A stretch of DNA of 64,000 nt from Candidatus Latescibacterota bacterium. Its GTDB lineage: Bacteria; Latescibacterota; UBA2968; UBA8231. The notes beneath the pieces are model-generated. The model was not told where the DNA came from. It was given only the letters and a program-made list of their open reading frames with translations, and did not search any database. The position numbers and the translations under genes were made by a program. This document shows positions 1-64,000 of the stretch, one piece after another. Position 1 is the stretch's first letter. Each line of letters opens with the position of its first letter. The stretch spans positions 288,001 through 352,000 of the forward strand of contig CBDFJF010000001.1 of the NCBI GenBank assembly GCA_965248265.1, read 5' to 3'.

Positions 1-639
1 GTTGAGCTGATGGGCGACGATGGCGGCGAGGGTAATCAGGTGAATGGACGAGTCTTCCGTGCTGGGTACCCGCAGAATTCTGGGCAGCACTCGCGGCACG
101 GTGACGACTCCGAACATGGTGCCCGCGCGCTCGGATTCCAGCATGACACCGATGCACAGTGCTTTGTTCAATACCCTGGGAAACGGGTGAGCCGGGTCGA
201 TGACGATCGGGGTCAGGATTGGTTCGAGCTCTTCCCGCCAGTACTGGGTGATGAAGGCCCTGTGCTCTTCCTGGAGATCGCCCGTATCCCAGATATGGAT
301 CCCTTCCTGTGCCAGGGCGGGTAGCAGGTCCTCATTCCACAATCGGTAATGGCTGGCGACCGATTCGTGAGTCCTCTTTGAGATCTCCCTCAACTGCTGG
401 TCCGGAGTAAGCCTATCGGGCCCGGTGGCACCTGCGCCACTGTCGCGCAGCTGCATAAGACCGGCCACCCGAACCTCGTAGAACTCATCCAGGTTGGAGC
501 AGACTATTCCAAGGAACTTCACTCGCTCCAGCAGCGGGTTCCGGCGGTCTTCCGCCTCCTGCAGCACCCGGCGGTTGAAATCCAACCAGGAGAGTTCGCG
601 ATTGATGTAGAGATCTGGTTTGGTAAGGTCGATGGTCAT
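1..639 (-). CDS. ppk1: Polyphosphate kinase 1, N-terminal part (runs off window start)
   Basis: Absent from the ORF track. Manual translation from ATG at 639 gives MTIDLTKPDLYINRELSWLDFNRRVLQEAEDRRNPLLERVKFLGIVCSNLDEFYEVRVAGL, the PPK1 N-terminal signature, and later DPAHPFP. Confidence 0.95.
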   Translation of the reverse strand, partial: MTIDLTKPDLYINRELSWLDFNRRVLQEAEDRRNPLLERVKFLGIVCSNLDEFYEVRVAGLMQLRDSGAGATGPDRLTPDQQLREISKRTHESVASHYRLWNEDLLPALAQEGIHIWDTGDLQEEHRAFITQYWREELEPILTPIVIDPAHPFPRVLNKALCIGVMLESERAGTMFGVVTVPRVLPRILRVPSTEDSSIHLITLAAIVAHQLN

Positions 640-839
640 GCCTCCACATTTCTGTCAAGGGAGCCAAATGTCTACAACGCAACAAGATATGTCAACAGCC
701 AGAGGCCTCATACGGAGCCTGATTCCTGGTAATTGACAACCGAATCGACTCTCGTTTTGCTTTATCGCACGCAGTCTTGCAGGTTAACTTCCCTCAATCA
801 TGGCGCGACGCCCAGGCAAACCTCAAACGGATCGGACAC

Positions 840-1817
840 ATGGCTTCAAACGCAAACATCAGAGCGAACATCGTCATACCCGGGGATGATCCCCCACAGA
901 TAGCCGGTTCTCCCCATCTCGACCGCCTGCGGACTTTCGGGGACGTCACCCTGTACGACAACAAACCGTCTGATACTTCAGAACAGTTATCGCGGGTGGC
1001 GGATTGCGATGTCATCATCAACTCACGTGGCGCCGTCACCTGGAGACAGCAGCAGCTCAGGGAGCTACCCAAGCTACGCATGATCGCGACGTGTTCGATC
1101 GGTACCGACATGATCGACATTGATGCGGCCCGCGACCTCGATATCGTGGTGTCGAACCAGCCGGGACGTACTGCGCCCGTTGTCGCCGAGCACATGTTCG
1201 GGTTGATGTTCGCCGTGGCCAAGAGGGCTGCCTTCCAAACCGCACAGATCCGGGCAGGTCAGTGGACCCGGCGCATGAATCACATGGTGCAGGGCAAGGT
1301 CCTGGGTATCATCGGCACCGGCAACATCGGTGCCGAACTGGGAAGGTTGGGGAAAGCGATCGGCATGGAGGTGATCGCGTGGACCTTCCGCCCTTCACCT
1401 GAGCGAGCCGCGGATCTCGGGGTTCGGTTCGTAGAATTGGACGAGCTGTTGAAGACGGCGGACGTGGTCAGCCTCAATGTGGCCTTGACGGAGGACACGC
1501 ATCACATGATCGGCCAGAAGCAACTGGCGATGATGAAACCTGATGCCATATTGCTCAATGGCGCCCGCGGGGACGTCCTGGACATCGATGCGCTGGCTGA
1601 GGCACTGGTCGGCGGCCATCTCGCCGGCGCCGGACTGGATGTGTTTGCCGAAGAGCCGTTCGCCAGCGAGCACCCGATCAAAGCCTGTGAGCAGGTAGTC
1701 TTCACACCGCATGCGGCGGATCAGACGCCAGAGGGAATCGATCTGCTCAATGAAGGGGCCGTCGACAATGTCATCGCGTTCCTGGAGGGGAATCCGCGCA
1801 ATAATGTGGCGGCGTAA
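840..1817 (+). CDS. D-isomer-specific 2-hydroxyacid dehydrogenase (SerA/glycerate dehydrogenase-like)
   Basis: GIIGTGNIG Rossmann motif, NGARG, GLDVFAEEP, TPHAA. ATG at 840 preferred over TTG at 777. Confidence 0.9.
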   Translation: MASNANIRANIVIPGDDPPQIAGSPHLDRLRTFGDVTLYDNKPSDTSEQLSRVADCDVIINSRGAVTWRQQQLRELPKLRMIATCSIGTDMIDIDAARDLDIVVSNQPGRTAPVVAEHMFGLMFAVAKRAAFQTAQIRAGQWTRRMNHMVQGKVLGIIGTGNIGAELGRLGKAIGMEVIAWTFRPSPERAADLGVRFVELDELLKTADVVSLNVALTEDTHHMIGQKQLAMMKPDAILLNGARGDVLDIDALAEALVGGHLAGAGLDVFAEEPFASEHPIKACEQVVFTPHAADQTPEGIDLLNEGAVDNVIAFLEGNPRNNVAA

Positions 1818-1862
1818 AGCGCCTGCCCTGCAGTCGCATACGGCTGTCGCAGGGCCGTAGCG

Positions 1863-2948
1863 CTAGCGGATTGTGCGCTTGACCTCGCGTTCGAACGCCC
1901 GGATCTCCCGGGCCCCGTCGAGGACACCCAATTCGATGTGAAAGTCCCTGGTTTCGCCCGGTTGCAGGTACTCCAACATCCGACGCTTGCGGTTCCAGGC
2001 GCGACCCATCACGCTGCAATTCCCCGGTTCTATTCCCGTTACGTAAGTCCCCTTGTGGAAGTGCTGCCACTGGTTGACGATGGGGATTTCTTTGCGGGGA
2101 AACTTCCAATAGAGCCCCAGCTCCAGACGGTCGTTGATCAACCCCATGTGGACGTTGCCCTGGCGATCCGCCTTGGGACGATGGATGTAGACGTCGTCGT
2201 GCATGGTGGAGCGGGGAGCCCGTGCCACACTGTAGTCTTTGGGCTCGACCTCCTTGTCCTGCAGCCACTCCGTGCTCCTGCGGGTGTGCAGGACCAGACG
2301 CGTCCCGGCGTCGAGCAGCGGGAAGCCGGGGTTCGTATGGTAGACGATCATCAGCGGTGAGGGATCTGCCCCCAGGTTCTCGATGCGGTCGTGGATGCGG
2401 ATCGACTTCTCGCCCAGGACCGTAGAGATCTCCCGCGTCATCTCGAGGCAGGCACCGAACATGATGTTTTCGCGCATCTTGCCCCGCACACGGATGACGT
2501 AATCCTCGTCCTCCCAGTTGCTATCCGCGACAACGCCCTTGGCCGGTAAATAGGAGAGACGTCCGTGCAGCCCGAGTTCCTCATTCTCCTCCTCGGGATC
2601 GACCTCAGGATGACCGACGAAGGTCATGCCGCAGGTGGTGACCAGGCCCATAAAGGATCCCCGCATCCAGTTGAAGCCTTCGGGCTCATAGAACGCCGGC
2701 CCGACGTCGCCGGACTTGGAGCGAAAACAAAGCGACATGCCCTTGTAATGGGCGGAGGCTACATCGAGGGCCCTGCCCGGCAGAAGCGAGAAACACAGTC
2801 CTGAGGCGTTGAATACCTCGATAAGGTCGGCGCCACGTTCGTTGCCCTCGACGAGTTCAGCCCGTCGGGCCAACGCTACCTGACTCATGTCACCGACGAG
2901 ATCCGTGACTTGCTGCCTGGTGTAATTCTTGCCGAATAGTTTGGGCAT
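1863..2948 (-). CDS. Aldose 1-epimerase family protein (DUF4432-like)
   Basis: GLVTTCG, LHGRLS, YHTNPGFPLLD, YVTGIEP motifs. Start placed at MPKLFGK (2948). Confidence 0.8.
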   Translation of the reverse strand: MPKLFGKNYTRQQVTDLVGDMSQVALARRAELVEGNERGADLIEVFNASGLCFSLLPGRALDVASAHYKGMSLCFRSKSGDVGPAFYEPEGFNWMRGSFMGLVTTCGMTFVGHPEVDPEEENEELGLHGRLSYLPAKGVVADSNWEDEDYVIRVRGKMRENIMFGACLEMTREISTVLGEKSIRIHDRIENLGADPSPLMIVYHTNPGFPLLDAGTRLVLHTRRSTEWLQDKEVEPKDYSVARAPRSTMHDDVYIHRPKADRQGNVHMGLINDRLELGLYWKFPRKEIPIVNQWQHFHKGTYVTGIEPGNCSVMGRAWNRKRRMLEYLQPGETRDFHIELGVLDGAREIRAFEREVKRTIR

Positions 2949-3193
2949 GGTGGATAACCTCTTGATAGCGGCCAGTTGTGTGCCGGTGAAGGGCGCAATA
3001 ATAGCCACCTGCCCAGAGCCACACAAGGAATCGGGAATCGCGAAACCGGTCCCGGCACGAGTCGATTGCTCAGGCTGTATTTTGTTTTTGATCTTGACAG
3101 CAGGGTACCTATCAAGGGTAATTATCACTCGACGAATGCTGTCTCACTACTGGCCGCTGCGGTGCCTTCACCAGGCAGCGGCGAAACGATGCG

Positions 3194-4516
3194 ATGAAGA
3201 AACTGATTTCCATCGAAAACCTGGCCGAGGGCATGTTTCTTGAGGCGGATGTCGTCGTCGAGGAACGCGATGGCGAGGAGCAGCGGTTTCTGGCGCCGCG
3301 AGACAGCGTCAGTACTGGCGGACAGTCAAAGCGCGCCCGGCTCACCGGCAAAATGCATGAGAAAATCGAGGCCCAGGGCGGGATCAAGATATCCTCGGAG
3401 GGTCTGGTCGAACGGTTGCGCCAGACCGGCCTGACCATGGTGTCGATTGATACCGATAAAGGCAGCGACCTGCCAGAGGATGTCAAACCGCTCACTGACC
3501 CGACTCGAAAGCCACCCCCTGAAGGTCGTCTGGTTCATTTCGACGAAGAGATCGAGCGAGCCTCTGAAATCCGCGGCGAGACCACCGAGACACTCAAGGC
3601 AGCCATGGACGACGTCGCTTCCGGCAAGGGAGTTGACGTCGAAAAGGTGAGTGAGGCCAGTATCGTGATCACGGACAGCATCATGCGCAATGTGGACGCG
3701 ATGGTCAGCCTGACGCGGATCAAGAAGCACGATCCCTACACGGCCATGCACTGCATGAATGTGTGCACCTTGGTCGTTGCCGTGGCTCAGGCCGAGGGCA
3801 TCGATGCCGGCACCCTGACGATGATCACAACCGCGACCCTGCTTCACGATGTCGGCAAGACGCGCGTGCCCCTGGAGATTTTGAACAAACCTGGCCGCTT
3901 CGAGCCCGAAGAGCTTGAAGTAATGCGCCAGCACGCGACCTACAGCGGTGATATCATGAGAGAAGGCGGTGAATTTCCCGAGGAGGCCATCGCCATCGCG
4001 ACCCAGCATCATGAGATGTTGGACGGTAGCGGCTATCCAGGGGGGCTCAAGGGCGACGAGATTCATCCGTACGCGCGCATGACAGCCGTGGCAGACGTCT
4101 ATGATGCCCTGACTGCCAAACGGGTCTACAAGCCTGCCATGCCCATGCACCAGGCCCTGATGCGAATACACAAGAACAAGGGCACGGAATTCGACGAGCA
4201 TTTTGTCGAGCTCTTTGTCAAAGCTCTCGGTGTGTACCCCATCGGCAGTCTGGTTCTGCTGAACACCAAAGAGGTGGCCGTCGTTTTCGAACCGAACCCG
4301 ACCAACTCATTCAAGCCGACCGTCGGTCTGTTGACGATGCCCAATCAAAAGCCCAGGGCGGCCCCCTTTATCTGCAACCTTTCCCGCCGGTCGGAGGCCG
4401 AGGGGCGCGAGGTGACCAAAGTCCTGGATCCTGACAAGCAGGGCGTGGACGTCGAGCAAGTCATGACGCTGATCAAGGATCGCGGAGAGCGCACCGAACG
4501 CCGCATGCGCGGATAG
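3194..4516 (+). CDS. HD-GYP domain cyclic-dinucleotide phosphodiesterase
   Basis: LLHDVGK, HHEMLDGSGYP and ADVYDALTAKRVYK are all intact. Confidence 0.92.
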   Translation: MKKLISIENLAEGMFLEADVVVEERDGEEQRFLAPRDSVSTGGQSKRARLTGKMHEKIEAQGGIKISSEGLVERLRQTGLTMVSIDTDKGSDLPEDVKPLTDPTRKPPPEGRLVHFDEEIERASEIRGETTETLKAAMDDVASGKGVDVEKVSEASIVITDSIMRNVDAMVSLTRIKKHDPYTAMHCMNVCTLVVAVAQAEGIDAGTLTMITTATLLHDVGKTRVPLEILNKPGRFEPEELEVMRQHATYSGDIMREGGEFPEEAIAIATQHHEMLDGSGYPGGLKGDEIHPYARMTAVADVYDALTAKRVYKPAMPMHQALMRIHKNKGTEFDEHFVELFVKALGVYPIGSLVLLNTKEVAVVFEPNPTNSFKPTVGLLTMPNQKPRAAPFICNLSRRSEAEGREVTKVLDPDKQGVDVEQVMTLIKDRGERTERRMRG

Positions 4517-4571
4517 CGTTCGCTGCGTCCAATCATATCCACTACCTGAACCACTGTTTCCCGCTATTAGG

Positions 4572-5330
4572 ATGACCGTCTTGTTACTGACGGCTACCGC
4601 CGCCGAGCAGGCCGAAGTGGCCGCCCGCCTGGACGATTCCGTTGTGAGACGCCGTCACGGCCGGGACCAGCGTCACGGGAGACTGGCTGGAGTACCTGTC
4701 CGACTGGTCGAGACCGGAATCGGGCTCGTGAATACGGCGCAGGCGCTGACCAGCACGCTGTCCATGGACCTACCGGACCTGGTCATCCATTTCGGTGTCG
4801 CTGGAGCGTACGGGGATTCCGGCCTCGATGTCGGCGACATCGCGGTCGCTGATTGCGAGATCTACGGCGAGCTCGGCGTGCGTACCGGTGAGGGTTGGCA
4901 AGGAGCCAAGATCATCGGTATTCCCACGGCGCGAATCGGGGCACCGGAGGTTGATCATTACAACCATTTCGCCGCAGACACCAACCTGGTGGCAGCGGCT
5001 CTTGCCCTCCTCGATCGGGATGAGACGTGGTCGACTGGTCGGCCGAGAGTAAAAGCCGGCCCGTTCGTCACCGTCCAGGAGTGCAGTGGCACAACGGCTC
5101 TGGGCGATGAGCGAGCCAAGCGGTTCGACGCCATCTGCGAGAACATGGAAGGGGCTGCCAGCGCCCACGTCTGCGCCATGGAGAGCATCCCGTTTCTGGA
5201 AGTGCGAGGAATCAGCAACCTCGTGGAGGATCGCGACCGGGATCGTTGGGAACTGGCGACAGCTTCGGCGCGGGCACAGCACGCGGTCGCGGCTCTGGTC
5301 CAGGAGTTTGCTGTTGGAGGGCTTCCATGA
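4572..5330 (+). CDS. mqnB: Futalosine hydrolase
   Basis: Nucleosidase fold motifs (GIGLVN, GVAGAY, ENMEGAA, EVRGISNLVEDRDR); ATGA overlap with mqnD. Confidence 0.88.
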   Translation: MTVLLLTATAAEQAEVAARLDDSVVRRRHGRDQRHGRLAGVPVRLVETGIGLVNTAQALTSTLSMDLPDLVIHFGVAGAYGDSGLDVGDIAVADCEIYGELGVRTGEGWQGAKIIGIPTARIGAPEVDHYNHFAADTNLVAAALALLDRDETWSTGRPRVKAGPFVTVQECSGTTALGDERAKRFDAICENMEGAASAHVCAMESIPFLEVRGISNLVEDRDRDRWELATASARAQHAVAALVQEFAVGGLP

Positions 5331-6166
5331 GCGCCAGTGACCGGCTATCACTGGGGTATTCTCCCTGTCCCAACGACACCTATGTCTTCTACGCTCTGGT
5401 GCATGGCAAGATTGCCGGCGCACCGTCATTTACGGAGGTGCTAGAAGACATCGAGACGCTCAACGGCATGGCCGCGGACGAGCGTCTGGACGTGGTGAAG
5501 GTCTCCTTCCACGCGCTAGGTCATCTTCGTGATGATTACGGCCTGTTGCACTCGGGTGGGGCTCTGGGTCGAGGATGCGGCCCAATGGTCATCTCCCGCG
5601 AGGAGATTCCGGCAAGCGAGTTGGCCTCATATCGAGTTGCCATTCCCGGGCAGATGACGACGGCCGCTCTGCTGGTCCGTCTGTTTTGTCCCGAACTGCA
5701 GCACGTGCAGATCCTGCCATTCCACCGCATCATGGAGGCTGTTCGCGATGGTGAGGTCGACGCCGGGGTCATCATACACGAGAGCCGTTTCACGTACCCG
5801 GAATATGGTCTGCGCAAGGTCGTCGACCTGGGGCAGTGGTGGGAGCAGACCACCGGACACGCCATCCCACTCGGTGGGATCGCGGCTCGTCGTGGGCTGG
5901 GGGCCTCCCGGGTGCGCGATATTGACCGGAGCCTGAGGGCGAGCGTCGAGTACGCGCACGCGCACGCCTCCCAGGTGCGGGACTACGTCGCCGCTCACGC
6001 CCAGGAGATGGATCCGGAGGTGATGGCCGCACACATCGATCTCTACGTCAACGAATACACGCTCGATTACGGGACAGAGGGGGAGGCCGCCATCCACCAC
6101 CTGATAGACCGCGCGGCCGAGGCCGGAATTCTTCCGGTGACCGATACGCCGCTTTTCATAGAATGA
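5327..6166 (+). CDS. mqnD: 1,4-dihydroxy-6-naphthoate synthase
   Basis: LGYSPCPNDT, GALGRGCGP, IIHESRFTY, IPLGG, HIDLYVN. ATG at 5327 follows GGAGG. Confidence 0.95.
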   Translation: MSASDRLSLGYSPCPNDTYVFYALVHGKIAGAPSFTEVLEDIETLNGMAADERLDVVKVSFHALGHLRDDYGLLHSGGALGRGCGPMVISREEIPASELASYRVAIPGQMTTAALLVRLFCPELQHVQILPFHRIMEAVRDGEVDAGVIIHESRFTYPEYGLRKVVDLGQWWEQTTGHAIPLGGIAARRGLGASRVRDIDRSLRASVEYAHAHASQVRDYVAAHAQEMDPEVMAAHIDLYVNEYTLDYGTEGEAAIHHLIDRAAEAGILPVTDTPLFIE

Positions 6167-6179
6167 GGAGACTGGTGAC

Positions 6180-7238
6180 ATGAAGCTGGTACAATTTGCC
6201 GATGGCGAAGGCCGGGAACACGTGGGTTTGATCGAGGACGGTGAGGTCGTCGACCTGAATGCAGATGGCAGCGGACCGAGCTCGCTGTACGACGTTTACT
6301 ACGATCACGGAGGATGTGAAACCGGTCTCGAGGGCACACTCGAGCGCCTACGAAAAAGCGTCAACGCCACGGACAAGCAGTCCTTTGCTGATCTGGCGCG
6401 GCTTCCGTGCGAGCCCGGCGCAGCGCATCTGATGAAACCGGTCAGCGGGCCCGTCGCCGACCCGCACCGGTTGCGGGTTTGGCTGGCCGGGGTGACCCAT
6501 GAAGACAGCGCCAAACTGCGCGAGATCGAAGCCAAGCAGGCGACGGGCGATCAAGTCAACGTGTACGAGCAAAAGTACCGCGAGTGCGCGGCCGGCGGCC
6601 GGCCCGAGCTTTTCCAGAAAGGAGAGCCGGACACCGTGGTGGGGCACGGCCAGGCGCTGACGCGACCAGCCGATACACAGCGGTTGGTGCCCGAGACCGA
6701 ACTGGTCAGTATCTATGGCTTGACCAGCGCAGGGCAGGTGGAGTTGCTGGGATTCACCGGCGGCAACGATGTTACCGACAACGGCATTGAAGCAGCCAAT
6801 CCGCTCAATCTCCCCCAGGCGAAGAACTGGTCCGGTGCCTGCGCCAGCCTCGGGCCAGTCATGGTGACTCCAGGGGAATTCGACCCGGGTGAAATCGAGG
6901 TGTCGTGCGAGATCCTGCGTCGCGGATCGCAGAATCGCGGATCACGGGTCGCATACAAGGAAGGCAAGACGGGTGAAGCCCATCTCAACATGCCGGACGG
7001 CCTTTTGCACATGGAGCGTACCCTGTTCTCGCGGATTCCCCTGCAGCACAGGCAACTCCAGGCGCTCTATTGGGGGACCCCGCTTGTCTTTGCCGAGTCC
7101 GATCTGGCAGACGGCCTGCAGGAGGGGGATTCGGTACGGATGTCATTTTCCGGGGGGATTGGCGTGCTGGAGAATCCGGTGACACCGCTGGTACCAACGG
7201 GCCAACTGGCGCAGCGCGAATCAATGCGGGGGGGGTGA
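6180..7238 (+). CDS. Fumarylacetoacetate hydrolase superfamily protein (keto-deoxy sugar-acid dehydratase-like)
   Basis: VWLAGVT, RPELFQK, VPETEL, GNDVT, NPLNLPQAK, SLGP motifs. Confidence 0.75.
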   Translation: MKLVQFADGEGREHVGLIEDGEVVDLNADGSGPSSLYDVYYDHGGCETGLEGTLERLRKSVNATDKQSFADLARLPCEPGAAHLMKPVSGPVADPHRLRVWLAGVTHEDSAKLREIEAKQATGDQVNVYEQKYRECAAGGRPELFQKGEPDTVVGHGQALTRPADTQRLVPETELVSIYGLTSAGQVELLGFTGGNDVTDNGIEAANPLNLPQAKNWSGACASLGPVMVTPGEFDPGEIEVSCEILRRGSQNRGSRVAYKEGKTGEAHLNMPDGLLHMERTLFSRIPLQHRQLQALYWGTPLVFAESDLADGLQEGDSVRMSFSGGIGVLENPVTPLVPTGQLAQRESMRGG

Positions 7239-7269
7239 GGTACCCGCGGCCGGAATACAGTTTGGTGAC

Positions 7270-8529
7270 CTACAGGTCCTCGACGGCCCGATCGTTCTCT
7301 TCTCCGGTCTCCAGATTTCGGACCCTAACCAGGCCCTTCGACCACTCATCCGGGGCCAGCAGCACCATGCGCTGTGCCCCTGCCATGTCGGCGTGTTTGA
7401 AAGCCCATTTCAGCTTCTTGTTCTCGAGAATGAGATCGACGCTGCGGCCCGCATCCCGGAGTCGTGCCGCGACCTGGGTAGCGGCTTCGCGCAGGCTCTC
7501 GTCGAAGGCGAAAACGACGTCCTGGACGAACGGCGCCAGGGTCGGCAGCAGGTTCTTTTCCTTCAGAAGCTCTGCAATGACGGCATCCCCGAAACCCAGT
7601 CCGCATGCCGGGACGTCTTTGCCACCGAACATCGACAGCAGGTGGTCGTAGCGGCCCCCGCCGCAGATCGCCCTCAACTCTCCTTGCAGGGCGAAGGCCT
7701 CGAAGACGATCCCGGTGTAGTAGGCGAGACCGCGAACCAGGCTGGGGTCGAATCGCAGCCACTCATCGCAGCCGTAGCTGGCGCTGAGCGCGAACAGGTG
7801 CTCGAGCTCATCAAGACCCGCGCGGGAGCCCTCCATGAGTTTGGAGACGGCCTCCAGCGAGTCGCAGGCACCAAGCTCGACGATGGTGTCGACGATGCCC
7901 TGGTCAACTCCCAGCTCGTTGAGCTGCTGCTTGATCACATCCTCCGGCAGCTTCTCGAGTTTGTCGATGATGACACAAACGGCACCGAACTGGTCTTCGG
8001 GAACACCGGCGTCTTCGAGCACTGCCTTGAGAATCTGCCGGTTGGAGACGCGAATCTCGACGTCCTGCGGGCCCAGTCCGATGCGGCTGAAGAAGGTGAC
8101 GATGGCGCGGATGAGCTCGGCCTCGGCCGTGGCGGTCTCCACGCCAAGGATGTCCATGTTCCACTGATAGTGCTCGCGCCTTCGCCCTCGTGTCATGCGT
8201 TCGTACCGCCAGCACTGTGGAATGCTGAACCACTTGATCGGGAGGGCAAGTGATCCTGCTTTTTGCAGCACCAGACGCGCCAGTGATGGCGTGATCTCCG
8301 GTCGTAGCGCCAGATTTCTACCGCTCTTGTCTTCAAACGCGTACAGCTGCTCAACAATATCCTCACCCGCTTTACGCGTGTACAACTCTACGGATTCGAC
8401 CACCGGAGTGTCATACTCCTCGAAGGCGAAAAGGCGAGCAACTTCACGGAAGTGGCCGAATAACCAGTTCCGGAAACGCATGTCCTCAGGAAAAAAATCA
8501 CGGGTACCTCTGGGCGGAGAGAGATTCAT
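7270..8529 (-). CDS. hisS: Histidine--tRNA ligase
   Basis: PRGTRDF, LRPEIT, RYER, RGLAYYTG, GGGRYD and a C-terminal anticodon-binding domain. Confidence 0.98.
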   Translation of the reverse strand: MNLSPPRGTRDFFPEDMRFRNWLFGHFREVARLFAFEEYDTPVVESVELYTRKAGEDIVEQLYAFEDKSGRNLALRPEITPSLARLVLQKAGSLALPIKWFSIPQCWRYERMTRGRRREHYQWNMDILGVETATAEAELIRAIVTFFSRIGLGPQDVEIRVSNRQILKAVLEDAGVPEDQFGAVCVIIDKLEKLPEDVIKQQLNELGVDQGIVDTIVELGACDSLEAVSKLMEGSRAGLDELEHLFALSASYGCDEWLRFDPSLVRGLAYYTGIVFEAFALQGELRAICGGGRYDHLLSMFGGKDVPACGLGFGDAVIAELLKEKNLLPTLAPFVQDVVFAFDESLREAATQVAARLRDAGRSVDLILENKKLKWAFKHADMAGAQRMVLLAPDEWSKGLVRVRNLETGEENDRAVEDL

Positions 8530-8594
8530 TAGTCGATCAATGCCATCGTCGTAGGGTGATGAGTGAGCGCAAGTGCCTTACGAACTACCATTTA

Positions 8595-9470
8595 CTATAA
8601 CGACTCACCCAGAATAATCGCCAGCAATCCCAGGATCATGCCGACGGTGAGGGTGCGTGACAACCGGTGATCGGTCAGCCTGCCCCCGGTGCGTATCATC
8701 CTGAAGGCCACCGTTAGCAACAGCAAGTCCATGAACACGATGGCAATGAGGTACGGGACGCCGTACACCTCAAGGACCCACGGTACCAGGGTTGCGATCA
8801 TGACTACGACAAACACGGCAGTAGTCACGGCACTGGCTCGTTTTGGCCCCAGTCGAAATGCCAGGGTGGCAACTCCTTGATGCCGGTCGCCGACTACATC
8901 CTCCATGTCCTTGATGATTTCCCGGCCAAAATGGAACAGGAAGGCGAACGCTGCCGGGAGCCAAGCACGGCCGATATCTCCGGCAGCCAGGGCGCCGTAT
9001 GGAAAGGCGGCAGCAGCCAGAGCACTCACCATGAGGTTACCCCAAAGCACTGTTGATTTCAGGTAGGCGTTGTAAAGGTACAGGCTCACAGCGACGCCGG
9101 ATGCGAGGGCGCAGAGCTGAGGACCGAGCCACCAGCTCAGCAGCCACCCAGCCAAGCCCAAAACGGCTGCTTCGATGGTAGCCGCCCTTGTGCTGATCCT
9201 GCCAGCCGGCAACGGCCGTTGGGGCCTGTTGATGCGGTCGATCTCGAGATCTCTCAGATCGTTGTGGATGTTGCCGGCGGCGGTGATCAGGGCGGCTGAA
9301 GCCGCAGCCACCATCACCTGCCGCAAGTCTGCACACAATCCGGATATCAGGCCGGATATCAGGCCAGATGTCAGGGCTCCGACCCCAACAGAGACAGCCG
9401 TAATCAAGCAGTTGAAAGGGCGCAAAAGGGCCCATCCGGCACCTGAGAATTCAGCGAATCGGCGCTGCAA
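8595..9470 (-). CDS. UbiA-family prenyltransferase, digeranylgeranylglyceryl-phosphate-synthase-like
   Basis: RPFN, NDLRDLEIDRINRPQRPLPAGRIS, GREIIKDMEDVVGD; multiple TM helices. Start codon uncertain. Confidence 0.85.
   Translation of the reverse strand: MQRRFAEFSGAGWALLRPFNCLITAVSVGVGALTSGLISGLISGLCADLRQVMVAAASAALITAAGNIHNDLRDLEIDRINRPQRPLPAGRISTRAATIEAAVLGLAGWLLSWWLGPQLCALASGVAVSLYLYNAYLKSTVLWGNLMVSALAAAAFPYGALAAGDIGRAWLPAAFAFLFHFGREIIKDMEDVVGDRHQGVATLAFRLGPKRASAVTTAVFVVVMIATLVPWVLEVYGVPYLIAIVFMDLLLLTVAFRMIRTGGRLTDHRLSRTLTVGMILGLLAIILGESL
9340..9375. repeat. 12-bp in-frame tandem repeat (CCGGATATCAGG x2 plus one variant)
   Basis: Read directly; encodes LTSG-LISG-LISG in the UbiA protein. 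Confidence 0.85.
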
Positions 9471-9613
9471 TTGGATGGTCCGAGGGCCGGAGGCGTATTG
9501 GAGCGGAAAAAATCGTCATAAATATTTGTTTTGTATTAAGTTAATAGCGATTGCACGGCACCAATCAATGGCTGATTTGGTGTGGGCTCCAGAAGGGGCG
9601 TTTTTCTTCTAAC

Positions 9614-9679
9614 CTCTCGAAAAATAAAGGTTTCGAGAGATAGATTTTTCTTGACACCTGATATTGGCTACCGTACTTT
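9614..9679 (+). promoter_or_regulatory. Sigma-70-type promoter for the HU/IHF gene with an upstream inverted repeat
   Basis: TTGACA(9651-9656)-N17-TACTTT(9674-9679); inverted repeat CTCTCGAAA-N8-TTTCGAGAG at 9614-9639. Confidence 0.65.
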
Positions 9680-9774
9680 CTCACAAAGCTTTAATCCACA
9701 ATAACTAATGTCACTTTTGGCCCTGTGAAGTTGGGATGTGGTGGGGCGCCATTGCTGGCCCTGGAGAGTTGCTC

Positions 9775-10197
9775 TTGTCGACCATAACGAAGAAGGATCT
9801 CGCCCTCCTCGTTAGTCAAAGCACCGGGTGCAAAAAGAACCTGGCGGCGAAGATGGTCGACAGCCTTTTCGTCGCCATGCGCGACAGCCTGATTCAAGGC
9901 AACCGCATAGAAATTAGAGGTTTCGGCGTGTTTCAGGTCAAGGATACCCGGCCGAAGCCCGCTGCCAGAAACCCACGTACAGGCGAAATCATCTACGTCC
10001 CAGCCCGCCGCAAGACCCATTTCAAGCCCGGACGCCTGCTGAAAGAGGCTCTGCACCAGACACGTGACGAGGCTGCCAAGCAGGGACTTCCACTCGCAGA
10101 CGGAAATTCTGGCTCGTCCGCTGCCGATTCACAGCTCAGTGGCTCACCTCAACCGCCCTTCGACGACCATGATGAGGACGGCCAGCAACAGCCGTGA
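9775..10197 (+). CDS. HU/IHF-family DNA-binding protein with an acidic C-terminal tail
   Basis: TITKKDL, RIEIRGFGVF, ARNPRTGE, FKPG. TTG start at 9775 after GGAGAG is inferred. Confidence 0.92.
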   Translation: MSTITKKDLALLVSQSTGCKKNLAAKMVDSLFVAMRDSLIQGNRIEIRGFGVFQVKDTRPKPAARNPRTGEIIYVPARRKTHFKPGRLLKEALHQTRDEAAKQGLPLADGNSGSSAADSQLSGSPQPPFDDHDEDGQQQP

Positions 10198-10219
10198 TCT
10201 CGGCGGCATCCTGCGATCC

Positions 10220-10867
10220 TTACTCGTCCACGAGCAGGCCTGCCAGCTTCTCACGCCAGTCCTCCGGATAGCGCAACCCACCTTCCAGGCGAAAGTCCGC
10301 AACTAGAGATCTCAGCAGCTCCATGCGGGCGGCGCGATCGCTCATCTGCTGTCGAAGATGCTGGCGTACCCGGCTCAACTGGACGATGTATTCGACGAAT
10401 TCCTCGTCGAATAGTTGGTCCAGGTCTTGCCTCAGGCGGCTTGCGAGAGCGGGACTGGCGTTGCTGGTGCTGATGCTGATACGCAGCGGCCCGGGGTGAA
10501 CGAGCGCGGCCATGCCGAAATTCGAATACCCTGGTTGGTCGTAGGAGTTGAGCAGCAACCGGTCTCGGCATGCACGCTGGTAGATCTGCTCAGCAAGGGA
10601 TGTGTCTTCGACCGTGTTGACGACCAGGTGTACGCCATCCAGGTCATCCATTCGAAAACTCCGTCGATGCCACAGCAGGCTGTTGTCTTCGGCCAGTGAT
10701 TCCAATCGCGGGGTCACGCGTGGAGACACCACAACCAGCTCGGCCCCTGCGTCGAGCAAGCGTCCGGACTTGTCTTCCGCTTCCGTGCCACCGCCGATGA
10801 TCAGGCAGGGCTGTTCAGCGACATCCAGGCCGACCTGGAAGTACGGGTTGTCTGATGCAGGGCTCAT
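10220..10867 (-). CDS. Precorrin-2 dehydrogenase / sirohydrochlorin ferrochelatase (CysG N-terminal / SirC-like)
   Basis: CLIIGGG, LLDAGA, LRISIST-ASPALA-RLR motifs. Confidence 0.85.
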   Translation of the reverse strand: MSPASDNPYFQVGLDVAEQPCLIIGGGTEAEDKSGRLLDAGAELVVVSPRVTPRLESLAEDNSLLWHRRSFRMDDLDGVHLVVNTVEDTSLAEQIYQRACRDRLLLNSYDQPGYSNFGMAALVHPGPLRISISTSNASPALASRLRQDLDQLFDEEFVEYIVQLSRVRQHLRQQMSDRAARMELLRSLVADFRLEGGLRYPEDWREKLAGLLVDE

Positions 10868-11376
10868 AGCTTCGGCGAGATCGTTGCAACCATGTTGGCG
10901 AGCTCAGGCAGGACCAGCCGGTCCATGGCCAGTGCGGCACCTCCCGGTGAGCCTGGCAACGCGATGATGATGCGGCCTCTGTAGGTCCCGGCTACGGCGC
11001 GTTCCATCACGGCAGAGGAACCGTTTTCCTGGTAGTTCAACGTCGCGAAGATCTGTCCGAAGGCATCCAGGCGGCTGTCCATGATGCCGACGACAGCCTG
11101 GTAGGAGTCCTTGCTGCCGAACCCGGTACCGCCCCCGAAGATGACCGCCTTGCAGGAGGATTTCTCCGCGACAATGGCCAGTTCGCCTTTTATCTGACGA
11201 GCCATGCTCTTGACGATGGAATCATGAACGACTCGGTACCTGCCTTCGGCGTCCGCCGTCAGGCGGTCCACGATGACCTTGGCGATTTCGATGGTACGGG
11301 GCCTGTTGCGATCGCCCAGGGCGATGACGGCGCATCCGATGCCGGTCTCCTGGGGCGCTGAAGTTGGCGAGGTCAT
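10864..11376 (-). CDS. MoaB/MogA-family protein, divergent
   Basis: GGTG, RAVAG and ALPGSPG motifs; other conserved motifs are eroded. Confidence 0.75.
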   Translation of the reverse strand: MTSPTSAPQETGIGCAVIALGDRNRPRTIEIAKVIVDRLTADAEGRYRVVHDSIVKSMARQIKGELAIVAEKSSCKAVIFGGGTGFGSKDSYQAVVGIMDSRLDAFGQIFATLNYQENGSSAVMERAVAGTYRGRIIIALPGSPGGAALAMDRLVLPELANMVATISPKL

Positions 11377-12293
11377 CGGCCTCCACTCATGGCAGCGTAG
11401 TTCCGATCTTCCGGATCACCGTAATCGACTGGCAGGCCGAGCTCAAACCACCCCTTCTGCAGAATCGCTCCTGAATCGTCCCGCGCGCCGCCGAAGCCCC
11501 CCGTGACATTGTGGACCGCGCTAAAGCCAACCGCCAGCATGGCTTCGGCCGCCCGCGCCGACCGAGCACCTGATTGGCATCCGAGTATCAAGGGTGAATT
11601 GTGCTCGAAGTTGATCTCCATAACCCGGAGAAAATCCGCATTCGGCACCATTCCCATCGGTTCACGGTGCATGACGGGCACGTTGACCGACTCGGCTGGA
11701 TGGCCGTTGCGAAATTCCGGCTCCGAGCGCACATCGACGTAGGTGTAACCGCCCTTGTCCAGCAGCTCCTTGGCCTGCTCAGGCGTAATATCCTTGTAGC
11801 TCATCGGGTAGGTCTCCTGACGGACGAATTCCCCCTTGGAGGTATAGAGAGCATCGTACGATCTGGGCCGGTTCTTGAGGTAATCGAACCAGCAGGTGTG
11901 AGAACAGAAATACAGCGTGTTGCGCTCGAGGAAATTCTCATTGAACGGTTTCGAGCAGACCGGGCATTGAAGATTGGCTTTCCTTTCGATGGCCGCGCGG
12001 CCGCGATCCCGCCGGGCGTCGATCAGTCGGTTCAGATAGTAGGCGCCTCGCCAGCCGAGCGGGATGAAAAGGGCGAATTCCACCAGTGACAGGTGGGCCA
12101 CCGCCAGGAAAACGACGGCACCAGCGGCTGCTATCCAGAATGAAATGCAGTGAGGACAGCGAAACAGTTTCTCCAACACACTCGAACGGGAAGAAAGCTT
12201 GGTGCGAAGCCCTTCAGCATAACTGGATTGACGCAAAACCCGCGTCAATACGGCCGTCAGGACTATCAGCAGGAGAATCTGAAGCGCGACCAC
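11373..12293 (-). CDS. Membrane protein (DUF1360-like CxxC) fused to a TRASH/YHS-like Cys motif and a rhodanese domain
   Basis: LFRCPHCISFW between TM helices; CPVC...YFCSHTC; YVDVRSEPEF-GHP and active loop GCQSGARS. Confidence 0.75.
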   Translation of the reverse strand: MVALQILLLIVLTAVLTRVLRQSSYAEGLRTKLSSRSSVLEKLFRCPHCISFWIAAAGAVVFLAVAHLSLVEFALFIPLGWRGAYYLNRLIDARRDRGRAAIERKANLQCPVCSKPFNENFLERNTLYFCSHTCWFDYLKNRPRSYDALYTSKGEFVRQETYPMSYKDITPEQAKELLDKGGYTYVDVRSEPEFRNGHPAESVNVPVMHREPMGMVPNADFLRVMEINFEHNSPLILGCQSGARSARAAEAMLAVGFSAVHNVTGGFGGARDDSGAILQKGWFELGLPVDYGDPEDRNYAAMSGGR

Positions 12294-12410
12294 AACACCC
12301 TTGAGAGAGGGGTACTAAGTGACGTACTGAGATGACGTAACAAATGACATGGACATTGACGGCAATGTATTATTTCCAAAAAGGATAGACAAGATTCCGG
12401 GTAGCGGTCT

Positions 12411-14033
12411 CTAGCGGTCAGCTGTTCCATCCCTGACCACAAGCGTCAGTTCGTACGCCACGGGACTGCACCCGGTAGCCGTGCGCTGAATCCCAGGCAA
12501 CGGTGATGTGACAAAGCCCGCCAACTCCGTCGGCAGGGGGGAGTGGGAGCGAGCCACAAACAGCAGCGTCTCCGGCGCCGCCGCTGTTTCAAGGCCGGCC
12601 AGGCGCACGAACCGGGGATCGGCCACGGTGTAGATGCTTCGCCCGGTCTCTGGGCGGGCGTAGTAGGCGGTCGTGAACGGAACGTTGTACTGTGTGCTGA
12701 CAAGCGCCACGGAGAGTGGCAAGCCGGCTTCGCTGATGGAGTGCTCAAGTTTGCCCGTAAACGTCCGCCAGCCCGCGTACTCGCACAACCTCTCATTCCA
12801 CGAACGCGTGGGTTCTCGCGTCTGATCCACTGGAGATACCAGGCGAGGATAGGACTGGTCGAGGATTTGCTGAATCCCCAACGTGCGCATGATGCTGTCC
12901 GCGGTACCCGGGGACTTGAGGGCCAGACCAACGGCCGCGGTCTGCATCAAGCCAACGATGATTACAGCCAATAGCAATCCGGTTCCTGGCTGTCGATCAT
13001 CCGAGCCCACCGATGTTCGGGCGCCGAAAACATACGGCCACAGGGTCAGAAAGGCAGGAAGAATCCAATTGCCCTTGACCTGTCCTCGGTAGAGGGCGAA
13101 GAAACCGAAGCAGAGAAGGACCATGGAGGCGGGTATCAACGCCAGAAGCAGGCGACCATGTGCTCGCATGCAGGTTGGGCGCGAGGCAATCGATGCGCTG
13201 TGCAGGGCCCTGCCGGCAGCCAAGGCGATGCTGCACAGCGTTCCGTACAGCAGCCACAAGAGTAGGGGTGACACGAACAGCAGCGGGGCGACCAGGAAGA
13301 GTCCGCCGCGAGCAAAGATGGATGTTTCTCCGGCGATGCGTGACAGAGTGCTCAGGGCGCGTGGCAAGTGGAAGCCATCGCTCCAATGGGTCACGACCAG
13401 CGGTGCCATACAGACGCCGAAAGCAAGCAGGCTGCTGGCTAGAACCCGCCTTCGCAGTTCCAACGGTGTACCGGCGAAATACAGCCAGATGAACACCGAG
13501 GCTGCCAACAGCGCACCCGAGTACTTGCAGTACGGGGGGATGGCCGTGACCAAGCCCATGCCGAAACACGACACCGGTGTCCACGCTGCGTTGGCAGCAC
13601 GGTGAGCCAGCACCAGCACCAGAAGCCAGGCCGGTACGAGAAAGCCGTCAGGGTGCAGGAAGGAGCTCGAGTGCCAGATCCAATGGCTCGTGGTGAAGGC
13701 GGCGGCAGCCCACAAGGATCGTGTCTCGCTTAGGCCGTTGCTGCGGCACCATTGGAACATCAGCATCGTCGCCAACATTCCGGTAACGACCGGGCCCGCG
13801 CGCAACACCCATTCTACACCCGGAGCCAGCGTATGGGCCAGGCGGATGAGGGCGAAGGGAAGGGGGGCGTAGGTGAGATCCCAGTTGAGACTCCAATACC
13901 AATACGCCGCCTCATCCTTACCAAGCTCGACGCCGAGGGTCAACCACAGCTTGCATGCCGCCGCGACGACGACCAGAGCGCCGAGAATCAGCCCGGATCG
14001 GTTGACCCTGTACAGGGGCGCTGCTATATTCAC
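12411..14033 (-). CDS. ArnT/PMT-like (GT-C fold) membrane glycosyltransferase
   Basis: DEAAYWYWS after the first TM helix, PD motif, KY motif, many TM segments. Confidence 0.75.
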   Translation of the reverse strand: MNIAAPLYRVNRSGLILGALVVVAAACKLWLTLGVELGKDEAAYWYWSLNWDLTYAPLPFALIRLAHTLAPGVEWVLRAGPVVTGMLATMLMFQWCRSNGLSETRSLWAAAAFTTSHWIWHSSSFLHPDGFLVPAWLLVLVLAHRAANAAWTPVSCFGMGLVTAIPPYCKYSGALLAASVFIWLYFAGTPLELRRRVLASSLLAFGVCMAPLVVTHWSDGFHLPRALSTLSRIAGETSIFARGGLFLVAPLLFVSPLLLWLLYGTLCSIALAAGRALHSASIASRPTCMRAHGRLLLALIPASMVLLCFGFFALYRGQVKGNWILPAFLTLWPYVFGARTSVGSDDRQPGTGLLLAVIIVGLMQTAAVGLALKSPGTADSIMRTLGIQQILDQSYPRLVSPVDQTREPTRSWNERLCEYAGWRTFTGKLEHSISEAGLPLSVALVSTQYNVPFTTAYYARPETGRSIYTVADPRFVRLAGLETAAAPETLLFVARSHSPLPTELAGFVTSPLPGIQRTATGCSPVAYELTLVVRDGTADR

Positions 14034-14079
14034 GATTCAGTCGGAATCCCGCGAAAAAGTTGCCAGCAAGGAGTCGGAA

Positions 14080-14685
14080 ATGGCCGAGAAGGAAGAGGGG
14101 TTACTCAGCACGCTGGAAGAGCGAAGTATAGAACACTCCCTCCTGAAAGCGCGCAAGGTCTTCCTCTGGTCACCCGTTGACGATGAATCCGCCAAGGCCA
14201 TCGTCACGCGCTTGTTGTCATTGGATGCGCAGGACCCGGAAGGGGAAATCGTCCTCTACATCAACAGTCCGGGGGGCACGATCCATGACGGTCTCGCCAT
14301 TTACGATGCCATGCAGGCGATCAGTTGCAAGGTTTCGACCGTCTGCACCGGCATGGCCGCCAGCATGGGTGCCGTGCTGCTGGCCGGCGGTGAAAAAGGA
14401 CGCCGCTTTACCTGGCCTCACGCCCGGATAATGATCCATCAGCCATTGGTAATGGGCACGATCACCGGACGCGCCACAGACCTCGATATTCGAGCCCGGG
14501 AGATGATCGGCTACAAGGAGGAAATCAACCGGCTCCTGGCCGGCCACACCGGCAAGAAGGTCGAGCAGATTGCCGCGGACACCGACCGTGATTACTTCAT
14601 GTCGGCGCCGGACGCCGTGGAATACGGACTCGTCGATGCCATCATTACTACTCCAGGGGTGCCGTCAACCAACGGCAAGGGCTAA
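14080..14685 (+). CDS. clpP: ATP-dependent Clp protease proteolytic subunit
   Basis: LYINSPGG, GMAASMG, RIMIHQP, DTDRDYFMSA. ATG at 14080 follows AAGGAG. Confidence 0.97.
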   Translation: MAEKEEGLLSTLEERSIEHSLLKARKVFLWSPVDDESAKAIVTRLLSLDAQDPEGEIVLYINSPGGTIHDGLAIYDAMQAISCKVSTVCTGMAASMGAVLLAGGEKGRRFTWPHARIMIHQPLVMGTITGRATDLDIRAREMIGYKEEINRLLAGHTGKKVEQIAADTDRDYFMSAPDAVEYGLVDAIITTPGVPSTNGKG

Positions 14686-14696
14686 GCAGCTGGCAA

Positions 14697-15533
14697 TCAG
14701 CGCTGGCATTCAGGGCAGTAGAAGCTGCTGCGTCCCGCAAGAACCAGATTGCGTACCGGCGCGTCGCACACCGTACAGTTTTCATCTGCACGACCATAGA
14801 CTGCAAGCTGCTGCTGGAAACGGCCCCCGCTGCCCGAGCCCAGGTAGTCACTGACGGTTGTGCCTCCCTGGCGAATCGCCTGCCGCAACACCGCCTTTAT
14901 CTGTTCCACAAGCACAGCCACCCGTTTTTTGCTCAGCCGACTGGCACGAATCGTGGGCCGGATGCCAGCCCGGAAGAGGGCTTCGCTGGCGTAGATATTG
15001 CCGATGCCGGCGACGACATGTCCGTCCAGGAGAACGTTCTTGATCGGCCGTGCGCGGGCGCGGCACACCGACCACATGTAGTCGACGTCGAAGGCCGCCG
15101 ACAGGGGCTCGGGGCCGATACGCTGCAGGTAACGGCATTGTTCGAGCTCATCCGGCTCCAACACGAGTACCATCCCGAAACGCCGTGCGTCCGAAAACAC
15201 CAGCTTGGATCGAGTCAACTCGGATTGACTCAGGGTGGAGTGCTCTATACCAAAGACGACGTGGTCATGCAGCTCGTGGTTGTTTCTGAACAGGAGATTG
15301 CCGGTCATGCCGAGGTGGACCAGCAGGGTCCGCTTCGAGTCGACCTCGAGCAGGAGGTACTTGGCGCGACGCGTCGCCCGAGTGAAACGGTCTCCTACCA
15401 GACTGTCGAGGCGGGCTCGGGGCACCGGCTCACGCAGGCGCTTACGGCTCGTCCACACCTCGCTGATGCAGGCGCCGAGAAGGTGGCGCTCCATGGCGCT
15501 GCGGACGGTTTCGACTTCGGGCAGTTCAGGCAC
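14697..15533 (-). CDS. mutM: Formamidopyrimidine-DNA glycosylase
   Basis: MPELPEVE, HLGMTG, GIGNIYASE and a C-terminal CxxC...CPECQ zinc finger. Confidence 0.97.
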   Translation of the reverse strand: MPELPEVETVRSAMERHLLGACISEVWTSRKRLREPVPRARLDSLVGDRFTRATRRAKYLLLEVDSKRTLLVHLGMTGNLLFRNNHELHDHVVFGIEHSTLSQSELTRSKLVFSDARRFGMVLVLEPDELEQCRYLQRIGPEPLSAAFDVDYMWSVCRARARPIKNVLLDGHVVAGIGNIYASEALFRAGIRPTIRASRLSKKRVAVLVEQIKAVLRQAIRQGGTTVSDYLGSGSGGRFQQQLAVYGRADENCTVCDAPVRNLVLAGRSSFYCPECQR

Positions 15534-15696
15534 GGGATAGGGACGGTCGTGAGAATGGTTGATCGGAGCGCAAACGCGGGTCGTTCGCGGTCCAAGTTAC
15601 CCAGGCGAGTTTATCCAGACAAACCCAGGCCAGCAAGGATTATCGTAAGTTCACCGACGCCGATACTGACACAGAACGAATCTTGAGGAGTGATTC

Positions 15697-16995
15697 ATGG
15701 ACCTGACACAGCAACCACCCCGCCGGCCATCCAACAGAGCCATCGCCGGCATCGTCTGCCTTGCACGGATGACGGACAAAGCCAGAGGCCACGACGCTGA
15801 ACTCATGGGCGAGTACAAGTATGGCGATGACTCGGGAATGGATAGCGAAACCCTGTCTTTTTTCGGCATGGTGGCGGGGGAATTCGAGGAAGCGGCCGTC
15901 GATAACGACGATGCGCAGTTGACCGACCTCGTGACGGAGAGAATGGCAGGACGCGAAGCCGAGATCACTGCGTTCAACGAGGAGTGGCTGGCGCGGAAGC
16001 CGCAGGACGAGCTCCACCGCCGGCTTCTGGCCGAACGCCTGGCCAGGTACGCTCCTGAGCGCACCGATATAACGACCGTCATACAGTCCATTGAGCTCGA
16101 TGACTGGGGTGCCTTCCGCGACCTGGACCTCACGGCCGGACCTCCCCGTACGCCGTACCTGCGTTCGGTGGCTGGTGTCGCCGGCGCGGCGCGCATGGGG
16201 GACAAGGCCCGGGCGAAGGTTGCAGGGCTGATCGGGGAGTACAAGTACGGTTCCGACTCCGGCATCGATCGCATCATTCTGGAATTTCTCGGAGTTGGAG
16301 AGGATGAGTTCGCTCAAGCCGCGTACGCGAACCCGAATGACGACGAGCTCAGCGACTGGGTGAAGGTGCACGGCGATCTGTCCGCACCGCGGATTGCCGC
16401 GCACAATGCCCGTCTGAGCGCCCGCGGCCTCAACACCCCCGACGTAGGCGAGCGCTTTCTGCAACGCCGCGCCCAGATCGCTCCTGAACGCACGGATATC
16501 ACCGCATTCTTCGACCTCATCGACCTGGATGACGAACTGAGTTTCGGCATCGACCTCAACCGGCGCCCCCCGCGGAGCCCGTACGACGACAGTCTTGCCG
16601 GTTTGCTCGGGCTCGCCCGCATGATCGACAAAGCGAGGGCAGCCAATGCAGGTAGACTCGGGCTTTACTGGTATGGCCAGGATTCAGGCATCGATCGACG
16701 TTTGCTGGAACTGCTGGGCCTGTCGCAGGAGGAGTTCGCCGAAGCTCTGGAAAAACGCGACACCGACGACGCCGTGATCGAGTGGCTGGGAAATCGATTG
16801 GATAAAACCCCGGCCGAAAAGGAGGCGTTCAATGACATGCTCATCAACCTCCGTCCAAGTACGGACGGTCAGGAGGCTTTCCTCAGATCAATCGTGCGCA
16901 AATACGATGCTGATCGCACCGACATAGAGAGCTTTCTGGCCGCGGGTGTATTGGATGACGAAATCACCTTCGCGCGCCTCAAAGCGAAGGTGTGA
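15697..16995 (+). CDS. Protein of three tandem DUF5069-like domains
   Basis: DL-x3-PPR...ARMxDKAR...GxYxYG.DSG.D repeated at 15700, 16126 and 16552 (426-nt period). Confidence 0.8.
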   Translation: MDLTQQPPRRPSNRAIAGIVCLARMTDKARGHDAELMGEYKYGDDSGMDSETLSFFGMVAGEFEEAAVDNDDAQLTDLVTERMAGREAEITAFNEEWLARKPQDELHRRLLAERLARYAPERTDITTVIQSIELDDWGAFRDLDLTAGPPRTPYLRSVAGVAGAARMGDKARAKVAGLIGEYKYGSDSGIDRIILEFLGVGEDEFAQAAYANPNDDELSDWVKVHGDLSAPRIAAHNARLSARGLNTPDVGERFLQRRAQIAPERTDITAFFDLIDLDDELSFGIDLNRRPPRSPYDDSLAGLLGLARMIDKARAANAGRLGLYWYGQDSGIDRRLLELLGLSQEEFAEALEKRDTDDAVIEWLGNRLDKTPAEKEAFNDMLINLRPSTDGQEAFLRSIVRKYDADRTDIESFLAAGVLDDEITFARLKAKV

Positions 16996-17777
16996 CACCA
17001 TCGATGGAACAGTTTCCCCTCATCGGGATCACGACCGACATTCAGCAAGAGGATGGTGAGCGGCGTGTGCAACTAGTGGATAATGCCTATGTCCAGGCCG
17101 TCGAGCGTGTGGGGGGCACCCCTCTCATCATTCCCATCGTTGACCGCATTCAGTCGCTCGACGCCATCGCCGACCTGTTGGACGGAATCATCATCACGGG
17201 GGGACGTGGGATCGAGCAAGGGATCGTAGGTGAGCTTCCCAGTGAGCTTGCCCCCGTTGATGAGCTTCGCTACCAGTCCGACGCGACCCTGTTACGGGCT
17301 GTGCGCACTCGTTCCACGCCGGTACTGGGCATTTGCTACGGCATGCAGCTGATCAATGCGCAATTCGGCGGGACTCTCTACGGCGATGTCGAGCGACAGT
17401 TGCGCGGGAGTGGGTGCCACACTCCCAAGCGCAACGACGGGCAGGTGGTGTCGCATCCGATCGAGGTGGTTGCAGGGTCGAGGCTGCAGCGCTTGATTCG
17501 CGAGCGCGCTGCAATCCAATCCAAAGCACCAGAGCCCGGCGGCTCTTCAGAGACAACGCACGCGAACAGTTATCACTTCCAGGCCGTGGACCGAATTGGT
17601 GAAGGTCTGCGTGCCAACGCCAGCAGCAGTGACGGTGTCATCGAGGGGTTGGAGAGCGACGATGGCGTCATCATGGGGGTACAGTTTCACCCCGAGCGCA
17701 TGGGTGGAGACAGTATCTGGGACTGCCTGTTCGAGGACCTGAGGGAGCGGGCGGCGCGATCCAGAGCGCTACGTTGA
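16992..17777 (+). CDS. Class I glutamine amidotransferase, peptidase C26 / PuuD-like
   Basis: PLIGIT, GICYGMQ, NSYHFQAV, GVQFHPE; GTGA overlap with the upstream gene. Confidence 0.9.
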   Translation: MTPSMEQFPLIGITTDIQQEDGERRVQLVDNAYVQAVERVGGTPLIIPIVDRIQSLDAIADLLDGIIITGGRGIEQGIVGELPSELAPVDELRYQSDATLLRAVRTRSTPVLGICYGMQLINAQFGGTLYGDVERQLRGSGCHTPKRNDGQVVSHPIEVVAGSRLQRLIRERAAIQSKAPEPGGSSETTHANSYHFQAVDRIGEGLRANASSSDGVIEGLESDDGVIMGVQFHPERMGGDSIWDCLFEDLRERAARSRALR

Positions 17778-17805
17778 GGCCTCCTCGGCGAGGTCAGTGG
17801 ACACT

Positions 17806-18480
17806 CTATTGTTTGCTGGCCACCTGCACGATCCGGTTTTCCCCGAGAATGTAGGCGCTCAACGAGCCTCCGTGTACGCAGCCGGAGTCGAGGCCAAGAA
17901 GGTAGGGTCTAGTATCATCGCCGTTCGCTTTCTTGACCACGAGCCCTCCCGGAGCATCGTGGCCGAAGACGATGAGGGGGAGGTGGCAAGAGGCGGCGTC
18001 GATGACATCGTGCCAGCGCGGTCCGGCCAGGCCCTTCACCGGAGGCCAGGTGCGGATGGTGAGGAATTCCGCTCTCGACGTTCCCTGCACACCCGTTTCC
18101 GGGTTGATGCCGGCGTGAACGAGCAGGAAGTCGTCTTCTTCAATACACAGTGGTACTTCCTCGAGCCAGTGTTGAAGCGGTTCGGCGACAGGGGCCAACT
18201 GGTCAAGGGTGAATTCCTGGTCCACGTTGGAGAACGAGGCTTCTTCTCCGGCCAGACTCTGCATCAATTGCCGCAAGAGGCGATCATCATGATTCCCCAG
18301 GACCATTTCAGCGCCGGTCTCGCGGATGATCTCCCAAACGTGCAGGGGGAGCGGGCCACGGCTGAATGCGTCTCCGGTCAACAGGAGGCGGTCATCACTT
18401 TGTGCATACCCCACCTCGTCGAGCAGCTGTTCCAGTTCCTGCGCACAGCCATGGATATCACCGATGAAGATCGTCGACAT
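17806..18480 (-). CDS. Calcineurin-like metallophosphoesterase (ApaH/PrpA-like)
   Basis: GDIHGC, GDAFSRGP, GNHD, VHAG, FGH, LDSGC. Confidence 0.9.
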   Translation of the reverse strand: MSTIFIGDIHGCAQELEQLLDEVGYAQSDDRLLLTGDAFSRGPLPLHVWEIIRETGAEMVLGNHDDRLLRQLMQSLAGEEASFSNVDQEFTLDQLAPVAEPLQHWLEEVPLCIEEDDFLLVHAGINPETGVQGTSRAEFLTIRTWPPVKGLAGPRWHDVIDAASCHLPLIVFGHDAPGGLVVKKANGDDTRPYLLGLDSGCVHGGSLSAYILGENRIVQVASKQ

Positions 18481-18637
18481 GCGGTTTCTCGAAGGATGGA
18501 TTCGTCTGATTGCGACACTCAGGGTACTGGCCTATCATAACCCTGCTCAAGCACGGTCTCGATAATCGGTTACGACTAAGTTTTTCGTCAACTGCCGATG
18601 CCGCAATTTATTTGATTTACACCCTTGATTTACACCC

Positions 18638-19993
18638 ATGAACAACACTGCTCCGACCGCTCCTGCGCCATCCGCATGCCACGTGATGGCGAAACCTTCG
18701 GGCTCGGTCTGCAACATAGACTGCGAGTATTGCTTCTATCTGGAGAAAGAGAAGCTGTACCCGGAGGTTGGGCAGGACTGGCGCATGAGCGACGAGGTGC
18801 TGGAACGCTACGTCCGCCAGCAAATCGAGGCTCAGGATGTTCCGGTCGTCGACTTCGCATGGCAGGGAGGAGAACCGACCTTGATGGGGGTCGACTTCTT
18901 CCGCCGCGCAGTCGAACTGCAGCGGCAGTACGGTGACGGCAAGGAGGTCACGAATGCTTTCCAGACCAACGGCATACTCCTCGACGACGATTGGGGGCGA
19001 TTCCTCAAAGAAAACGAATTCCTTGTCGGTCTATCCATAGATGGCCCGAGGGCATTCCACGACCGCTACCGAGTTGACAAGGGGCAGAAGCCGACCTTCG
19101 ACCGCGTGGTTGCCGGCCTCGAGGTGCTCAAGCAACACGGGGTCCAGTTCAACACGTTAACGGTGCTCCAGCGCCACAACGCCGATCACCCAGAAACCGT
19201 GTATCGTTTTCTCAAGGAGATCGGCAGTCAGTTCATGCAGTTCATCCCGATTGTCGAACGCTCCACGGAAACCCCTGCGGCTGATGGTTTGGAGTTGATC
19301 GCCCCAGACTTCGACGGCGAGGCGACTGTGACCAGGTGGTCGGTCGGATCGGTGCAGTACGGCAAGTTTCTGTGCCGCGTCTTCGACGAATGGGTACGAG
19401 CCGATGTGGGAGAGCGTTACGTGCAGATATTCGATGTTTCCCTCGGCTCATGGCTGGGTCAGAGCGCCAGCCTCTGCATCTTTGCTGAGACCTGCGGCAA
19501 TGCCCTCGCCATCGAGCACAACGGTGATCTGTATTCGTGCGACCATTTCGTCTACCCGGAGTTCAAACTCGGCAATGTCGCAGATCACACGATACGACAG
19601 ATGGTTGCCAGCGAGCAGCAGCGCACCTTCGGTCAGGATAAGAAGGATACGTTGCCCGGATATTGCCGGGAGTGTGACTTTCGCTTCGCCTGCAATGGGG
19701 GATGTCCCAAGCATCGGTTCATCAAGACACCCAGCGGGGAGGATGGCCTGAACTACCTGTGCAAGGGGTACAAGCTCTACTTCGCCCACGTCGCCCCGTA
19801 CATGGAGTTTATGGCCCAGGAACTCAGGCAGCGCAGGCCCGCGGCCAACGTGATGGAATGGGTGAAGGAACGAGATTTCGCCAAGGCCAACCAGGCAACC
19901 AGGCCGCCGGGTCGAAACGACCCGTGTCCCTGCGGCAGCGGCAGGAAATTCAAACGCTGCTGCGGCGACAAGCAGCCCGCATCAGCAAGCTGA
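18638..19993 (+). CDS. Anaerobic sulfatase-maturating radical SAM/SPASM enzyme with a SEC-C tail
   Basis: CNIDCEYC, WQGGEPTL, YSCDHFV, CRECDFRFACNGGCPK, GRNDPCPCGSGRKFKRCC. Confidence 0.93.
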   Translation: MNNTAPTAPAPSACHVMAKPSGSVCNIDCEYCFYLEKEKLYPEVGQDWRMSDEVLERYVRQQIEAQDVPVVDFAWQGGEPTLMGVDFFRRAVELQRQYGDGKEVTNAFQTNGILLDDDWGRFLKENEFLVGLSIDGPRAFHDRYRVDKGQKPTFDRVVAGLEVLKQHGVQFNTLTVLQRHNADHPETVYRFLKEIGSQFMQFIPIVERSTETPAADGLELIAPDFDGEATVTRWSVGSVQYGKFLCRVFDEWVRADVGERYVQIFDVSLGSWLGQSASLCIFAETCGNALAIEHNGDLYSCDHFVYPEFKLGNVADHTIRQMVASEQQRTFGQDKKDTLPGYCRECDFRFACNGGCPKHRFIKTPSGEDGLNYLCKGYKLYFAHVAPYMEFMAQELRQRRPAANVMEWVKERDFAKANQATRPPGRNDPCPCGSGRKFKRCCGDKQPASAS

Positions 19994-20042
19994 TTTCACC
20001 AGTCGGAGCCAACCAAGACTTCACGCGAAAGACTGCATCCCC

Positions 20043-20948
20043 ATGATCGAAGCGCAACTCCAAACGGATGATTTCAAAGTCTGCGTAACCGTCGATGGCA
20101 AGCCATTCACGGAGTACCGCTACGGGCACTTTGTCTGCCGACCCTACTTCTATCCTGTGCTGACGCCGGACGGTCAGCGCCTGACTCGCGGGTACCCGGC
20201 CGAGAAGGTCGAGGGCGAAACGGATGACCACTATCATCACCGTGGTATCTATGTGGCCCACGGTGATGTCAACGGCCACGAACTGTGGATGGAGAAGGAG
20301 GGCCACGGATGCATGCTGCAGCGCGGGGAACCGGGGGTCGGTGAGACGGATGGGGCCGTTTCCATCTCCGGCATCGTCGACTGGTTCGGGTGCGAGGGGG
20401 AGAAGCTGCTCGAGGAGGCACGTGACATCCGCATATGGGCGGAGGGCGATATGCGCGTCATCGATCACCGCAGCGAGATGCGGGCGCTCTACGGGGACGT
20501 CAATTTCGGGGATACGAAGGAGGGTGGGTTGATAGCCATTCGCGTCCCCACGTCCATGGATGCCCAAGAAAAGGGGCGGATCGAGAACTCAGAAGGTCTC
20601 GTCTACGACAGCGGACAGGGTGAGGAAGTGACCTGGGGTGTGCAGGCTGCCTGGGTCGACTATTCCGGTCCTCTCGCCAATGGCGACGAGTGGGGATACA
20701 CCGTAGTCGATCACCGTTCCAATCCACGCCATCCCACCTACTGGCACGTGCGCGGATACGGATTGTTCACGGCCAATCCCTTCGGGGTCCATCACTTCAA
20801 GAACGACAAGAGCATTGATGCGAGTTTGGATCTGCCGGGCGGGGAGACGGCCGTCTTCCGCTACCGGATCATCATCCATCCGGGGAGGGGGCCAGGCGCC
20901 GCCAGAATCGGCGAGTTGATCGAAGCTTTTCAGTTGTCGCCGAGGTAG
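20043..20948 (+). CDS. DUF6807 / PmoA-like family protein of unknown function
   Basis: RPYFYPV, DHYHHRG, FGDTKEGG, WHVRGYGLFTANPF; soluble, so not the membrane methane monooxygenase subunit. Confidence 0.7.
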   Translation: MIEAQLQTDDFKVCVTVDGKPFTEYRYGHFVCRPYFYPVLTPDGQRLTRGYPAEKVEGETDDHYHHRGIYVAHGDVNGHELWMEKEGHGCMLQRGEPGVGETDGAVSISGIVDWFGCEGEKLLEEARDIRIWAEGDMRVIDHRSEMRALYGDVNFGDTKEGGLIAIRVPTSMDAQEKGRIENSEGLVYDSGQGEEVTWGVQAAWVDYSGPLANGDEWGYTVVDHRSNPRHPTYWHVRGYGLFTANPFGVHHFKNDKSIDASLDLPGGETAVFRYRIIIHPGRGPGAARIGELIEAFQLSPR

Positions 20949-23900
20949 CTGCGGTAGAGGGCTTCCGCGTCGCGCAATGTCGGATTGGTATTCTCGACGG
21001 CGCCAGCGGCAGGCAGTGCCTTCGCCGCAACCGGCTGCGCAGGCGAGGTCACCGACAAGGTAAAGGAGGACTTGATCACCTCGTCGGCATGGATGGTGAG
21101 GCCAAGGATATCGAAGTCGCCCTCACTGTCGCGGGGCAACACGTAGCGACCGTGCCAGATGCCCGGGCCCTGATAGGCCAAGGCCACATCCCGCCATCCT
21201 GAATCCAGCACCCTCAGCAGAGGCTCACGACTCATCCCGCGTTCGCTGATGGCGAATACGTCCACGAAGGCCGGTTGAATCGGATTTGGAATCACTGCCA
21301 ATCGCAAGGTTGCGGGGGAGTCGACGCCGTAGGAGCCATCCACTGGATAGGCCTCCACAACGATTCGGGCCGTCGCCTCCACGCCGCTCCGGTTTCGAGC
21401 CGTCAGAGTGATCATTTCGCTCCCAGGCGGGAATTCATCCGTGGAGATCCTGAGCACATTCGCATCCGTGTCATGTATGAGGTCGACGGGGATCAGGGCG
21501 TCGGCCTCCCACACCAGATTGGCCGGATTGCTACCACCCTCTACCAGGGTCTCTATGTCGATTTCCAGCTGCCGATCTCCTGCAAAAATGGCGATTTCGA
21601 CCAGATCACGCAGGACCAGCTCGGCTGGGGGAGGGAGCACGGTGATGCCGATGAAGGCCTCGAGCACGACGTCGCCAAAGGGGTCGGTTCCCCGAAGGAT
21701 GATGATCTCATTGCCGTCCCAGCCCTCCTCGGCGAGAACGGTCAGGGCGAGCGATTCGGGGTCTATGATGGTCTGAGTGTGGACGCTGCCCGAAATCTCC
21801 CAGCTCCAATCAGCGGCATCGAATCCACTGACGAAGTCACCGATGAAGATGCTCTGATCGAATTCACCGGCGGCGATGGTCAGCGCGGGAATAGGGGCCA
21901 ATTCAGGGATTTCCAACTCTATTGGATCCTGACCCGGATCGACATTCGGGCCCCGGACGCGGATGACCAGCAATTCGCGGGCTTCGTTGCCATCCGGATC
22001 GGTGACCAGGAGCTCAATATCAACTCTTCCCGGTGACACGGACTCAGCGATGGCGATCGTCAACACGTGCGTCGTGGCGTCCACGCGCAGCTCGATCCCT
22101 TCCTCCGTTGCAGGAAGAAGCCACTCCATCTGACCGGGATCGTGATCCAGGTCAAAGACGTAGCTGTCCAGGTCCAGGGAGGCGTCGATGCCGCCGACGG
22201 GCAGCTCGATTACGGGAAGAGGGGCAACCGAGGGTTCACCTGTGGCCGAGGCCGCGAACACGGTGAGATCGAAGGACGCGGTTTCGCCCGTCGGGTCGCT
22301 GACCGTGAAGCGCAATGTTTCGGTGTCGGTGAAATCGGGAGGAGCTTCGATACGGGCGTCGCCGCTACTACTGAAACGGACGTCGAGGGCGCCCTGCCCG
22401 CTGACATGCCATGAAAGATCCTCGGTTTGATCGTCCGGGTCGACGACCAGGCCGCCCAATTCGAGAATGGAGTGCGTCCCGGGGAACAACCCCAACCGTT
22501 CTGGTGCGGTCAGGATACTGGGAGCAAGTGACGCAAGCACGGTAACCGTCAGCGGGACCGTGTCTGTCAGGCCCTGGCTATCCTCGACCAGCAAGGTGAT
22601 CGTCTCCGTCCCCATCCAATCCATCGGTGTGCTCACGACCAGGCGTGATCCACGCCGTTCGAGGCTCACCTGGTCCTCGCCAGTCCACGTCAGACTCAGG
22701 GTGCCGATGTCGTCCTCCATGTCCTGGATGAGTGCACTCATGGTCAGACTGGAGTCTTGTCTGCCTCTGACAATCTGGAGGTTCGGGGCAACCTGGAACG
22801 CAGGCGCGTCGTTAAGGGCAGCGACTGACACCGGGATCGATGTTGAATCGGCAAAGCCGAATTCGTCGGTTACGACCAGATGAACCTCTCCTTCGCCGCT
22901 CCAGTTCGGGTTCGGCTGAATTCGGACGACGAACGGTGGGCCGCTGACGCTGGCCGTCAAGTTTTCTGTCGCCGTAACTGTCCAGGTGAGTTTGGCAGCT
23001 GGCGAGTCGGGGTCATCGACCCAATCATCGACTGTCAACTCGAAGATGGTATCCTCGTCGATGTCGATAGAATCCAGCATCTGGCCCAGTGTCGGTGCGG
23101 CGTTCACGAACACATCCACCGTGGTGAGTGCGGACTGGCCATCAGGATTAGTAGCCATCAGTGTGACACGCTCCCACAACGACTCATCGCCCGGGGCCGA
23201 GAGCAGCCGCCGCCCCGTCTCCACATCATGTGTGAGCGACAGGGCACTGCTGGACGTGAAAGACCAGACGATCTCCTCGCTGCTGTAGAGGGGATCGAAC
23301 ACAGCCCCGTCGAGCCGAAGGCTGGTGCTGTCGAGTTGGCCGCGCGCCAGAACGATGGTGGAGGGCAGTCCCTCCAGGGTGATTCCCTGAACAGTGACGC
23401 TCAAAGGCGTGATGAAGCGGAAAGGGCGGTGGTTGCCGTCGGGGGTGAAAAAACGCGTTTCGCGAATGCCGGTCTCGTCGATCCTGACGACGGATTCGGC
23501 CGTCGGCGCCTTGGCGCGAAGTCGCAAATAGGCTGTCGCCCCGGCCCCCATGTCGGTGGCGCGGACGACGCTGAAGTCCAACTGGGTCCCGGCCTGGCTC
23601 GCCGCAGGGTCATCTGCATCCAACAGGTCGTTGCGGAAGATCTCTCCGTTGCGCATGAAGATACCGGGTGCGAAGGGTTGGAAGCCGCTCGAAATGGCAT
23701 CGCGGTCTTCCTCGACCAGTTCGAAGACAGTCTCGTCGAAGGTCAGGAATATCGCCGCTCCAGAGAGAGACTGGTTCTCTGAATCGACGAAGAGCTCGAA
23801 CTCGATCTCCTGGCCGACCATGGTATTGATTTCAGTAAGGCCGGACTGGACGTCGCGCAGTTCCAACTTGGCCGCCAGTAGGGGATCCTGGGCGATGCAC

Positions 23901-23995
23901 AGGAAAAGCATCATCGCGGCCCCGGTTAAGGCCCCCGGTCTGAGAAACCCGCTTCGTTCCATCGCTTGAATCGTTCCTTCGCTGTGATAGACCAC
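20930..23995 (-). CDS. Large secreted protein: N-terminal cohesin-like domain plus tandem cadherin-like/Ig repeats
   Basis: Signal peptide; VGQEIEFELFV...LSGAAIFLTFDETVFELV; repeats of type NxAP...DxD...LxW...W/FxGxE...VxDxxG. Start may be ATG at 23962. Confidence 0.8.
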   Translation of the reverse strand: MVYHSEGTIQAMERSGFLRPGALTGAAMMLFLCIAQDPLLAAKLELRDVQSGLTEINTMVGQEIEFELFVDSENQSLSGAAIFLTFDETVFELVEEDRDAISSGFQPFAPGIFMRNGEIFRNDLLDADDPAASQAGTQLDFSVVRATDMGAGATAYLRLRAKAPTAESVVRIDETGIRETRFFTPDGNHRPFRFITPLSVTVQGITLEGLPSTIVLARGQLDSTSLRLDGAVFDPLYSSEEIVWSFTSSSALSLTHDVETGRRLLSAPGDESLWERVTLMATNPDGQSALTTVDVFVNAAPTLGQMLDSIDIDEDTIFELTVDDWVDDPDSPAAKLTWTVTATENLTASVSGPPFVVRIQPNPNWSGEGEVHLVVTDEFGFADSTSIPVSVAALNDAPAFQVAPNLQIVRGRQDSSLTMSALIQDMEDDIGTLSLTWTGEDQVSLERRGSRLVVSTPMDWMGTETITLLVEDSQGLTDTVPLTVTVLASLAPSILTAPERLGLFPGTHSILELGGLVVDPDDQTEDLSWHVSGQGALDVRFSSSGDARIEAPPDFTDTETLRFTVSDPTGETASFDLTVFAASATGEPSVAPLPVIELPVGGIDASLDLDSYVFDLDHDPGQMEWLLPATEEGIELRVDATTHVLTIAIAESVSPGRVDIELLVTDPDGNEARELLVIRVRGPNVDPGQDPIELEIPELAPIPALTIAAGEFDQSIFIGDFVSGFDAADWSWEISGSVHTQTIIDPESLALTVLAEEGWDGNEIIILRGTDPFGDVVLEAFIGITVLPPPAELVLRDLVEIAIFAGDRQLEIDIETLVEGGSNPANLVWEADALIPVDLIHDTDANVLRISTDEFPPGSEMITLTARNRSGVEATARIVVEAYPVDGSYGVDSPATLRLAVIPNPIQPAFVDVFAISERGMSREPLLRVLDSGWRDVALAYQGPGIWHGRYVLPRDSEGDFDILGLTIHADEVIKSSFTLSVTSPAQPVAAKALPAAGAVENTNPTLRDAEALYRSYLGDN

Positions 23996-24047
23996 CTCAG
24001 AGTCGTGACTACTCCCTGGGTGGATACATGTTTCCGTGGTGGAATCG

Positions 24048-24062
24048 GCAAGAATCGTGCCA
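24048..24062 (-). promoter_or_regulatory. Sigma-54 (-24/-12) promoter motif facing the 1021-aa cohesin gene
   Basis: Minus strand reads TGGCACGATTCTTGC, a full match to TGGCACG-N4-TTGC. Confidence 0.8.
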
Positions 24063-24202
24063 CCTAACCCAGTGAGGATTCCATGCCTTACTGGTCCTTC
24101 AGATCAGCAGGAAATGCCACCTCGAGGAACAATTTTCCCGGCAACGGAGTGCCCTCACCCAAGGATTCGGGGGTGTCAGGAAGGATAGGGAGGGGCGGAT
24201 CA

Positions 24203-24217
24203 TGGCATTGATCTTGC
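24203..24217 (+). promoter_or_regulatory. Sigma-54 (-24/-12) promoter motif facing the giant-protein operon
   Basis: TGGCATTGATCTTGC: GG-N10-GC spacing with TGGCA and TTGC. Confidence 0.72.
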
Positions 24218-24324
24218 TCAAACTACCTACGAATACCGTCAGAGCTCCCACCGCACGATGCGGGGGGTCCTGAGCCATCCTCTCCTCAACTGTGGTGGTC
24301 CGGGACAAACCGAAGGAATGGAAA

Positions 24325-27300
24325 GTGAAACACCAGAGCCAACACAGCGTCCTGTCCCCAGGGCGTAGCAGCAGTTCCGGCCGGCCGACTCGTGGGTGGA
24401 GTCCGTATTCATCCCGCTGCGATACGCAACGGCGTCCTCTATTGACTGCCATTGCCCGGTCGATAGGCGTTCTTATCGTGGCCTGTGTTGCCACCGTGAA
24501 CGCGGCTGTTCCCACCTTCGAAAACCAGACTCCGACCGGATTTTCGGCTCAAGACAGTACCGACAAGCAAGACTTCGTCGAAGGGCAGGACATAACAGTC
24601 CGCGTCGATCTGAACCAGGCAGCGACACCGACCTACCCGGTCATCGGCAATTTTCACAATCTGGAAACCGCAGAAATACTAGAGTCCCGCGACGTTGATG
24701 GTTTACGGGCGGACGTTGTTGTATCGGACGGTGGAATAGTTCACACGGCCTGGATCACTCAGGAAGTGGTGTCGCCGGTGACAACTCCTGTCTACAACGT
24801 CCGTTACGCCCGCAGCAACGACGGTGGCGACAGCTTTTCGACTCCCGTCAGCGTGTCTGGTAGCTTGCGTTTTGACCTATTGACGATCGACGGCGCCGGA
24901 CCCTCGTTTTCGACTGTTGACATCGAAGTGGACAGTCGCGGCAATCCGCGCGTCGTCTACGCCTTCAATCACTCGCCCGACGGTCACACGGTTGGCTTCG
25001 CGAGCAATCCGGACAATGTCTACTTCAATCACTCCGAGAACGGTGGAGCCACGTGGCTGCCGAACAACTCGGCCGTTCGTGTCAACGACATTGACGTAGT
25101 GGGCGAAGGCGTGTTGTCGGCCTTTCCGCGCATGGCGATCGATCAGCGCGACAACATCTATATCACCTACGTCCGCGGAACGACGATAACCGCTGCAGGA
25201 GGCGACGACGTCATGCTGACGAAGGTGGACCGGTCGACGAGTCCGTTCACGATGGAGCAGATCGGCTCCACTGGAACTGTTGGCAGCAGCGGCGGTGTGC
25301 GCATCACCGGTGACGCAGAACGGCACACGGGACCTGACATCGACGTCGGCACCGGCGATGTACTGCACGTCATCTTCTTTCGAGAGGATGCCGTCAGCGC
25401 CAACTCCACTATTGAGCACAAGACTCTGCTCGGTGATTTCTGGAATGTCGTCGATGCCAGCGGCTGGAATCAGGGTGTGGACGGAGCCCAGCTGGATGTA
25501 TTCGATCCGGAGCCGGCGACAAACGCTTCGCTGGAACAAAGGGCCACGTTCTACTTCCCGAGCATAGCCGTCGACCAGGTGAGTACGCCTGATCGGATCT
25601 ACGCGTTCTACAAGTCAGGCACTGCGGGACTGGAGACGGTCGTTTTCAACAACTACGTCTACGACAATGCTATTGGCGGCAGTGCCGGATGGCTGCAGGC
25701 GCAAGCATCGACCGTATGGAGCACGGCCAGTTCGGTCGTTTTCGCGGATGGTGATCTGGCCTACAACATCGAGCTGGATTGGACCGTGACCGAGCGGGTT
25801 GAGGCGGTCATCGACGACCGCCGCCCGGACCGCGGCGACGTCCACATCGTCTTCACCGCCGGCTACAGCAATAACGCGGGTGGCGCCAGTGAGCACGACA
25901 TCTATTACGGCTTTTACAATGGTGTGACCTGGACCTTGCCGGAGAAAGTCGCCGACGACGACTCCGACAGCGCCACCGAAGATGGCATTCGAGCCACCGA
26001 CACCTACCTCGTCGCTCCGACCATCGCCAAGGATTCCGACAGTGAGAACATCTACATGGTGTTCGGAGGAGGGACCGCGGAGGGGCTGGGCGTCAGCGGT
26101 GTCACGGACGCCAATCACCATGCCTACTTCAAGGTGTTAGGCCGCGCGGTGACGTCCGAAGATGTGTCTGTACCCGTCGGTGGGTTTCAGTACGACCTGG
26201 ACTATACCCCTATCAACCCCCACGACGCCACCGCAGACATCGATAACCAGCCGGTGTGGGTCCATGTAGCCGACAACGTTGACGGAGACGGACTCGGAGC
26301 CACGGGCAAGCAGGGGGATGGCTTCCTCGCCGGTGACTGGGAAACTGTGGCCGCTTTCACATTGGCAGATGACGACAAATTCTTTGAAGGCAAGGTCAAC
26401 GAAGACGCGTCGAACACCCACGAGTGGGGGGACGACAATGACAAGATCGGCTTGCTGGTCAAGCTCAACGTGCTCGGGAAGGATTCGGCCACTAACCTGC
26501 AGGTAGTCACCAACAGCACAGCGAGTGACGCCGGCAGCGGCAAAGGGGCCCGGACAATCAGTGTCTCAAATGCGAATCCGACACTGAACGTGGACACCTT
26601 CATCTCACCCCTCGATTTCTTCCTCCTGGGAGCAGACATCGACATCGTCGATTCGAACACCTCTCCCACGGTGGCGGTTTTTCAACCAGACGGTGTAGGG
26701 GATATTGCCAACGACTCCTACTCAATCAAGTACACCCTGAAGGATCCCGACGACGACCTATCCACCGGTGGCTTGCTCGCCGCGCTCTATTTCTCGGAGC
26801 ACAGCGACCTGGCCTCGGTCCAGGACATCCGGATTTTCGGTACGCTGATCGTAGACGAGAACGACAACAGCACGGTTTTCGCCAGCGGCACCGACGATTT
26901 CAGCGAAGCAGCCAACGAGAGCTACCTGTGGGACGACCCCTCAGCCGCGCTCAAGGGCAAGCTGTTTGCCAGCATTCATCAGGTGCCCAGTGGCACCTAC
27001 TTCATTTACCTGGTCGCCGATGACCAGAAGAATTCCGCCGTTTTCGCGCGCAGTCCGGGCTCGGTTACCGTCCTGCACAAGCCCATCGTTCAGTATGTCG
27101 ATCCAGCCGGTATCGATACCGTGGACACGGGCGTGCGCAGCGGCCGTCTGGCCAATCCCTACGACTTCGATTTCTTCGTCCAGGATTTCGATCTCCAGGG
27201 CGCCGCCGAAGTGCAGTTGTTCTTTTCAGCCGTGAGCGGCTTGAGCTCGATATCGATCAGCGGGTTTTATCCGAACCAGAATTTCGTGTTGGGCAAGAGC

Positions 27301-30207
27301 CTGTCGGGAAAACGAGCGACGGCGATCGAAAACTCGGATTCGTTGACTACCTCGGATGTCGAATTTTCATGGGACCTCACCGATTCCGTGTGTGTGGCCT
27401 CGGTGTGCGCGCCCGGCGACTCGACGATCGTGCGGGAAGGCTCCTATTTCCTCTATGTCGTCTCCAACGATTCGGTCAACACCACGGTCGGACAGAGCAA
27501 GGGCTCTCTGATCGTCAAGCACTCGCCCCAATTTACGTTTTTCGAACCGCCACGCGACACGCATCGTCCGATCAACACGGGCTCGCAGCCGACCTACACG
27601 ATTCAATGGCAGAAGGGGTCGGGTGACGATGACTTCGATGACGATGCCACCATCGACCTCTACTTCACCACTGACAACCCGGCGACGACCAATTACGAGG
27701 ACTTTCCCGATTCGCTCCTCCGGGACCTCGACACCAAGGTCGTTGTGACTGGATTGAGTGAGGACGGCGAGGCAGCGAACGACATGTACATCTGGGATTT
27801 CCGCGATCCTCCTGCCGATGTGCCCGTAGACGGCCTGAAATCATACCTGTACGCCGTGATCACGGACGACACCGGGAACAAGGACGTGGAACTGGGTGGT
27901 GCGCTAACCTTCGACCATACGCCCACGATAATCATGACCAGCTCAGATCTCGCAGATCTGGCGAGCTTCGATCTGAATGATGTATTGCGCATAACCTGGG
28001 ACGACTACCTCGTCGACGACGCCGTAAGCACGGACGACGCCTACATCCGGCTGTACGCCGATGACTCCGGGGGTAACTTCACGACGATCGCGGCAGTGGA
28101 CGCAGCCGTGGATGGGGCTTCGACGTTTCTCCTCAATAGCTCCAATGGCGATATCACCGGCACGATCGACACGCTGCGCGAGAGCAGTGTCAACTACTTC
28201 GACTGGAATACCAAACTATTCGGGTCGGCGGCGACGAGCTACGACATCTACGCAGCGATCAGCACCGATCCGACGTTCAGCAACAACACGGCGGGCAATC
28301 CGCAGCTACAAGTGAGTTCCACGCAGCTGTCGATCGTCGGCGCGGCGGGTACTCCTCCCAAGGTCAGTATCAGTCCCACCGATCAGGCCGTTGCCATCGG
28401 CGACACCTTCACCTTCGACGTGATGGTGCAGCACAACAAACCGATCAATCTGGTGCAGATTGTGATGGAGGTTGGCAGCAACGACTTCCAAGTACTGGAC
28501 CAGGACGCCGACCAGGGCGGGACCCAACCCTTCGTCGACCTGGACAACGTCTTTACCGGAGCCACGCCGATCGAGAATGCACTCGATGGCGCCAATCTGC
28601 GCTTTGCCAAGTCCTCATTTGGAGGCGAGCTGGTGGGCACTCCGACCGAGCCGGTACGCTTCGCCAGCTTTCAGCTGGCGGCTTTGAACACAATGGACAG
28701 CGCACCCTCCCTGAACTTTACCGGAGGCACCAGTGGTACCGTGTTCGGGTTGGTAGGAGACAGCGATCCGCTGACCACCCCGGCCCTGACCGCACCGGAA
28801 GCCCAACTCACGCGGGTCAGGCGGGGCATCATAACGGCAACTGTTGAGCTGGAGGGCCGGACCATCCCGCCGGCCGCTGGTGACCATACGACGCTGCTCG
28901 ACGTGCACCTGCGCATACCCGGAAGCACCATTGATCTGACGGACGACAACTATGTCACCCGCAATGATACGGACTTGACGACGGCGGATACGCTGGAAGT
29001 CGAAACGGACGCCTCCGGGGCGCTGAGCCTGTTCAGCATTCCGGCCGGGCGTTACATACTCACCGTGAAGGACTCCAGTCATGTCAGCGGCCGCAGCGAC
29101 ACCATAACCGTGCGCAACGGGGAAACTGTCGATATCAACGCCAGCAATCTGGGTTTCTTCGGCTCAGATCTAAGAGGCGACCCCACGATCCAATTACCCA
29201 ATACCGGCGCGGAACTGATTGCCGGAGATGCCAGCGAAGACAACGAGATCAACGAAGACGACGTCAATATCGTCATAGCCGCGTGGGGTACCGACGACAC
29301 CAAGCCGTCGTTCGAACAGGCGGACATGAATAACGACGATGAGGTTGGGGCTGCCGATTTGACGGTGACGACCTCCAACTTTGGCAACGTGACCGGATTC
29401 GGGGCGCCGCCCGTGTACAAAGCACTCGCCAACGATGTCGTGGATGTGGAGTGGCCCGAGCGTCTCAACCCCCGGTCTGGGGTAGGAGACAACAGCGGCG
29501 TCGCACTGGAGCTTCGCCCTCTCTTCAACCCCAAGCAACGGCTGCTACCGGGGGACGAGATCGGATTCGAAATCGTGGCGCGGGATCTGGACGATCTGGC
29601 CGGCTTCGAGTTGCGGCTTCGCTTCGACGAACAGGCTCTGACCATTCTATCCGAAAAAACGACTCGGGGTGAAGTGTTCAGGCCCAACCGGCGCGGCTCA
29701 GTTTTTGAGACTCAGGAAGAGGGAGGCGAATTGCGGATCATCAGCTCGCGCGTGGGTAAGGAGTGGGCGGCAACAGGTGACGCCAGTCTGGTTGAACTGT
29801 GGTTCACAGTCGCCGATGGCAATATGGACGACGCCATCGAGATGGCCGAAGGGCTGCTGCTGAATCCAGCCTATATACCCGCGAACGTTAGTTGGACCGG
29901 CAGTCTGTCGGACTTGTTTTTGCCAGGTCAGATGGAATTGGATCAGAACTATCCGAATCCCTTCAACCCGTCGACGACTATACCATTCGCACTGCCCAGC
30001 GCGCGCGGCAACCTTCGGCTAGAAATTTACAACGTGATAGGCCAAAAGGTGAGGACCCTGATGACTGGTCCAATGGACGCCGGGTTTCACTCGATCGTCT
30101 GGAATGGCATGGATGATACCGGTCATTCAGTCGGCGCTGGCCTCTACTTCTCCCTCCTGGAAGTGGGTGAGTTCACCCAGACCAGGAAGATGCTCCTGCT
30201 GAAGTAA
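24325..30207 (+). CDS. Giant secreted multidomain protein A (Asp-box propeller region, Ig-like repeats, cohesin, dockerin, cohesin, FlgD/T9SS-like CTD)
   Basis: Open frame 24292-30207; GTG at 24325 is the inferred start. Motifs: RSNDGGDSF, HSENGGATW, AIGDTFTFDVMV, GDASEDNEINEDD...ADMNNDDEVGAAD, LAGFELRLRFD, QNYPNPFNPSTTI...TRKMLLLK. Confidence 0.88.
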   Translation: MKHQSQHSVLSPGRSSSSGRPTRGWSPYSSRCDTQRRPLLTAIARSIGVLIVACVATVNAAVPTFENQTPTGFSAQDSTDKQDFVEGQDITVRVDLNQAATPTYPVIGNFHNLETAEILESRDVDGLRADVVVSDGGIVHTAWITQEVVSPVTTPVYNVRYARSNDGGDSFSTPVSVSGSLRFDLLTIDGAGPSFSTVDIEVDSRGNPRVVYAFNHSPDGHTVGFASNPDNVYFNHSENGGATWLPNNSAVRVNDIDVVGEGVLSAFPRMAIDQRDNIYITYVRGTTITAAGGDDVMLTKVDRSTSPFTMEQIGSTGTVGSSGGVRITGDAERHTGPDIDVGTGDVLHVIFFREDAVSANSTIEHKTLLGDFWNVVDASGWNQGVDGAQLDVFDPEPATNASLEQRATFYFPSIAVDQVSTPDRIYAFYKSGTAGLETVVFNNYVYDNAIGGSAGWLQAQASTVWSTASSVVFADGDLAYNIELDWTVTERVEAVIDDRRPDRGDVHIVFTAGYSNNAGGASEHDIYYGFYNGVTWTLPEKVADDDSDSATEDGIRATDTYLVAPTIAKDSDSENIYMVFGGGTAEGLGVSGVTDANHHAYFKVLGRAVTSEDVSVPVGGFQYDLDYTPINPHDATADIDNQPVWVHVADNVDGDGLGATGKQGDGFLAGDWETVAAFTLADDDKFFEGKVNEDASNTHEWGDDNDKIGLLVKLNVLGKDSATNLQVVTNSTASDAGSGKGARTISVSNANPTLNVDTFISPLDFFLLGADIDIVDSNTSPTVAVFQPDGVGDIANDSYSIKYTLKDPDDDLSTGGLLAALYFSEHSDLASVQDIRIFGTLIVDENDNSTVFASGTDDFSEAANESYLWDDPSAALKGKLFASIHQVPSGTYFIYLVADDQKNSAVFARSPGSVTVLHKPIVQYVDPAGIDTVDTGVRSGRLANPYDFDFFVQDFDLQGAAEVQLFFSAVSGLSSISISGFYPNQNFVLGKSLSGKRATAIENSDSLTTSDVEFSWDLTDSVCVASVCAPGDSTIVREGSYFLYVVSNDSVNTTVGQSKGSLIVKHSPQFTFFEPPRDTHRPINTGSQPTYTIQWQKGSGDDDFDDDATIDLYFTTDNPATTNYEDFPDSLLRDLDTKVVVTGLSEDGEAANDMYIWDFRDPPADVPVDGLKSYLYAVITDDTGNKDVELGGALTFDHTPTIIMTSSDLADLASFDLNDVLRITWDDYLVDDAVSTDDAYIRLYADDSGGNFTTIAAVDAAVDGASTFLLNSSNGDITGTIDTLRESSVNYFDWNTKLFGSAATSYDIYAAISTDPTFSNNTAGNPQLQVSSTQLSIVGAAGTPPKVSISPTDQAVAIGDTFTFDVMVQHNKPINLVQIVMEVGSNDFQVLDQDADQGGTQPFVDLDNVFTGATPIENALDGANLRFAKSSFGGELVGTPTEPVRFASFQLAALNTMDSAPSLNFTGGTSGTVFGLVGDSDPLTTPALTAPEAQLTRVRRGIITATVELEGRTIPPAAGDHTTLLDVHLRIPGSTIDLTDDNYVTRNDTDLTTADTLEVETDASGALSLFSIPAGRYILTVKDSSHVSGRSDTITVRNGETVDINASNLGFFGSDLRGDPTIQLPNTGAELIAGDASEDNEINEDDVNIVIAAWGTDDTKPSFEQADMNNDDEVGAADLTVTTSNFGNVTGFGAPPVYKALANDVVDVEWPERLNPRSGVGDNSGVALELRPLFNPKQRLLPGDEIGFEIVARDLDDLAGFELRLRFDEQALTILSEKTTRGEVFRPNRRGSVFETQEEGGELRIISSRVGKEWAATGDASLVELWFTVADGNMDDAIEMAEGLLLNPAYIPANVSWTGSLSDLFLPGQMELDQNYPNPFNPSTTIPFALPSARGNLRLEIYNVIGQKVRTLMTGPMDAGFHSIVWNGMDDTGHSVGAGLYFSLLEVGEFTQTRKMLLLK

Positions 30208-30219
30208 GGCGGGGTACTC

Positions 30220-33200
30220 ATGTTCAGATTCTCATCCTACATTGCGGCGATCCTGTTCGCCGGACTCGGTGCTGCAGAGGCGACACCACCGATCTTCGAG
30301 AACAGGACGCCGGTCGGGTTCTCGGTCGAGGACAGCACGACGACGGAGGATTTTATCGTCAGCAGCGAAGTCACCGTTCGTGTGGATTTGAACCAGGCTG
30401 CGAGTGAGGAGTATCCGGTAGTCGGCCACTTTCATCCACTCGAACAGAGTCTTCAGATCGGTACAACGGATACCGATGGTATGCAGGTTGACATCGCCAT
30501 GGTGAACGTGGCGCCCTTCGGAGTCAACGCCAATCAACCGGATGCCGGCGACACGACTCTGCAGATCACTCCAGTCATCCACACGGCCTGGATCGAGGAG
30601 TCCATCTACGACACCGGTCCCATCTACACGGTCGGAGCCACGCCCGCGTACGAAGTCATGTACGCGCGAAGTTACGATGGCGGCGACACCTTCACGACGC
30701 CGATAAGCGTGTCCAGCGGAGTCAGCTATTACCTGCTGACCGTGACCGGTACCTCGTTTTCGACGCTCGATCTCGAAGTGGAGAGCGGTGGCAATCCGCA
30801 CGTGACCTTCGCTTTTGTGTCGACGGCCGACCGCGTGCGCAAGAGGAATGTCTACTACACGCGCTCAGCCGACGGCGGGACGACATGGGATACACCGGTG
30901 ACCGTGAATGACCACAATACCGTCGGCAATCTCGAAGGACGCAGGGCGGCGTTTCCGCGGATGGCCATCGATGACCGCGACAACATCTTCATTAGCTACG
31001 TCCGCGGAGCCAGTCGGGGTACCGGCACGGGCGACGTCATGCTGGCGAAGGTCAACCGAGATAATTTCGGGATTGTCGGCATCGGCGAGGCCGGCGTTGC
31101 AGGCACCGGTGGTGTGCGCCTGACCGACGATGCCAAGAGGCACACGGGCCCGGACCTGGCGGTCGGTGACGGCGACGCGCTGCACGTGATCTATTTCAAC
31201 GATGATGATGATGTGGTCGAACACAAGCGTTCGAGTACGGACACGACCTGGATCGACCTGAGCTCCACGGGATGGGACCAGAATGTCGATGGGGCGGTCG
31301 TGGGGGCGTTCGTCGATGAACTCGTGAACACAGCGGTGGAACAGGAAGCGGATTTCTACTTTCCATCGGTCACCGTGGACAGGCTGATGTTGCCTGACCG
31401 GGTCTACGCGCTATACAAATTCGGCGATACCGGCGAGGAGACGATCAATTTCAACCAGTATGATGACGATGGTGGCACGGTTGCCTGGGGCACGGCCTCT
31501 GCCGTCTGGAGCACGGGCGGTACGCTGTTCCTTGATGGCGACACGGACTACAACATCGAACTCGACTGGACCATCACCGAACGGGTATCGGCCGTCGTCG
31601 ACGACAGGCTGGAGGACCGTGGGGACCTGCACATCGCTTTCACTGCCGGGTACAGCAATACCGCCGGAGGACCGAGCGAACACGATGTGTTTTACGCGCG
31701 GTACAATGGCGCCAGCTGGACGTTGCCAGAAAAAGTCGCCGACGACGACTCCGACGGCGTTGGCAACACCTCGGATGGCATCGCCGCGGCCGACGCCTTC
31801 CTCTTGAGTCCGGCCATCGCACAGCACCCGGATTTCGACAGCATATTCCTGGCCTTCGCCGGAGGTACGGACGAAGGGTTCGGAGTGAAAGGTGTCACGG
31901 ACGTCAACCAGCATCCGTATTTCAAGATCCTGGGACGGGTAATCTCCTCTGAGGATGACTCGGTTCCCATAGGGGGCTACGAGTACAATCTTTCCTACAC
32001 GCCGACGAATCCGCAGACGGTAGCTTCGGAGGTGGCGGACAATCCGATCTACGTCCACGTGGCAGATCCAGACGATGGTAGTGGCCTCGGCGCCGACGAC
32101 AACAATGACGATGGCTTTCTGACCGGCAGTTGGGAGAGCGTGGGTTCGACGCTGGCCGACGACGACAAGTTCTTCGAGGGGTTGATCAACGAGGATTCGA
32201 ATTCGACCAACGAATGGGGAGATGATGACGACAAGATCGGTTTGTTGCTCAAGTTGAACGTGCTGGGCGTCGATTCCACGACGAATCTGCAGGTTGTAAC
32301 CAATAGCACCGCAAGTGCCGCTGGCACTGGATTCGGCGCACGCTCCGTACGCGTCGGATCGACACCGGTCGTCGGTTTTACCAGCGGAGCCTACTTTGCT
32401 CTGGGAGCGAACATTGACATCGTGCCGTCGAACGCAGCACCCACAGTGGCTGTGCTGGAGCCGGATGGCACCGGTGACACCGCAGACACGTCCTTCCTCA
32501 TCGAATACGACCTGAACGATGCCGACGACGATCTCGACGCGGGTATGACTGCCGCGCTTTATGCCTACCCTTCTGATAACCTGGGGACGGTGAGGGATAT
32601 CCGGATTTTCGCGACACTCATCGCGGATGAGAATGATGTCTCGGCGAACAATGTCAACGGCACCGACGATCTGGAAGAAGGCAACAACCGGGACTATACC
32701 TGGGATGACCCCTCTGACGCTCTGAAAAGCAACCTGTTCGCGTCCATCTTCCGCGTGCCGAGTGGCTCTTACTTCATCTATCTGGTCGCCGACGACGGCA
32801 ACAACCCGCCGGTATTCGCCGTCAGCTCAGGCCCCCTCAGTATCGTACACAGCCCGATCGTTCAGCAGGTCGACCCGATTGTTGCTGACACCGTGGATTC
32901 CGGAGTGCGTACCGGCCTCAAGGCGAATCCATACGACCTCGACTTCAGCGTCGTCGACCACGACAGCGATGCCCGCGTGCAGCTGTTCTACGCCTCGGTC
33001 AGCGGCATCACTTCCGTTTCCGTGACCGGTTCCTACCCGAATCAGCGTTTTGTCCTGGGAAAAAGCGTGGCGGGCACTCGCGGCATCGCCATCACGGATT
33101 CGACGATTTTGACGGACCTAGACAGGGAGTTTTCGTGGGATATCACCGATTCCGTCTTCGTAGCGGGAGACTCAGCCATCGTCGACGACGGGACCTACTT

Positions 33201-35913
33201 CCTCTATGCGGTGGCGACAGATTCGATAAACGTCAGCGTCGGCAACAGTGCCACGTCCCTGGTAGTCAAGCACTCGCCCTCGTTCGAATTCTTCGAGCCT
33301 GCTGAAGACACCCAACGCAGCATCGACTCGGGCTCCCAATCCGCTTACACGATCCAATGGCAAAAGGGACCCGGGGACGATGATTACGATGACAATGCCT
33401 CGATCGATCTGTACTTCACGACGGATGATCCGGCCGTCGTCGATCATTCGACTGAGGCAGGCGCAACGACGGACGCTCTGATCAACGATGCCGACACCAA
33501 AACGATCGTCACCGGCCTTACCGAAGATGGGGATGGATCCTCTGACATGTACGTGTGGAATCTGCAAACGCCACCCAATAACATCCCCGTGAGCGGCGCG
33601 CAGGTGTGGGTTTACGCTGTCGCGATCGGTGCCACGGATACGACCGTGGCCCGGGGCGGTTCAGTCACCATCACGCACACGCCATACATGCGGTTGAATA
33701 CCCGGATGCCGGAGATCAACCAGGGTGATGTCATCAGGCTCGAATGGGAGGCCTACATGGTGGACGACGGATCCAGCACGGACGATGCCTACATCCGACT
33801 GTACGCGTCAACGAGCAGTGGCTTGACCACGGCGCAGGACCTCGAGGCCAACCTGGTAGGAGAGGGTGGGGCTGATAACACGTATATCATCAACAGTAGT
33901 GACGGCACTGCCACCGGGACGATCACGTCGATCCGTGAGACGGACGGAGATGCCTTCTCCTGGGATACCAACACCAGCACATTCACCCTGGATGAGGGAA
34001 ACTACGCCATCTACGCTGCCATCAGTGGGGATGCCACGTTCGTCGACAACACCCGGGGCAGAGTCAGTGAGTCTTCCAACCTGCTATCTGTGAAGACCAG
34101 TCAGGGCACTACGCCCAACATGGTTGTCAGCCCTAACGAGCTTATCGCCAGTGTCGGTGATACATTGACATTCGAGGTGCTCGTACAGACCGACGGCATC
34201 CCCGCCACTATGGTGTCGGCGATCATGGATTTTCCAACGAATCTCGATACGGTCAGCTTCAGTCCATTCACCGATCTGGGTGAGGTGTTCTCCGGAGGCT
34301 CCGTGATCGAGGACACGACCATTGGCAATCAACTTCGCTATACGAGAACGGGTACCGCAGAGATCATCGGAACCACGGAAGATCCAGCGCGCCTGGCCAG
34401 TTTCCAACTGGTCGTCACCAGCCCCTTCAACGGGAAAACCAGCATTTCGTTCGACGATACAGAGGCGGCCCTCAGCATCGTCGGCCGCTCGGCTCCTCTG
34501 ACTGAGACCACGGGGATGTCTGCCTTTGACGCTGAGATTCAATCGGCTCCGCGGGGGCGCATTCTGGCCACGGTCCTGCTCGAGGGACGCGCGCCCCCAG
34601 TGGGTAGTGGCAATCACAAGACTCGACTGGACGTGCACCTTCGTGTGCCCGGTAGTACGATAGACATCGGCGATGCGATATTCACCGCAGCCAACGACGA
34701 CGTGCCGGGTACGGCTGACACCGTAGAAGTTGAGACCTCGTCGGCCGGAGGACTGGCCCTCTTGAGCGTGCCGCAGGGTCGTTACGTCCTCACCTTCAAG
34801 GATTCGAGCCATCTGAGTGGTCGCACGGATACGCTGACGATTCGCAACGGTGAGACGATCGTGTTGAGCTCCGCAGAAGGGTTGTTCGCATCCGACATTC
34901 GGGGCGATGCTTCGTTCCTGCTCAGTCAGGACGGCAAACTGCTCAAGGCCGGTGATGCAACCGGGGACAACGAGATCGACGAGGACGACGTCAACGCCAT
35001 TGACGCGGCATGGGGTACCGATAACACGAAATCGGGTTTCGCGCGTGCCGACCTCAACAACGACGAGCGTGTCGGAGTCGAGGATCTCACAGTGACGACG
35101 TCCAACATCAGCAATAGCACTGGTTTTGGAGCGCCGCCTGTATTCAAGCGCATGGGGCCGGGCCCCCAGTCTGTCGACGCACCTGCCTTGGCACTGTCCG
35201 CTCCCGGTTTCAAAGGCCAGTGGCGCAGCGGATCCCAGATCGAGTTGCTGTTTACGGCGACCGGGCTGCGCGATCTAGCCGGGTACAGCCTGGAATTGGA
35301 TTATGATCCACTCGAGATGGATCTGGTGCGACCGCCCACTACCAGCAGCACCGGACGGCACATCTTCGCGTCCAATCCGAATGGCTATTTCGAGCATCTC
35401 AGTATCGAGCCGGGACGCGTGGCGGTGGCAGCAGCACGCCTGGGGACTGACTGGACTGCCGATGGCGACGGGGAAGTCATGCGCCTGCGCATCAGGTTGA
35501 ATCGGGATGGTTTCCCCGAGTCGCTGCGCGTTCGCGAAGGAAAACTGTTGAGCGCAGCCTACGAGGCCACCGAGTTGAACCTCGCCGGCGATCCCTTCCT
35601 GCTGGCACTGCCCAGGGAGTTGGCGGTGCGGCAGAATTACCCCAATCCGTTCAATCCGACGACGACGATTCCGTTCGAAGTCCCGGCGGCTCAATCTTCG
35701 GCGACGGTGGCTGTGCCCGTATCAGTCGAGATTTTCAATACACTCGGACAGCTGGTTCGTACCCTGGTGCGGGAGGACCTGCACCCGGGATACCACCGTG
35801 CGTCCTGGGACGGCCGCAACGGCTCCGGACACGGCGTCGCCACCGGGATGTATCTGTACCGCGTGCGGGCTGGAGAGCTGAGCAAGTCGGGCAGGATGAC
35901 GCTGATCAAGTAG
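30220..35913 (+). CDS. Giant secreted multidomain protein B, full-length paralog of A
   Basis: Signal peptide and the same domain order; shared blocks YNIELDWT, WTLPEKVADDDSD, EWGDD.DKIGLL.KLNVLG, GFGAPPV; ends QNYPNPFNPTTTI...GRMTLIK. Confidence 0.9.
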   Translation: MFRFSSYIAAILFAGLGAAEATPPIFENRTPVGFSVEDSTTTEDFIVSSEVTVRVDLNQAASEEYPVVGHFHPLEQSLQIGTTDTDGMQVDIAMVNVAPFGVNANQPDAGDTTLQITPVIHTAWIEESIYDTGPIYTVGATPAYEVMYARSYDGGDTFTTPISVSSGVSYYLLTVTGTSFSTLDLEVESGGNPHVTFAFVSTADRVRKRNVYYTRSADGGTTWDTPVTVNDHNTVGNLEGRRAAFPRMAIDDRDNIFISYVRGASRGTGTGDVMLAKVNRDNFGIVGIGEAGVAGTGGVRLTDDAKRHTGPDLAVGDGDALHVIYFNDDDDVVEHKRSSTDTTWIDLSSTGWDQNVDGAVVGAFVDELVNTAVEQEADFYFPSVTVDRLMLPDRVYALYKFGDTGEETINFNQYDDDGGTVAWGTASAVWSTGGTLFLDGDTDYNIELDWTITERVSAVVDDRLEDRGDLHIAFTAGYSNTAGGPSEHDVFYARYNGASWTLPEKVADDDSDGVGNTSDGIAAADAFLLSPAIAQHPDFDSIFLAFAGGTDEGFGVKGVTDVNQHPYFKILGRVISSEDDSVPIGGYEYNLSYTPTNPQTVASEVADNPIYVHVADPDDGSGLGADDNNDDGFLTGSWESVGSTLADDDKFFEGLINEDSNSTNEWGDDDDKIGLLLKLNVLGVDSTTNLQVVTNSTASAAGTGFGARSVRVGSTPVVGFTSGAYFALGANIDIVPSNAAPTVAVLEPDGTGDTADTSFLIEYDLNDADDDLDAGMTAALYAYPSDNLGTVRDIRIFATLIADENDVSANNVNGTDDLEEGNNRDYTWDDPSDALKSNLFASIFRVPSGSYFIYLVADDGNNPPVFAVSSGPLSIVHSPIVQQVDPIVADTVDSGVRTGLKANPYDLDFSVVDHDSDARVQLFYASVSGITSVSVTGSYPNQRFVLGKSVAGTRGIAITDSTILTDLDREFSWDITDSVFVAGDSAIVDDGTYFLYAVATDSINVSVGNSATSLVVKHSPSFEFFEPAEDTQRSIDSGSQSAYTIQWQKGPGDDDYDDNASIDLYFTTDDPAVVDHSTEAGATTDALINDADTKTIVTGLTEDGDGSSDMYVWNLQTPPNNIPVSGAQVWVYAVAIGATDTTVARGGSVTITHTPYMRLNTRMPEINQGDVIRLEWEAYMVDDGSSTDDAYIRLYASTSSGLTTAQDLEANLVGEGGADNTYIINSSDGTATGTITSIRETDGDAFSWDTNTSTFTLDEGNYAIYAAISGDATFVDNTRGRVSESSNLLSVKTSQGTTPNMVVSPNELIASVGDTLTFEVLVQTDGIPATMVSAIMDFPTNLDTVSFSPFTDLGEVFSGGSVIEDTTIGNQLRYTRTGTAEIIGTTEDPARLASFQLVVTSPFNGKTSISFDDTEAALSIVGRSAPLTETTGMSAFDAEIQSAPRGRILATVLLEGRAPPVGSGNHKTRLDVHLRVPGSTIDIGDAIFTAANDDVPGTADTVEVETSSAGGLALLSVPQGRYVLTFKDSSHLSGRTDTLTIRNGETIVLSSAEGLFASDIRGDASFLLSQDGKLLKAGDATGDNEIDEDDVNAIDAAWGTDNTKSGFARADLNNDERVGVEDLTVTTSNISNSTGFGAPPVFKRMGPGPQSVDAPALALSAPGFKGQWRSGSQIELLFTATGLRDLAGYSLELDYDPLEMDLVRPPTTSSTGRHIFASNPNGYFEHLSIEPGRVAVAAARLGTDWTADGDGEVMRLRIRLNRDGFPESLRVREGKLLSAAYEATELNLAGDPFLLALPRELAVRQNYPNPFNPTTTIPFEVPAAQSSATVAVPVSVEIFNTLGQLVRTLVREDLHPGYHRASWDGRNGSGHGVATGMYLYRVRAGELSKSGRMTLIK

Positions 35914-35971
35914 TCATCACGATGCGGCGCGGCGACGCATTGGAGAGCATGACGCCGATCCTCCATATTTC

Positions 35972-36883
35972 ATGACCGGCGTTGGGGCAGACATTGGTAG
36001 GGCCGCCAACCCGAAAATTCGGAACGGACGAATGATGGATACCCCACCACTCGCGCTCGTCGTCACCGCGCGCCACCTGCGATCGTTGATCATCGTCGCA
36101 ACTGGTCTTGCGATGATGGCGCCGGCGGAGAGTCGGGCCGAGTTCGATCCCCCGCGGATCACGGATGTCATCCGTCTTGTCGATCGGGGTGCTCTCAACA
36201 CCTCCAGCCTGCGAAAGCTCTACAACATCGACAAAGGCCAGGAGACCAACATTACCAACGGCGACACGCTCAATGTCTACCGCGAGAAACGCATCTCCTC
36301 GCTTGTCCAGCAGCAAGTACGCATCTTCGTGGGAACGCTGACGATCACCGACGCTCATGAGGGATCTGCCCTGGGTGTTTTCGAGCCCAACGAGATAGCG
36401 GGCAGGAACCACGCGGTTCGGCACAAGTCGGCAATGAAGGGTGATTTCGTGATACCCCGGCTGGTGCTCGACTCCAACGTGCTGTTCCAGGCGGCGAGGG
36501 CAGAACTGCTGGGAATCGCCCGGCAGGAGTTCTTGAAAGTGGCCGACTTCATCAAGTTTCATTCCCCCTCCAAGCTCATCATCGAGGGGCACACCGACGC
36601 CGATGGCGATGATGCTTACAACAAGGACCTGTCGCAGCGACGGGCAGAGTCCGTGCGCAGGCTACTGGTCGATGAAAATGATTTCATAACCGAGGACATG
36701 ATCGAAGCCAAAGGCTACGGTGAGGAGCGGCCGCGGGTGAAGAACGATACCGCAATCAACAAGGCGCTCAATCGCCGCATTGAGGTACTCGTGTGGTGGG
36801 AGAGCCTGGAAGAGCGCGTCGACGCAACCGAGTTGGAACTGGATGAAGAGGCGCTGCTCGAAGCTGGAGTTGAAGAAGAATAG
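35972..36883 (+). CDS. Secreted OmpA-C (peptidoglycan-binding) domain protein 1
   Basis: IEGHTDADG, LSQRRAESV, GYGEERP, NRRIEV; N-terminal beta-rich domain. True start is probably downstream, at the MMDTPP methionines. Confidence 0.88.
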   Translation: MTGVGADIGRAANPKIRNGRMMDTPPLALVVTARHLRSLIIVATGLAMMAPAESRAEFDPPRITDVIRLVDRGALNTSSLRKLYNIDKGQETNITNGDTLNVYREKRISSLVQQQVRIFVGTLTITDAHEGSALGVFEPNEIAGRNHAVRHKSAMKGDFVIPRLVLDSNVLFQAARAELLGIARQEFLKVADFIKFHSPSKLIIEGHTDADGDDAYNKDLSQRRAESVRRLLVDENDFITEDMIEAKGYGEERPRVKNDTAINKALNRRIEVLVWWESLEERVDATELELDEEALLEAGVEEE

Positions 36884-37687
36884 GTGCATGATGCAGGCAA
36901 CAACAGGATGAGAGCTATGACCAACTACTCCAGAGCCGAACACCCGGTGGGACGGGCCAGCGGCCTGCTTTTCGCACTGGTGGTGCTGTCCGTTGTGGTT
37001 TTTACCGGGGACAGCAATGCACAGTTCAAACCACCCCGTATCATTTATGTGATCAATGCCGCCGATCTCGGTATCGCGATACCGGAAGGCGCCGATGACC
37101 GGCAGTACTACATCGATCGCGGTCAGGAATCGAACATAAACAACGGTGATACCCTCAACGTCTATCGCGAGAAACGGTTGTCGCGGCAGATTGCCAGACC
37201 GCTGAAGGTTTTTGTGGGTACGCTCGTGGTAACGGACGCGCAACAGGGATCGGCGCTTGGCAACTTCATAGCCAACGCCTCGATCATGGACAATCCCCTC
37301 ATCCGTTACAAGGTCGGCATGAAGGGGGACCTGGTGGTGCCGCGTATCGTCATCGATTCGAGTGTGCTGTTCAGCGCCGGCAGTGCCGGCCTCGAGTCCG
37401 GGGCAACGGCAGAGTTTGACAAGGTAGCGGATTTCGTCCAGCTCTACTCGCCTTCCAAGCTGTTCATCGACGGCCACACCGACTCGGACGGGGATGCGCG
37501 AGCGAACAAAGAGCTTTCCGAGGATCGGGCCGACGCCGTCAGGCGGGTCCTCGTAGAGGGGTACGACCACATCACGGACGCCATGGTCGAGGCCCGCGGC
37601 TACGGTGAGGAGCGACCGATGGTCAAGAACGACACTAAAGCGAACAAGGCCCTCAACCGGCGTATCGAAGTCCTGGTGTGGCAATAG
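36884..37687 (+). CDS. Secreted OmpA-C domain protein 2, paralog of the upstream gene
   Basis: IDGHTDSDG, LSEDRADAV, GYGEERP, NRRIEV; shares NGDTLNVYREKR with paralog 1. Confidence 0.88.
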   Translation: MHDAGNNRMRAMTNYSRAEHPVGRASGLLFALVVLSVVVFTGDSNAQFKPPRIIYVINAADLGIAIPEGADDRQYYIDRGQESNINNGDTLNVYREKRLSRQIARPLKVFVGTLVVTDAQQGSALGNFIANASIMDNPLIRYKVGMKGDLVVPRIVIDSSVLFSAGSAGLESGATAEFDKVADFVQLYSPSKLFIDGHTDSDGDARANKELSEDRADAVRRVLVEGYDHITDAMVEARGYGEERPMVKNDTKANKALNRRIEVLVWQ

Positions 37688-38277
37688 ACGGTCGCAGCGG
37701 GCTGGAACAGCAGATCGGCTTCATCCTCGAAGTCGAGAAGCTCAAGCAGGTCTTCCGGCAGACCCTGCTGGTGGATGACAAGCGGCGGGAAAACGACGCC
37801 GAGCACTCCTGGCACCTGGCGTTGATGGCACTGCTTTTGGAGCAGCATGCAGCCGGGGAAGTCGATGTCCTCCGTGTAGTCAAGATGGTCCTCATCCACG
37901 ACATCGTCGAGATCGACGCCGGCGACACCTTCGCCTACGACGAAGCGGGTCAGGAAGGCAAGGAGGAGCGCGAGCGCGAAGCTGCCGCCCGCATCTTCGG
38001 GTTGCTACCGGCGGAGGACGGGAATGAGTTGGTGCAGCTTTGGGAGGAGTTCGAGGCCAGACAGAGTGCCGATGCCCGCTACGCCAACGCCCTCGACCGC
38101 TTTCAGCCCCTGTTGCTCAACTACCACGCCGGTGGTGATACCTGGCGCCGGCACGGCGTCCGCAAGGATCAAGTCATCGCACGTAACCGCCACATAAGCG
38201 AGGGCGCTCCGGCGCTTTGGGAATACGCTAAAAAACTGATCGACCGAGCAGTAGCTGAAGGCAAGCTGGACGTCTGA
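37678..38277 (+). CDS. HD-domain phosphohydrolase (YfbR/HDDC2-like)
   Basis: RENDAEHSW, IHDIVEIDAGD, LWEEFE, ALDRFQP. Confidence 0.9.
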   Translation: MAIDGRSGLEQQIGFILEVEKLKQVFRQTLLVDDKRRENDAEHSWHLALMALLLEQHAAGEVDVLRVVKMVLIHDIVEIDAGDTFAYDEAGQEGKEEREREAAARIFGLLPAEDGNELVQLWEEFEARQSADARYANALDRFQPLLLNYHAGGDTWRRHGVRKDQVIARNRHISEGAPALWEYAKKLIDRAVAEGKLDV

Positions 38278-38291
38278 GTGAATACAGGATC

Positions 38292-39614
38292 CTACGGGAC
38301 CGACACTGGCGCGAAGCGATCCAGTTGCCAGCGATCGGCCAACACTTTGCCCAGGCGTACCCTTACCCTCACATCACCGGCGTCGTAACTGCGCTCCAGC
38401 ACCTCGCCCTGCTCATGCAATTGCGATAGCAGGCGTCCTTCACGCTGCGGAATCAGCAATTCCAGCGTGACGTCCTGCTGACTGCAATGGTGGAGGATGA
38501 TCTCCTTCAGCGCATCGAGGCCGGCGCCACTCAACGCGGACACCGCCACTCGGTCGCTGGGCGCCGACTCCTGTGTGGGACGCTGGTGTTGCTCACCCTC
38601 CAATTGGTCGATCTTGTTGAAGACGAGGACGCGCGGCTTGTCCATCACCCCGAGCTGGGCCAGAACCTTGTCCACGGCATCGATCTGCGCTTCGTAGTGG
38701 TCATGGCTGAAGTCGACGACGTGCAGGAGCAGGTCGGCCTCCTCGGTCTCGGCCAGGGTGGCTCTGAACGAGGCGAACAGGTGTTGAGGCAGCTTGCGGA
38801 TAAAACCGACAGTATCCGTGAGCAGGATGCGCTTGCTCTGATCCAATTCGACGGCTCTGGTGGTTGAGTCCAGGGTGGCAAACAGTTGATCCTGGATCAG
38901 CACCTCCGACCCGGAGAGGGCTCGCATCAAGGTCGATTTGCCGGCGTTGGTGTAGCCGACCAGGGCCACCCGGAAGGAATCGGCACGGCTCTTCCTTCCT
39001 GTCCTCATCTGGCCGTCGATGCGCTCCAATTCCCGCGTCAGGGCGCTGATCCGGTCGCGGATCAAGCGACGGTCCGTCTCCAACTGGGTCTCGCCGGGAC
39101 CGCGCACACCAGCGGCTCCCATGCCTCGAATGGCGCCGCCCCCCGCCTGGCGCGAAAGGTGAGTCCACTGTCGGGTCAGTCTTGGTAGTAGGTATTTGAG
39201 TTGAGCGAGCTCTACTTGTAATTGCGCGGTGCGGGTGCTGGCGTGTTGGGCAAAGATGTCGAGGATCAGACCGCTCCGATCGAGAATGCGCATGTCCGTC
39301 AGTGTTTCGAGGTTGCGCATCTGAGCCGGCGACAGGTCGTCGTCGAAGACGATGAGACCGGCTCCAGTACTACTGGCCAGGGACTTCAGCTCAGCCGCTT
39401 TCCCCTTGCCGATGAAATGGGTAGGATCGATGCGTCGGCGCGCCTGAACCACGCGCTCGACAACGGTCAGTGTGGCCGTGTCAGCCAATCGATCGAGCTC
39501 GTCAAGAGAGTCTTCCGTCTCCCATGACGGCGCGGTCGTCAGTCTGACTCCAACCAGCAGGGCGGACTGTCCCTGAAGCTCTTGTGAAGAAGGTTCACCC
39601 AACGAGTCGGCCAA
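38292..39614 (-). CDS. hflX: GTPase HflX
   Basis: GPGETQLETDRR, GYTNAGKS, LFATLD, DTVGFI, NKID. Confidence 0.97.
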   Translation of the reverse strand: MADSLGEPSSQELQGQSALLVGVRLTTAPSWETEDSLDELDRLADTATLTVVERVVQARRRIDPTHFIGKGKAAELKSLASSTGAGLIVFDDDLSPAQMRNLETLTDMRILDRSGLILDIFAQHASTRTAQLQVELAQLKYLLPRLTRQWTHLSRQAGGGAIRGMGAAGVRGPGETQLETDRRLIRDRISALTRELERIDGQMRTGRKSRADSFRVALVGYTNAGKSTLMRALSGSEVLIQDQLFATLDSTTRAVELDQSKRILLTDTVGFIRKLPQHLFASFRATLAETEEADLLLHVVDFSHDHYEAQIDAVDKVLAQLGVMDKPRVLVFNKIDQLEGEQHQRPTQESAPSDRVAVSALSGAGLDALKEIILHHCSQQDVTLELLIPQREGRLLSQLHEQGEVLERSYDAGDVRVRVRLGKVLADRWQLDRFAPVSVP

Positions 39615-39668
39615 TTCACTGAAGAGGATGATTCAACTAAGTGTGTTATCGAGCAATATTCGAGGCGC

Positions 39669-39684
39669 CTTGACTAATGTCAAG
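39669..39684. promoter_or_regulatory. Perfect palindrome CTTGAC-TAAT-GTCAAG between divergent hflX and lon
   Basis: Read directly; TTGAC-N4-GTCAA resembles CRP/FNR-family boxes. Confidence 0.5.
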
Positions 39685-39725
39685 CAAGACTCTTGCGTTA
39701 GAAAACACTCTACGAAGGTCATGCC

Positions 39726-42092
39726 GTGAAACAGATCCCGATCCTGCCCCTACGCAATGCGGTCGTCTATCCGTTGATGCCTCACCAGCTGACGGCGGGA
39801 CGCCAACGCTCAATCCGCGCGCTCGAGGCGGCGGCTGAAAACGACAACATCATCGGTCTGTTCTCCCAACGCGATGGAGGGATTGAAGAGCCGACTAAAG
39901 CGGATCTCTACCGCGTCGGTACGCTGGCCAAGATCGTGCGCCTGTGGCGCATGCCGGACGACAGTGTGCGCCTGATCGTTCAGGGTCAGAGTCGCGCCCG
40001 GCTCGAGGATATCGTCACCGAGAGGCCGTTCATCAGCGGGCAAGTGCGCAGACTGCGCGACAAGGGTGATCCGGCGGGCATGCCGATCAAAGCCCTCGGG
40101 CGCACGGTCAGCACCCAGTTTCAAGCGATCGTCGATCTGTCAGCGCAGTTGCCGGACGAACTCAAGGTAGTCGCCGTCAACATGGAGGACCCGGGCCGGT
40201 TAGCCGATTTCGTCACCTTCTACGTAGACGTCCACCTCGAAGAGAAGCAGGAAGTGCTGGAGCTGTTGGATATGCGCAAACGGCTTGAGTACGTGACCGC
40301 GCTGCTCGCCCGCGAGCAGGAGATTCTGGAGGTCGGAGCCAGCATCCAGTCACAAGTTCAAGAGAAAGTCGGCAAGTCCCAACGCGAGTACTACCTGCGA
40401 GAGCAGCTCAAACAGATTCAGAAGGAGCTCAGCGGCAGCGACCCGCTCGCGGCTGAGACTGACGAGTTGCGCAGCCGCATCGACGAGGCCGATCTGTCGG
40501 AGGAGGCTGCGGAGGCGGCGCAACGGGAGGTCGGCCGGCTCGAGCACATGATGCCTGGGGCGCCCGAGTATTCGGTCGTGCGAACCTACCTCGACTGGCT
40601 GTTGGAACTGCCGTGGAGTCACGGCACCGAGGATCAGCTCAACATCCGTCGCGCTCTGCGCATCCTCGACGAGGACCATTATGGTCTGTCGAAGGTCAAG
40701 GAGCGAGTCCTCGAGTACCTGGCGGTGCGCCATCTGCGCCAGGAGATCAAAGGGCCGATTCTTTGTTTTGTCGGGCCTCCGGGGGTGGGCAAGACATCCC
40801 TGGGCCGTTCGATCGCACGCGCCATGGGTCGAAATTTCACGCGTATCTCATTGGGCGGCGTTCATGACGAGGCCGAAATCCGGGGGCACCGCAGGACCTA
40901 CATAGGGGCGTTGCCGGGCCGCATCATTCAGGGCATCAAGAAGGCGGGCTCCAACAATCCCGTGTTCATGCTGGACGAGATTGACAAGCTTGGCAGCGAC
41001 TTTCGTGGCGATCCAGGGGCCGCATTGCTTGAGGTCCTCGACCCGGAGCAGAACTTTTCGTTTGCCGACAACTATCTGGATGTTCCCTTCGACCTGTCCA
41101 AGGTGTTGTTCATTACGACGGCGAACCTGTTGTCCCCCGTTCCGCCCGCGCTACGCGATCGCATGGAGGAGATTCCGATTCCAGGGTACACGCCGGATGA
41201 AAAGATCAGCATCGCGCAGAAGCATCTGCTGTCCAGACAACGGGTCGAGCACGGCATTACCGGGAACCAGTTGAAGATATCCGATCGCACCATGTTGCGG
41301 ATGATTCGCGAGTTCACCCACGAGGCGGGCCTGCGCAATCTCGAGAGAAGCCTCGGGACTATTTGTAGAAAAGTGGCCAGGCGGTTTGTGGAATCCGGCA
41401 GTAAGCGTTCCGTCAGTGTCAGTGCACACCGACTCGAGGAATACCTCGGGCCAGCCCAGTTCTTTCCGGAGGTCGCCGCGCGCAAGCCCGAGGTAGGTGT
41501 TGCCACCGGGCTCGCGGCAACGGCGGCCGGCGGGGAGATCCTCTTCATCGAGGCGACTCGCATGCCGGGGGGCAAGAAGCAGTTGATTCTCACCGGACGC
41601 CTCGGCGAGGTCATGCGGGAATCCGCCCAGACCGCCTTGAGCTACCTGCGTGCCCGATCAGAGGAGCTGGGTATAAGCCGTGAGGATTTCGAGGAGTGCG
41701 ATATCCACCTCCATGTTCCGGCGGGAGCCACTCCGAAAGAGGGGCCCTCAGCCGGCGTCGCTCTGGCCGTGGCGCTGGTATCCCTGTTCAGCGGTCGCCG
41801 CATTCGCAGTGACGTTGCCATGACAGGCGAGATAACGCTCCGTGGCCGTGTGCTTCCCGTGGGTGGCATCCGCGACAAGGTGCTGGCCGCCCAGCGCGCC
41901 GGCATACGCGCCGTCATACTGCCCGCCCGCAACGAGAAGGACCTGGAGGAGGTACCGGCCCGTGTGAAGGAGCAGATCGAGTTTCACGCGGTCGAACATT
42001 TCGACCAGGCGCTGGAGGTAGCGGAGGCGACGACGCGGCGCCGGGGGTCAACGTCACGAAAATCGAAGCCCAGGAAGAAGAAAGGGCAATGA
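39726..42092 (+). CDS. lon: Lon protease (endopeptidase La)
   Basis: PILPLRN N-domain, GPPGVGKT, LDEIDK, PKEGPSAG, GGIRDK. Confidence 0.98.
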   Translation: MKQIPILPLRNAVVYPLMPHQLTAGRQRSIRALEAAAENDNIIGLFSQRDGGIEEPTKADLYRVGTLAKIVRLWRMPDDSVRLIVQGQSRARLEDIVTERPFISGQVRRLRDKGDPAGMPIKALGRTVSTQFQAIVDLSAQLPDELKVVAVNMEDPGRLADFVTFYVDVHLEEKQEVLELLDMRKRLEYVTALLAREQEILEVGASIQSQVQEKVGKSQREYYLREQLKQIQKELSGSDPLAAETDELRSRIDEADLSEEAAEAAQREVGRLEHMMPGAPEYSVVRTYLDWLLELPWSHGTEDQLNIRRALRILDEDHYGLSKVKERVLEYLAVRHLRQEIKGPILCFVGPPGVGKTSLGRSIARAMGRNFTRISLGGVHDEAEIRGHRRTYIGALPGRIIQGIKKAGSNNPVFMLDEIDKLGSDFRGDPGAALLEVLDPEQNFSFADNYLDVPFDLSKVLFITTANLLSPVPPALRDRMEEIPIPGYTPDEKISIAQKHLLSRQRVEHGITGNQLKISDRTMLRMIREFTHEAGLRNLERSLGTICRKVARRFVESGSKRSVSVSAHRLEEYLGPAQFFPEVAARKPEVGVATGLAATAAGGEILFIEATRMPGGKKQLILTGRLGEVMRESAQTALSYLRARSEELGISREDFEECDIHLHVPAGATPKEGPSAGVALAVALVSLFSGRRIRSDVAMTGEITLRGRVLPVGGIRDKVLAAQRAGIRAVILPARNEKDLEEVPARVKEQIEFHAVEHFDQALEVAEATTRRRGSTSRKSKPRKKKGQ

Positions 42093-44833
42093 TGGCTCAG
42101 GCCCTGCAGGATGTTGGAGGCCCGCTACAGAGTGCCCTGGACCAACAGGATGGGCGCAATCCGACCGAGAAGCGCGCCGGCTTCTGGCGTGGTCAGATCG
42201 AGCGTTTGCAGAGAGAACACCGCGAGGGTGCCCCCGGGTTGGAGATCGCACGCGCCATCGCCGACGTCGTCGACGTGATCGTGTTGGACGCTTACAACCA
42301 GACGACGGCCCAGACGACGGCCCAGACGACGGCCCAGGCAACGGAGGGACAGGACGGGAAACCGTTCGCGCTGGTGGCTCTCGGGGGTTACGGCCGTCAG
42401 GAGATGTCTCCGTACTCGGATGTCGATTTGCTCTTTCTCCATGCCAAGGACAAAGACCGGACTCCCGAGCTCATCTCCGGTGTCTTGCATCCGCTCTGGG
42501 ATCTGCAGTTCGACATCGGCCACAGCAGTCGTACGATTTCGGAAGCGGTCCAGATCGCGCGCGATGACATCGAGTCCTGTACCGCCATGCTGGACGGCCG
42601 TTTTCTGGCCGGCGATCAGGGCCTGTTCGAGAAGTTCAGCCAACGCCTGTTCAAGAAGCTGCCCAAGAAAACCGTAGCCACATTGAAAAGCCTGCGCGAC
42701 AGGCGCGATGCCCACGGCCACTCTGTGCAGCTTCTGGAACCGAACGTGAAGGACAGTCCAGGTGGGCTGCGAGATATACAGCTCCTGGAGTGGGCGCTGA
42801 AAAGCCGAGCAGGCATGCGTATTCCGGACGAAGCCTGGAACGAGTACCTCGACCATGAAGACGTGGCGGCTCTCAAACAAGGTCGAGACTTTCTGTGGCG
42901 GGTGCGCCATGAACTGCACTTCACCATGGAGCGCAAGCACGATGTTCTCGACAACGTGGCCAAACCTCGGATTGCGCTCAATCTCGACTACGCCGATCGC
43001 TCAGGCGCCATGATCGGTCCAACGAAGGAATCCGGTTCGAATCATCGGGTCGGACCTCCCGATCGAACGGGTGCGGATCGCGGTCTGGAGCTTTCTGTGG
43101 AACAATTCATGCGTGACTATTACCTGCACGTGCGGGAGATCGTCCAGCTCGTCGACCTCGGGTTCGCCCACCTGGTGCGTTCCCAGAGTCGCGGTCGCCA
43201 ACTCCTGCTCGAGGAAGGTGTCATCGCCGTCGACGAAGAACTCAGCCTGTCCACCGGCGGGACCTACTTTGAACAAGATCCGCTGCGCCTGTTACACATC
43301 TTCGCGGTGGCTCAAAACCGCAGACTGCGTCTGGGCGCGCAGGCGCGCCGCTGCATCATGCAGTCGGTGCATCTCATCGACGACGAAATCCGCAGCAGTC
43401 CCAAGGCTCGCGATCTGTTCCTGCGCATGCTGGGTCGCAAGCGACGGGCTGCCACTACCCTCAGGTCGATGCACGATCTCGGTGTACTAGGTGCCTACCT
43501 CCCGGAGTTCGGTTCGCTTACCTGTCTGGTACAGTACGACATCTACCACACCTACACCGCCGATGAGCATACTCTAGTCGCACTCGACAACCTCGCAGGG
43601 GTTGCCGGCATGGATGAGCGCAGCACCTTGCGGCGGGTTTACGATCAGATGCAACGGCGCGACATCTTGATGCTGGGGGTGTTGTTGCACGATGTCGGAA
43701 AATCGAAGCGCGAGGAACACATCCGCTGCGGTATGGAGATGGGGGAAGCGCTGCTGGCGAGAATGGACCTGCCAGAGGCGGATCGGATGTTCGTTCTGTT
43801 TCTGATCGAGCATCACCAGGACATGGTCATGATGTCCCAGCAGCGGGATCTCAACGATCAGAATATGATCGCCGATTTCGCCGCCTTGTTCGCCAGCGAG
43901 GAGTGGCTCAAGGCGCTTTACCTGATGTCCTACGCGGATCTGACTGCTGTCGCCACGGATGCCTGGTCCGATTGGCACGGCGCCCTGCTATGGGAGCTCT
44001 ACCACAAAACGGAACAGCAGCTGCAATCCGGCTTCCAGACGCTGGAGAGACGCGAGTTGAGCAGGGCAAGACTGGATGAGCATCTACGTGCCGTGAAGGG
44101 CCTCTGGCCCCCCTCCAAGGTCATGGCCTTCGAAGAGCACGCGCAAAAATTTCCGCCACGCTACCTGGTTACGCATGAGCGTGAGGAGATCGAGCAGCAT
44201 CTGCAGCTCATTGAGCGGGAGCAACGCTCAGGCACCCAGGTCGATTTTGACCACTTGTCCGACCGCACCCAGGTATTGATTTGTACTCGCGATCAACCGC
44301 GCATATTGTCCCAGATCTGTGGCGTGCTTGCCGTCAATGATATTAACATCCTGCGTGCTGATGTGAACACGAGGAACGATGATGTCGTCATCGACGTTTT
44401 TCAAATCACCGATGTCGACGGCAACCCCGAAGTGCCCGAATACAAGCAGCAGCGAGTTCGAGAGCAGCTGACCCAGGTCATCGAAGGCGCCGTTGAGATC
44501 GAGACCTTGTTCGACAGCTACAGTGCCCACTGGAGCCGGCGCAAGGCGGGTCAACCCAGACGTGAGCCCGATGTCCAGTTCGAGAACCAGGTTTCAGACA
44601 GCTACACGGTCATCGATGTTGAGACTTTGGACGGCGTTGGGGTGTTGTACGAGATCACGCACCTGTTGGCAGCGATGGGGCTCGACATTCACATGGCGAT
44701 CGTCAACACGGTCGTCGACCGCGCGCGCGATGCTTTCTACGTCGTCGACAATCAGCAGCAGAAGATCGCCAACTACGAATTTCTCGAGACCGTCAGGCAT
44801 CGATTGATCGAAACCCTGGCTGCCGAGGGCTGA
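42089..44833 (+). CDS. glnD: [Protein-PII] uridylyltransferase / uridylyl-removing enzyme
   Basis: ALGGYGR, SDVDL, EPNVKDSPGGLRD, YHTYTADEH, LHDVGK and two C-terminal ACT domains. Confidence 0.95.
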   Translation: MMAQALQDVGGPLQSALDQQDGRNPTEKRAGFWRGQIERLQREHREGAPGLEIARAIADVVDVIVLDAYNQTTAQTTAQTTAQATEGQDGKPFALVALGGYGRQEMSPYSDVDLLFLHAKDKDRTPELISGVLHPLWDLQFDIGHSSRTISEAVQIARDDIESCTAMLDGRFLAGDQGLFEKFSQRLFKKLPKKTVATLKSLRDRRDAHGHSVQLLEPNVKDSPGGLRDIQLLEWALKSRAGMRIPDEAWNEYLDHEDVAALKQGRDFLWRVRHELHFTMERKHDVLDNVAKPRIALNLDYADRSGAMIGPTKESGSNHRVGPPDRTGADRGLELSVEQFMRDYYLHVREIVQLVDLGFAHLVRSQSRGRQLLLEEGVIAVDEELSLSTGGTYFEQDPLRLLHIFAVAQNRRLRLGAQARRCIMQSVHLIDDEIRSSPKARDLFLRMLGRKRRAATTLRSMHDLGVLGAYLPEFGSLTCLVQYDIYHTYTADEHTLVALDNLAGVAGMDERSTLRRVYDQMQRRDILMLGVLLHDVGKSKREEHIRCGMEMGEALLARMDLPEADRMFVLFLIEHHQDMVMMSQQRDLNDQNMIADFAALFASEEWLKALYLMSYADLTAVATDAWSDWHGALLWELYHKTEQQLQSGFQTLERRELSRARLDEHLRAVKGLWPPSKVMAFEEHAQKFPPRYLVTHEREEIEQHLQLIEREQRSGTQVDFDHLSDRTQVLICTRDQPRILSQICGVLAVNDINILRADVNTRNDDVVIDVFQITDVDGNPEVPEYKQQRVREQLTQVIEGAVEIETLFDSYSAHWSRRKAGQPRREPDVQFENQVSDSYTVIDVETLDGVGVLYEITHLLAAMGLDIHMAIVNTVVDRARDAFYVVDNQQQKIANYEFLETVRHRLIETLAAEG
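42298..42345 (+). repeat. 12-bp in-frame tandem repeat (CCAGACGACGGC x3 plus a degenerate copy) in glnD
   Basis: Read directly; encodes QTTA-QTTA-QTTA-QATE. Confidence 0.9.
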
Positions 44834-44862
44834 CGATCAGGACGGTATGGCGGCGATGGTGG

Positions 44863-46791
44863 TTACTGCAGAAACAAGATCTTCCTGGCAGAAACCCGAT
44901 GGTTGGTCTCCAGCCTGGCTACGTAGACCCCCGTGCTAACCTCACTGCCGGCGTCACTGGTTCCATCCCAAACGACCTCACTGTAACCGGCGAGAGTCCG
45001 TTCCTGAAACAGGGTGCGTACGCTCTGCCCCGCAAGATTGTAGATGGTCAGGGAGGCGTCCCGGGTGGAGACCGGTACCAGCAAAGGGATTACCGTGGCG
45101 CCATTGAACGGATTCGGCCGGTTTGGCAGGAGCTCAAATTCGGCTGGCACCGGCCGCGCATCCGTCTCCTCCACCGCCGTCATACGGCTGATGTTTTGTG
45201 GTTGCCCGCTGACATCCATGCGTTCGATGACGGCCGCAGCCGGTTGGCTGAAGGGACGTGGGTCCTCGGGGTCTGGCTGGACGAACGGATTGCTGCGGAT
45301 CTCACGCCCGTCGGCCAGCGTGACGACGAGGACGATGTCTTCCAGGCGAGGATCATCCGGGTTGAAGTTCGGGCATTCCAACCGGGCCGTCGCCCGGCGC
45401 ACATTATCGACCCCATCCAGATCCGGATTGAACCCGAACACCGGGTCCAGGGTCATCTCGTCTGCCGACAGCGTCGTAAAGAGCCGTGTCAGGTAGTCGT
45501 ACTCGGAAAACAGTTGCTGACCCTTGCGCAACGGTGTGACGACAACCTCGTCTAGTGAGACGACAAAGGCCCCGGCGTCGAACTCGATGTCGTCGTTGTA
45601 CTGGCGGTAGGATTCCATGTTGTTGTAGAAGGATTGCTCGGCCATCGCCAGAAGGGTCCCGTTCTCTTTCGCCTCCCGATAGGCTTCGACGTCCCCTCTG
45701 AAAACGATTTCGAGCGCTCCCTCTTCCAGGACGATCTGCGGTATCGGAATATGGCGGCGCAGCAGGGCCTGCATCTGTGAGTCTGCCCGTGGAAATCCCT
45801 GCCGCAACAGTTGGTCGACGAACCCCTGGGGATCCTTCGCCTGGCTGAGGGTCTCCAGATCGTAGCGATCCTCCCAGAAGAGGCGCTCGTCCATGATCGC
45901 CGGTGACCCCGCGTAGTCGGTTGCAAAGGACTGTCCACCCGCTTCATTGGCAGCCTGGGTGACGACGTCGGCATAGTTGAAGCCGCCGTTGAACCAGTCG
46001 ATGAGCGCCTCGTTGATCTGTACGTGCAGGTAATTCGTGGGTACGGCGCGTGCCGGGCCCAGGACCCAGGCGAGAACGCCGAGATCAGGTTCCGTGGCAA
46101 CGGCTGTAAGGCGGATAGGTATCATCGGGTGGTCGCCGGCGTAGGTCATGGCGATGGGTTGCAGATCGCCGATCTCCCTGTCTGCCGACAGGCGCAGGGC
46201 CAAGAACAAGAATCCATCCTCGACGTACGGAGCCAACAGCTCAGCCCCCAGGTCACCGAGTTCATATCCGTTTGACGTCAGCCAATCCAGGATGGCCTGG
46301 GCATCGTCGGAGCGGATGACGGCCGTTTGATAGGGGCCGACGCGGTCTTCACTGACGACATCCACATCGCGTTGGACGACAACCGCATCCTCCTCCGGGC
46401 CAAGGGTCCAGACGCGGAAGTCACATTCGCTTTCTTCCGGCCAGTCGAGGACGAAGGCTGGTTGAGTGGCGAACTGCAACTGACGGAAAATCTCGTTGTG
46501 GCTGACGGACAGTTCGGGCACGGATGGAACCGGCAGCACCCAGGCGAAATCCTCAGCTGTGCCGGCAAACTGGATCTGCACGTGAACACTTACTTGCCCG
46601 TCCTCAGCGATGAACAGAATCCGCTCGCTGGTCTGGTTCATTGGCAGGTTGGAACAGAAGAACCCGCCGCAAGACCACGACGGTGACGTGGCGCCGTCGA
46701 AGAGAAAGAAAAGCAAGAGAACGGCAGCCGAGCAGCCGAACCGATCAATCAACCGTGTACGTTCAATTGGGACTCGATGTTTGCCTCGCAT
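44863..46791 (-). CDS. Secreted DUF2330-like protein with a FlgD/T9SS-like C-terminal domain
   Basis: CGGFFC, ERILF, FAWVLPVP, PMIPIRLTAVA, YLTRL; tail PNRPNPFNGATVI...WDG...GVYVARL. Confidence 0.8.
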   Translation of the reverse strand: MRGKHRVPIERTRLIDRFGCSAAVLLLFFLFDGATSPSWSCGGFFCSNLPMNQTSERILFIAEDGQVSVHVQIQFAGTAEDFAWVLPVPSVPELSVSHNEIFRQLQFATQPAFVLDWPEESECDFRVWTLGPEEDAVVVQRDVDVVSEDRVGPYQTAVIRSDDAQAILDWLTSNGYELGDLGAELLAPYVEDGFLFLALRLSADREIGDLQPIAMTYAGDHPMIPIRLTAVATEPDLGVLAWVLGPARAVPTNYLHVQINEALIDWFNGGFNYADVVTQAANEAGGQSFATDYAGSPAIMDERLFWEDRYDLETLSQAKDPQGFVDQLLRQGFPRADSQMQALLRRHIPIPQIVLEEGALEIVFRGDVEAYREAKENGTLLAMAEQSFYNNMESYRQYNDDIEFDAGAFVVSLDEVVVTPLRKGQQLFSEYDYLTRLFTTLSADEMTLDPVFGFNPDLDGVDNVRRATARLECPNFNPDDPRLEDIVLVVTLADGREIRSNPFVQPDPEDPRPFSQPAAAVIERMDVSGQPQNISRMTAVEETDARPVPAEFELLPNRPNPFNGATVIPLLVPVSTRDASLTIYNLAGQSVRTLFQERTLAGYSEVVWDGTSDAGSEVSTGVYVARLETNHRVSARKILFLQ

Positions 46792-46919
46792 GGGTGATTC
46801 CTCCGTCTCATTTTGACAGGTCCGTTTTCAATACAACACTGAACCTGGCCTTATGTGTCACTCGGGAGCCCACTTCATGCAGTGACAGAGGAATGACGGC
46901 GACGGCCGGACGATGTCTT

Positions 46920-47543
46920 TCACGACGCGATGAACTCCTCGATCATCGGTACGAAGATGCGCATCCAGGGCGAGATATCCTTCTTGCCTCGTGCGCACAC
47001 CAGATTTCCACAGCGGACGACCGGTTCGTCGACGTACTCACCCCCACAGACTTCGATGTCGAAGCGGCACTTTGGGATGGTCGTGGCTTTCCTCCCCTTC
47101 AGCACACCGGCCACACCGAGAATCTCGATTCCATGGCAGATGGAAGCGACCGGTCTGTTCTGTTCGAAGAACCGGCGGACGATCCGGAGCAGGTCCTCGT
47201 CGTAACGCAAGTACTCCGGTGCTCTGCCTCCGGGAAGGACGAGGGCGACATAGTCATCCGGGTCCACGTCCCTGAAGGCGATATCTGACTCCAGCCGGTA
47301 GCCGGGCTTCTCCACGGTGACGTCCCAGCCCGGGCTCAGTTCATGAATTACGGTGTGGTAGGAGTCGACTTCGAGCGCAGCAAGGGCAACGGCATAGTCC
47401 TCACCCAACCGATAATAGGGTCCCATGGTGTCCAGGACTTCAGTGCCGTCTCCGATGACGAGAAGGACTGCCGACCCGGTGTCACTGCCATCGCCGTGTC
47501 GAATGCTTGATCGCAGGTCATGACGGGGAGAAGCTTCGGTCAT
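46920..47543 (-). CDS. DJ-1/PfpI family protein
   Basis: LVLPGGRAPEYLR and ASICHG nucleophile elbow. Confidence 0.9.
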   Translation of the reverse strand: MTEASPRHDLRSSIRHGDGSDTGSAVLLVIGDGTEVLDTMGPYYRLGEDYAVALAALEVDSYHTVIHELSPGWDVTVEKPGYRLESDIAFRDVDPDDYVALVLPGGRAPEYLRYDEDLLRIVRRFFEQNRPVASICHGIEILGVAGVLKGRKATTIPKCRFDIEVCGGEYVDEPVVRCGNLVCARGKKDISPWMRIFVPMIEEFIAS

Positions 47544-47756
47544 ATCTGAGCAGCCCTGTCGGACAGTTGGATGTGGGTCGGCGCGAGATTACGCCGACAC
47601 ACAAATAATACATGTGTGTGCCTCCGTTGGCGAGCAAGGCCGTGCTCAGGCGGCTGCTTCGATTGCCGAGATCACGGCCGTACCTCATGGTTGAGGGCGT
47701 ACGATCATTTGGCAATCAGCAGGGTGCTCAACCGAATGCCATCGAGTAAGGCGGAA

Positions 47757-48269
47757 ATGCAGATTCAGATAAAACCGATAGCATCCAGATTCATCACAGG
47801 TTTTCATGCAGCCCTGGATGCCGTTGCCCGCGAAGGTGAGTACCTGGTGTTGACGCGGGCTCCTGCCATCGAGTCGACGCGGCAATGGGTCGAAGGCAAT
47901 ATCGGGAGGGGGATTCCCCAGTACGTGGCCCTGGTGGAGGAGACAGCCGTGGTCGGCTGGTGCGACATCATTCCCGACTCCCATCCGGGCTTTGAACACG
48001 GTGGGCGTTTGGGGGTTGGGGTGCTGCTTGCCCACCGGCGTCAGGGGATTGGCAGGCGATTGGTGTCCACGGCGGTCGACGGCGCCCGAGAGTTTGGATT
48101 GACACGGGTGGAGCTGGAGGTGTTCTCCTCAAATGAGCCAGCCATTCGATTGTACCGCGAACTCGGCTTCGAACGTGAGGGATGTCGCCGGCGTGCCAGG
48201 CGGATCCGGGGTGGAGGATACGAGGACGTACTGACCATGGGTTTGCTACTCAATTCCGATGGGGCATAG
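47757..48269 (+). CDS. GNAT N-acetyltransferase (YhhY-like)
   Basis: VVGWCD, RRQGIG, NEPAIRLYRELGF. Start inferred at ATG 47757 (or 47736). Confidence 0.88.
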   Translation: MQIQIKPIASRFITGFHAALDAVAREGEYLVLTRAPAIESTRQWVEGNIGRGIPQYVALVEETAVVGWCDIIPDSHPGFEHGGRLGVGVLLAHRRQGIGRRLVSTAVDGAREFGLTRVELEVFSSNEPAIRLYRELGFEREGCRRRARRIRGGGYEDVLTMGLLLNSDGA

Positions 48270-49551
48270 GGGAGTCCTTCCGCAAGATCTGCTTCCTGCC
48301 GGGTCCGACTGAGATCCATTTCACCGGCAGGTTTACCAGTAGTTCGATGGTTTCGACGTACAAGCGCGCGTTCGCTGGAAGATCCACATAGGCGCGGACG
48401 TTGGACAGGTCGCAGCGCCACCCGGGCGTGGTTCGCCAAACGGGTTTGGCGCGCTCCAGCCTGTCGGTGGTGGGAAACAGGGCTGTGCTTTCGCCATCTA
48501 CTTCGTAGGCCGTGCACATTGGAATCTCATCTAGGTAGCCGAGCACATCGAGCAAGGTCAACGCCACCTCGGTGGCGCCCTGGACCCGGCAGCCGTAGCG
48601 CGTCGCCACGGCATCGAACCAGCCAACGCGGCGCGGCCTGCCCGTCGTCGCCCCGTATTCACCATCGGATGCACCCCGGCGGCGTAGTTCTTGCGCTCCT
48701 GCACCCTGCAACTCCGTGACGAACGGACCCGCCCCGACGCAGGAGGAGTAGGCCTTGGCGACCGCGATTACCGTGCCGATTTCCCGAGGGGGAATCCCTG
48801 CTCCGACGGTGGCGAAGCCGGCCAGCGGTGAGGAGGAGGTCGGGTAGGGGTAGATCCCGTGATCGGGGTCTCGCAGGGCCCCCAGTTGCCCCTCGAGCAG
48901 GATGTGACGACCCTCAGCGAGGGCATTCTCCATGAGGGACAGGGCATCGCATGTGAACGGAGCGATCCGTTGGCCAGCATCCAGCAGCAGGGGAATGAGG
49001 TCAGCTACCGACAAAGCAGGTCTGCCGTACAGGTGTTCGAGTAACGGATTCTTGATCGAGAGCGAATGTATCAAGCGTGTCCGCAGTCTGTCTTTGTCTG
49101 TGAGGTCGGCGATCTGCACTCCGAGCTTCAGGTATTTATCGGCATAGAAGGGGGCAATTCCCGCTCGGGTCGAACCGAACTGCTGCGCTCCAAGCCGTTC
49201 CTCCTCGCACTCATCCAACAGGCGGTGGTAGGGCAGGACGATCTGTGCGCGATCGGAGATCCGGACATCCGGTTTGGGTATTCCGCATTCCTGGAGGTGT
49301 GCGAGTTCACCGAGCAGAACGGGAATGTCGACGGCGACGCCGGGACCCAGGACATTGACCACGCCTTCGTGGAAGACGCCGGATGGAAGCAGGTGGAGGG
49401 CGAACTTGCCGTGTTCATTGACGATGGTGTGCCCGGCGTTGCTGCCACCCTGAAAACGCACGACGAAATCGGCGCCGGCCCCAAGAGCATCGGTGATCTT
49501 GCCCTTGCCTTCGTCTCCCCAGTTGGCGCCGACGACTGCGGTAACCGGCAT
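48250..49551 (-). CDS. purA: Adenylosuccinate synthetase
   Basis: WGDEGKGK, RFQGGSNAGHT, EYGATTGRPRRVGW. Confidence 0.98.
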   Translation of the reverse strand: MPVTAVVGANWGDEGKGKITDALGAGADFVVRFQGGSNAGHTIVNEHGKFALHLLPSGVFHEGVVNVLGPGVAVDIPVLLGELAHLQECGIPKPDVRISDRAQIVLPYHRLLDECEEERLGAQQFGSTRAGIAPFYADKYLKLGVQIADLTDKDRLRTRLIHSLSIKNPLLEHLYGRPALSVADLIPLLLDAGQRIAPFTCDALSLMENALAEGRHILLEGQLGALRDPDHGIYPYPTSSSPLAGFATVGAGIPPREIGTVIAVAKAYSSCVGAGPFVTELQGAGAQELRRRGASDGEYGATTGRPRRVGWFDAVATRYGCRVQGATEVALTLLDVLGYLDEIPMCTAYEVDGESTALFPTTDRLERAKPVWRTTPGWRCDLSNVRAYVDLPANARLYVETIELLVNLPVKWISVGPGRKQILRKDSPMPHRN

Positions 49552-49687
49552 CTGTCTTCGCTTTGTAAGAGGGAGCAGGCACGTGAGTGCCGGCGGTGGA
49601 TGACAGAAGCAAGGTACGGGCGGCCAACGAGGAACAAAATTTAATGTCCTGATCTGCGCGATTTGGCGGGTTTATGGACCTCCCGCG

Positions 49688-51292
49688 TTAACGGGATTTG
49701 AGGCTGAGATGCCCGCGCTGGATATCAATCTGCATCAGCGCTGAACCGGCCCCCAGCTGACCGGCGACCGTCTGTCCGCCTTCCCCGTTGGCAGTTACCT
49801 GGAGAGGCAGATCGGTCTCGACGAAACCCCGGCGCACGTAGCCGTTCACGTTGAGGGAGGAGGCTTCAGGAAGGTGAATGTGGACGTTGCCACGTCTGTT
49901 AGAGACGGTGCAGGACGCGTCGATTGGTGTTGTTGATGTGATAACAATGTCGCCCTTCTCATTGTCGACGAGTACCTCGCCGCCAGCATCCGTTATCGCG
50001 ATAGGGGATCGGCTGCTGCGTACGACGACGCGGCCGTTTGCCGATTCGACTCCGATGCGCCCGCGGTCGCCATCGACCGTGGCCTCGGCCCCGATGTCGA
50101 TCAGACGCACTGAGCCATGGCTGTTCTTTATGGTCGCACTTCCTCCGACCTTTTCAACGATGATACCTCCATGGCTGTTACGTGCCACGAGATTTCCAAC
50201 AACATCCTTCACTTTCAGCGAGCCGTGGTTGTGGCTGGCGCACAGGCTACCTCCTACGCCTGATATTTGCGCGCTTCCGTGATTGGCATTCAGGGTCAGG
50301 GATCCTTTGACGGATGCCAGCTTCACTGGGCCGTGGCTGGATTCCACGGTCGTCTCGCCACCGACGCCATCGATTTCTACCCGGGCGTGGAGGCTCCTCA
50401 GCTTCAAATCGGCGCCGCTGTTGGAGACACTGACGGGTCCGTGAGCCTGGTCAATGGACAACTCGCCTGCGATCGATTCAGCGGACGTCGGTCCGTGCCG
50501 GTTGATGAGCTTCGCATCGCCGTCGAGGTTGCCCACTTTCAGATCTCCGTACTGGTTTTCCATGACGATATTGGCCTGTCTGGGGACCATCAGCTGAAAG
50601 TCCAGTTGGGCACAACCATCGGCATCATCCACAGTTTGATTGTCGCGGAGCTCAGGCCGCAGTTTCAGTGAGCCAGTGCCCCTCTCGGAGTGCAGGAAGA
50701 CCGCCTCGGCCATCGAGTGCGCAGCTGTCTCAGTCGGTGCATGCGCGCTCACGTGGAGGCGCACCCCAACCTCATCACGATCCCAGCACGCCACGGTGAT
50801 GCTCCCACGCGGGTTTTCCAACTGCAGCGAGGAGCCGCTTTCTAGCGGATACGTTTCGTTCACCTCGCGTTCACATCGATGCGGAAACGCGGTGTCGTCG
50901 ACACCAGCCGACCAGCTCTTGAAGGCCATGCCGACGTTGCGCCCCATGTCTTCCAGCATACTGCCGATATCGGGCAGGCTCGACGTGGCCTCGTCGATGA
51001 TCTGGTCGACATCGGGAACCGCCTCCTCGAATACTCTCTTCATCCGAGGCATGGATACCCGCACCGCCTGGCCGGCGCGTGAGAACGACGACCGTATGTC
51101 GTGGTCCATGTCGCCGAAGACATCCTTCATCTCCGAGAAAAAACCCTCGAACTGCGGCCAACCGCTCGTCGATCCAGGATGCCGATCAGCGGGTCCGGGT
51201 TCACCGAGGGCTCGCAGCAGTCTCTCTGCTTCATCGATGGTGATCTTTCCCTCCGACAGCATTTCCAGCACCTTGCGACGCTCTGCGCTCAT
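49688..51292 (-). CDS. SHOCT-like N-terminus plus DUF4097-type beta-solenoid protein (YvlB/LiaX-like)
   Basis: ERRKVLEMLSEGKITIDEAERLL, followed by many NxHGxxxV..V.G beta repeats. Confidence 0.8.
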   Translation of the reverse strand: MSAERRKVLEMLSEGKITIDEAERLLRALGEPGPADRHPGSTSGWPQFEGFFSEMKDVFGDMDHDIRSSFSRAGQAVRVSMPRMKRVFEEAVPDVDQIIDEATSSLPDIGSMLEDMGRNVGMAFKSWSAGVDDTAFPHRCEREVNETYPLESGSSLQLENPRGSITVACWDRDEVGVRLHVSAHAPTETAAHSMAEAVFLHSERGTGSLKLRPELRDNQTVDDADGCAQLDFQLMVPRQANIVMENQYGDLKVGNLDGDAKLINRHGPTSAESIAGELSIDQAHGPVSVSNSGADLKLRSLHARVEIDGVGGETTVESSHGPVKLASVKGSLTLNANHGSAQISGVGGSLCASHNHGSLKVKDVVGNLVARNSHGGIIVEKVGGSATIKNSHGSVRLIDIGAEATVDGDRGRIGVESANGRVVVRSSRSPIAITDAGGEVLVDNEKGDIVITSTTPIDASCTVSNRRGNVHIHLPEASSLNVNGYVRRGFVETDLPLQVTANGEGGQTVAGQLGAGSALMQIDIQRGHLSLKSR

Positions 51293-51702
51293 GATTCGCG
51301 AATGCCCTTTCTCCTCTTCAGTGATTCCAGTTCAGCAATGGCAGCGTCGGCTTCGATCGAACCCTCCTCGAGGTGAAGGAGGATGTCCTTCCGCCGATCC
51401 TCATCCCTGTCACTGTCTTGCTCTGACCGCCCCGGCCCAGCCTCGAAACCCAGTTCCCGAATAACCTCGTCGAGGCGTCCGCGAACGGTGCTATAGGGAA
51501 CCTTCAGCTCTCGTTCCATTTCTTTGACATTGCCCCGCAACCGTACGAACACCTCGACAAAAGCGAGACTCTCCGGAGACAGCCGGTCAAATGGATTCGG
51601 AGAAAACCGGCCAGAGATCTCGGTGTCGCACCGCCCACACTGCAGGTGAGTGACGGTGAGGTCGCCGCCACACGCCGGACACCGCTCAATTACTTTTCGC
51701 AT
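51289..51702 (-). CDS. DUF2089-family zinc-ribbon/HTH protein
   Basis: CPACG...CGRC, RGNVKEMERELKVPYSTVRGRLD; ATGA overlap with the downstream gene. Confidence 0.88.
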   Translation of the reverse strand: MRKVIERCPACGGDLTVTHLQCGRCDTEISGRFSPNPFDRLSPESLAFVEVFVRLRGNVKEMERELKVPYSTVRGRLDEVIRELGFEAGPGRSEQDSDRDEDRRKDILLHLEEGSIEADAAIAELESLKRRKGIRES

Positions 51703-51769
51703 ATTTGCAAGCCTTCGATGATAGCCAGGCGAGAAACGTCAACCCGTGGAGAATTTCATCACAAATACG

Positions 51770-51827
51770 AATATTTTAATATTATGGTAAATATTTTACA
51801 ATTTTTCGATAAAAAGTCAAATATTTT
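51770..51827 (-). promoter_or_regulatory. AT-rich sigma-70-type promoter with three AATATTTT boxes upstream of the DUF2089 operon
   Basis: Minus strand TTGACT(51820-51815)-N16-TAAAAT(51798-51793); AATATTTT at 51770, 51790 and 51820. Confidence 0.6.
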
Positions 51828-51931
51828 TACTTACAATTAGGAAAATACGAGACTAATTTGTTGGAGAGTGCACCGGATTTGGATGGTTCTTGGGATCGGC
51901 GCAGCAAACACCGGGTGGCGTTCAGTCGCTC

Positions 51932-52297
51932 TCAGGGGGTCAGGGCTTTGTCGGTAGCCTCGAGAAGGCGTTGCGGAAAATCACTCTCCTTGGCCACAAA
52001 TCCTGCCACTCCGTATGGACTGAGTGCAGTCACCGTATCAACAGTGATTTCGCCTGATATGACTACAATGGGGGTATCGTTCATCAGCCTTTCACGCAGT
52101 ACGCGGATGGCATCCTCTCCCCTGGCATCGGGCAGGTTCAGATCCATCAGGATCAGGTCGACTCCGCCCTTGGCCAAAACGGGTACGGTGTCTTTGACCA
52201 GGCCGACGGCTGACACGGTATGTCCACGCGGCTCGAGAACGCGCCGAACCACCTTCTGATACATTTCAGAGTCTTCGACAAGCAGGATGAATGCCAT
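51932..52297 (-). CDS. Single-domain response regulator (REC)
   Basis: ILLVEDS, LMDLNLPD, PIVVISG, VAK. Start trimmed to ATG 52297. Confidence 0.88.
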   Translation of the reverse strand: MAFILLVEDSEMYQKVVRRVLEPRGHTVSAVGLVKDTVPVLAKGGVDLILMDLNLPDARGEDAIRVLRERLMNDTPIVVISGEITVDTVTALSPYGVAGFVAKESDFPQRLLEATDKALTP

Positions 52298-52466
52298 AGC
52301 CCCAATATGTTCATGTACCTCGACTTGCGCTCGGAGAGGACGTGGGGTGGGTGGTCGATTATCGCCGAGCGAGATCATCCGAATTACCGAGCTGCAAAGG
52401 TGGTTATATTGGTAGATATACGGCTTCAAAGGAAAAGCAAATAGAACCAACGGGGAAGATGGGCTC

Positions 52467-52988
52467 ATGAATGTGCCTCGGATCGTAGGTGTTCATGCAA
52501 CCTCGATCCGATTCTGTCTTCTTTTCATGTGCTACCTGGGCCTGCTGGCGCTGGCGCTGGAGTGGCGCCAGGACCTGTTTGGCACAGCCTACATGTACCC
52601 GGTATCCGCGGTAGCCGCCTTCCTGCTCAACACCCTGGGAATTCCGGCCGAACTGCTGACGGAGCAGATCCCTCACGGCTTCTGTGAGCTGCTGGTCAGC
52701 GAGATCATCTACCGGGTTACGTTCGATTGCACTGGCATCTTCGCGCTTCAGGTCTTCGTCGCGCTGACCCTGGCCTACCCGGCTGCGACGCGGGCAAAAG
52801 GCGAGGCACTGCTGCTGGGGGTTCCCGCGATATTCGTCTTTAGTTCGCTTCGACTCGTGGTGCTGGGGATGGTAGCCCAGTTCCAGCCTCAGTGGATCGA
52901 TCTGTTCCACGTCTACGTCATGGAGCTGGCCACCCTCGGGTTCATGCTGTTCGTGTGGAAATACTGGATCGATGAGCTGAATCGATGA
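52467..52988 (+). CDS. Exosortase/archaeosortase family protein, exosortase H-like
   Basis: Short polytopic protein with Cys (DCTG), Arg (SLRLVVL) and His (FHVY) in exosortase order; LAYPA motif. Confidence 0.85.
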   Translation: MNVPRIVGVHATSIRFCLLFMCYLGLLALALEWRQDLFGTAYMYPVSAVAAFLLNTLGIPAELLTEQIPHGFCELLVSEIIYRVTFDCTGIFALQVFVALTLAYPAATRAKGEALLLGVPAIFVFSSLRLVVLGMVAQFQPQWIDLFHVYVMELATLGFMLFVWKYWIDELNR

Positions 52989-53590
52989 GATGGTCTTCAG
53001 TTACGGACTGGCCGCTGCCAGTCCCCCTGCAGTTTCTGGTGCGTTTCGCTGTGGTGGCGGGTATGCTCTTCCTGTTCCGTGAACGCCTGGCCGAGCTCTA
53101 CCTGTCGACTATGGTGCCCACCGTCAACGGCCTTTTCAATCTCGAAGAGCTGGGAGTCGTTTACCGGCAGCAACGGCACGTATTGTTGCTGGTGTACGAG
53201 GAGCTGGGATTCCATTTCAGGGTCCACGACATCATCTATCAGAACGTGATGGTGACGATCGCACTGTTCGCGGCCACACCGGGCTATTCGCTGCGCTGGC
53301 GAGCAGGATGGACCGCGGTGGTGCTGGCGTTGCTGTGGTTAACCCACGCGGCCAGCCTCTACATGGGAGGGTATGTGATAATATGGGACTACCTGGAGAG
53401 TCTGGGCGCAGGGGAGAGACAGGATCTGGCACGACAAATAGGTGATGCCTTTCCCCGGGACCGGGACTGGCTCTTCAGCCATCTGTTTGGGTTGTGGCAC
53501 ACCTGGGGACGTCCTACCCTGGCCCTGCTCATCTGGCTCTTCGCGGCCCGGCGCTTCCTGCGCCTGTCCACGACGAGAGAAGAGGGATGA
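52985..53590 (+). CDS. Exosortase-associated membrane protein
   Basis: About four TM helices, ALFAATP motif, ATGA overlap with the exosortase. Confidence 0.7.
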   Translation: MRWSSVTDWPLPVPLQFLVRFAVVAGMLFLFRERLAELYLSTMVPTVNGLFNLEELGVVYRQQRHVLLLVYEELGFHFRVHDIIYQNVMVTIALFAATPGYSLRWRAGWTAVVLALLWLTHAASLYMGGYVIIWDYLESLGAGERQDLARQIGDAFPRDRDWLFSHLFGLWHTWGRPTLALLIWLFAARRFLRLSTTREEG

Positions 53591-53599
53591 AGCGGTTGG

Positions 53600-53944
53600 T
53601 TACGAAGAGGCGGAAGCGACATGCTGGCGCAGGAGTTCCTTGGTTTGACGTTGGGCCATTTCCAGGGTGCGCTGGCTGCGTGCATGCTTGTATCCTGCCT
53701 CAGAGGTCGTCCGCCAGGTATTCGATCGGGCTGAGGGAACGGCCGGCGTCATGCTGGTCTGAAGCTCCTGAATGCCGATCAGCGCCGTCGTCACACCGAG
53801 GAATACGGCCAGTCCAATGCCGGCTAGCCAGACGCCTCGAACTATCAAACGGAGGGAGTTCAGGAGCCGGTCGACGGCAGTATTTTCCCTCCACGAGGGC
53901 TGAGCACAGCTGAGCATGCGGTGCGTTATCTGGGTCATAATCAA
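53600..53944 (-). CDS. Hypothetical small single-pass membrane protein
   Basis: One hydrophobic segment; fills the gap downstream of a sigma-54 motif. Start uncertain. Confidence 0.4.
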   Translation of the reverse strand: MIMTQITHRMLSCAQPSWRENTAVDRLLNSLRLIVRGVWLAGIGLAVFLGVTTALIGIQELQTSMTPAVPSARSNTWRTTSEAGYKHARSQRTLEMAQRQTKELLRQHVASASS

Positions 53945-54029
53945 TTGTTTTTAATATAGTTAGCTTGTATTCCTGTCAGTGGGACACAATTGCTCGTGGC
54001 CTTCGGCAAGAAATGACGAAGAAACACAC

Positions 54030-54044
54030 GCAACTCGCGTGCCA
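54030..54044 (-). promoter_or_regulatory. Sigma-54 (-24/-12) promoter motif
   Basis: Minus strand TGGCACGCGAGTTGC, a full match to TGGCACG-N4-TTGC in intergenic DNA. Confidence 0.7.
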
Positions 54045-54087
54045 CGAGGACAGCCGCGTGCGCGAATAGTTGGCCAAACAGCAGGCT

Positions 54088-54117
54088 TTGACTGACGATA
54101 GTGGGCACTTATAATGC
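54088..54117 (+). promoter_or_regulatory. Near-consensus sigma-70 promoter for the repeat protein
   Basis: TTGACT(54088-54093)-N16-TATAAT(54110-54115); an overlapping GG-N10-GC (GGCACTTATAATGC, 54104-54117) is also present. Confidence 0.7.
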
Positions 54118-54165
54118 TTGAAGGGTACTCGCCAGGCTAATGTTGTTTGGTTTGCGTAACGGAGA

Positions 54166-55359
54166 GTGGTTTTGATAAGACGGTTGTTGATCTACTCGAG
54201 CTTTCTCACGGCTCTGCTGTGCTGCGACGCAAGGGAGAGTTGGGCCCAGGCCTGGTTCGACGAAAGTGATCCCTTTGCCAGCGGGGATCAACTGAACGCC
54301 GTCGCCAACGATGGCACCAACGTGGTGGCGGTGGGCCAGAACAGCGCCATTTATCGCAGCGCGGACAGCGGCGACATCTGGTTCGACGAGACTGATCCCT
54401 TCGTCAGCGGGGATAACCTGAACGCCCTCATCATGGATGGCACCAACGTGGTGGCGGTAGGCCAGAACAGCGCCATCTATCGCAGCGCGGACAGCGGCGA
54501 CACCTGGATCGACGAGAGCGATCCCTTCGTGAGCGGGGATCAACTGGACGCCCTTGCCAATGATGGCGCCAACGTCGTGGCGGTGGGCAAGAATAGTGCC
54601 ATCTATCGCAGCGCCGATACCGGTAACACCTGGTTCGACGAAAGTGATCCCTTCGTCAGCGGGTTACAACTGAACGCCGTCGCCATGGATGGCGCCAACG
54701 TGGTGGCGGTGGGCAAGACCAGCGCCATCTATCGCAGCGGTGACAGCGGTAACACCTGGTTCGACGAGAGCGATCCCTTCGTCAGCGGTGACCAGCTGGA
54801 CGCCGTCGCGATGAGTGGCACCAACGTCGTGACGGTGGGTAAGAACGGCGCCATCTATCGCAGCGCTGACAGCGGCAACACCTGGTTCGACGAGAGTGAT
54901 CCCTTCGTCAGCGGGGACAACCTGACCGCCGTCGCCATGAACGGCACCAACGTCGTGACGGTGGGCCAGAATGGTGCCATCTATCGCAGCGCCGACAGCG
55001 GCAACACCTGGATCGACGAGAGTGGTCACGGCTTTGGCGTGCTTCAACTTGACGCCCTCGGCTTCTTTGGCAATGTGGTGATTGCGGTGGGCGCTACCAG
55101 CACTATCTATCGCAGCACCAACCGCGGCAATACCTGGAGCAACGAGAGCAATCCCTTCGGGAGCGGGGATAACCTGCTCGCCATCATCTCAAGAGGTGTT
55201 ACAGTGACGGTGGGCCAGAATAGCGCCATTTATCGCTATGTCACCCCTACTCCTACCGGTACTTCCATTCCCTTCCAGAGCAAGTGGCTGCTCGTCCTGA
55301 TCCTCGTGGGATGCAGCCTGTGGGCAATCAACAAGCTCAAGACTGGTTCTGGCGCGTAA
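54166..55359 (+). CDS. Secreted Asp-box/BNR-type beta-propeller repeat protein with an IPTL-CTERM-like sorting signal
   Basis: Signal peptide; eight 42-aa repeats (WFDESDPFVSGDQLNAVAMDGTNVVAVGQNSAIYRSADSGNT type); TPTPTGT linker, then IPFQSKW, TM helix and KLK. Confidence 0.88.
   Translation: MVLIRRLLIYSSFLTALLCCDARESWAQAWFDESDPFASGDQLNAVANDGTNVVAVGQNSAIYRSADSGDIWFDETDPFVSGDNLNALIMDGTNVVAVGQNSAIYRSADSGDTWIDESDPFVSGDQLDALANDGANVVAVGKNSAIYRSADTGNTWFDESDPFVSGLQLNAVAMDGANVVAVGKTSAIYRSGDSGNTWFDESDPFVSGDQLDAVAMSGTNVVTVGKNGAIYRSADSGNTWFDESDPFVSGDNLTAVAMNGTNVVTVGQNGAIYRSADSGNTWIDESGHGFGVLQLDALGFFGNVVIAVGATSTIYRSTNRGNTWSNESNPFGSGDNLLAIISRGVTVTVGQNSAIYRYVTPTPTGTSIPFQSKWLLVLILVGCSLWAINKLKTGSGA
54253..55240 (+). 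repeat. 126-bp coding tandem repeat, 8 units
   Basis: Trp codons begin units at 54253, 54379, 54505, 54631, 54757, 54883, 55009 and 55135. The first six are highly similar at DNA level; the last two diverge. Confidence 0.92.
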
Positions 55360-55402
55360 CCGCATACAATTTCTGGATTAATCGGGCGAAGAAGAGCGCA
55401 CG

Positions 55403-57991
55403 ATGGGTCGGTACGCCTTCACAATTTTCATGAGTGCCTTCCTGTTGTTCGCGGTGCAGCCACTGATGGGCAAGTACGTACTCCCATGGTTTGGCGGCGG
55501 CCCAGGTGTATGGACAGCATGCATGCTGTTCTTCCAGTGCGTCCTGTTGGCCGGCTACTGCTACGCGCACCTGATAGGCAGTAAACTGCGTCCGGGCAAG
55601 CAGAGGATGCTGCATCTGGGCGTCCTTGCCCTATCACTGTTGCTTCTGCCGATTGCGCCGGAGCCGAGCTGGAAGCCAACGGGAACAGAGCAACCCACGC
55701 CATATATTCTGTTCCTGCTGTTGGTCAATATTGGCGCGCCTTTCGCGCTACTTTCCTCGACGGGCCCACTGCTCTCCCGCTGGTTCAGCCACTCCTTTCC
55801 AGATCGATCACCCTACCGACTGTATTCGTTGTCGAACGCAGGCTCACTGCTGGCACTGTTGAGTTATCCATTCGTGGTAGAGCCCCTTTTGGCGTTGGGC
55901 ACGCAAGCCTGGGTCTGGTCGTCAGGGTACGGCGTGTTCGTGCTGTTGTGCGGGTGGTGCGCATGGCAGTTCGGCCGCTCTGGTGAGCAGACCTCACAGA
56001 CACTGAACGACCCGATGACGGAGAAGGCAGAGCTGAGCGCAAACCCGAGCGGCACGGACAGGGTGCTGTGGCTGGGTCTGGCTGCCTGCGCTTCGCTCAT
56101 GCTGCTGGCGACTACCCACCAGGTCTCTCAGGACCTGGCGGTGGTTCCGCTGCTTTGGGTGCTGCCATTGGCGCTTTATCTGTTGTCCTTCATTCTCTGC
56201 TTCGATCACGACTGGTGGTACAAGCGATGGATTTTTGCGCCAGCGTTGGCGGGTGGGGCCCTGGCGGTCGTGTACATGATGCCGCGGGATCTGACACTGA
56301 GCGTGTGGATTCAGATCAGCGTTTACTCAATAACGCTGTTTGCCTGTTGCATGGTTTGCCACGGCGAATTGGTGCGAATCAAGCCCAGCGCCGACCATCT
56401 CACAGGATTTTACCTCATCATCGGCATCGGCGGAGCACTGGGTGGCGTCGCGGTAGCCGTGGTAGCACCCATTGTACTGAAGGACTACTGGGAGTACCAC
56501 CTGGGGCTGATGGCGACAGGTCTGTTAGCGATGGTATGCGTGCAGCGGGATGCCAAAAGACGCAGACCTGGCATGTTTGAAAAAAGCCTGAAGGATAGGT
56601 TCCTGGCGAATCCACGACTGTCGTTGGCATGGGGAGCAACCCTCTTAGTGTTTGCCGTAGTGGTCGTGGGCCTGGTGCGGGATGTGGTTCAAGATCACGA
56701 AAGGGCCATAGAATCCGCACGGAGCTTTTTCGGAGTCATTCACATCCTGGAGACCGACAAGGTGCGGTTGATGGAGCATGGCCGAAGCCTGCACGGTACA
56801 CAGTCCCTCCATCCCAGCATGCGGAAGGTGCCAACCACCTACTTCGGGAGAAAAAGTGGTATAGGTATCGCGCTGGATGAGTACCGCCGCTTACAGACGC
56901 CTCGTACTGCATCCGGGCCGAATGATACCACCCTTCGAATTGGGGTCACTGGCCTGGGAGCAGGAACCATTGCCGCCTTGACCCGGCCCGGCGACTACCT
57001 GCGTTTCTACGAGATCGATCCGAAGATCGAACCCATAGCCCGCAAATACTTCACGTACCTGGATGATGCCGCAGCGGAGGTGGATGTCATTTTCGGCGAT
57101 GCCCGCATGATGCTCGAGCGCGAGGCTCAGAACGGCCTGTACCAGGGTTTTGATGTGTTCGCCATCGACGCCTTTACCAGCGACGCAGTACCGCTGCACC
57201 TGCTCACCCGCGAAGCAATGGAGCTGTACCTGGCGCACCTCAAGCCCGATGGTTTACTGGCATTCAATGTCTCCAACCGCTATGTGAATCTATCTGCCGT
57301 GGCACGGGGCCTGGCAGAGAGCGCAAATCGCCAGTCAGTGCGAATCTACACGACCGGACGGGGCATGTTTGAGGCGCTCCCCGCCGACTGGGTCATCGTC
57401 ACGGACAACCCATCCTTTCACGCAGCCGAAGCGGTTCGGGTGATGGCCACGGAGTGGTCCAATGATGAATCTCTGCCCATCCTGTGGACGGACGAATACG
57501 CCAGCCTGTGGCGTGCGGTGGCAGCTAATGATGGTCGTCACAAAGGGAAATGGGATGCGGCGCCTAACAAGGGTCAGTTCGTGCTGGATAATGCCCAATT
57601 GATATCGGATGCCGACTTCGATGGGATCCAATGGTTGTGTCGAAAACTCTACCACGATACTGGTGGTACGCGTGCGATCATAGTAGCGGCGACGAAGGCA
57701 ATACCCAAAATTCGGGGCCGTTCGATTTCCCCTTACGACTATACAGAGTACTTGTACCGAAAGCTCGGATTGTCGGAACGCGAAAGGATTTCTGGCCTGA
57801 TAATCCTGATATCCACTACCCACGACCTCGCGTTTATCAAGATGTCTGAAGACTGGCCACCAGACCTACAGCAGCAGGTAACACAGGTCATCTCCACGAT
57901 GATGGCTGACGGAACCACCGTCAGCGTGTTCTCCGAACGACTGCTATCGGGTATCGAGACCCTTGACGACCTGGTACGCCACGCACCGTAG
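55403..57991 (+). CDS. Fused membrane domain / spermidine-synthase-like SAM-binding protein with an extra C-terminal TPM-like domain
   Basis: FLLFAVQP, PWFGG, PYRLYSLSNAGS, CHGEL; GLGAGT, YEIDP, GDAR, DAFTSDAVP, WTDEY; tail FVLDNAQLIS...GLIILIS. Confidence 0.82.
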   Translation: MGRYAFTIFMSAFLLFAVQPLMGKYVLPWFGGGPGVWTACMLFFQCVLLAGYCYAHLIGSKLRPGKQRMLHLGVLALSLLLLPIAPEPSWKPTGTEQPTPYILFLLLVNIGAPFALLSSTGPLLSRWFSHSFPDRSPYRLYSLSNAGSLLALLSYPFVVEPLLALGTQAWVWSSGYGVFVLLCGWCAWQFGRSGEQTSQTLNDPMTEKAELSANPSGTDRVLWLGLAACASLMLLATTHQVSQDLAVVPLLWVLPLALYLLSFILCFDHDWWYKRWIFAPALAGGALAVVYMMPRDLTLSVWIQISVYSITLFACCMVCHGELVRIKPSADHLTGFYLIIGIGGALGGVAVAVVAPIVLKDYWEYHLGLMATGLLAMVCVQRDAKRRRPGMFEKSLKDRFLANPRLSLAWGATLLVFAVVVVGLVRDVVQDHERAIESARSFFGVIHILETDKVRLMEHGRSLHGTQSLHPSMRKVPTTYFGRKSGIGIALDEYRRLQTPRTASGPNDTTLRIGVTGLGAGTIAALTRPGDYLRFYEIDPKIEPIARKYFTYLDDAAAEVDVIFGDARMMLEREAQNGLYQGFDVFAIDAFTSDAVPLHLLTREAMELYLAHLKPDGLLAFNVSNRYVNLSAVARGLAESANRQSVRIYTTGRGMFEALPADWVIVTDNPSFHAAEAVRVMATEWSNDESLPILWTDEYASLWRAVAANDGRHKGKWDAAPNKGQFVLDNAQLISDADFDGIQWLCRKLYHDTGGTRAIIVAATKAIPKIRGRSISPYDYTEYLYRKLGLSERERISGLIILISTTHDLAFIKMSEDWPPDLQQQVTQVISTMMADGTTVSVFSERLLSGIETLDDLVRHAP

Positions 57992-58021
57992 CCGACGTCA
58001 CGCGGTCCGGGGGACGCGCCG

Positions 58022-59815
58022 TCACCGTCGATCGAGCGCATTCCGAATCCCGTCGCGCAGCTCCTGAAAAGCGACCGGCTTAACGATGACGGCCTCCACA
58101 CGGTCGATGAGCTCCGGGTCCGGTTCATGGCCCGTGAGCAGGACAATCGAAACCTTGTCGTCTCGTCTTCGGAGTTCTTCGAGGACCTCCTCTCCCGACA
58201 TCCTGGGCATCGACAAATCGAGCAGGACCAGATCGATGACGCCCCGTTCGCTGTCGAAGGTGCTGAGGCCCTCCTGTCCGTCAGCGCTCTCAAGCACGGT
58301 GTACCCGGCCCGCTCCAACATCAAGGCGATCGTCCTGCGGACGGTAGTCTCGTCCTCCACCAGCAGAATCGTCTCTGTGTTGCTGGATACGGTGCGCCGA
58401 GGAGTTTCCTGGTTTTGAACGGCGGGCACGGCCGGGGGCGAAACCGGCAGATATACGGTGAAGGTGCTGCCCTCCCCAGGCTTGCTCTCGCAGTCGATCC
58501 AGCCCCCATGCTGCTCGACAATGCCATAAGCCGTCGACAGACCAAGTCCAGTGCCCTTACCGACCTCTTTGGTGGTGAAGAACGGCTCAAATGCCCGGCG
58601 CTGGGTCTCGTCGTCCATCCCGACGCCCTGGTCCGAGATCCGCGCGCGGATGAATTCGCCATTGCGCTCTCGGTTACCGGCATCGCCGTCGCTCGGCAAC
58701 GTCTGGACATCGACTTCGATTCCCATGGAAGGAGAAGGATGCCGACTCTCGGCGATGGCGTCCCGGGCATTGAGGCACAGGTTCAGGACCACCTGCTCGA
58801 TCTGCTCCGGATGGCCACAGACCGGCAGCAATGAACCCGTCTCTAAACGGATGGTGATTTTGGGATCGAACGTCGAGATACAGACTCGGTAGACGCCCTC
58901 GACTACGCTCGCGAAGTCGAAGACGACCCTGCCCTCGTCGACGGGTTTGCGTGTCAGGACCAGCAACTGCTTGACGATCGCCGCACCTCTAAGACTCATG
59001 TCCAGGGCGTCACCCAGGTAGCGCTGTGTGTCTGCGGGAGATCCGGAGGCAGCCAATTCGAGGCTGCCGTGAATTCCCTGAAGCAGGTTGTTGAAGTTGT
59101 GCGCCACGCCGGCGCCGAGTTGGCCAATCGCCTCCATCTTCTGCGACTGTCGAAGTCGCTCTTCCAGGCGCTTGCTGGTAGTGATGTCGATGACGATGAC
59201 TTCAACGGCGCTGACCTCGCCATCCGCATCGAACACGGGAAAGCAGGAGCCGGTAGCCCACTTGACCTCCCCACTCTTGTGGATCAAACGGAATCCCTGG
59301 TTCGTCGTGGTTTCACCCCGCGCCGCGTTCCTGAATGCACTCAGGCCGCCGCGGTGATCTTCTCCCCGCGTGAGGCGCCAACCAATCCGGCTGTCCGAGT
59401 AGAATTCCTCCGGGGTGTATCCAGTCAGTTCCTGCATCTTCGGACTGACGTAAACGTAGCGGCCGGACAGGTCCATCAACATCACGCCCAGACTGGGCAT
59501 TTCGACCAGATTCCGGTAGCGTGCCTCCGAGGCCTCGAGCCTTCCAAGGTCAAGCAATCGTTGCCGCGTCTCTTCATTGAGCTCTCGCCAGCGGCGAAAG
59601 CTGAACACGCCAAGGGCAATCGCAAGCACAACGAGACCAGTCACAAGCTCCTCGAGCGGCCAACGGTTCTGCGTTTGAGTCAGTGACGCCAGGCCGTCGA
59701 AGAGGTCGAAGTAGGAAACCAGGCAGAAGGCAGCGGCACAGCCCAACAGAGTGAGCACGAGATCCTTCTTCGCGCTCGAAGCGAAGTTCGCGAAACTAGC
59801 GTGGCGCTCGCTCAC
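58022..59815 (-). CDS. Membrane PAS-domain hybrid sensor histidine kinase (HisKA-HATPase-REC)
   Basis: Two TM helices, PAS, QSQKMEAIG...AHNFNNLL, NARDA, DQGVGM, EPFFTTK, GTGLGL, DLSMP. Confidence 0.93.
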   Translation of the reverse strand: MSERHASFANFASSAKKDLVLTLLGCAAAFCLVSYFDLFDGLASLTQTQNRWPLEELVTGLVVLAIALGVFSFRRWRELNEETRQRLLDLGRLEASEARYRNLVEMPSLGVMLMDLSGRYVYVSPKMQELTGYTPEEFYSDSRIGWRLTRGEDHRGGLSAFRNAARGETTTNQGFRLIHKSGEVKWATGSCFPVFDADGEVSAVEVIVIDITTSKRLEERLRQSQKMEAIGQLGAGVAHNFNNLLQGIHGSLELAASGSPADTQRYLGDALDMSLRGAAIVKQLLVLTRKPVDEGRVVFDFASVVEGVYRVCISTFDPKITIRLETGSLLPVCGHPEQIEQVVLNLCLNARDAIAESRHPSPSMGIEVDVQTLPSDGDAGNRERNGEFIRARISDQGVGMDDETQRRAFEPFFTTKEVGKGTGLGLSTAYGIVEQHGGWIDCESKPGEGSTFTVYLPVSPPAVPAVQNQETPRRTVSSNTETILLVEDETTVRRTIALMLERAGYTVLESADGQEGLSTFDSERGVIDLVLLDLSMPRMSGEEVLEELRRRDDKVSIVLLTGHEPDPELIDRVEAVIVKPVAFQELRDGIRNALDRR

Positions 59816-59926
59816 GGCAGCTGGGTAGTCCGGTTAGCGGGTGGTGAGGGGAAGGCGATGGCTGAGCTAATTTACCAAAGGCCGGGACTTCGCCAAACTT
59901 GCCGAATCGAAAAGGAGGCTCGGAGG

Positions 59927-60953
59927 ATGGCGAAGTTGCGAATGGGGGTGGTCGGTCTTGGTATGGGGAGAGGCCACGCGCAGGGATATCTGGAACATGA
60001 CGACGTAGATGAAGTTGTGTTGTGTGATGTCGATGTGTCGAGACTGCAGACTGTCGGGGATGAACTCGGCGTGAGTGAGCGCTACGGCGACCCCACGACC
60101 ATGTTCCGGACGGCAGGCTTGGATGGTGTCAGTATCGCAGTACCCAACGTCCTGCACGCGCCGTTGACGATTGACGCCCTGAAGCAGGGACTGCACGTGT
60201 TGTGTGAAAAGCCGATGGCGACGACGGTGGCCGAGGCCCGCAGGATGACGCTGCGGCGGCCAAGGCTGAGCGCAATCTGATGATCAACTACTCGCAGCGG
60301 TTCACGGATGCCTCAATGGCGGCCAAGGAGCAGGTCGACGCTGGTGCTCTGGGCCCCGTCTACTTTGGGCGCACGGTCTGGCATCGGCGCCAAGGGGTAC
60401 CCGTGTTCGGTGGCTGGTTCGGCCTTCAGGCGATGTCAGGCGGGGGACCGCTGATGGACCTGGGCGTACACCGCCTCGACCTCGCCCTCTGGTTGATGGG
60501 GTACCCCGAACCCGTCGCGGTCAGCGGATCCACCTACGATGTGATTGTCCCGCCCCTGGCCCGGAAGCAGAGGAGGAAGTTCGACGTCGAAGACCTGGCA
60601 TGCGGTTTGATCAAGTTCGACGACGGCGAGACGCTTATTCTGGAAGCCAGTTGGGCGGTAAATCTTCCCGGCGATGACTACATGATCACGTCGCTCTCTG
60701 GTGCCAGGGGAGGCCTCGTGCACCGCTACGGGGCGGAGATTTATTCCGAGGAAAACGGCAGCCAGTTCACGAAAAGGCTCGATCACCGCGGCACGCCAAC
60801 ACCCTCGCCCTTCGCAGAGTTCGTAGACAGCATCGTTCAGGGGCGCCCGCCGTCGGCCACCGGAGAGGAGGGCCTGAAGGTGGTTAGATCCTGGAAGGCA
60901 TTTACCGCAGCGACCGAAGCGGACGGGAGGTGCGGTACCAACCCGGTCGTTGA
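59927..60953 (+). pseudogene. Gfo/Idh/MocA oxidoreductase with two apparent single-base frameshifts (pseudogene or sequencing error)
   Basis: GVVGLGMG...HVLCEKP in one frame, GGGPLMDLGVH in the next, and ILEGIYRS...REV in a third; shifts near 60247 and 60886; TGA at 60951-60953. Confidence 0.8.
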
Positions 60954-61226
60954 AACACCCTGTCAGATTGATCAGTCACCCATCCATACCTATTTTTGGA
61001 TGCCAACTACAGGTTGCTTGCAATGTTACCTGCAGTATCGCACAGTCGGCTCAGGTGTCGTCCTTACCCACCAGCCGCACCGTGTTCCTGTTCACGTAGG
61101 CCGCGTCCGCGTCTCGAGCCGCGCCGTAGGCATCCGCGCGCGTTTCAACTCGTGCTTCCAGTCTGCCTAGATCGGGCCACGATCCAATCCATCCATCCGG
61201 TTTGATCCGGATCTCTGGAGGCGTCC

Positions 61227-61898
61227 ATGTCTGTCCCCCGAATAACGCTGGTTGCTGTTGCTCTACTGTCGCTGGCCTGTGCCGAGGCCGAGGCTCCTGA
61301 AGTCACCGTGGAAACGGAAGATCAAAAACTGATGCACGCCGTCGGCATGGGTGTGGCCATGCAGTTTGATTTCGGTGGTCTGTTTACCGAAGAGGAACTG
61401 GTCTTCATCAAACAGGGGCTCAGCGACGTAGTGTTGCAGCGACCCACCGCCATTTCGGTGGACGACAACTTCATGCAGAGCATGAACCAGCTGGTGATGG
61501 AGCGGCGGTCCGCCGCCAATCTGGAGTCAGGCGCAGACTTCCTGGCGCAGGCGGCCTCAAAGGAAGGTGCGGTGCAAACCGCATCCGGGTTAGTGTACGT
61601 TGAGCTCGAAGCCGGGGCCGGGGCCCACCCCGGGGAAACGGATTCGGTCACCGTCCACTACGAGGGAAGCTTCACCGACGGCCGCGTTTTCGACAGCTCT
61701 CTCAAACGCGGAGAGCCCACGACCTTTATGTTGGGACAGGTAATTCCGGGATGGATCGAGGGGCTGCAGCTGATGAAGCCAGGAGGCAAGGCGAGGTTGG
61801 TAATACCAGGAGAGTTGGCCTACGGACCCAAGGGCTACAGCAACATCCCACCCAATGCCACCCTGATCTTCGAAGTCTCGCTGTTGAGTATTCAGTAG
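61227..61898 (+). CDS. FKBP-type peptidyl-prolyl isomerase (FkpA/Mip-like), probable lipoprotein
   Basis: LSLAC lipobox, TASGL, VHYEG, FDSS, VIPGWIEGL, IPPNATLIFEV. Confidence 0.95.
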   Translation: MSVPRITLVAVALLSLACAEAEAPEVTVETEDQKLMHAVGMGVAMQFDFGGLFTEEELVFIKQGLSDVVLQRPTAISVDDNFMQSMNQLVMERRSAANLESGADFLAQAASKEGAVQTASGLVYVELEAGAGAHPGETDSVTVHYEGSFTDGRVFDSSLKRGEPTTFMLGQVIPGWIEGLQLMKPGGKARLVIPGELAYGPKGYSNIPPNATLIFEVSLLSIQ

Positions 61899-62281
61899 GA
61901 AGGGGTCTCGGCGGTGTCGCTTTCGTGCTCTTCGCCAAGTAGCAGCTGTATGTTGGAGACCAGCTGTGACACCTTGATCGGTTTTTCCAACACCCGTGTT
62001 GCGCCGATAGCGATGAGGTGCTCGACGTCTTTGTCGTCGAGGTAGCCCGTCAACACGATTATCGGGATGGTGATTCCTTGGCTACGGACGATTTCAATCG
62101 CCCGCTCCCCGGAAGTTTCCATCACCAAATCGGTGATTATCAGGTCGATGGTAGTCAGGTCGACTTCGGCCAGGGCAGGCGTGGGATCGTCGAAGGCGAG
62201 GATTTCATAACCCTGCCGTTGCAGCAACTCGGTCAGCATATCCCGGAAGCCGGCTGAATCTTCGATGACGAGCAATCGCAT
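61892..62281 (-). CDS. Single-domain response regulator (REC)
   Basis: LLVIEDS, ITDLVM, PIIVLTG, LEKP. Confidence 0.88.
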   Translation of the reverse strand: MRLLVIEDSAGFRDMLTELLQRQGYEILAFDDPTPALAEVDLTTIDLIITDLVMETSGERAIEIVRSQGITIPIIVLTGYLDDKDVEHLIAIGATRVLEKPIKVSQLVSNIQLLLGEEHESDTAETPSY

Positions 62282-62425
62282 AGTCTTTGTCGGTTTCGCG
62301 ACACGGTGTAATCAGATATTGAGGTTCAACATAGTACGGTCTAAGAGCCCTCAAGGCCAGACTTTTTCAAAATATCTGCCTGCTTGATCGGGATAGAGTT
62401 TCCAACAAAGGTTCAGAGCCTGTTG

Positions 62426-64000
62426 ATGCGGATTACTGTTCTTTGCGCGATTCTTACAGGGTTTGTGCATAACCCAGCACTCCTGAGGGCGGAGGAATTC
62501 ATCTCCGTCGACGAGGTCAGGCGTGGAATGCAGGGTCATGGACTGACGGTTTTCGCGGGCACCGAGATCGATACCTTTCGGTTTGAGGTTTTAGGTGTAG
62601 CCAGAGGAAGCAGTCCGCAGCGGGATATCGTGTGGGGATTGATGGACGGGGGGCCGTTGGCGGAGTCAGGAGCTGTAGCCGGCATGAGCGGCAGTCCGGT
62701 GTACTTAGAGGGAGGTAGGCTGCTGGGAGCAATGGCCTACGGTTTTTTTGCCGCCAAGAAACCCTACGCCGGAATCACTCCTATTGGGCAAATGCTGCAG
62801 GTGTTGGATCAGGCTGGTGACGGTGGTGCCTCCGATGCCGGAATCGGGATGACGGGTAAGGCCGGCCCGGTTGACGACGCGGACGCGGTCGGCAGCCTGG
62901 AGTGGATGCGTGATGTGCTCTCACTTGCCAAGCCGCCTCCCAGTGTCAGCGTTTCGGAGGCAGGAATCCGACTGGAGCCCCTGGCCACGCCGCTGATGGT
63001 TTCCGGCGTGGGTTCCGAGGCCTTCGCATTGATGAGCCCGGTGCTGAGCGAGATGGGTTACATGCCGCTGGAAGCGGGCGGCACGTCGATGGGACCGGCA
63101 GAATCGCCACGGCTTGAACCCGGCGCCATGGTCGGTGTCCAACTCATTCGCGGGGACTGGAACATCCATTCCTACGGCACGGTGACTCATCGTGACGGGG
63201 ATCGCCTGGTGGCTTTCGGGCATCCCATGTTCTGGAGCGGCCAGACCGAGTGGCCGATGATCACCGTCGACGTCCATTTCATCGTCGCCAACCTGTTGCG
63301 CTCATTCAAATTCGGCTCAGCAATCAAGGCCGTCGGGACGGTAACGCAGGACAGGGCGTCGGCGATCGCCGGCATCGTCGGTACCCCGCCACCCATGCTG
63401 GCCGTAACCATCGATGTTGACGGGCGCGAGTCGCGCAGCTTTCGTTTCGAAGTGGTCCGCGACAAGGTTTGGACTTCCGTCGCCACCCTGTTCACCGTCA
63501 TCGGCAGTATTTCCTCGGCGGGAAAGCTGTCGGGTGATCATGCGGTCGGTCTCAAGGCGCGAATCGATGTGGCCGGGGGACAGCACGTGGCGGAGCAGAA
63601 TCTCTTCAGTGGCCCATCGGCTCCTTTTCAAGCCGCCGCCGCCGTCAGCCGGATCGTCGGCGTACTGCTCGACAACCGTTTCGAGCGCCCTCGACTCGAC
63701 AAGATCAACATTCAACTGGTGCTGGAGGAGCGCAATCGGGAGGCCGTGATCGAAGGTGTGAGACTGTCCAGGGGTGCGGTCAGGCCTGGTGCTCTGATTG
63801 ACGTCGCCGTACTCGTTCGCCCGGTGCACGGAGATCTCAAACGCCATACCGTCACTCTCGAGATTCCCGAGTCGACGCCGGAAGGTCACCTCGACTTGCG
63901 GGTCACCGACGCGCGCACCGCGCGGTTGTTGAAGCACAAAAGGGCACCGGGGTCGGGTAGGCCCCGTACCATGGCGCAACTGTTGGAGGTGCTTGAAACG
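62426..64000 (+). CDS. Secreted SpoIVB-like peptidase S55 domain protein (runs off window end)
   Basis: Absent from the ORF track. Manual translation from ATG 62426: MRITVLCAILTG...EVRRGMQGHGLTVF...FEVLG...AGMSGSPVY...ITPIGQM...GTVT...AFGHP, with no stop before 64000. Confidence 0.88.
   Translation, partial: MRITVLCAILTGFVHNPALLRAEEFISVDEVRRGMQGHGLTVFAGTEIDTFRFEVLGVARGSSPQRDIVWGLMDGGPLAESGAVAGMSGSPVYLEGGRLLGAMAYGFFAAKKPYAGITPIGQMLQVLDQAGDGGASDAGIGMTGKAGPVDDADAVGSLEWMRDVLSLAKPPPSVSVSEAGIRLEPLATPLMVSGVGSEAFALMSPVLSEMGYMPLEAGGTSMGPAESPRLEPGAMVGVQLIRGDWNIHSYGTVTHRDGDRLVAFGHPMFWSGQTEWPMITVDVHFIVANLLRSFKFGSAIKAVGTVTQDRASAIAGIVGTPPPMLAVTIDVDGRESRSFRFEVVRDKVWTSVATLFTVIGSISSAGKLSGDHAVGLKARIDVAGGQHVAEQNLFSGPSAPFQAAAAVSRIVGVLLDNRFERPRLDKINIQLVLEERNREAVIEGVRLSRGAVRPGALIDVAVLVRPVHGDLKRHTVTLEIPESTPEGHLDLRVTDARTARLLKHKRAPGSGRPRTMAQLLEVLET

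Follow-up and report, generated by a model that had tools for sequence, protein, structure and literature searches.

In Clostridium (Acetivibrio) thermocellum, the C-terminus of CipA (CohI9-X-DocII; 3kcp, 2b59) carries a cohesin, an X domain and a dockerin, an order shared by two giant proteins, here called giant A and giant B, encoded by a Latescibacterota bacterium. In CipA/SdbA-type II anchoring, a cohesin likewise adjoins a cell-envelope anchoring module, the anchor being SLH repeats in that system and a T9SS sorting domain here, in a Gram-negative host of the FCB group. Going by sequence and models, the giants differ from CipA in combining plug, sockets and a propeller head on one protein. 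Their locus lacks a multi-cohesin primary scaffoldin, a CBM and a recognised glycoside hydrolase, and their X-like domain, unlike that of CipA, resembles CarboxypepD_reg at a sub-threshold score. Non-cellulosomal cohesins and dockerins, on proteins other than cellulases as in the giants, were surveyed by Peer et al. in 2009; that survey is said to catalogue scattered modules, to predate T9SS-linked architectures and not to include this gene triad. One non-cellulosomal module, the cohesin of Archaeoglobus fulgidus (2xdh), aligns with the second cohesin of giant A at Z 13.2 (VIA).

Cohesin and dockerin proteins with a T9SS-type C-terminal domain as the proposed surface anchor have been inferred from MAGs of the Cloacimonadota 'Ca. 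Stygibacter' (PMC8542988). The likeness of that system, and of the one in Latescibacteria (Farag 2017, as cited in PMC7081726), to our locus lies in uncultured FCB-group bacteria, in secreted cohesin/dockerin proteins inferred from MAGs and in a proposed T9SS-type anchor. PMC8542988 places the Cloacimonadota dockerins on GH18, GH57 and peptidases and describes a 3755-aa scaffoldin with tandem cohesins and CBMs, whereas here each dockerin carrier holds two cohesins and no enzyme domain at threshold, the partner protein combines just one cohesin with Ig-like repeats, and the three genes form a conserved syntenic unit. A previous sequence-only reading of the locus had called the system undescribed, which is an overstatement given the Cloacimonadota proteins: proteins that bear cohesin-dockerin modules and a T9SS tail had been predicted computationally in FCB-group phyla before, and the present case is a different arrangement in a syntenic triad.

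The locus lies within a 64,000-nt window, the whole stretch analysed, from a Candidatus Latescibacterota bacterium (GCA_965248265.1, CBDFJF010000001.1, positions 288,001-352,000, forward strand). Its five ORFs (Table 1) have the coordinates, order and paralogy given in the sequence-only reading, the giants being 48% identical over their full length and the two OmpA-C proteins 53%. The giants are also Asp-rich, as had been claimed (10.5% Asp in giant A and 10.2% in giant B). A consensus promoter scan of the intergenic region between the scaffold gene and giant A returned nothing exceeding chance.

Table 1. Features of the locus, in positions of the window
Feature	Position	Strand	Remarks
Scaffold gene	20930-23995	-	1021-aa ORF; likely start ATG, codon 12, 23962
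Seven tandem ~95-aa Big_9 / tandem-95 Ig-like repeats (scaffold)	21356-23350	-	Residues 216-880
Putative N-terminal cohesin-type domain (scaffold)	23396-23869	-	Residues ~43-200; conserved QPF insert
Divergent intergenic region between likely starts of scaffold and giant A	23963-24441	.	From in-frame start codons and positions of signal-like segments
Giant A	24292-30207	+	1971-aa ORF; probable start TTG, codon 51, 24442
Predicted seven-bladed beta-propeller (giant A)	24679-26187	+	Residues ~130-632; two Asp-boxes
Asp-rich middle, presumed beta-sandwich stalk (giant A)	26188-28338	+	~710 aa; no family match
Predicted cohesin 1 (giant A)	28354-28821	+	Residues ~1355-1510; VIA fold match
X-like beta-sandwich, N-terminal to dockerin (giant A)	28822-29178	+	CarboxypepD_reg-like; PF13620 below cut-off
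Predicted dockerin (giant A)	29221-29397	+	Residues ~1644-1702; two EF-hand-like Ca2+ loops
Predicted cohesin 2 (giant A)	29494-29919	+	Residues ~1735-1876; VIA fold match and profile matches
T9SS type A C-terminal sorting domain, 'PNPFN tail' (giant A)	29950-30204	+	TIGR04183, PF13860
Giant B	30220-35913	+	1897 aa; paralog of giant A, identical domain order
Predicted cohesin 1 (giant B)	34102-34548	+	
Predicted dockerin (giant B)	34948-35124	+	
Predicted cohesin 2 (giant B)	35173-35634	+	
T9SS tail (giant B)	35638-35910	+	TIGR04183 26.2 bits (cut-off 23)
OmpA-C protein 1	35972-36883	+	303 aa; PF00691 67.6 bits
OmpA-C protein 2	36884-37687	+	267 aa; tandem paralog of OmpA-C protein 1

Cohesin-like domains had been proposed on either side of a dockerin-like domain in the giants. 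Using an AlphaFold model of residues 1340-1971 of giant A aligned to solved cohesins (VIA), we matched cohesin 1 to 4uyq_A (Z 13.6, rmsd 2.7, 135 residues) and to the type III cohesin 2zf9_B (Z 12.5), and cohesin 2 to 4u3s_A (Z 14.3, rmsd 2.2, 133 residues) and 1ohz_A (Z 14.3); both flanking domains of giant A are predicted from this model to fold as cohesins. The top Foldseek match of the tail model was CipA CohI9-X-DocII itself (3kcp_A). The cohesin 2 profile also matched type II cohesins (3l8q_A, 5.5e-7; 1tyj_A, 4.6e-5; 2y3n_A, 5.2e-5), while sequence-level searches with cohesin 1 of giant A gave no match and Pfam Cohesin found no domain at cut-off, its best score, in giant B, being 20.1 bits (cut-off 24.1). 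Three HMMs (A2, A3 and A4) matched giant B at 3e-49, 8e-39 and 6.4e-48, respectively.

The dockerins score below the cut-off of Dockerin_1 (PF00404; 21.5 bits in giant A and 19.1 in giant B, cut-off 22.9). A 21-sequence dockerin profile (A7) matches PDB dockerins, with the type II X-dockerin of CipA at the head (2b59_B, 1.2e-11), followed by 2y3n_B (2.6e-11) and the CipA chain 3kcp_A (3.5e-11). Positions 1, 5 and 12 of the first Ca2+ loop and positions 1, 3, 5 and 12 of the second are invariant in 13/13 sequences, and position 3 of the first loop is conserved in at least 90% of these. Because the dockerin and X region of giant A was modelled at pLDDT<50, the dockerin fold rests on sequence, and the profile supports its identity as a dockerin with both Ca2+ loops intact. 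The X-like domain of giant A reaches 25.8 bits on PF13620 (cut-off 32.3). Together, the folds of the giant A cohesins and the dockerin profile bear out the earlier proposal of secreted, non-cellulosomal proteins with real cohesins and a dockerin.

The scaffold protein consists of a signal-like N-terminus, a cohesin-type domain, seven Ig-like repeats and a C-terminal beta-rich domain. That its N-terminal domain is a cohesin is suggested by profile-profile matches alone (39-73% probability): hhalign aligned it with the cohesin 2 profile (73%, E 3e-5) and, more weakly, with the cohesin 1 profile (39%, E 3e-4), the latter with the QPF insert aligned. Its sole PDB profile matches were Ruminococcus flavefaciens ScaB cohesins at a non-significant E of 0.13, and Pfam Cohesin gave E 0.22. 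The repeats, of which an iterated HMM found seven copies, had been described as cadherin-like; a cadherin match does occur below threshold (20.1 against 26.5 bits), but they are Big_9 repeats (PF17963, 61.3 bits, cut-off 23.6), with NF012211 below its cut-off. A T9SS tail is present on 7/11 syntenic scaffold orthologues and in 38/75 family clusters; the scaffold protein studied here lacks both this tail and the ~300-aa extension common to many orthologues, which counts against the surface assembly proposed below.

Of 24 family genomes sampled, 16 hold the scaffold orthologue together with both giants and the other eight lack all three, although these kin genomes are not independent and the co-occurrence therefore overstates the support. 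Where present, the three genes are adjacent in 14 of the 16 genomes, and the scaffold adjoins giant A divergently in all 11 upstream flanks fetched. A third giant paralog followed by a scaffold-type cohesin protein was found in this genome and in the flanks of 8/8 relatives. Mean pairwise identity across 10 genomes is highest for the dockerin (76%), followed by the X-like domain (69%), the scaffold cohesin (60%), cohesin 1 (55%) and cohesin 2 (44%); the whole scaffold protein is 42-47% identical to its orthologues. The OmpA pair is found in none of nine relatives' downstream flanks, so the synteny proposed for five genes holds for the scaffold, giant A and giant B, which are the conserved unit; the OmpA-C pair is a neighbour in this lineage only.

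Both giants end in FlgD_ig/T9SS type A sorting domains that exceed the cut-offs (in giant A, TIGR04183 29.6 bits, cut-off 23, and PF13860 39.8 bits, cut-off 27). The sequence-only reading had seen these as PNPFN tails and missed that they are the probable tether. The genome encodes SprA, three PorU-type sortases above cut-off and 88 sorting-domain places, and two relatives (G008 and G021) have a PorU-like gene on the downstream side of giant B. Given the sorting domains and this machinery, the envelope tether of the giants is most likely T9SS rather than OmpA.

With the domains identified, a T9SS machinery encoded in the genome and the three genes conserved together, we infer export, processing and plugging. 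The best explanation of the whole, to which we give somewhat better than even chances, is a T9SS-exported surface assembly of scaffold and giants linked by cohesins and dockerins. Each giant comprises, in order, a putative signal peptide, a seven-bladed Asp-box propeller, a presumed Asp-rich stalk of ~700 aa, a cohesin, the X-like domain, the dockerin, a second cohesin and the T9SS tail. It would cross the inner membrane via Sec and the outer membrane via T9SS, and a PorU-type sortase would process its C-terminal domain and leave it at the cell surface. There, with Ca2+, the X-dockerin of one molecule may plug into a cohesin of another. The socket could be cohesin 2 of a giant, which is membrane-proximal and would recall type II X-Doc/Coh anchoring, or else the scaffold cohesin, which is well conserved. 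The resulting multi-subunit assembly would hold the propellers off the cell, where they would serve as heads that bind or cleave glycans. Against this, the locus has five cohesins for two dockerins, and searches of the genome yielded no more than about five dockerin proteins, so that most cohesin sockets have no known plug.

Whether such heads cleave glycans bears on a different reading, a cellulosome-like display in which a catalytic propeller, of BNR_4 or divergent sialidase type, is concentrated by the modules for polysaccharide degradation; we regard this as possible but doubtful. The N-terminal domain of the giants is predicted to be a seven-bladed propeller (giant A model: pTM 0.71, mean pLDDT 57.7), weakly similar to BNR_4, a family that includes GH145 and PL42, and possibly catalytic. 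BNR_4 (PF15892) matches 7/13 orthologous propellers below threshold (best E 6.8e-5) and is precomputed on 3/30 database homologues. The best PDB profile match is the GH145-type chain 5mvh_A (E 0.091), and VIA aligned the giant A propeller with GH145 chains and a PL42 lyase at Z 20.7-22 over 335-360 residues. GH145 BT3686 (5muk/5mul) and PL42 FoRham1 (7esl) are likewise seven-bladed propellers with Asp-box repeats. NCBI names orthologues 'sialidase family protein' or 'exo-alpha-sialidase', and PMC7081726, citing Farag 2017, credits Latescibacteria with cellulosome-affiliated enzymes. However, those names are automatic, every family match is sub-threshold, and for the propeller of giant A itself Pfam gave nothing at E<=1. 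This propeller has no FRIP motif and only two Asp-boxes, and is not a canonical sialidase. Non-catalytic folds outscore the GH145 chains (Z 26.8 for PLL4 lectin, 26.3 for YncE), and a propeller fold alone is no proof of catalysis; unlike BNR_4 enzymes, the giants' propeller falls below the family cut-off, scores higher against lectin-type propellers and continues into a non-catalytic tail of 1300 aa. Profile searches of the five proteins turned up neither a CBM nor another CAZyme domain. The earlier statement that there is no glycoside hydrolase thus holds for GH families at threshold and is unsettled for the BNR_4-like propeller. The middle region of giant A has two detectable internal repeats; it gave no Pfam match at E<=10 and no lead in Atlas.

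The modules might also work without any intermolecular assembly, the dockerin and a cohesin of one polypeptide closing in cis as a clasp, so as to stabilise or mask the tail, or cohesin 2 merely belonging to a T9SS cargo tail of generic type, with no role in docking. In favour, the linker between the dockerin and cohesin 2 is only ~30 residues long, and cohesin 2 is the least conserved module. Many unrelated proteins of the class, ~280-aa family f2 proteins among them, end like the giants, in the cohesin plus sorting-domain tail (residues ~1760-1971) or in the longer dockerin-cohesin-tail (from ~1650), which suggests a generic cassette. We nevertheless consider this reading unlikely: separate scaffold-type cohesin genes kept beside each giant paralog are hard to explain in cis. 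Conservation is highest for the dockerin, and between giants A and B the dockerins are 63% identical and the second cohesins only 24.5%, whereas partners that pair strictly in cis should have diverged together. Scaffoldins with both module types are not known to bind themselves. The sequence-only reading, for its part, had cast the OmpA-C paralogs as dedicated peptidoglycan anchors tethering a cohesin-dockerin lattice. They do share the strand of giant B and lie directly behind it, the first after 58 nt and the second with no gap, so co-transcription is possible, and a scaffold-like gene elsewhere in the genome has a third OmpA paralog ~3 kb away (C2:1663601-1671656). Both proteins of the pair score ~67 bits on PF00691 (cut-off 27.2), but domain profiles found no cohesin or dockerin in them, and the giants bear an anchor signal of their own. 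OmpA-type genes are present in 5/5 relatives searched, but elsewhere; around nine such loci neither giants nor scaffolds recur consistently as neighbours (one has a giant-like C-terminus at a distance of ~7 kb, one a T9SS-tailed ORF and none a scaffold). Added to the absence of the pair from the relatives' flanks, this makes the anchor role very improbable. In the T9SS-exported assembly that we favour, the OmpA-C genes would encode ordinary peptidoglycan-binding envelope proteins and would have been inserted locally, in tandem, with giant B on one side and the HD_3 gene on the other; 6/9 relatives' downstream flanks run directly into the HD_3/HflX/Lon genes of the window.

The five ORFs of the locus lie exactly where the sequence-only reading had placed them, between housekeeping genes (HisRS, Lon, HflX, GlnD and PurA). 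The scaffold (P0001) carries an N-terminal cohesin-type domain followed by seven Big_9 Ig-like repeats and is transcribed away from giants A and B, paralogs in which a propeller, a stalk, a putative cohesin (cohesin 1), an X-like domain, a putative dockerin, another putative cohesin (cohesin 2) and a C-terminal tail follow one another; two OmpA-type genes complete the set. The giants are 48% identical over their full length and rich in Asp (10.5% in A, 10.2% in B), and the OmpA proteins are 53% identical to each other. All five proteins have signal-like hydrophobic N-terminal segments as putative signals. The true starts are likely the ATG at codon 12 of the scaffold and the TTG at codon 51 of giant A, which would leave a divergent spacer of ~480 bp between the two genes. 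A promoter and terminator scan returned fewer sites than shuffled sequences, and neither Rfam (gathering thresholds) nor ARAGORN gave a match over the window. The stretch is contained in four DNA sequencing runs from one study, and no RNA run was among the runs listed.

ORFs of the scaffold, giant and OmpA genes in the window
Feature	Position	Strand	Length (aa)
Scaffold	20930-23995	-	1021
Giant A	24292-30207	+	1971
Giant B	30220-35913	+	1897
OmpA protein 1	35972-36883	+	303
OmpA protein 2	36884-37687	+	267

None of the five cohesins reached the gathering cut-off of the Pfam Cohesin family (PF00963, 24.1 bits): cohesin 2 of giant B scored best (20.1 bits), the scaffold domain gave 12.2 bits and the other three had no match. 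Residues 1340–1971 of giant A were modelled from alignment A1 (giant A, giant B and 11 orthologs), with a mean pLDDT of 59 that rises to 60–88 in the two putative cohesins and in the sorting domain. In VIA alignments of this tail model, cohesin 2 (model residues 396–537) matched 4u3s_A with Z 14.3 (rmsd 2.2, 133 residues) and also 1ohz_A, while cohesin 1 (model residues 16–171) matched 4uyq_A with Z 13.6 (rmsd 2.7, 135 residues) and the type III cohesin 2zf9_B with Z 12.5; all of the top 50 alignments listed were to cohesins. As modelled, both domains of giant A are cohesin folds (nine-stranded jelly-roll beta-sandwiches), and homology to giant A suggests the same fold for those of giant B. 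The cohesin 2 ortholog profile matched type II cohesins in the PDB (3l8q_A, 5.5e-7; 1tyj_A, 4.6e-5; 2y3n_A, 5.2e-5), that of cohesin 1 retrieved nothing relevant from the PDB sequences, and the two profiles did not match each other. The scaffold N-terminal domain (profile A6) matched the cohesin 2 profile with 73% probability (E 3e-5) and the cohesin 1 profile with 39% probability (E 3e-4); in the latter alignment the QPF insert is aligned, in agreement with the earlier observation of an insert common to the scaffold cohesin and cohesin 1 of giant A. Against the PDB, A6 had no significant match, returning only ScaB cohesins of Ruminococcus flavefaciens (E 0.13). Scaffold-type cohesins form a small family of 310 representative clusters (E<=1e-3) among 1.84 billion, found at the N-terminus of 1000–1450-aa proteins or as free proteins of ~200–220 aa. 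Of the 150 best database representatives, many are of the free form, and this genome (contigs C1 and C2) encodes two proteins with little beyond such a cohesin, at C1:1168064-1168861 (266 aa) and C2:3343339-3344007 (223 aa). These small free cohesins may be soluble sockets or caps.

Taken as single sequences, the two dockerins scored just under the PF00404 cut-off (21.5 and 19.1 bits; cut-off 22.9). The 13-sequence alignment reveals two 12-residue EF-hand-like Ca2+ loops per dockerin, D-x-S-x-D-x-E-I-N-x-x-D and D-x-N-x-D-x-x-V-G-x-x-D. In loop 1, positions 1, 5 and 12 are invariant across all 13 sequences and position 3 is conserved in at least 90%; in loop 2, positions 1, 3, 5 and 12 are invariant in all 13. 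Profile A7, widened to 21 sequences by the dockerins of a third giant paralog (from this genome and from ten relatives) and by one more dockerin of this genome, matched the PDB dockerins 2b59_B (1.2e-11), 2y3n_B (2.6e-11) and 3kcp_A (3.5e-11), the best matches being the type II X-dockerin of CipA. By its loops and profile matches, the dockerin-like domain of the giants has the sequence hallmarks of a dockerin. The X domain and dockerin stretch of the tail model (residues 172–391) has pLDDT<50, so that the dockerin fold, helices included, is predicted from sequence. The X-module position just N-terminal to the dockerin is occupied by a CarboxypepD_reg-like sandwich (25.8 bits; cut-off 32.3).

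The PNPFN tail of the giants is, by profile match, a T9SS (type IX secretion system) type A sorting domain, with TIGR04183 at the very C-terminus (29.6 bits in giant A and 26.2 in giant B; cut-off 23) and FlgD_ig (39.8 and 41.5 bits; cut-off 27). The giants are thereby predicted to carry their own surface-sorting signal; no TIGR04183 or other sorting-domain match was obtained in the scaffold P0001. We judged the T9SS machinery of this genome (7.32 Mb, 2 contigs, 92% complete) from matches to the translocon SprA (296.9 and 276.6 bits; cut-off 200) and to PorU-type sortases, of which there are three (626–655 bits; cut-off 420). Considering also the 88 sorting-domain places in the genome, the giants appear to be two among many T9SS cargo proteins. 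One such place (C1:332875-333117) belongs to a 642-aa T9SS-tailed protein of the window (44863-46791, minus strand) with DUF2330 and a C-terminal FlgD_ig. When genome contigs were scanned with the tail alignment, the sorting-domain pattern prevailed and most matches were tails from many FCB phyla; in one Latescibacterota MAG, residues 17–632 were matched at 28% identity. Families f2–f4 of the class encode ~280-aa proteins that match only cohesin 2 and the sorting domain (34–43% identity; for example G027:C2:2713345-2713968 and G036:C1:19821-20465), as well as large proteins in which the match begins at the dockerin. By these matches, the dockerin-cohesin-tail cassette is modular and widespread in the class.

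At the other end of giant A, residues 60–640 were modelled with modest confidence (pTM 0.71, pLDDT 57.7). The best alignments are seven-bladed propellers, the PLL4 lectin (Z 26.8) and YncE (Z 26.3); GH145/BNR_4 and PL42 chains aligned over 335–360 residues with Z 20.7–22, and generic propellers scored higher. Seven of 13 orthologs, giant A not among them, had a sub-threshold BNR_4 match (PF15892, cut-off 27.3 bits; best E 6.8e-5); BNR_2 (PF13088) was matched in only 3 of 13 (best E 0.0057), and the propeller profile found 5mvh_A in the PDB with E 0.091. We considered whether the propeller is a conventional hydrolase. Ortholog fragments bear the automatic NCBI label 'sialidase family protein [Candidatus Latescibacterota bacterium]', which, like the OmpA clusters, also places the lineage. 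A GH33 sialidase combines a six-bladed propeller with a FRIP motif, several Asp-boxes and BNR_2 above cut-off. The giants lack FRIP ([FYWL]R[IVL]P) and have two Asp-boxes each; by these features, the weak BNR_2 matches and the seven-bladed best alignments, the domain is not a canonical GH33 sialidase. The propeller may cleave glycans or only bind them. The ~710-aa Asp-rich stalk matched no Pfam family at E<=10, and an ESM Atlas search with it (score 0.79) gave no lead.

Orthologs and their neighbours were sought in 40 genomes of relatives (24 of the same family and 16 of other families), which are kin, so that the counts overstate independence. Orthologs of the giants (full-length or fragmentary, 57–65% identity) occur in 16 of the 24 family genomes, with A and B adjacent in 13 of these 16; the remaining 8 and all 16 other-family genomes showed a tail match only. 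The 16 family genomes with giants, and none of the other 8, also carry a scaffold ortholog (43–51% identity). In all 11 upstream flanks fetched and, by coordinates, in 3 more genomes, giant A has the scaffold as its divergent neighbour; in the last two the locus is split by contig ends. This genome has a third giant paralog at C2:3672359-3678766 (34% full-length identity), with a scaffold-type protein following it, and this pairing recurs in 8 of 8 relatives' flanks. The two paralogous loci define the conserved unit as one or more giants with a single-cohesin Ig-repeat protein, without OmpA genes. Scaffold-like proteins paired with giant T9SS cargo were seen at C2:3667654-3678766, C2:3201778-3215055 and C2:1663601-1671656; they combine a cohesin and Ig repeats with T9SS tails, and one of the three loci is ~3 kb from a third OmpA paralog.

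Both OmpA proteins match OmpA_C (PF00691; 67.6 and 67.4 bits, cut-off 27.2), and the sequence-only reading had made them the peptidoglycan anchors of a five-gene system. The pair is absent from all nine downstream flanks of relatives, on which ground we reject this role; of the five-gene synteny, the scaffold and giants are kept and the OmpA pair is not. In six of the nine flanks the next genes are HD_3, HflX or Lon, which in the window come beyond the OmpA pair; in G008 and G021 a PorU-like gene is downstream instead. OmpA-type genes were found at other loci in all five relatives searched, and the nine such loci had no consistent giant or scaffold neighbour. The PorU-like sortase homologs of G008 and G021, both of genus g9, are encoded on the giants' strand, a few kb downstream of them (356-4144 and 392-4171, minus strand, in flanks L037 and L039) and are 47–48% identical to the PorU-like ORF C1:1899086-1903069 of this genome. 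The N-terminal halves of the OmpA proteins (window 35972-36470 and 36884-37350) share a conserved ~110-aa domain with no Pfam match at E<=10 and a weak Atlas lead (score 0.86) to clusters with FlgT_C on 21% of members; the family has 1–6 copies in each relative, and its nearest Atlas clusters are mostly from Latescibacterota.

The scaffold itself exists in two forms. Seven of the 11 syntenic orthologs are ~300 aa longer and end in a canonical T9SS tail; the window copy and four other syntenic orthologs end before it. Among the 75 family clusters of the protein database, FlgD_ig is present on 38 and absent from 37. All of the nearest relatives (at 89, 80 and 70% identity) have the short form, which indicates that it is real. 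The last scaffold domain (window 20930-21418, residues ~860–1021, IPNPIQP ... GIWHGRYVL ...) resembles a sorting-domain beta-sandwich and has no Pfam match at E<=10. It is internal in the seven long orthologs, followed by ~300 aa and the true T9SS tail, and the window copy and four others end just after it.

Beyond the observed module identities, T9SS context and gene coupling, a route of assembly can be proposed. The giants would be exported by Sec and T9SS, processed by a sortase and retained at the surface, where the X-dockerin would plug into a cohesin in trans in a Ca2+-dependent manner. As to which cohesin, mean pairwise identity across 10 genomes is 76% for the dockerin, 69% for X, 64% for the propeller, 62% for the sorting domain, 60% for the scaffold cohesin, 55% for cohesin 1 and 44% for cohesin 2, and between giants A and B the dockerins are 63% and the cohesin 2 domains 24.5% identical. 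Conserved dockerins beside divergent cohesin 2 domains favour a shared partner that is itself conserved, for example the scaffold cohesin; this argument is one from conservation. That the dockerin and cohesin 2 are both of type II character argues instead for docking of giant to giant beside the membrane anchor. The closest solved analogue is CipA CohI9-X-DocII with type II anchoring cohesins, and 3kcp_A was the top match of the tail model. In a cellulosome, several cohesins and a CBM are carried by a primary scaffoldin, and the dockerins by glycoside hydrolases; here there is a single cohesin-type domain in the scaffold, the five proteins gave no CBM or GH family match at E<=0.01, and the dockerins are on cohesin-bearing proteins, features by which the locus does not qualify as a cellulosome. 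We regard as improbable, taken as a whole, the far-reaching picture in which the giants, each with one X-dockerin plug and two cohesin sockets, would form, by self-assembly with Ca2+, a branching lattice or a fibre on the Latescibacterota outer membrane, an enzyme-poor 'Gram-negative cellulosome' serving as an adhesive or glycan-capturing coat, and in which the partner would have lost its T9SS tail in about half of the family, this genome included, and would exit only by riding on the giants' dockerin (piggy-back T9SS export).

To our knowledge, experimental work on cohesin-dockerin assembly comes almost entirely from the cellulosomes of Gram-positive bacteria. The system had been put forward as undescribed; its kind was already proposed in silico, the consulted part of a study on Cloacimonadota MAGs inferring a T9SS-type C-terminal anchor on cohesin/dockerin proteins (PMC8542988). 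Cellulosome-affiliated enzymes have been attributed to Latescibacteria, as far as the consulted part of PMC7081726 (citing Farag 2017) goes. Our search found no literature on cohesin and dockerin together in Latescibacteria and, in what were mainly abstracts, no experimental test of a T9SS-linked cohesin-dockerin pair. New here are the plug and sockets together on one propeller-headed giant, the conserved three-gene unit whose single-cohesin partner is often without its own export tail, and cohesins under the Pfam cut-off. What had been observed from the sequence alone is confirmed, and its interpretation is supported in part, without the OmpA anchor. The unit is compact, kept across genera of a Gram-negative candidate phylum, and couples cohesin and dockerin modules to type IX secretion. 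Should the binding be as proposed, it would offer a small, defined test case for multi-protein surface structures built from T9SS cargo in diderms, and protein engineering would gain new orthogonal plug-socket pairs. In public records this architecture is concealed by automatic names ('sialidase family protein', 'hypothetical protein').

Elsewhere in the window, a 397-aa BNR/Ycf48-type propeller protein (54166-55359, plus strand; PSII_BNR, Sortilin-Vps10) precedes an 862-aa protein without a Pfam family (55403-57991, plus strand). Upstream of the scaffold and giants are genes for a protein with three DUF5069 repeats (15697-16995, plus strand) and for a radical SAM/SPASM protein that bears a SEC-C motif at its C-terminus (18638-19993, plus strand). 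In relatives' flanks, the radical SAM gene is syntenic with the scaffold in 3 of 11 cases and the DUF6807 gene in 4 of 11.
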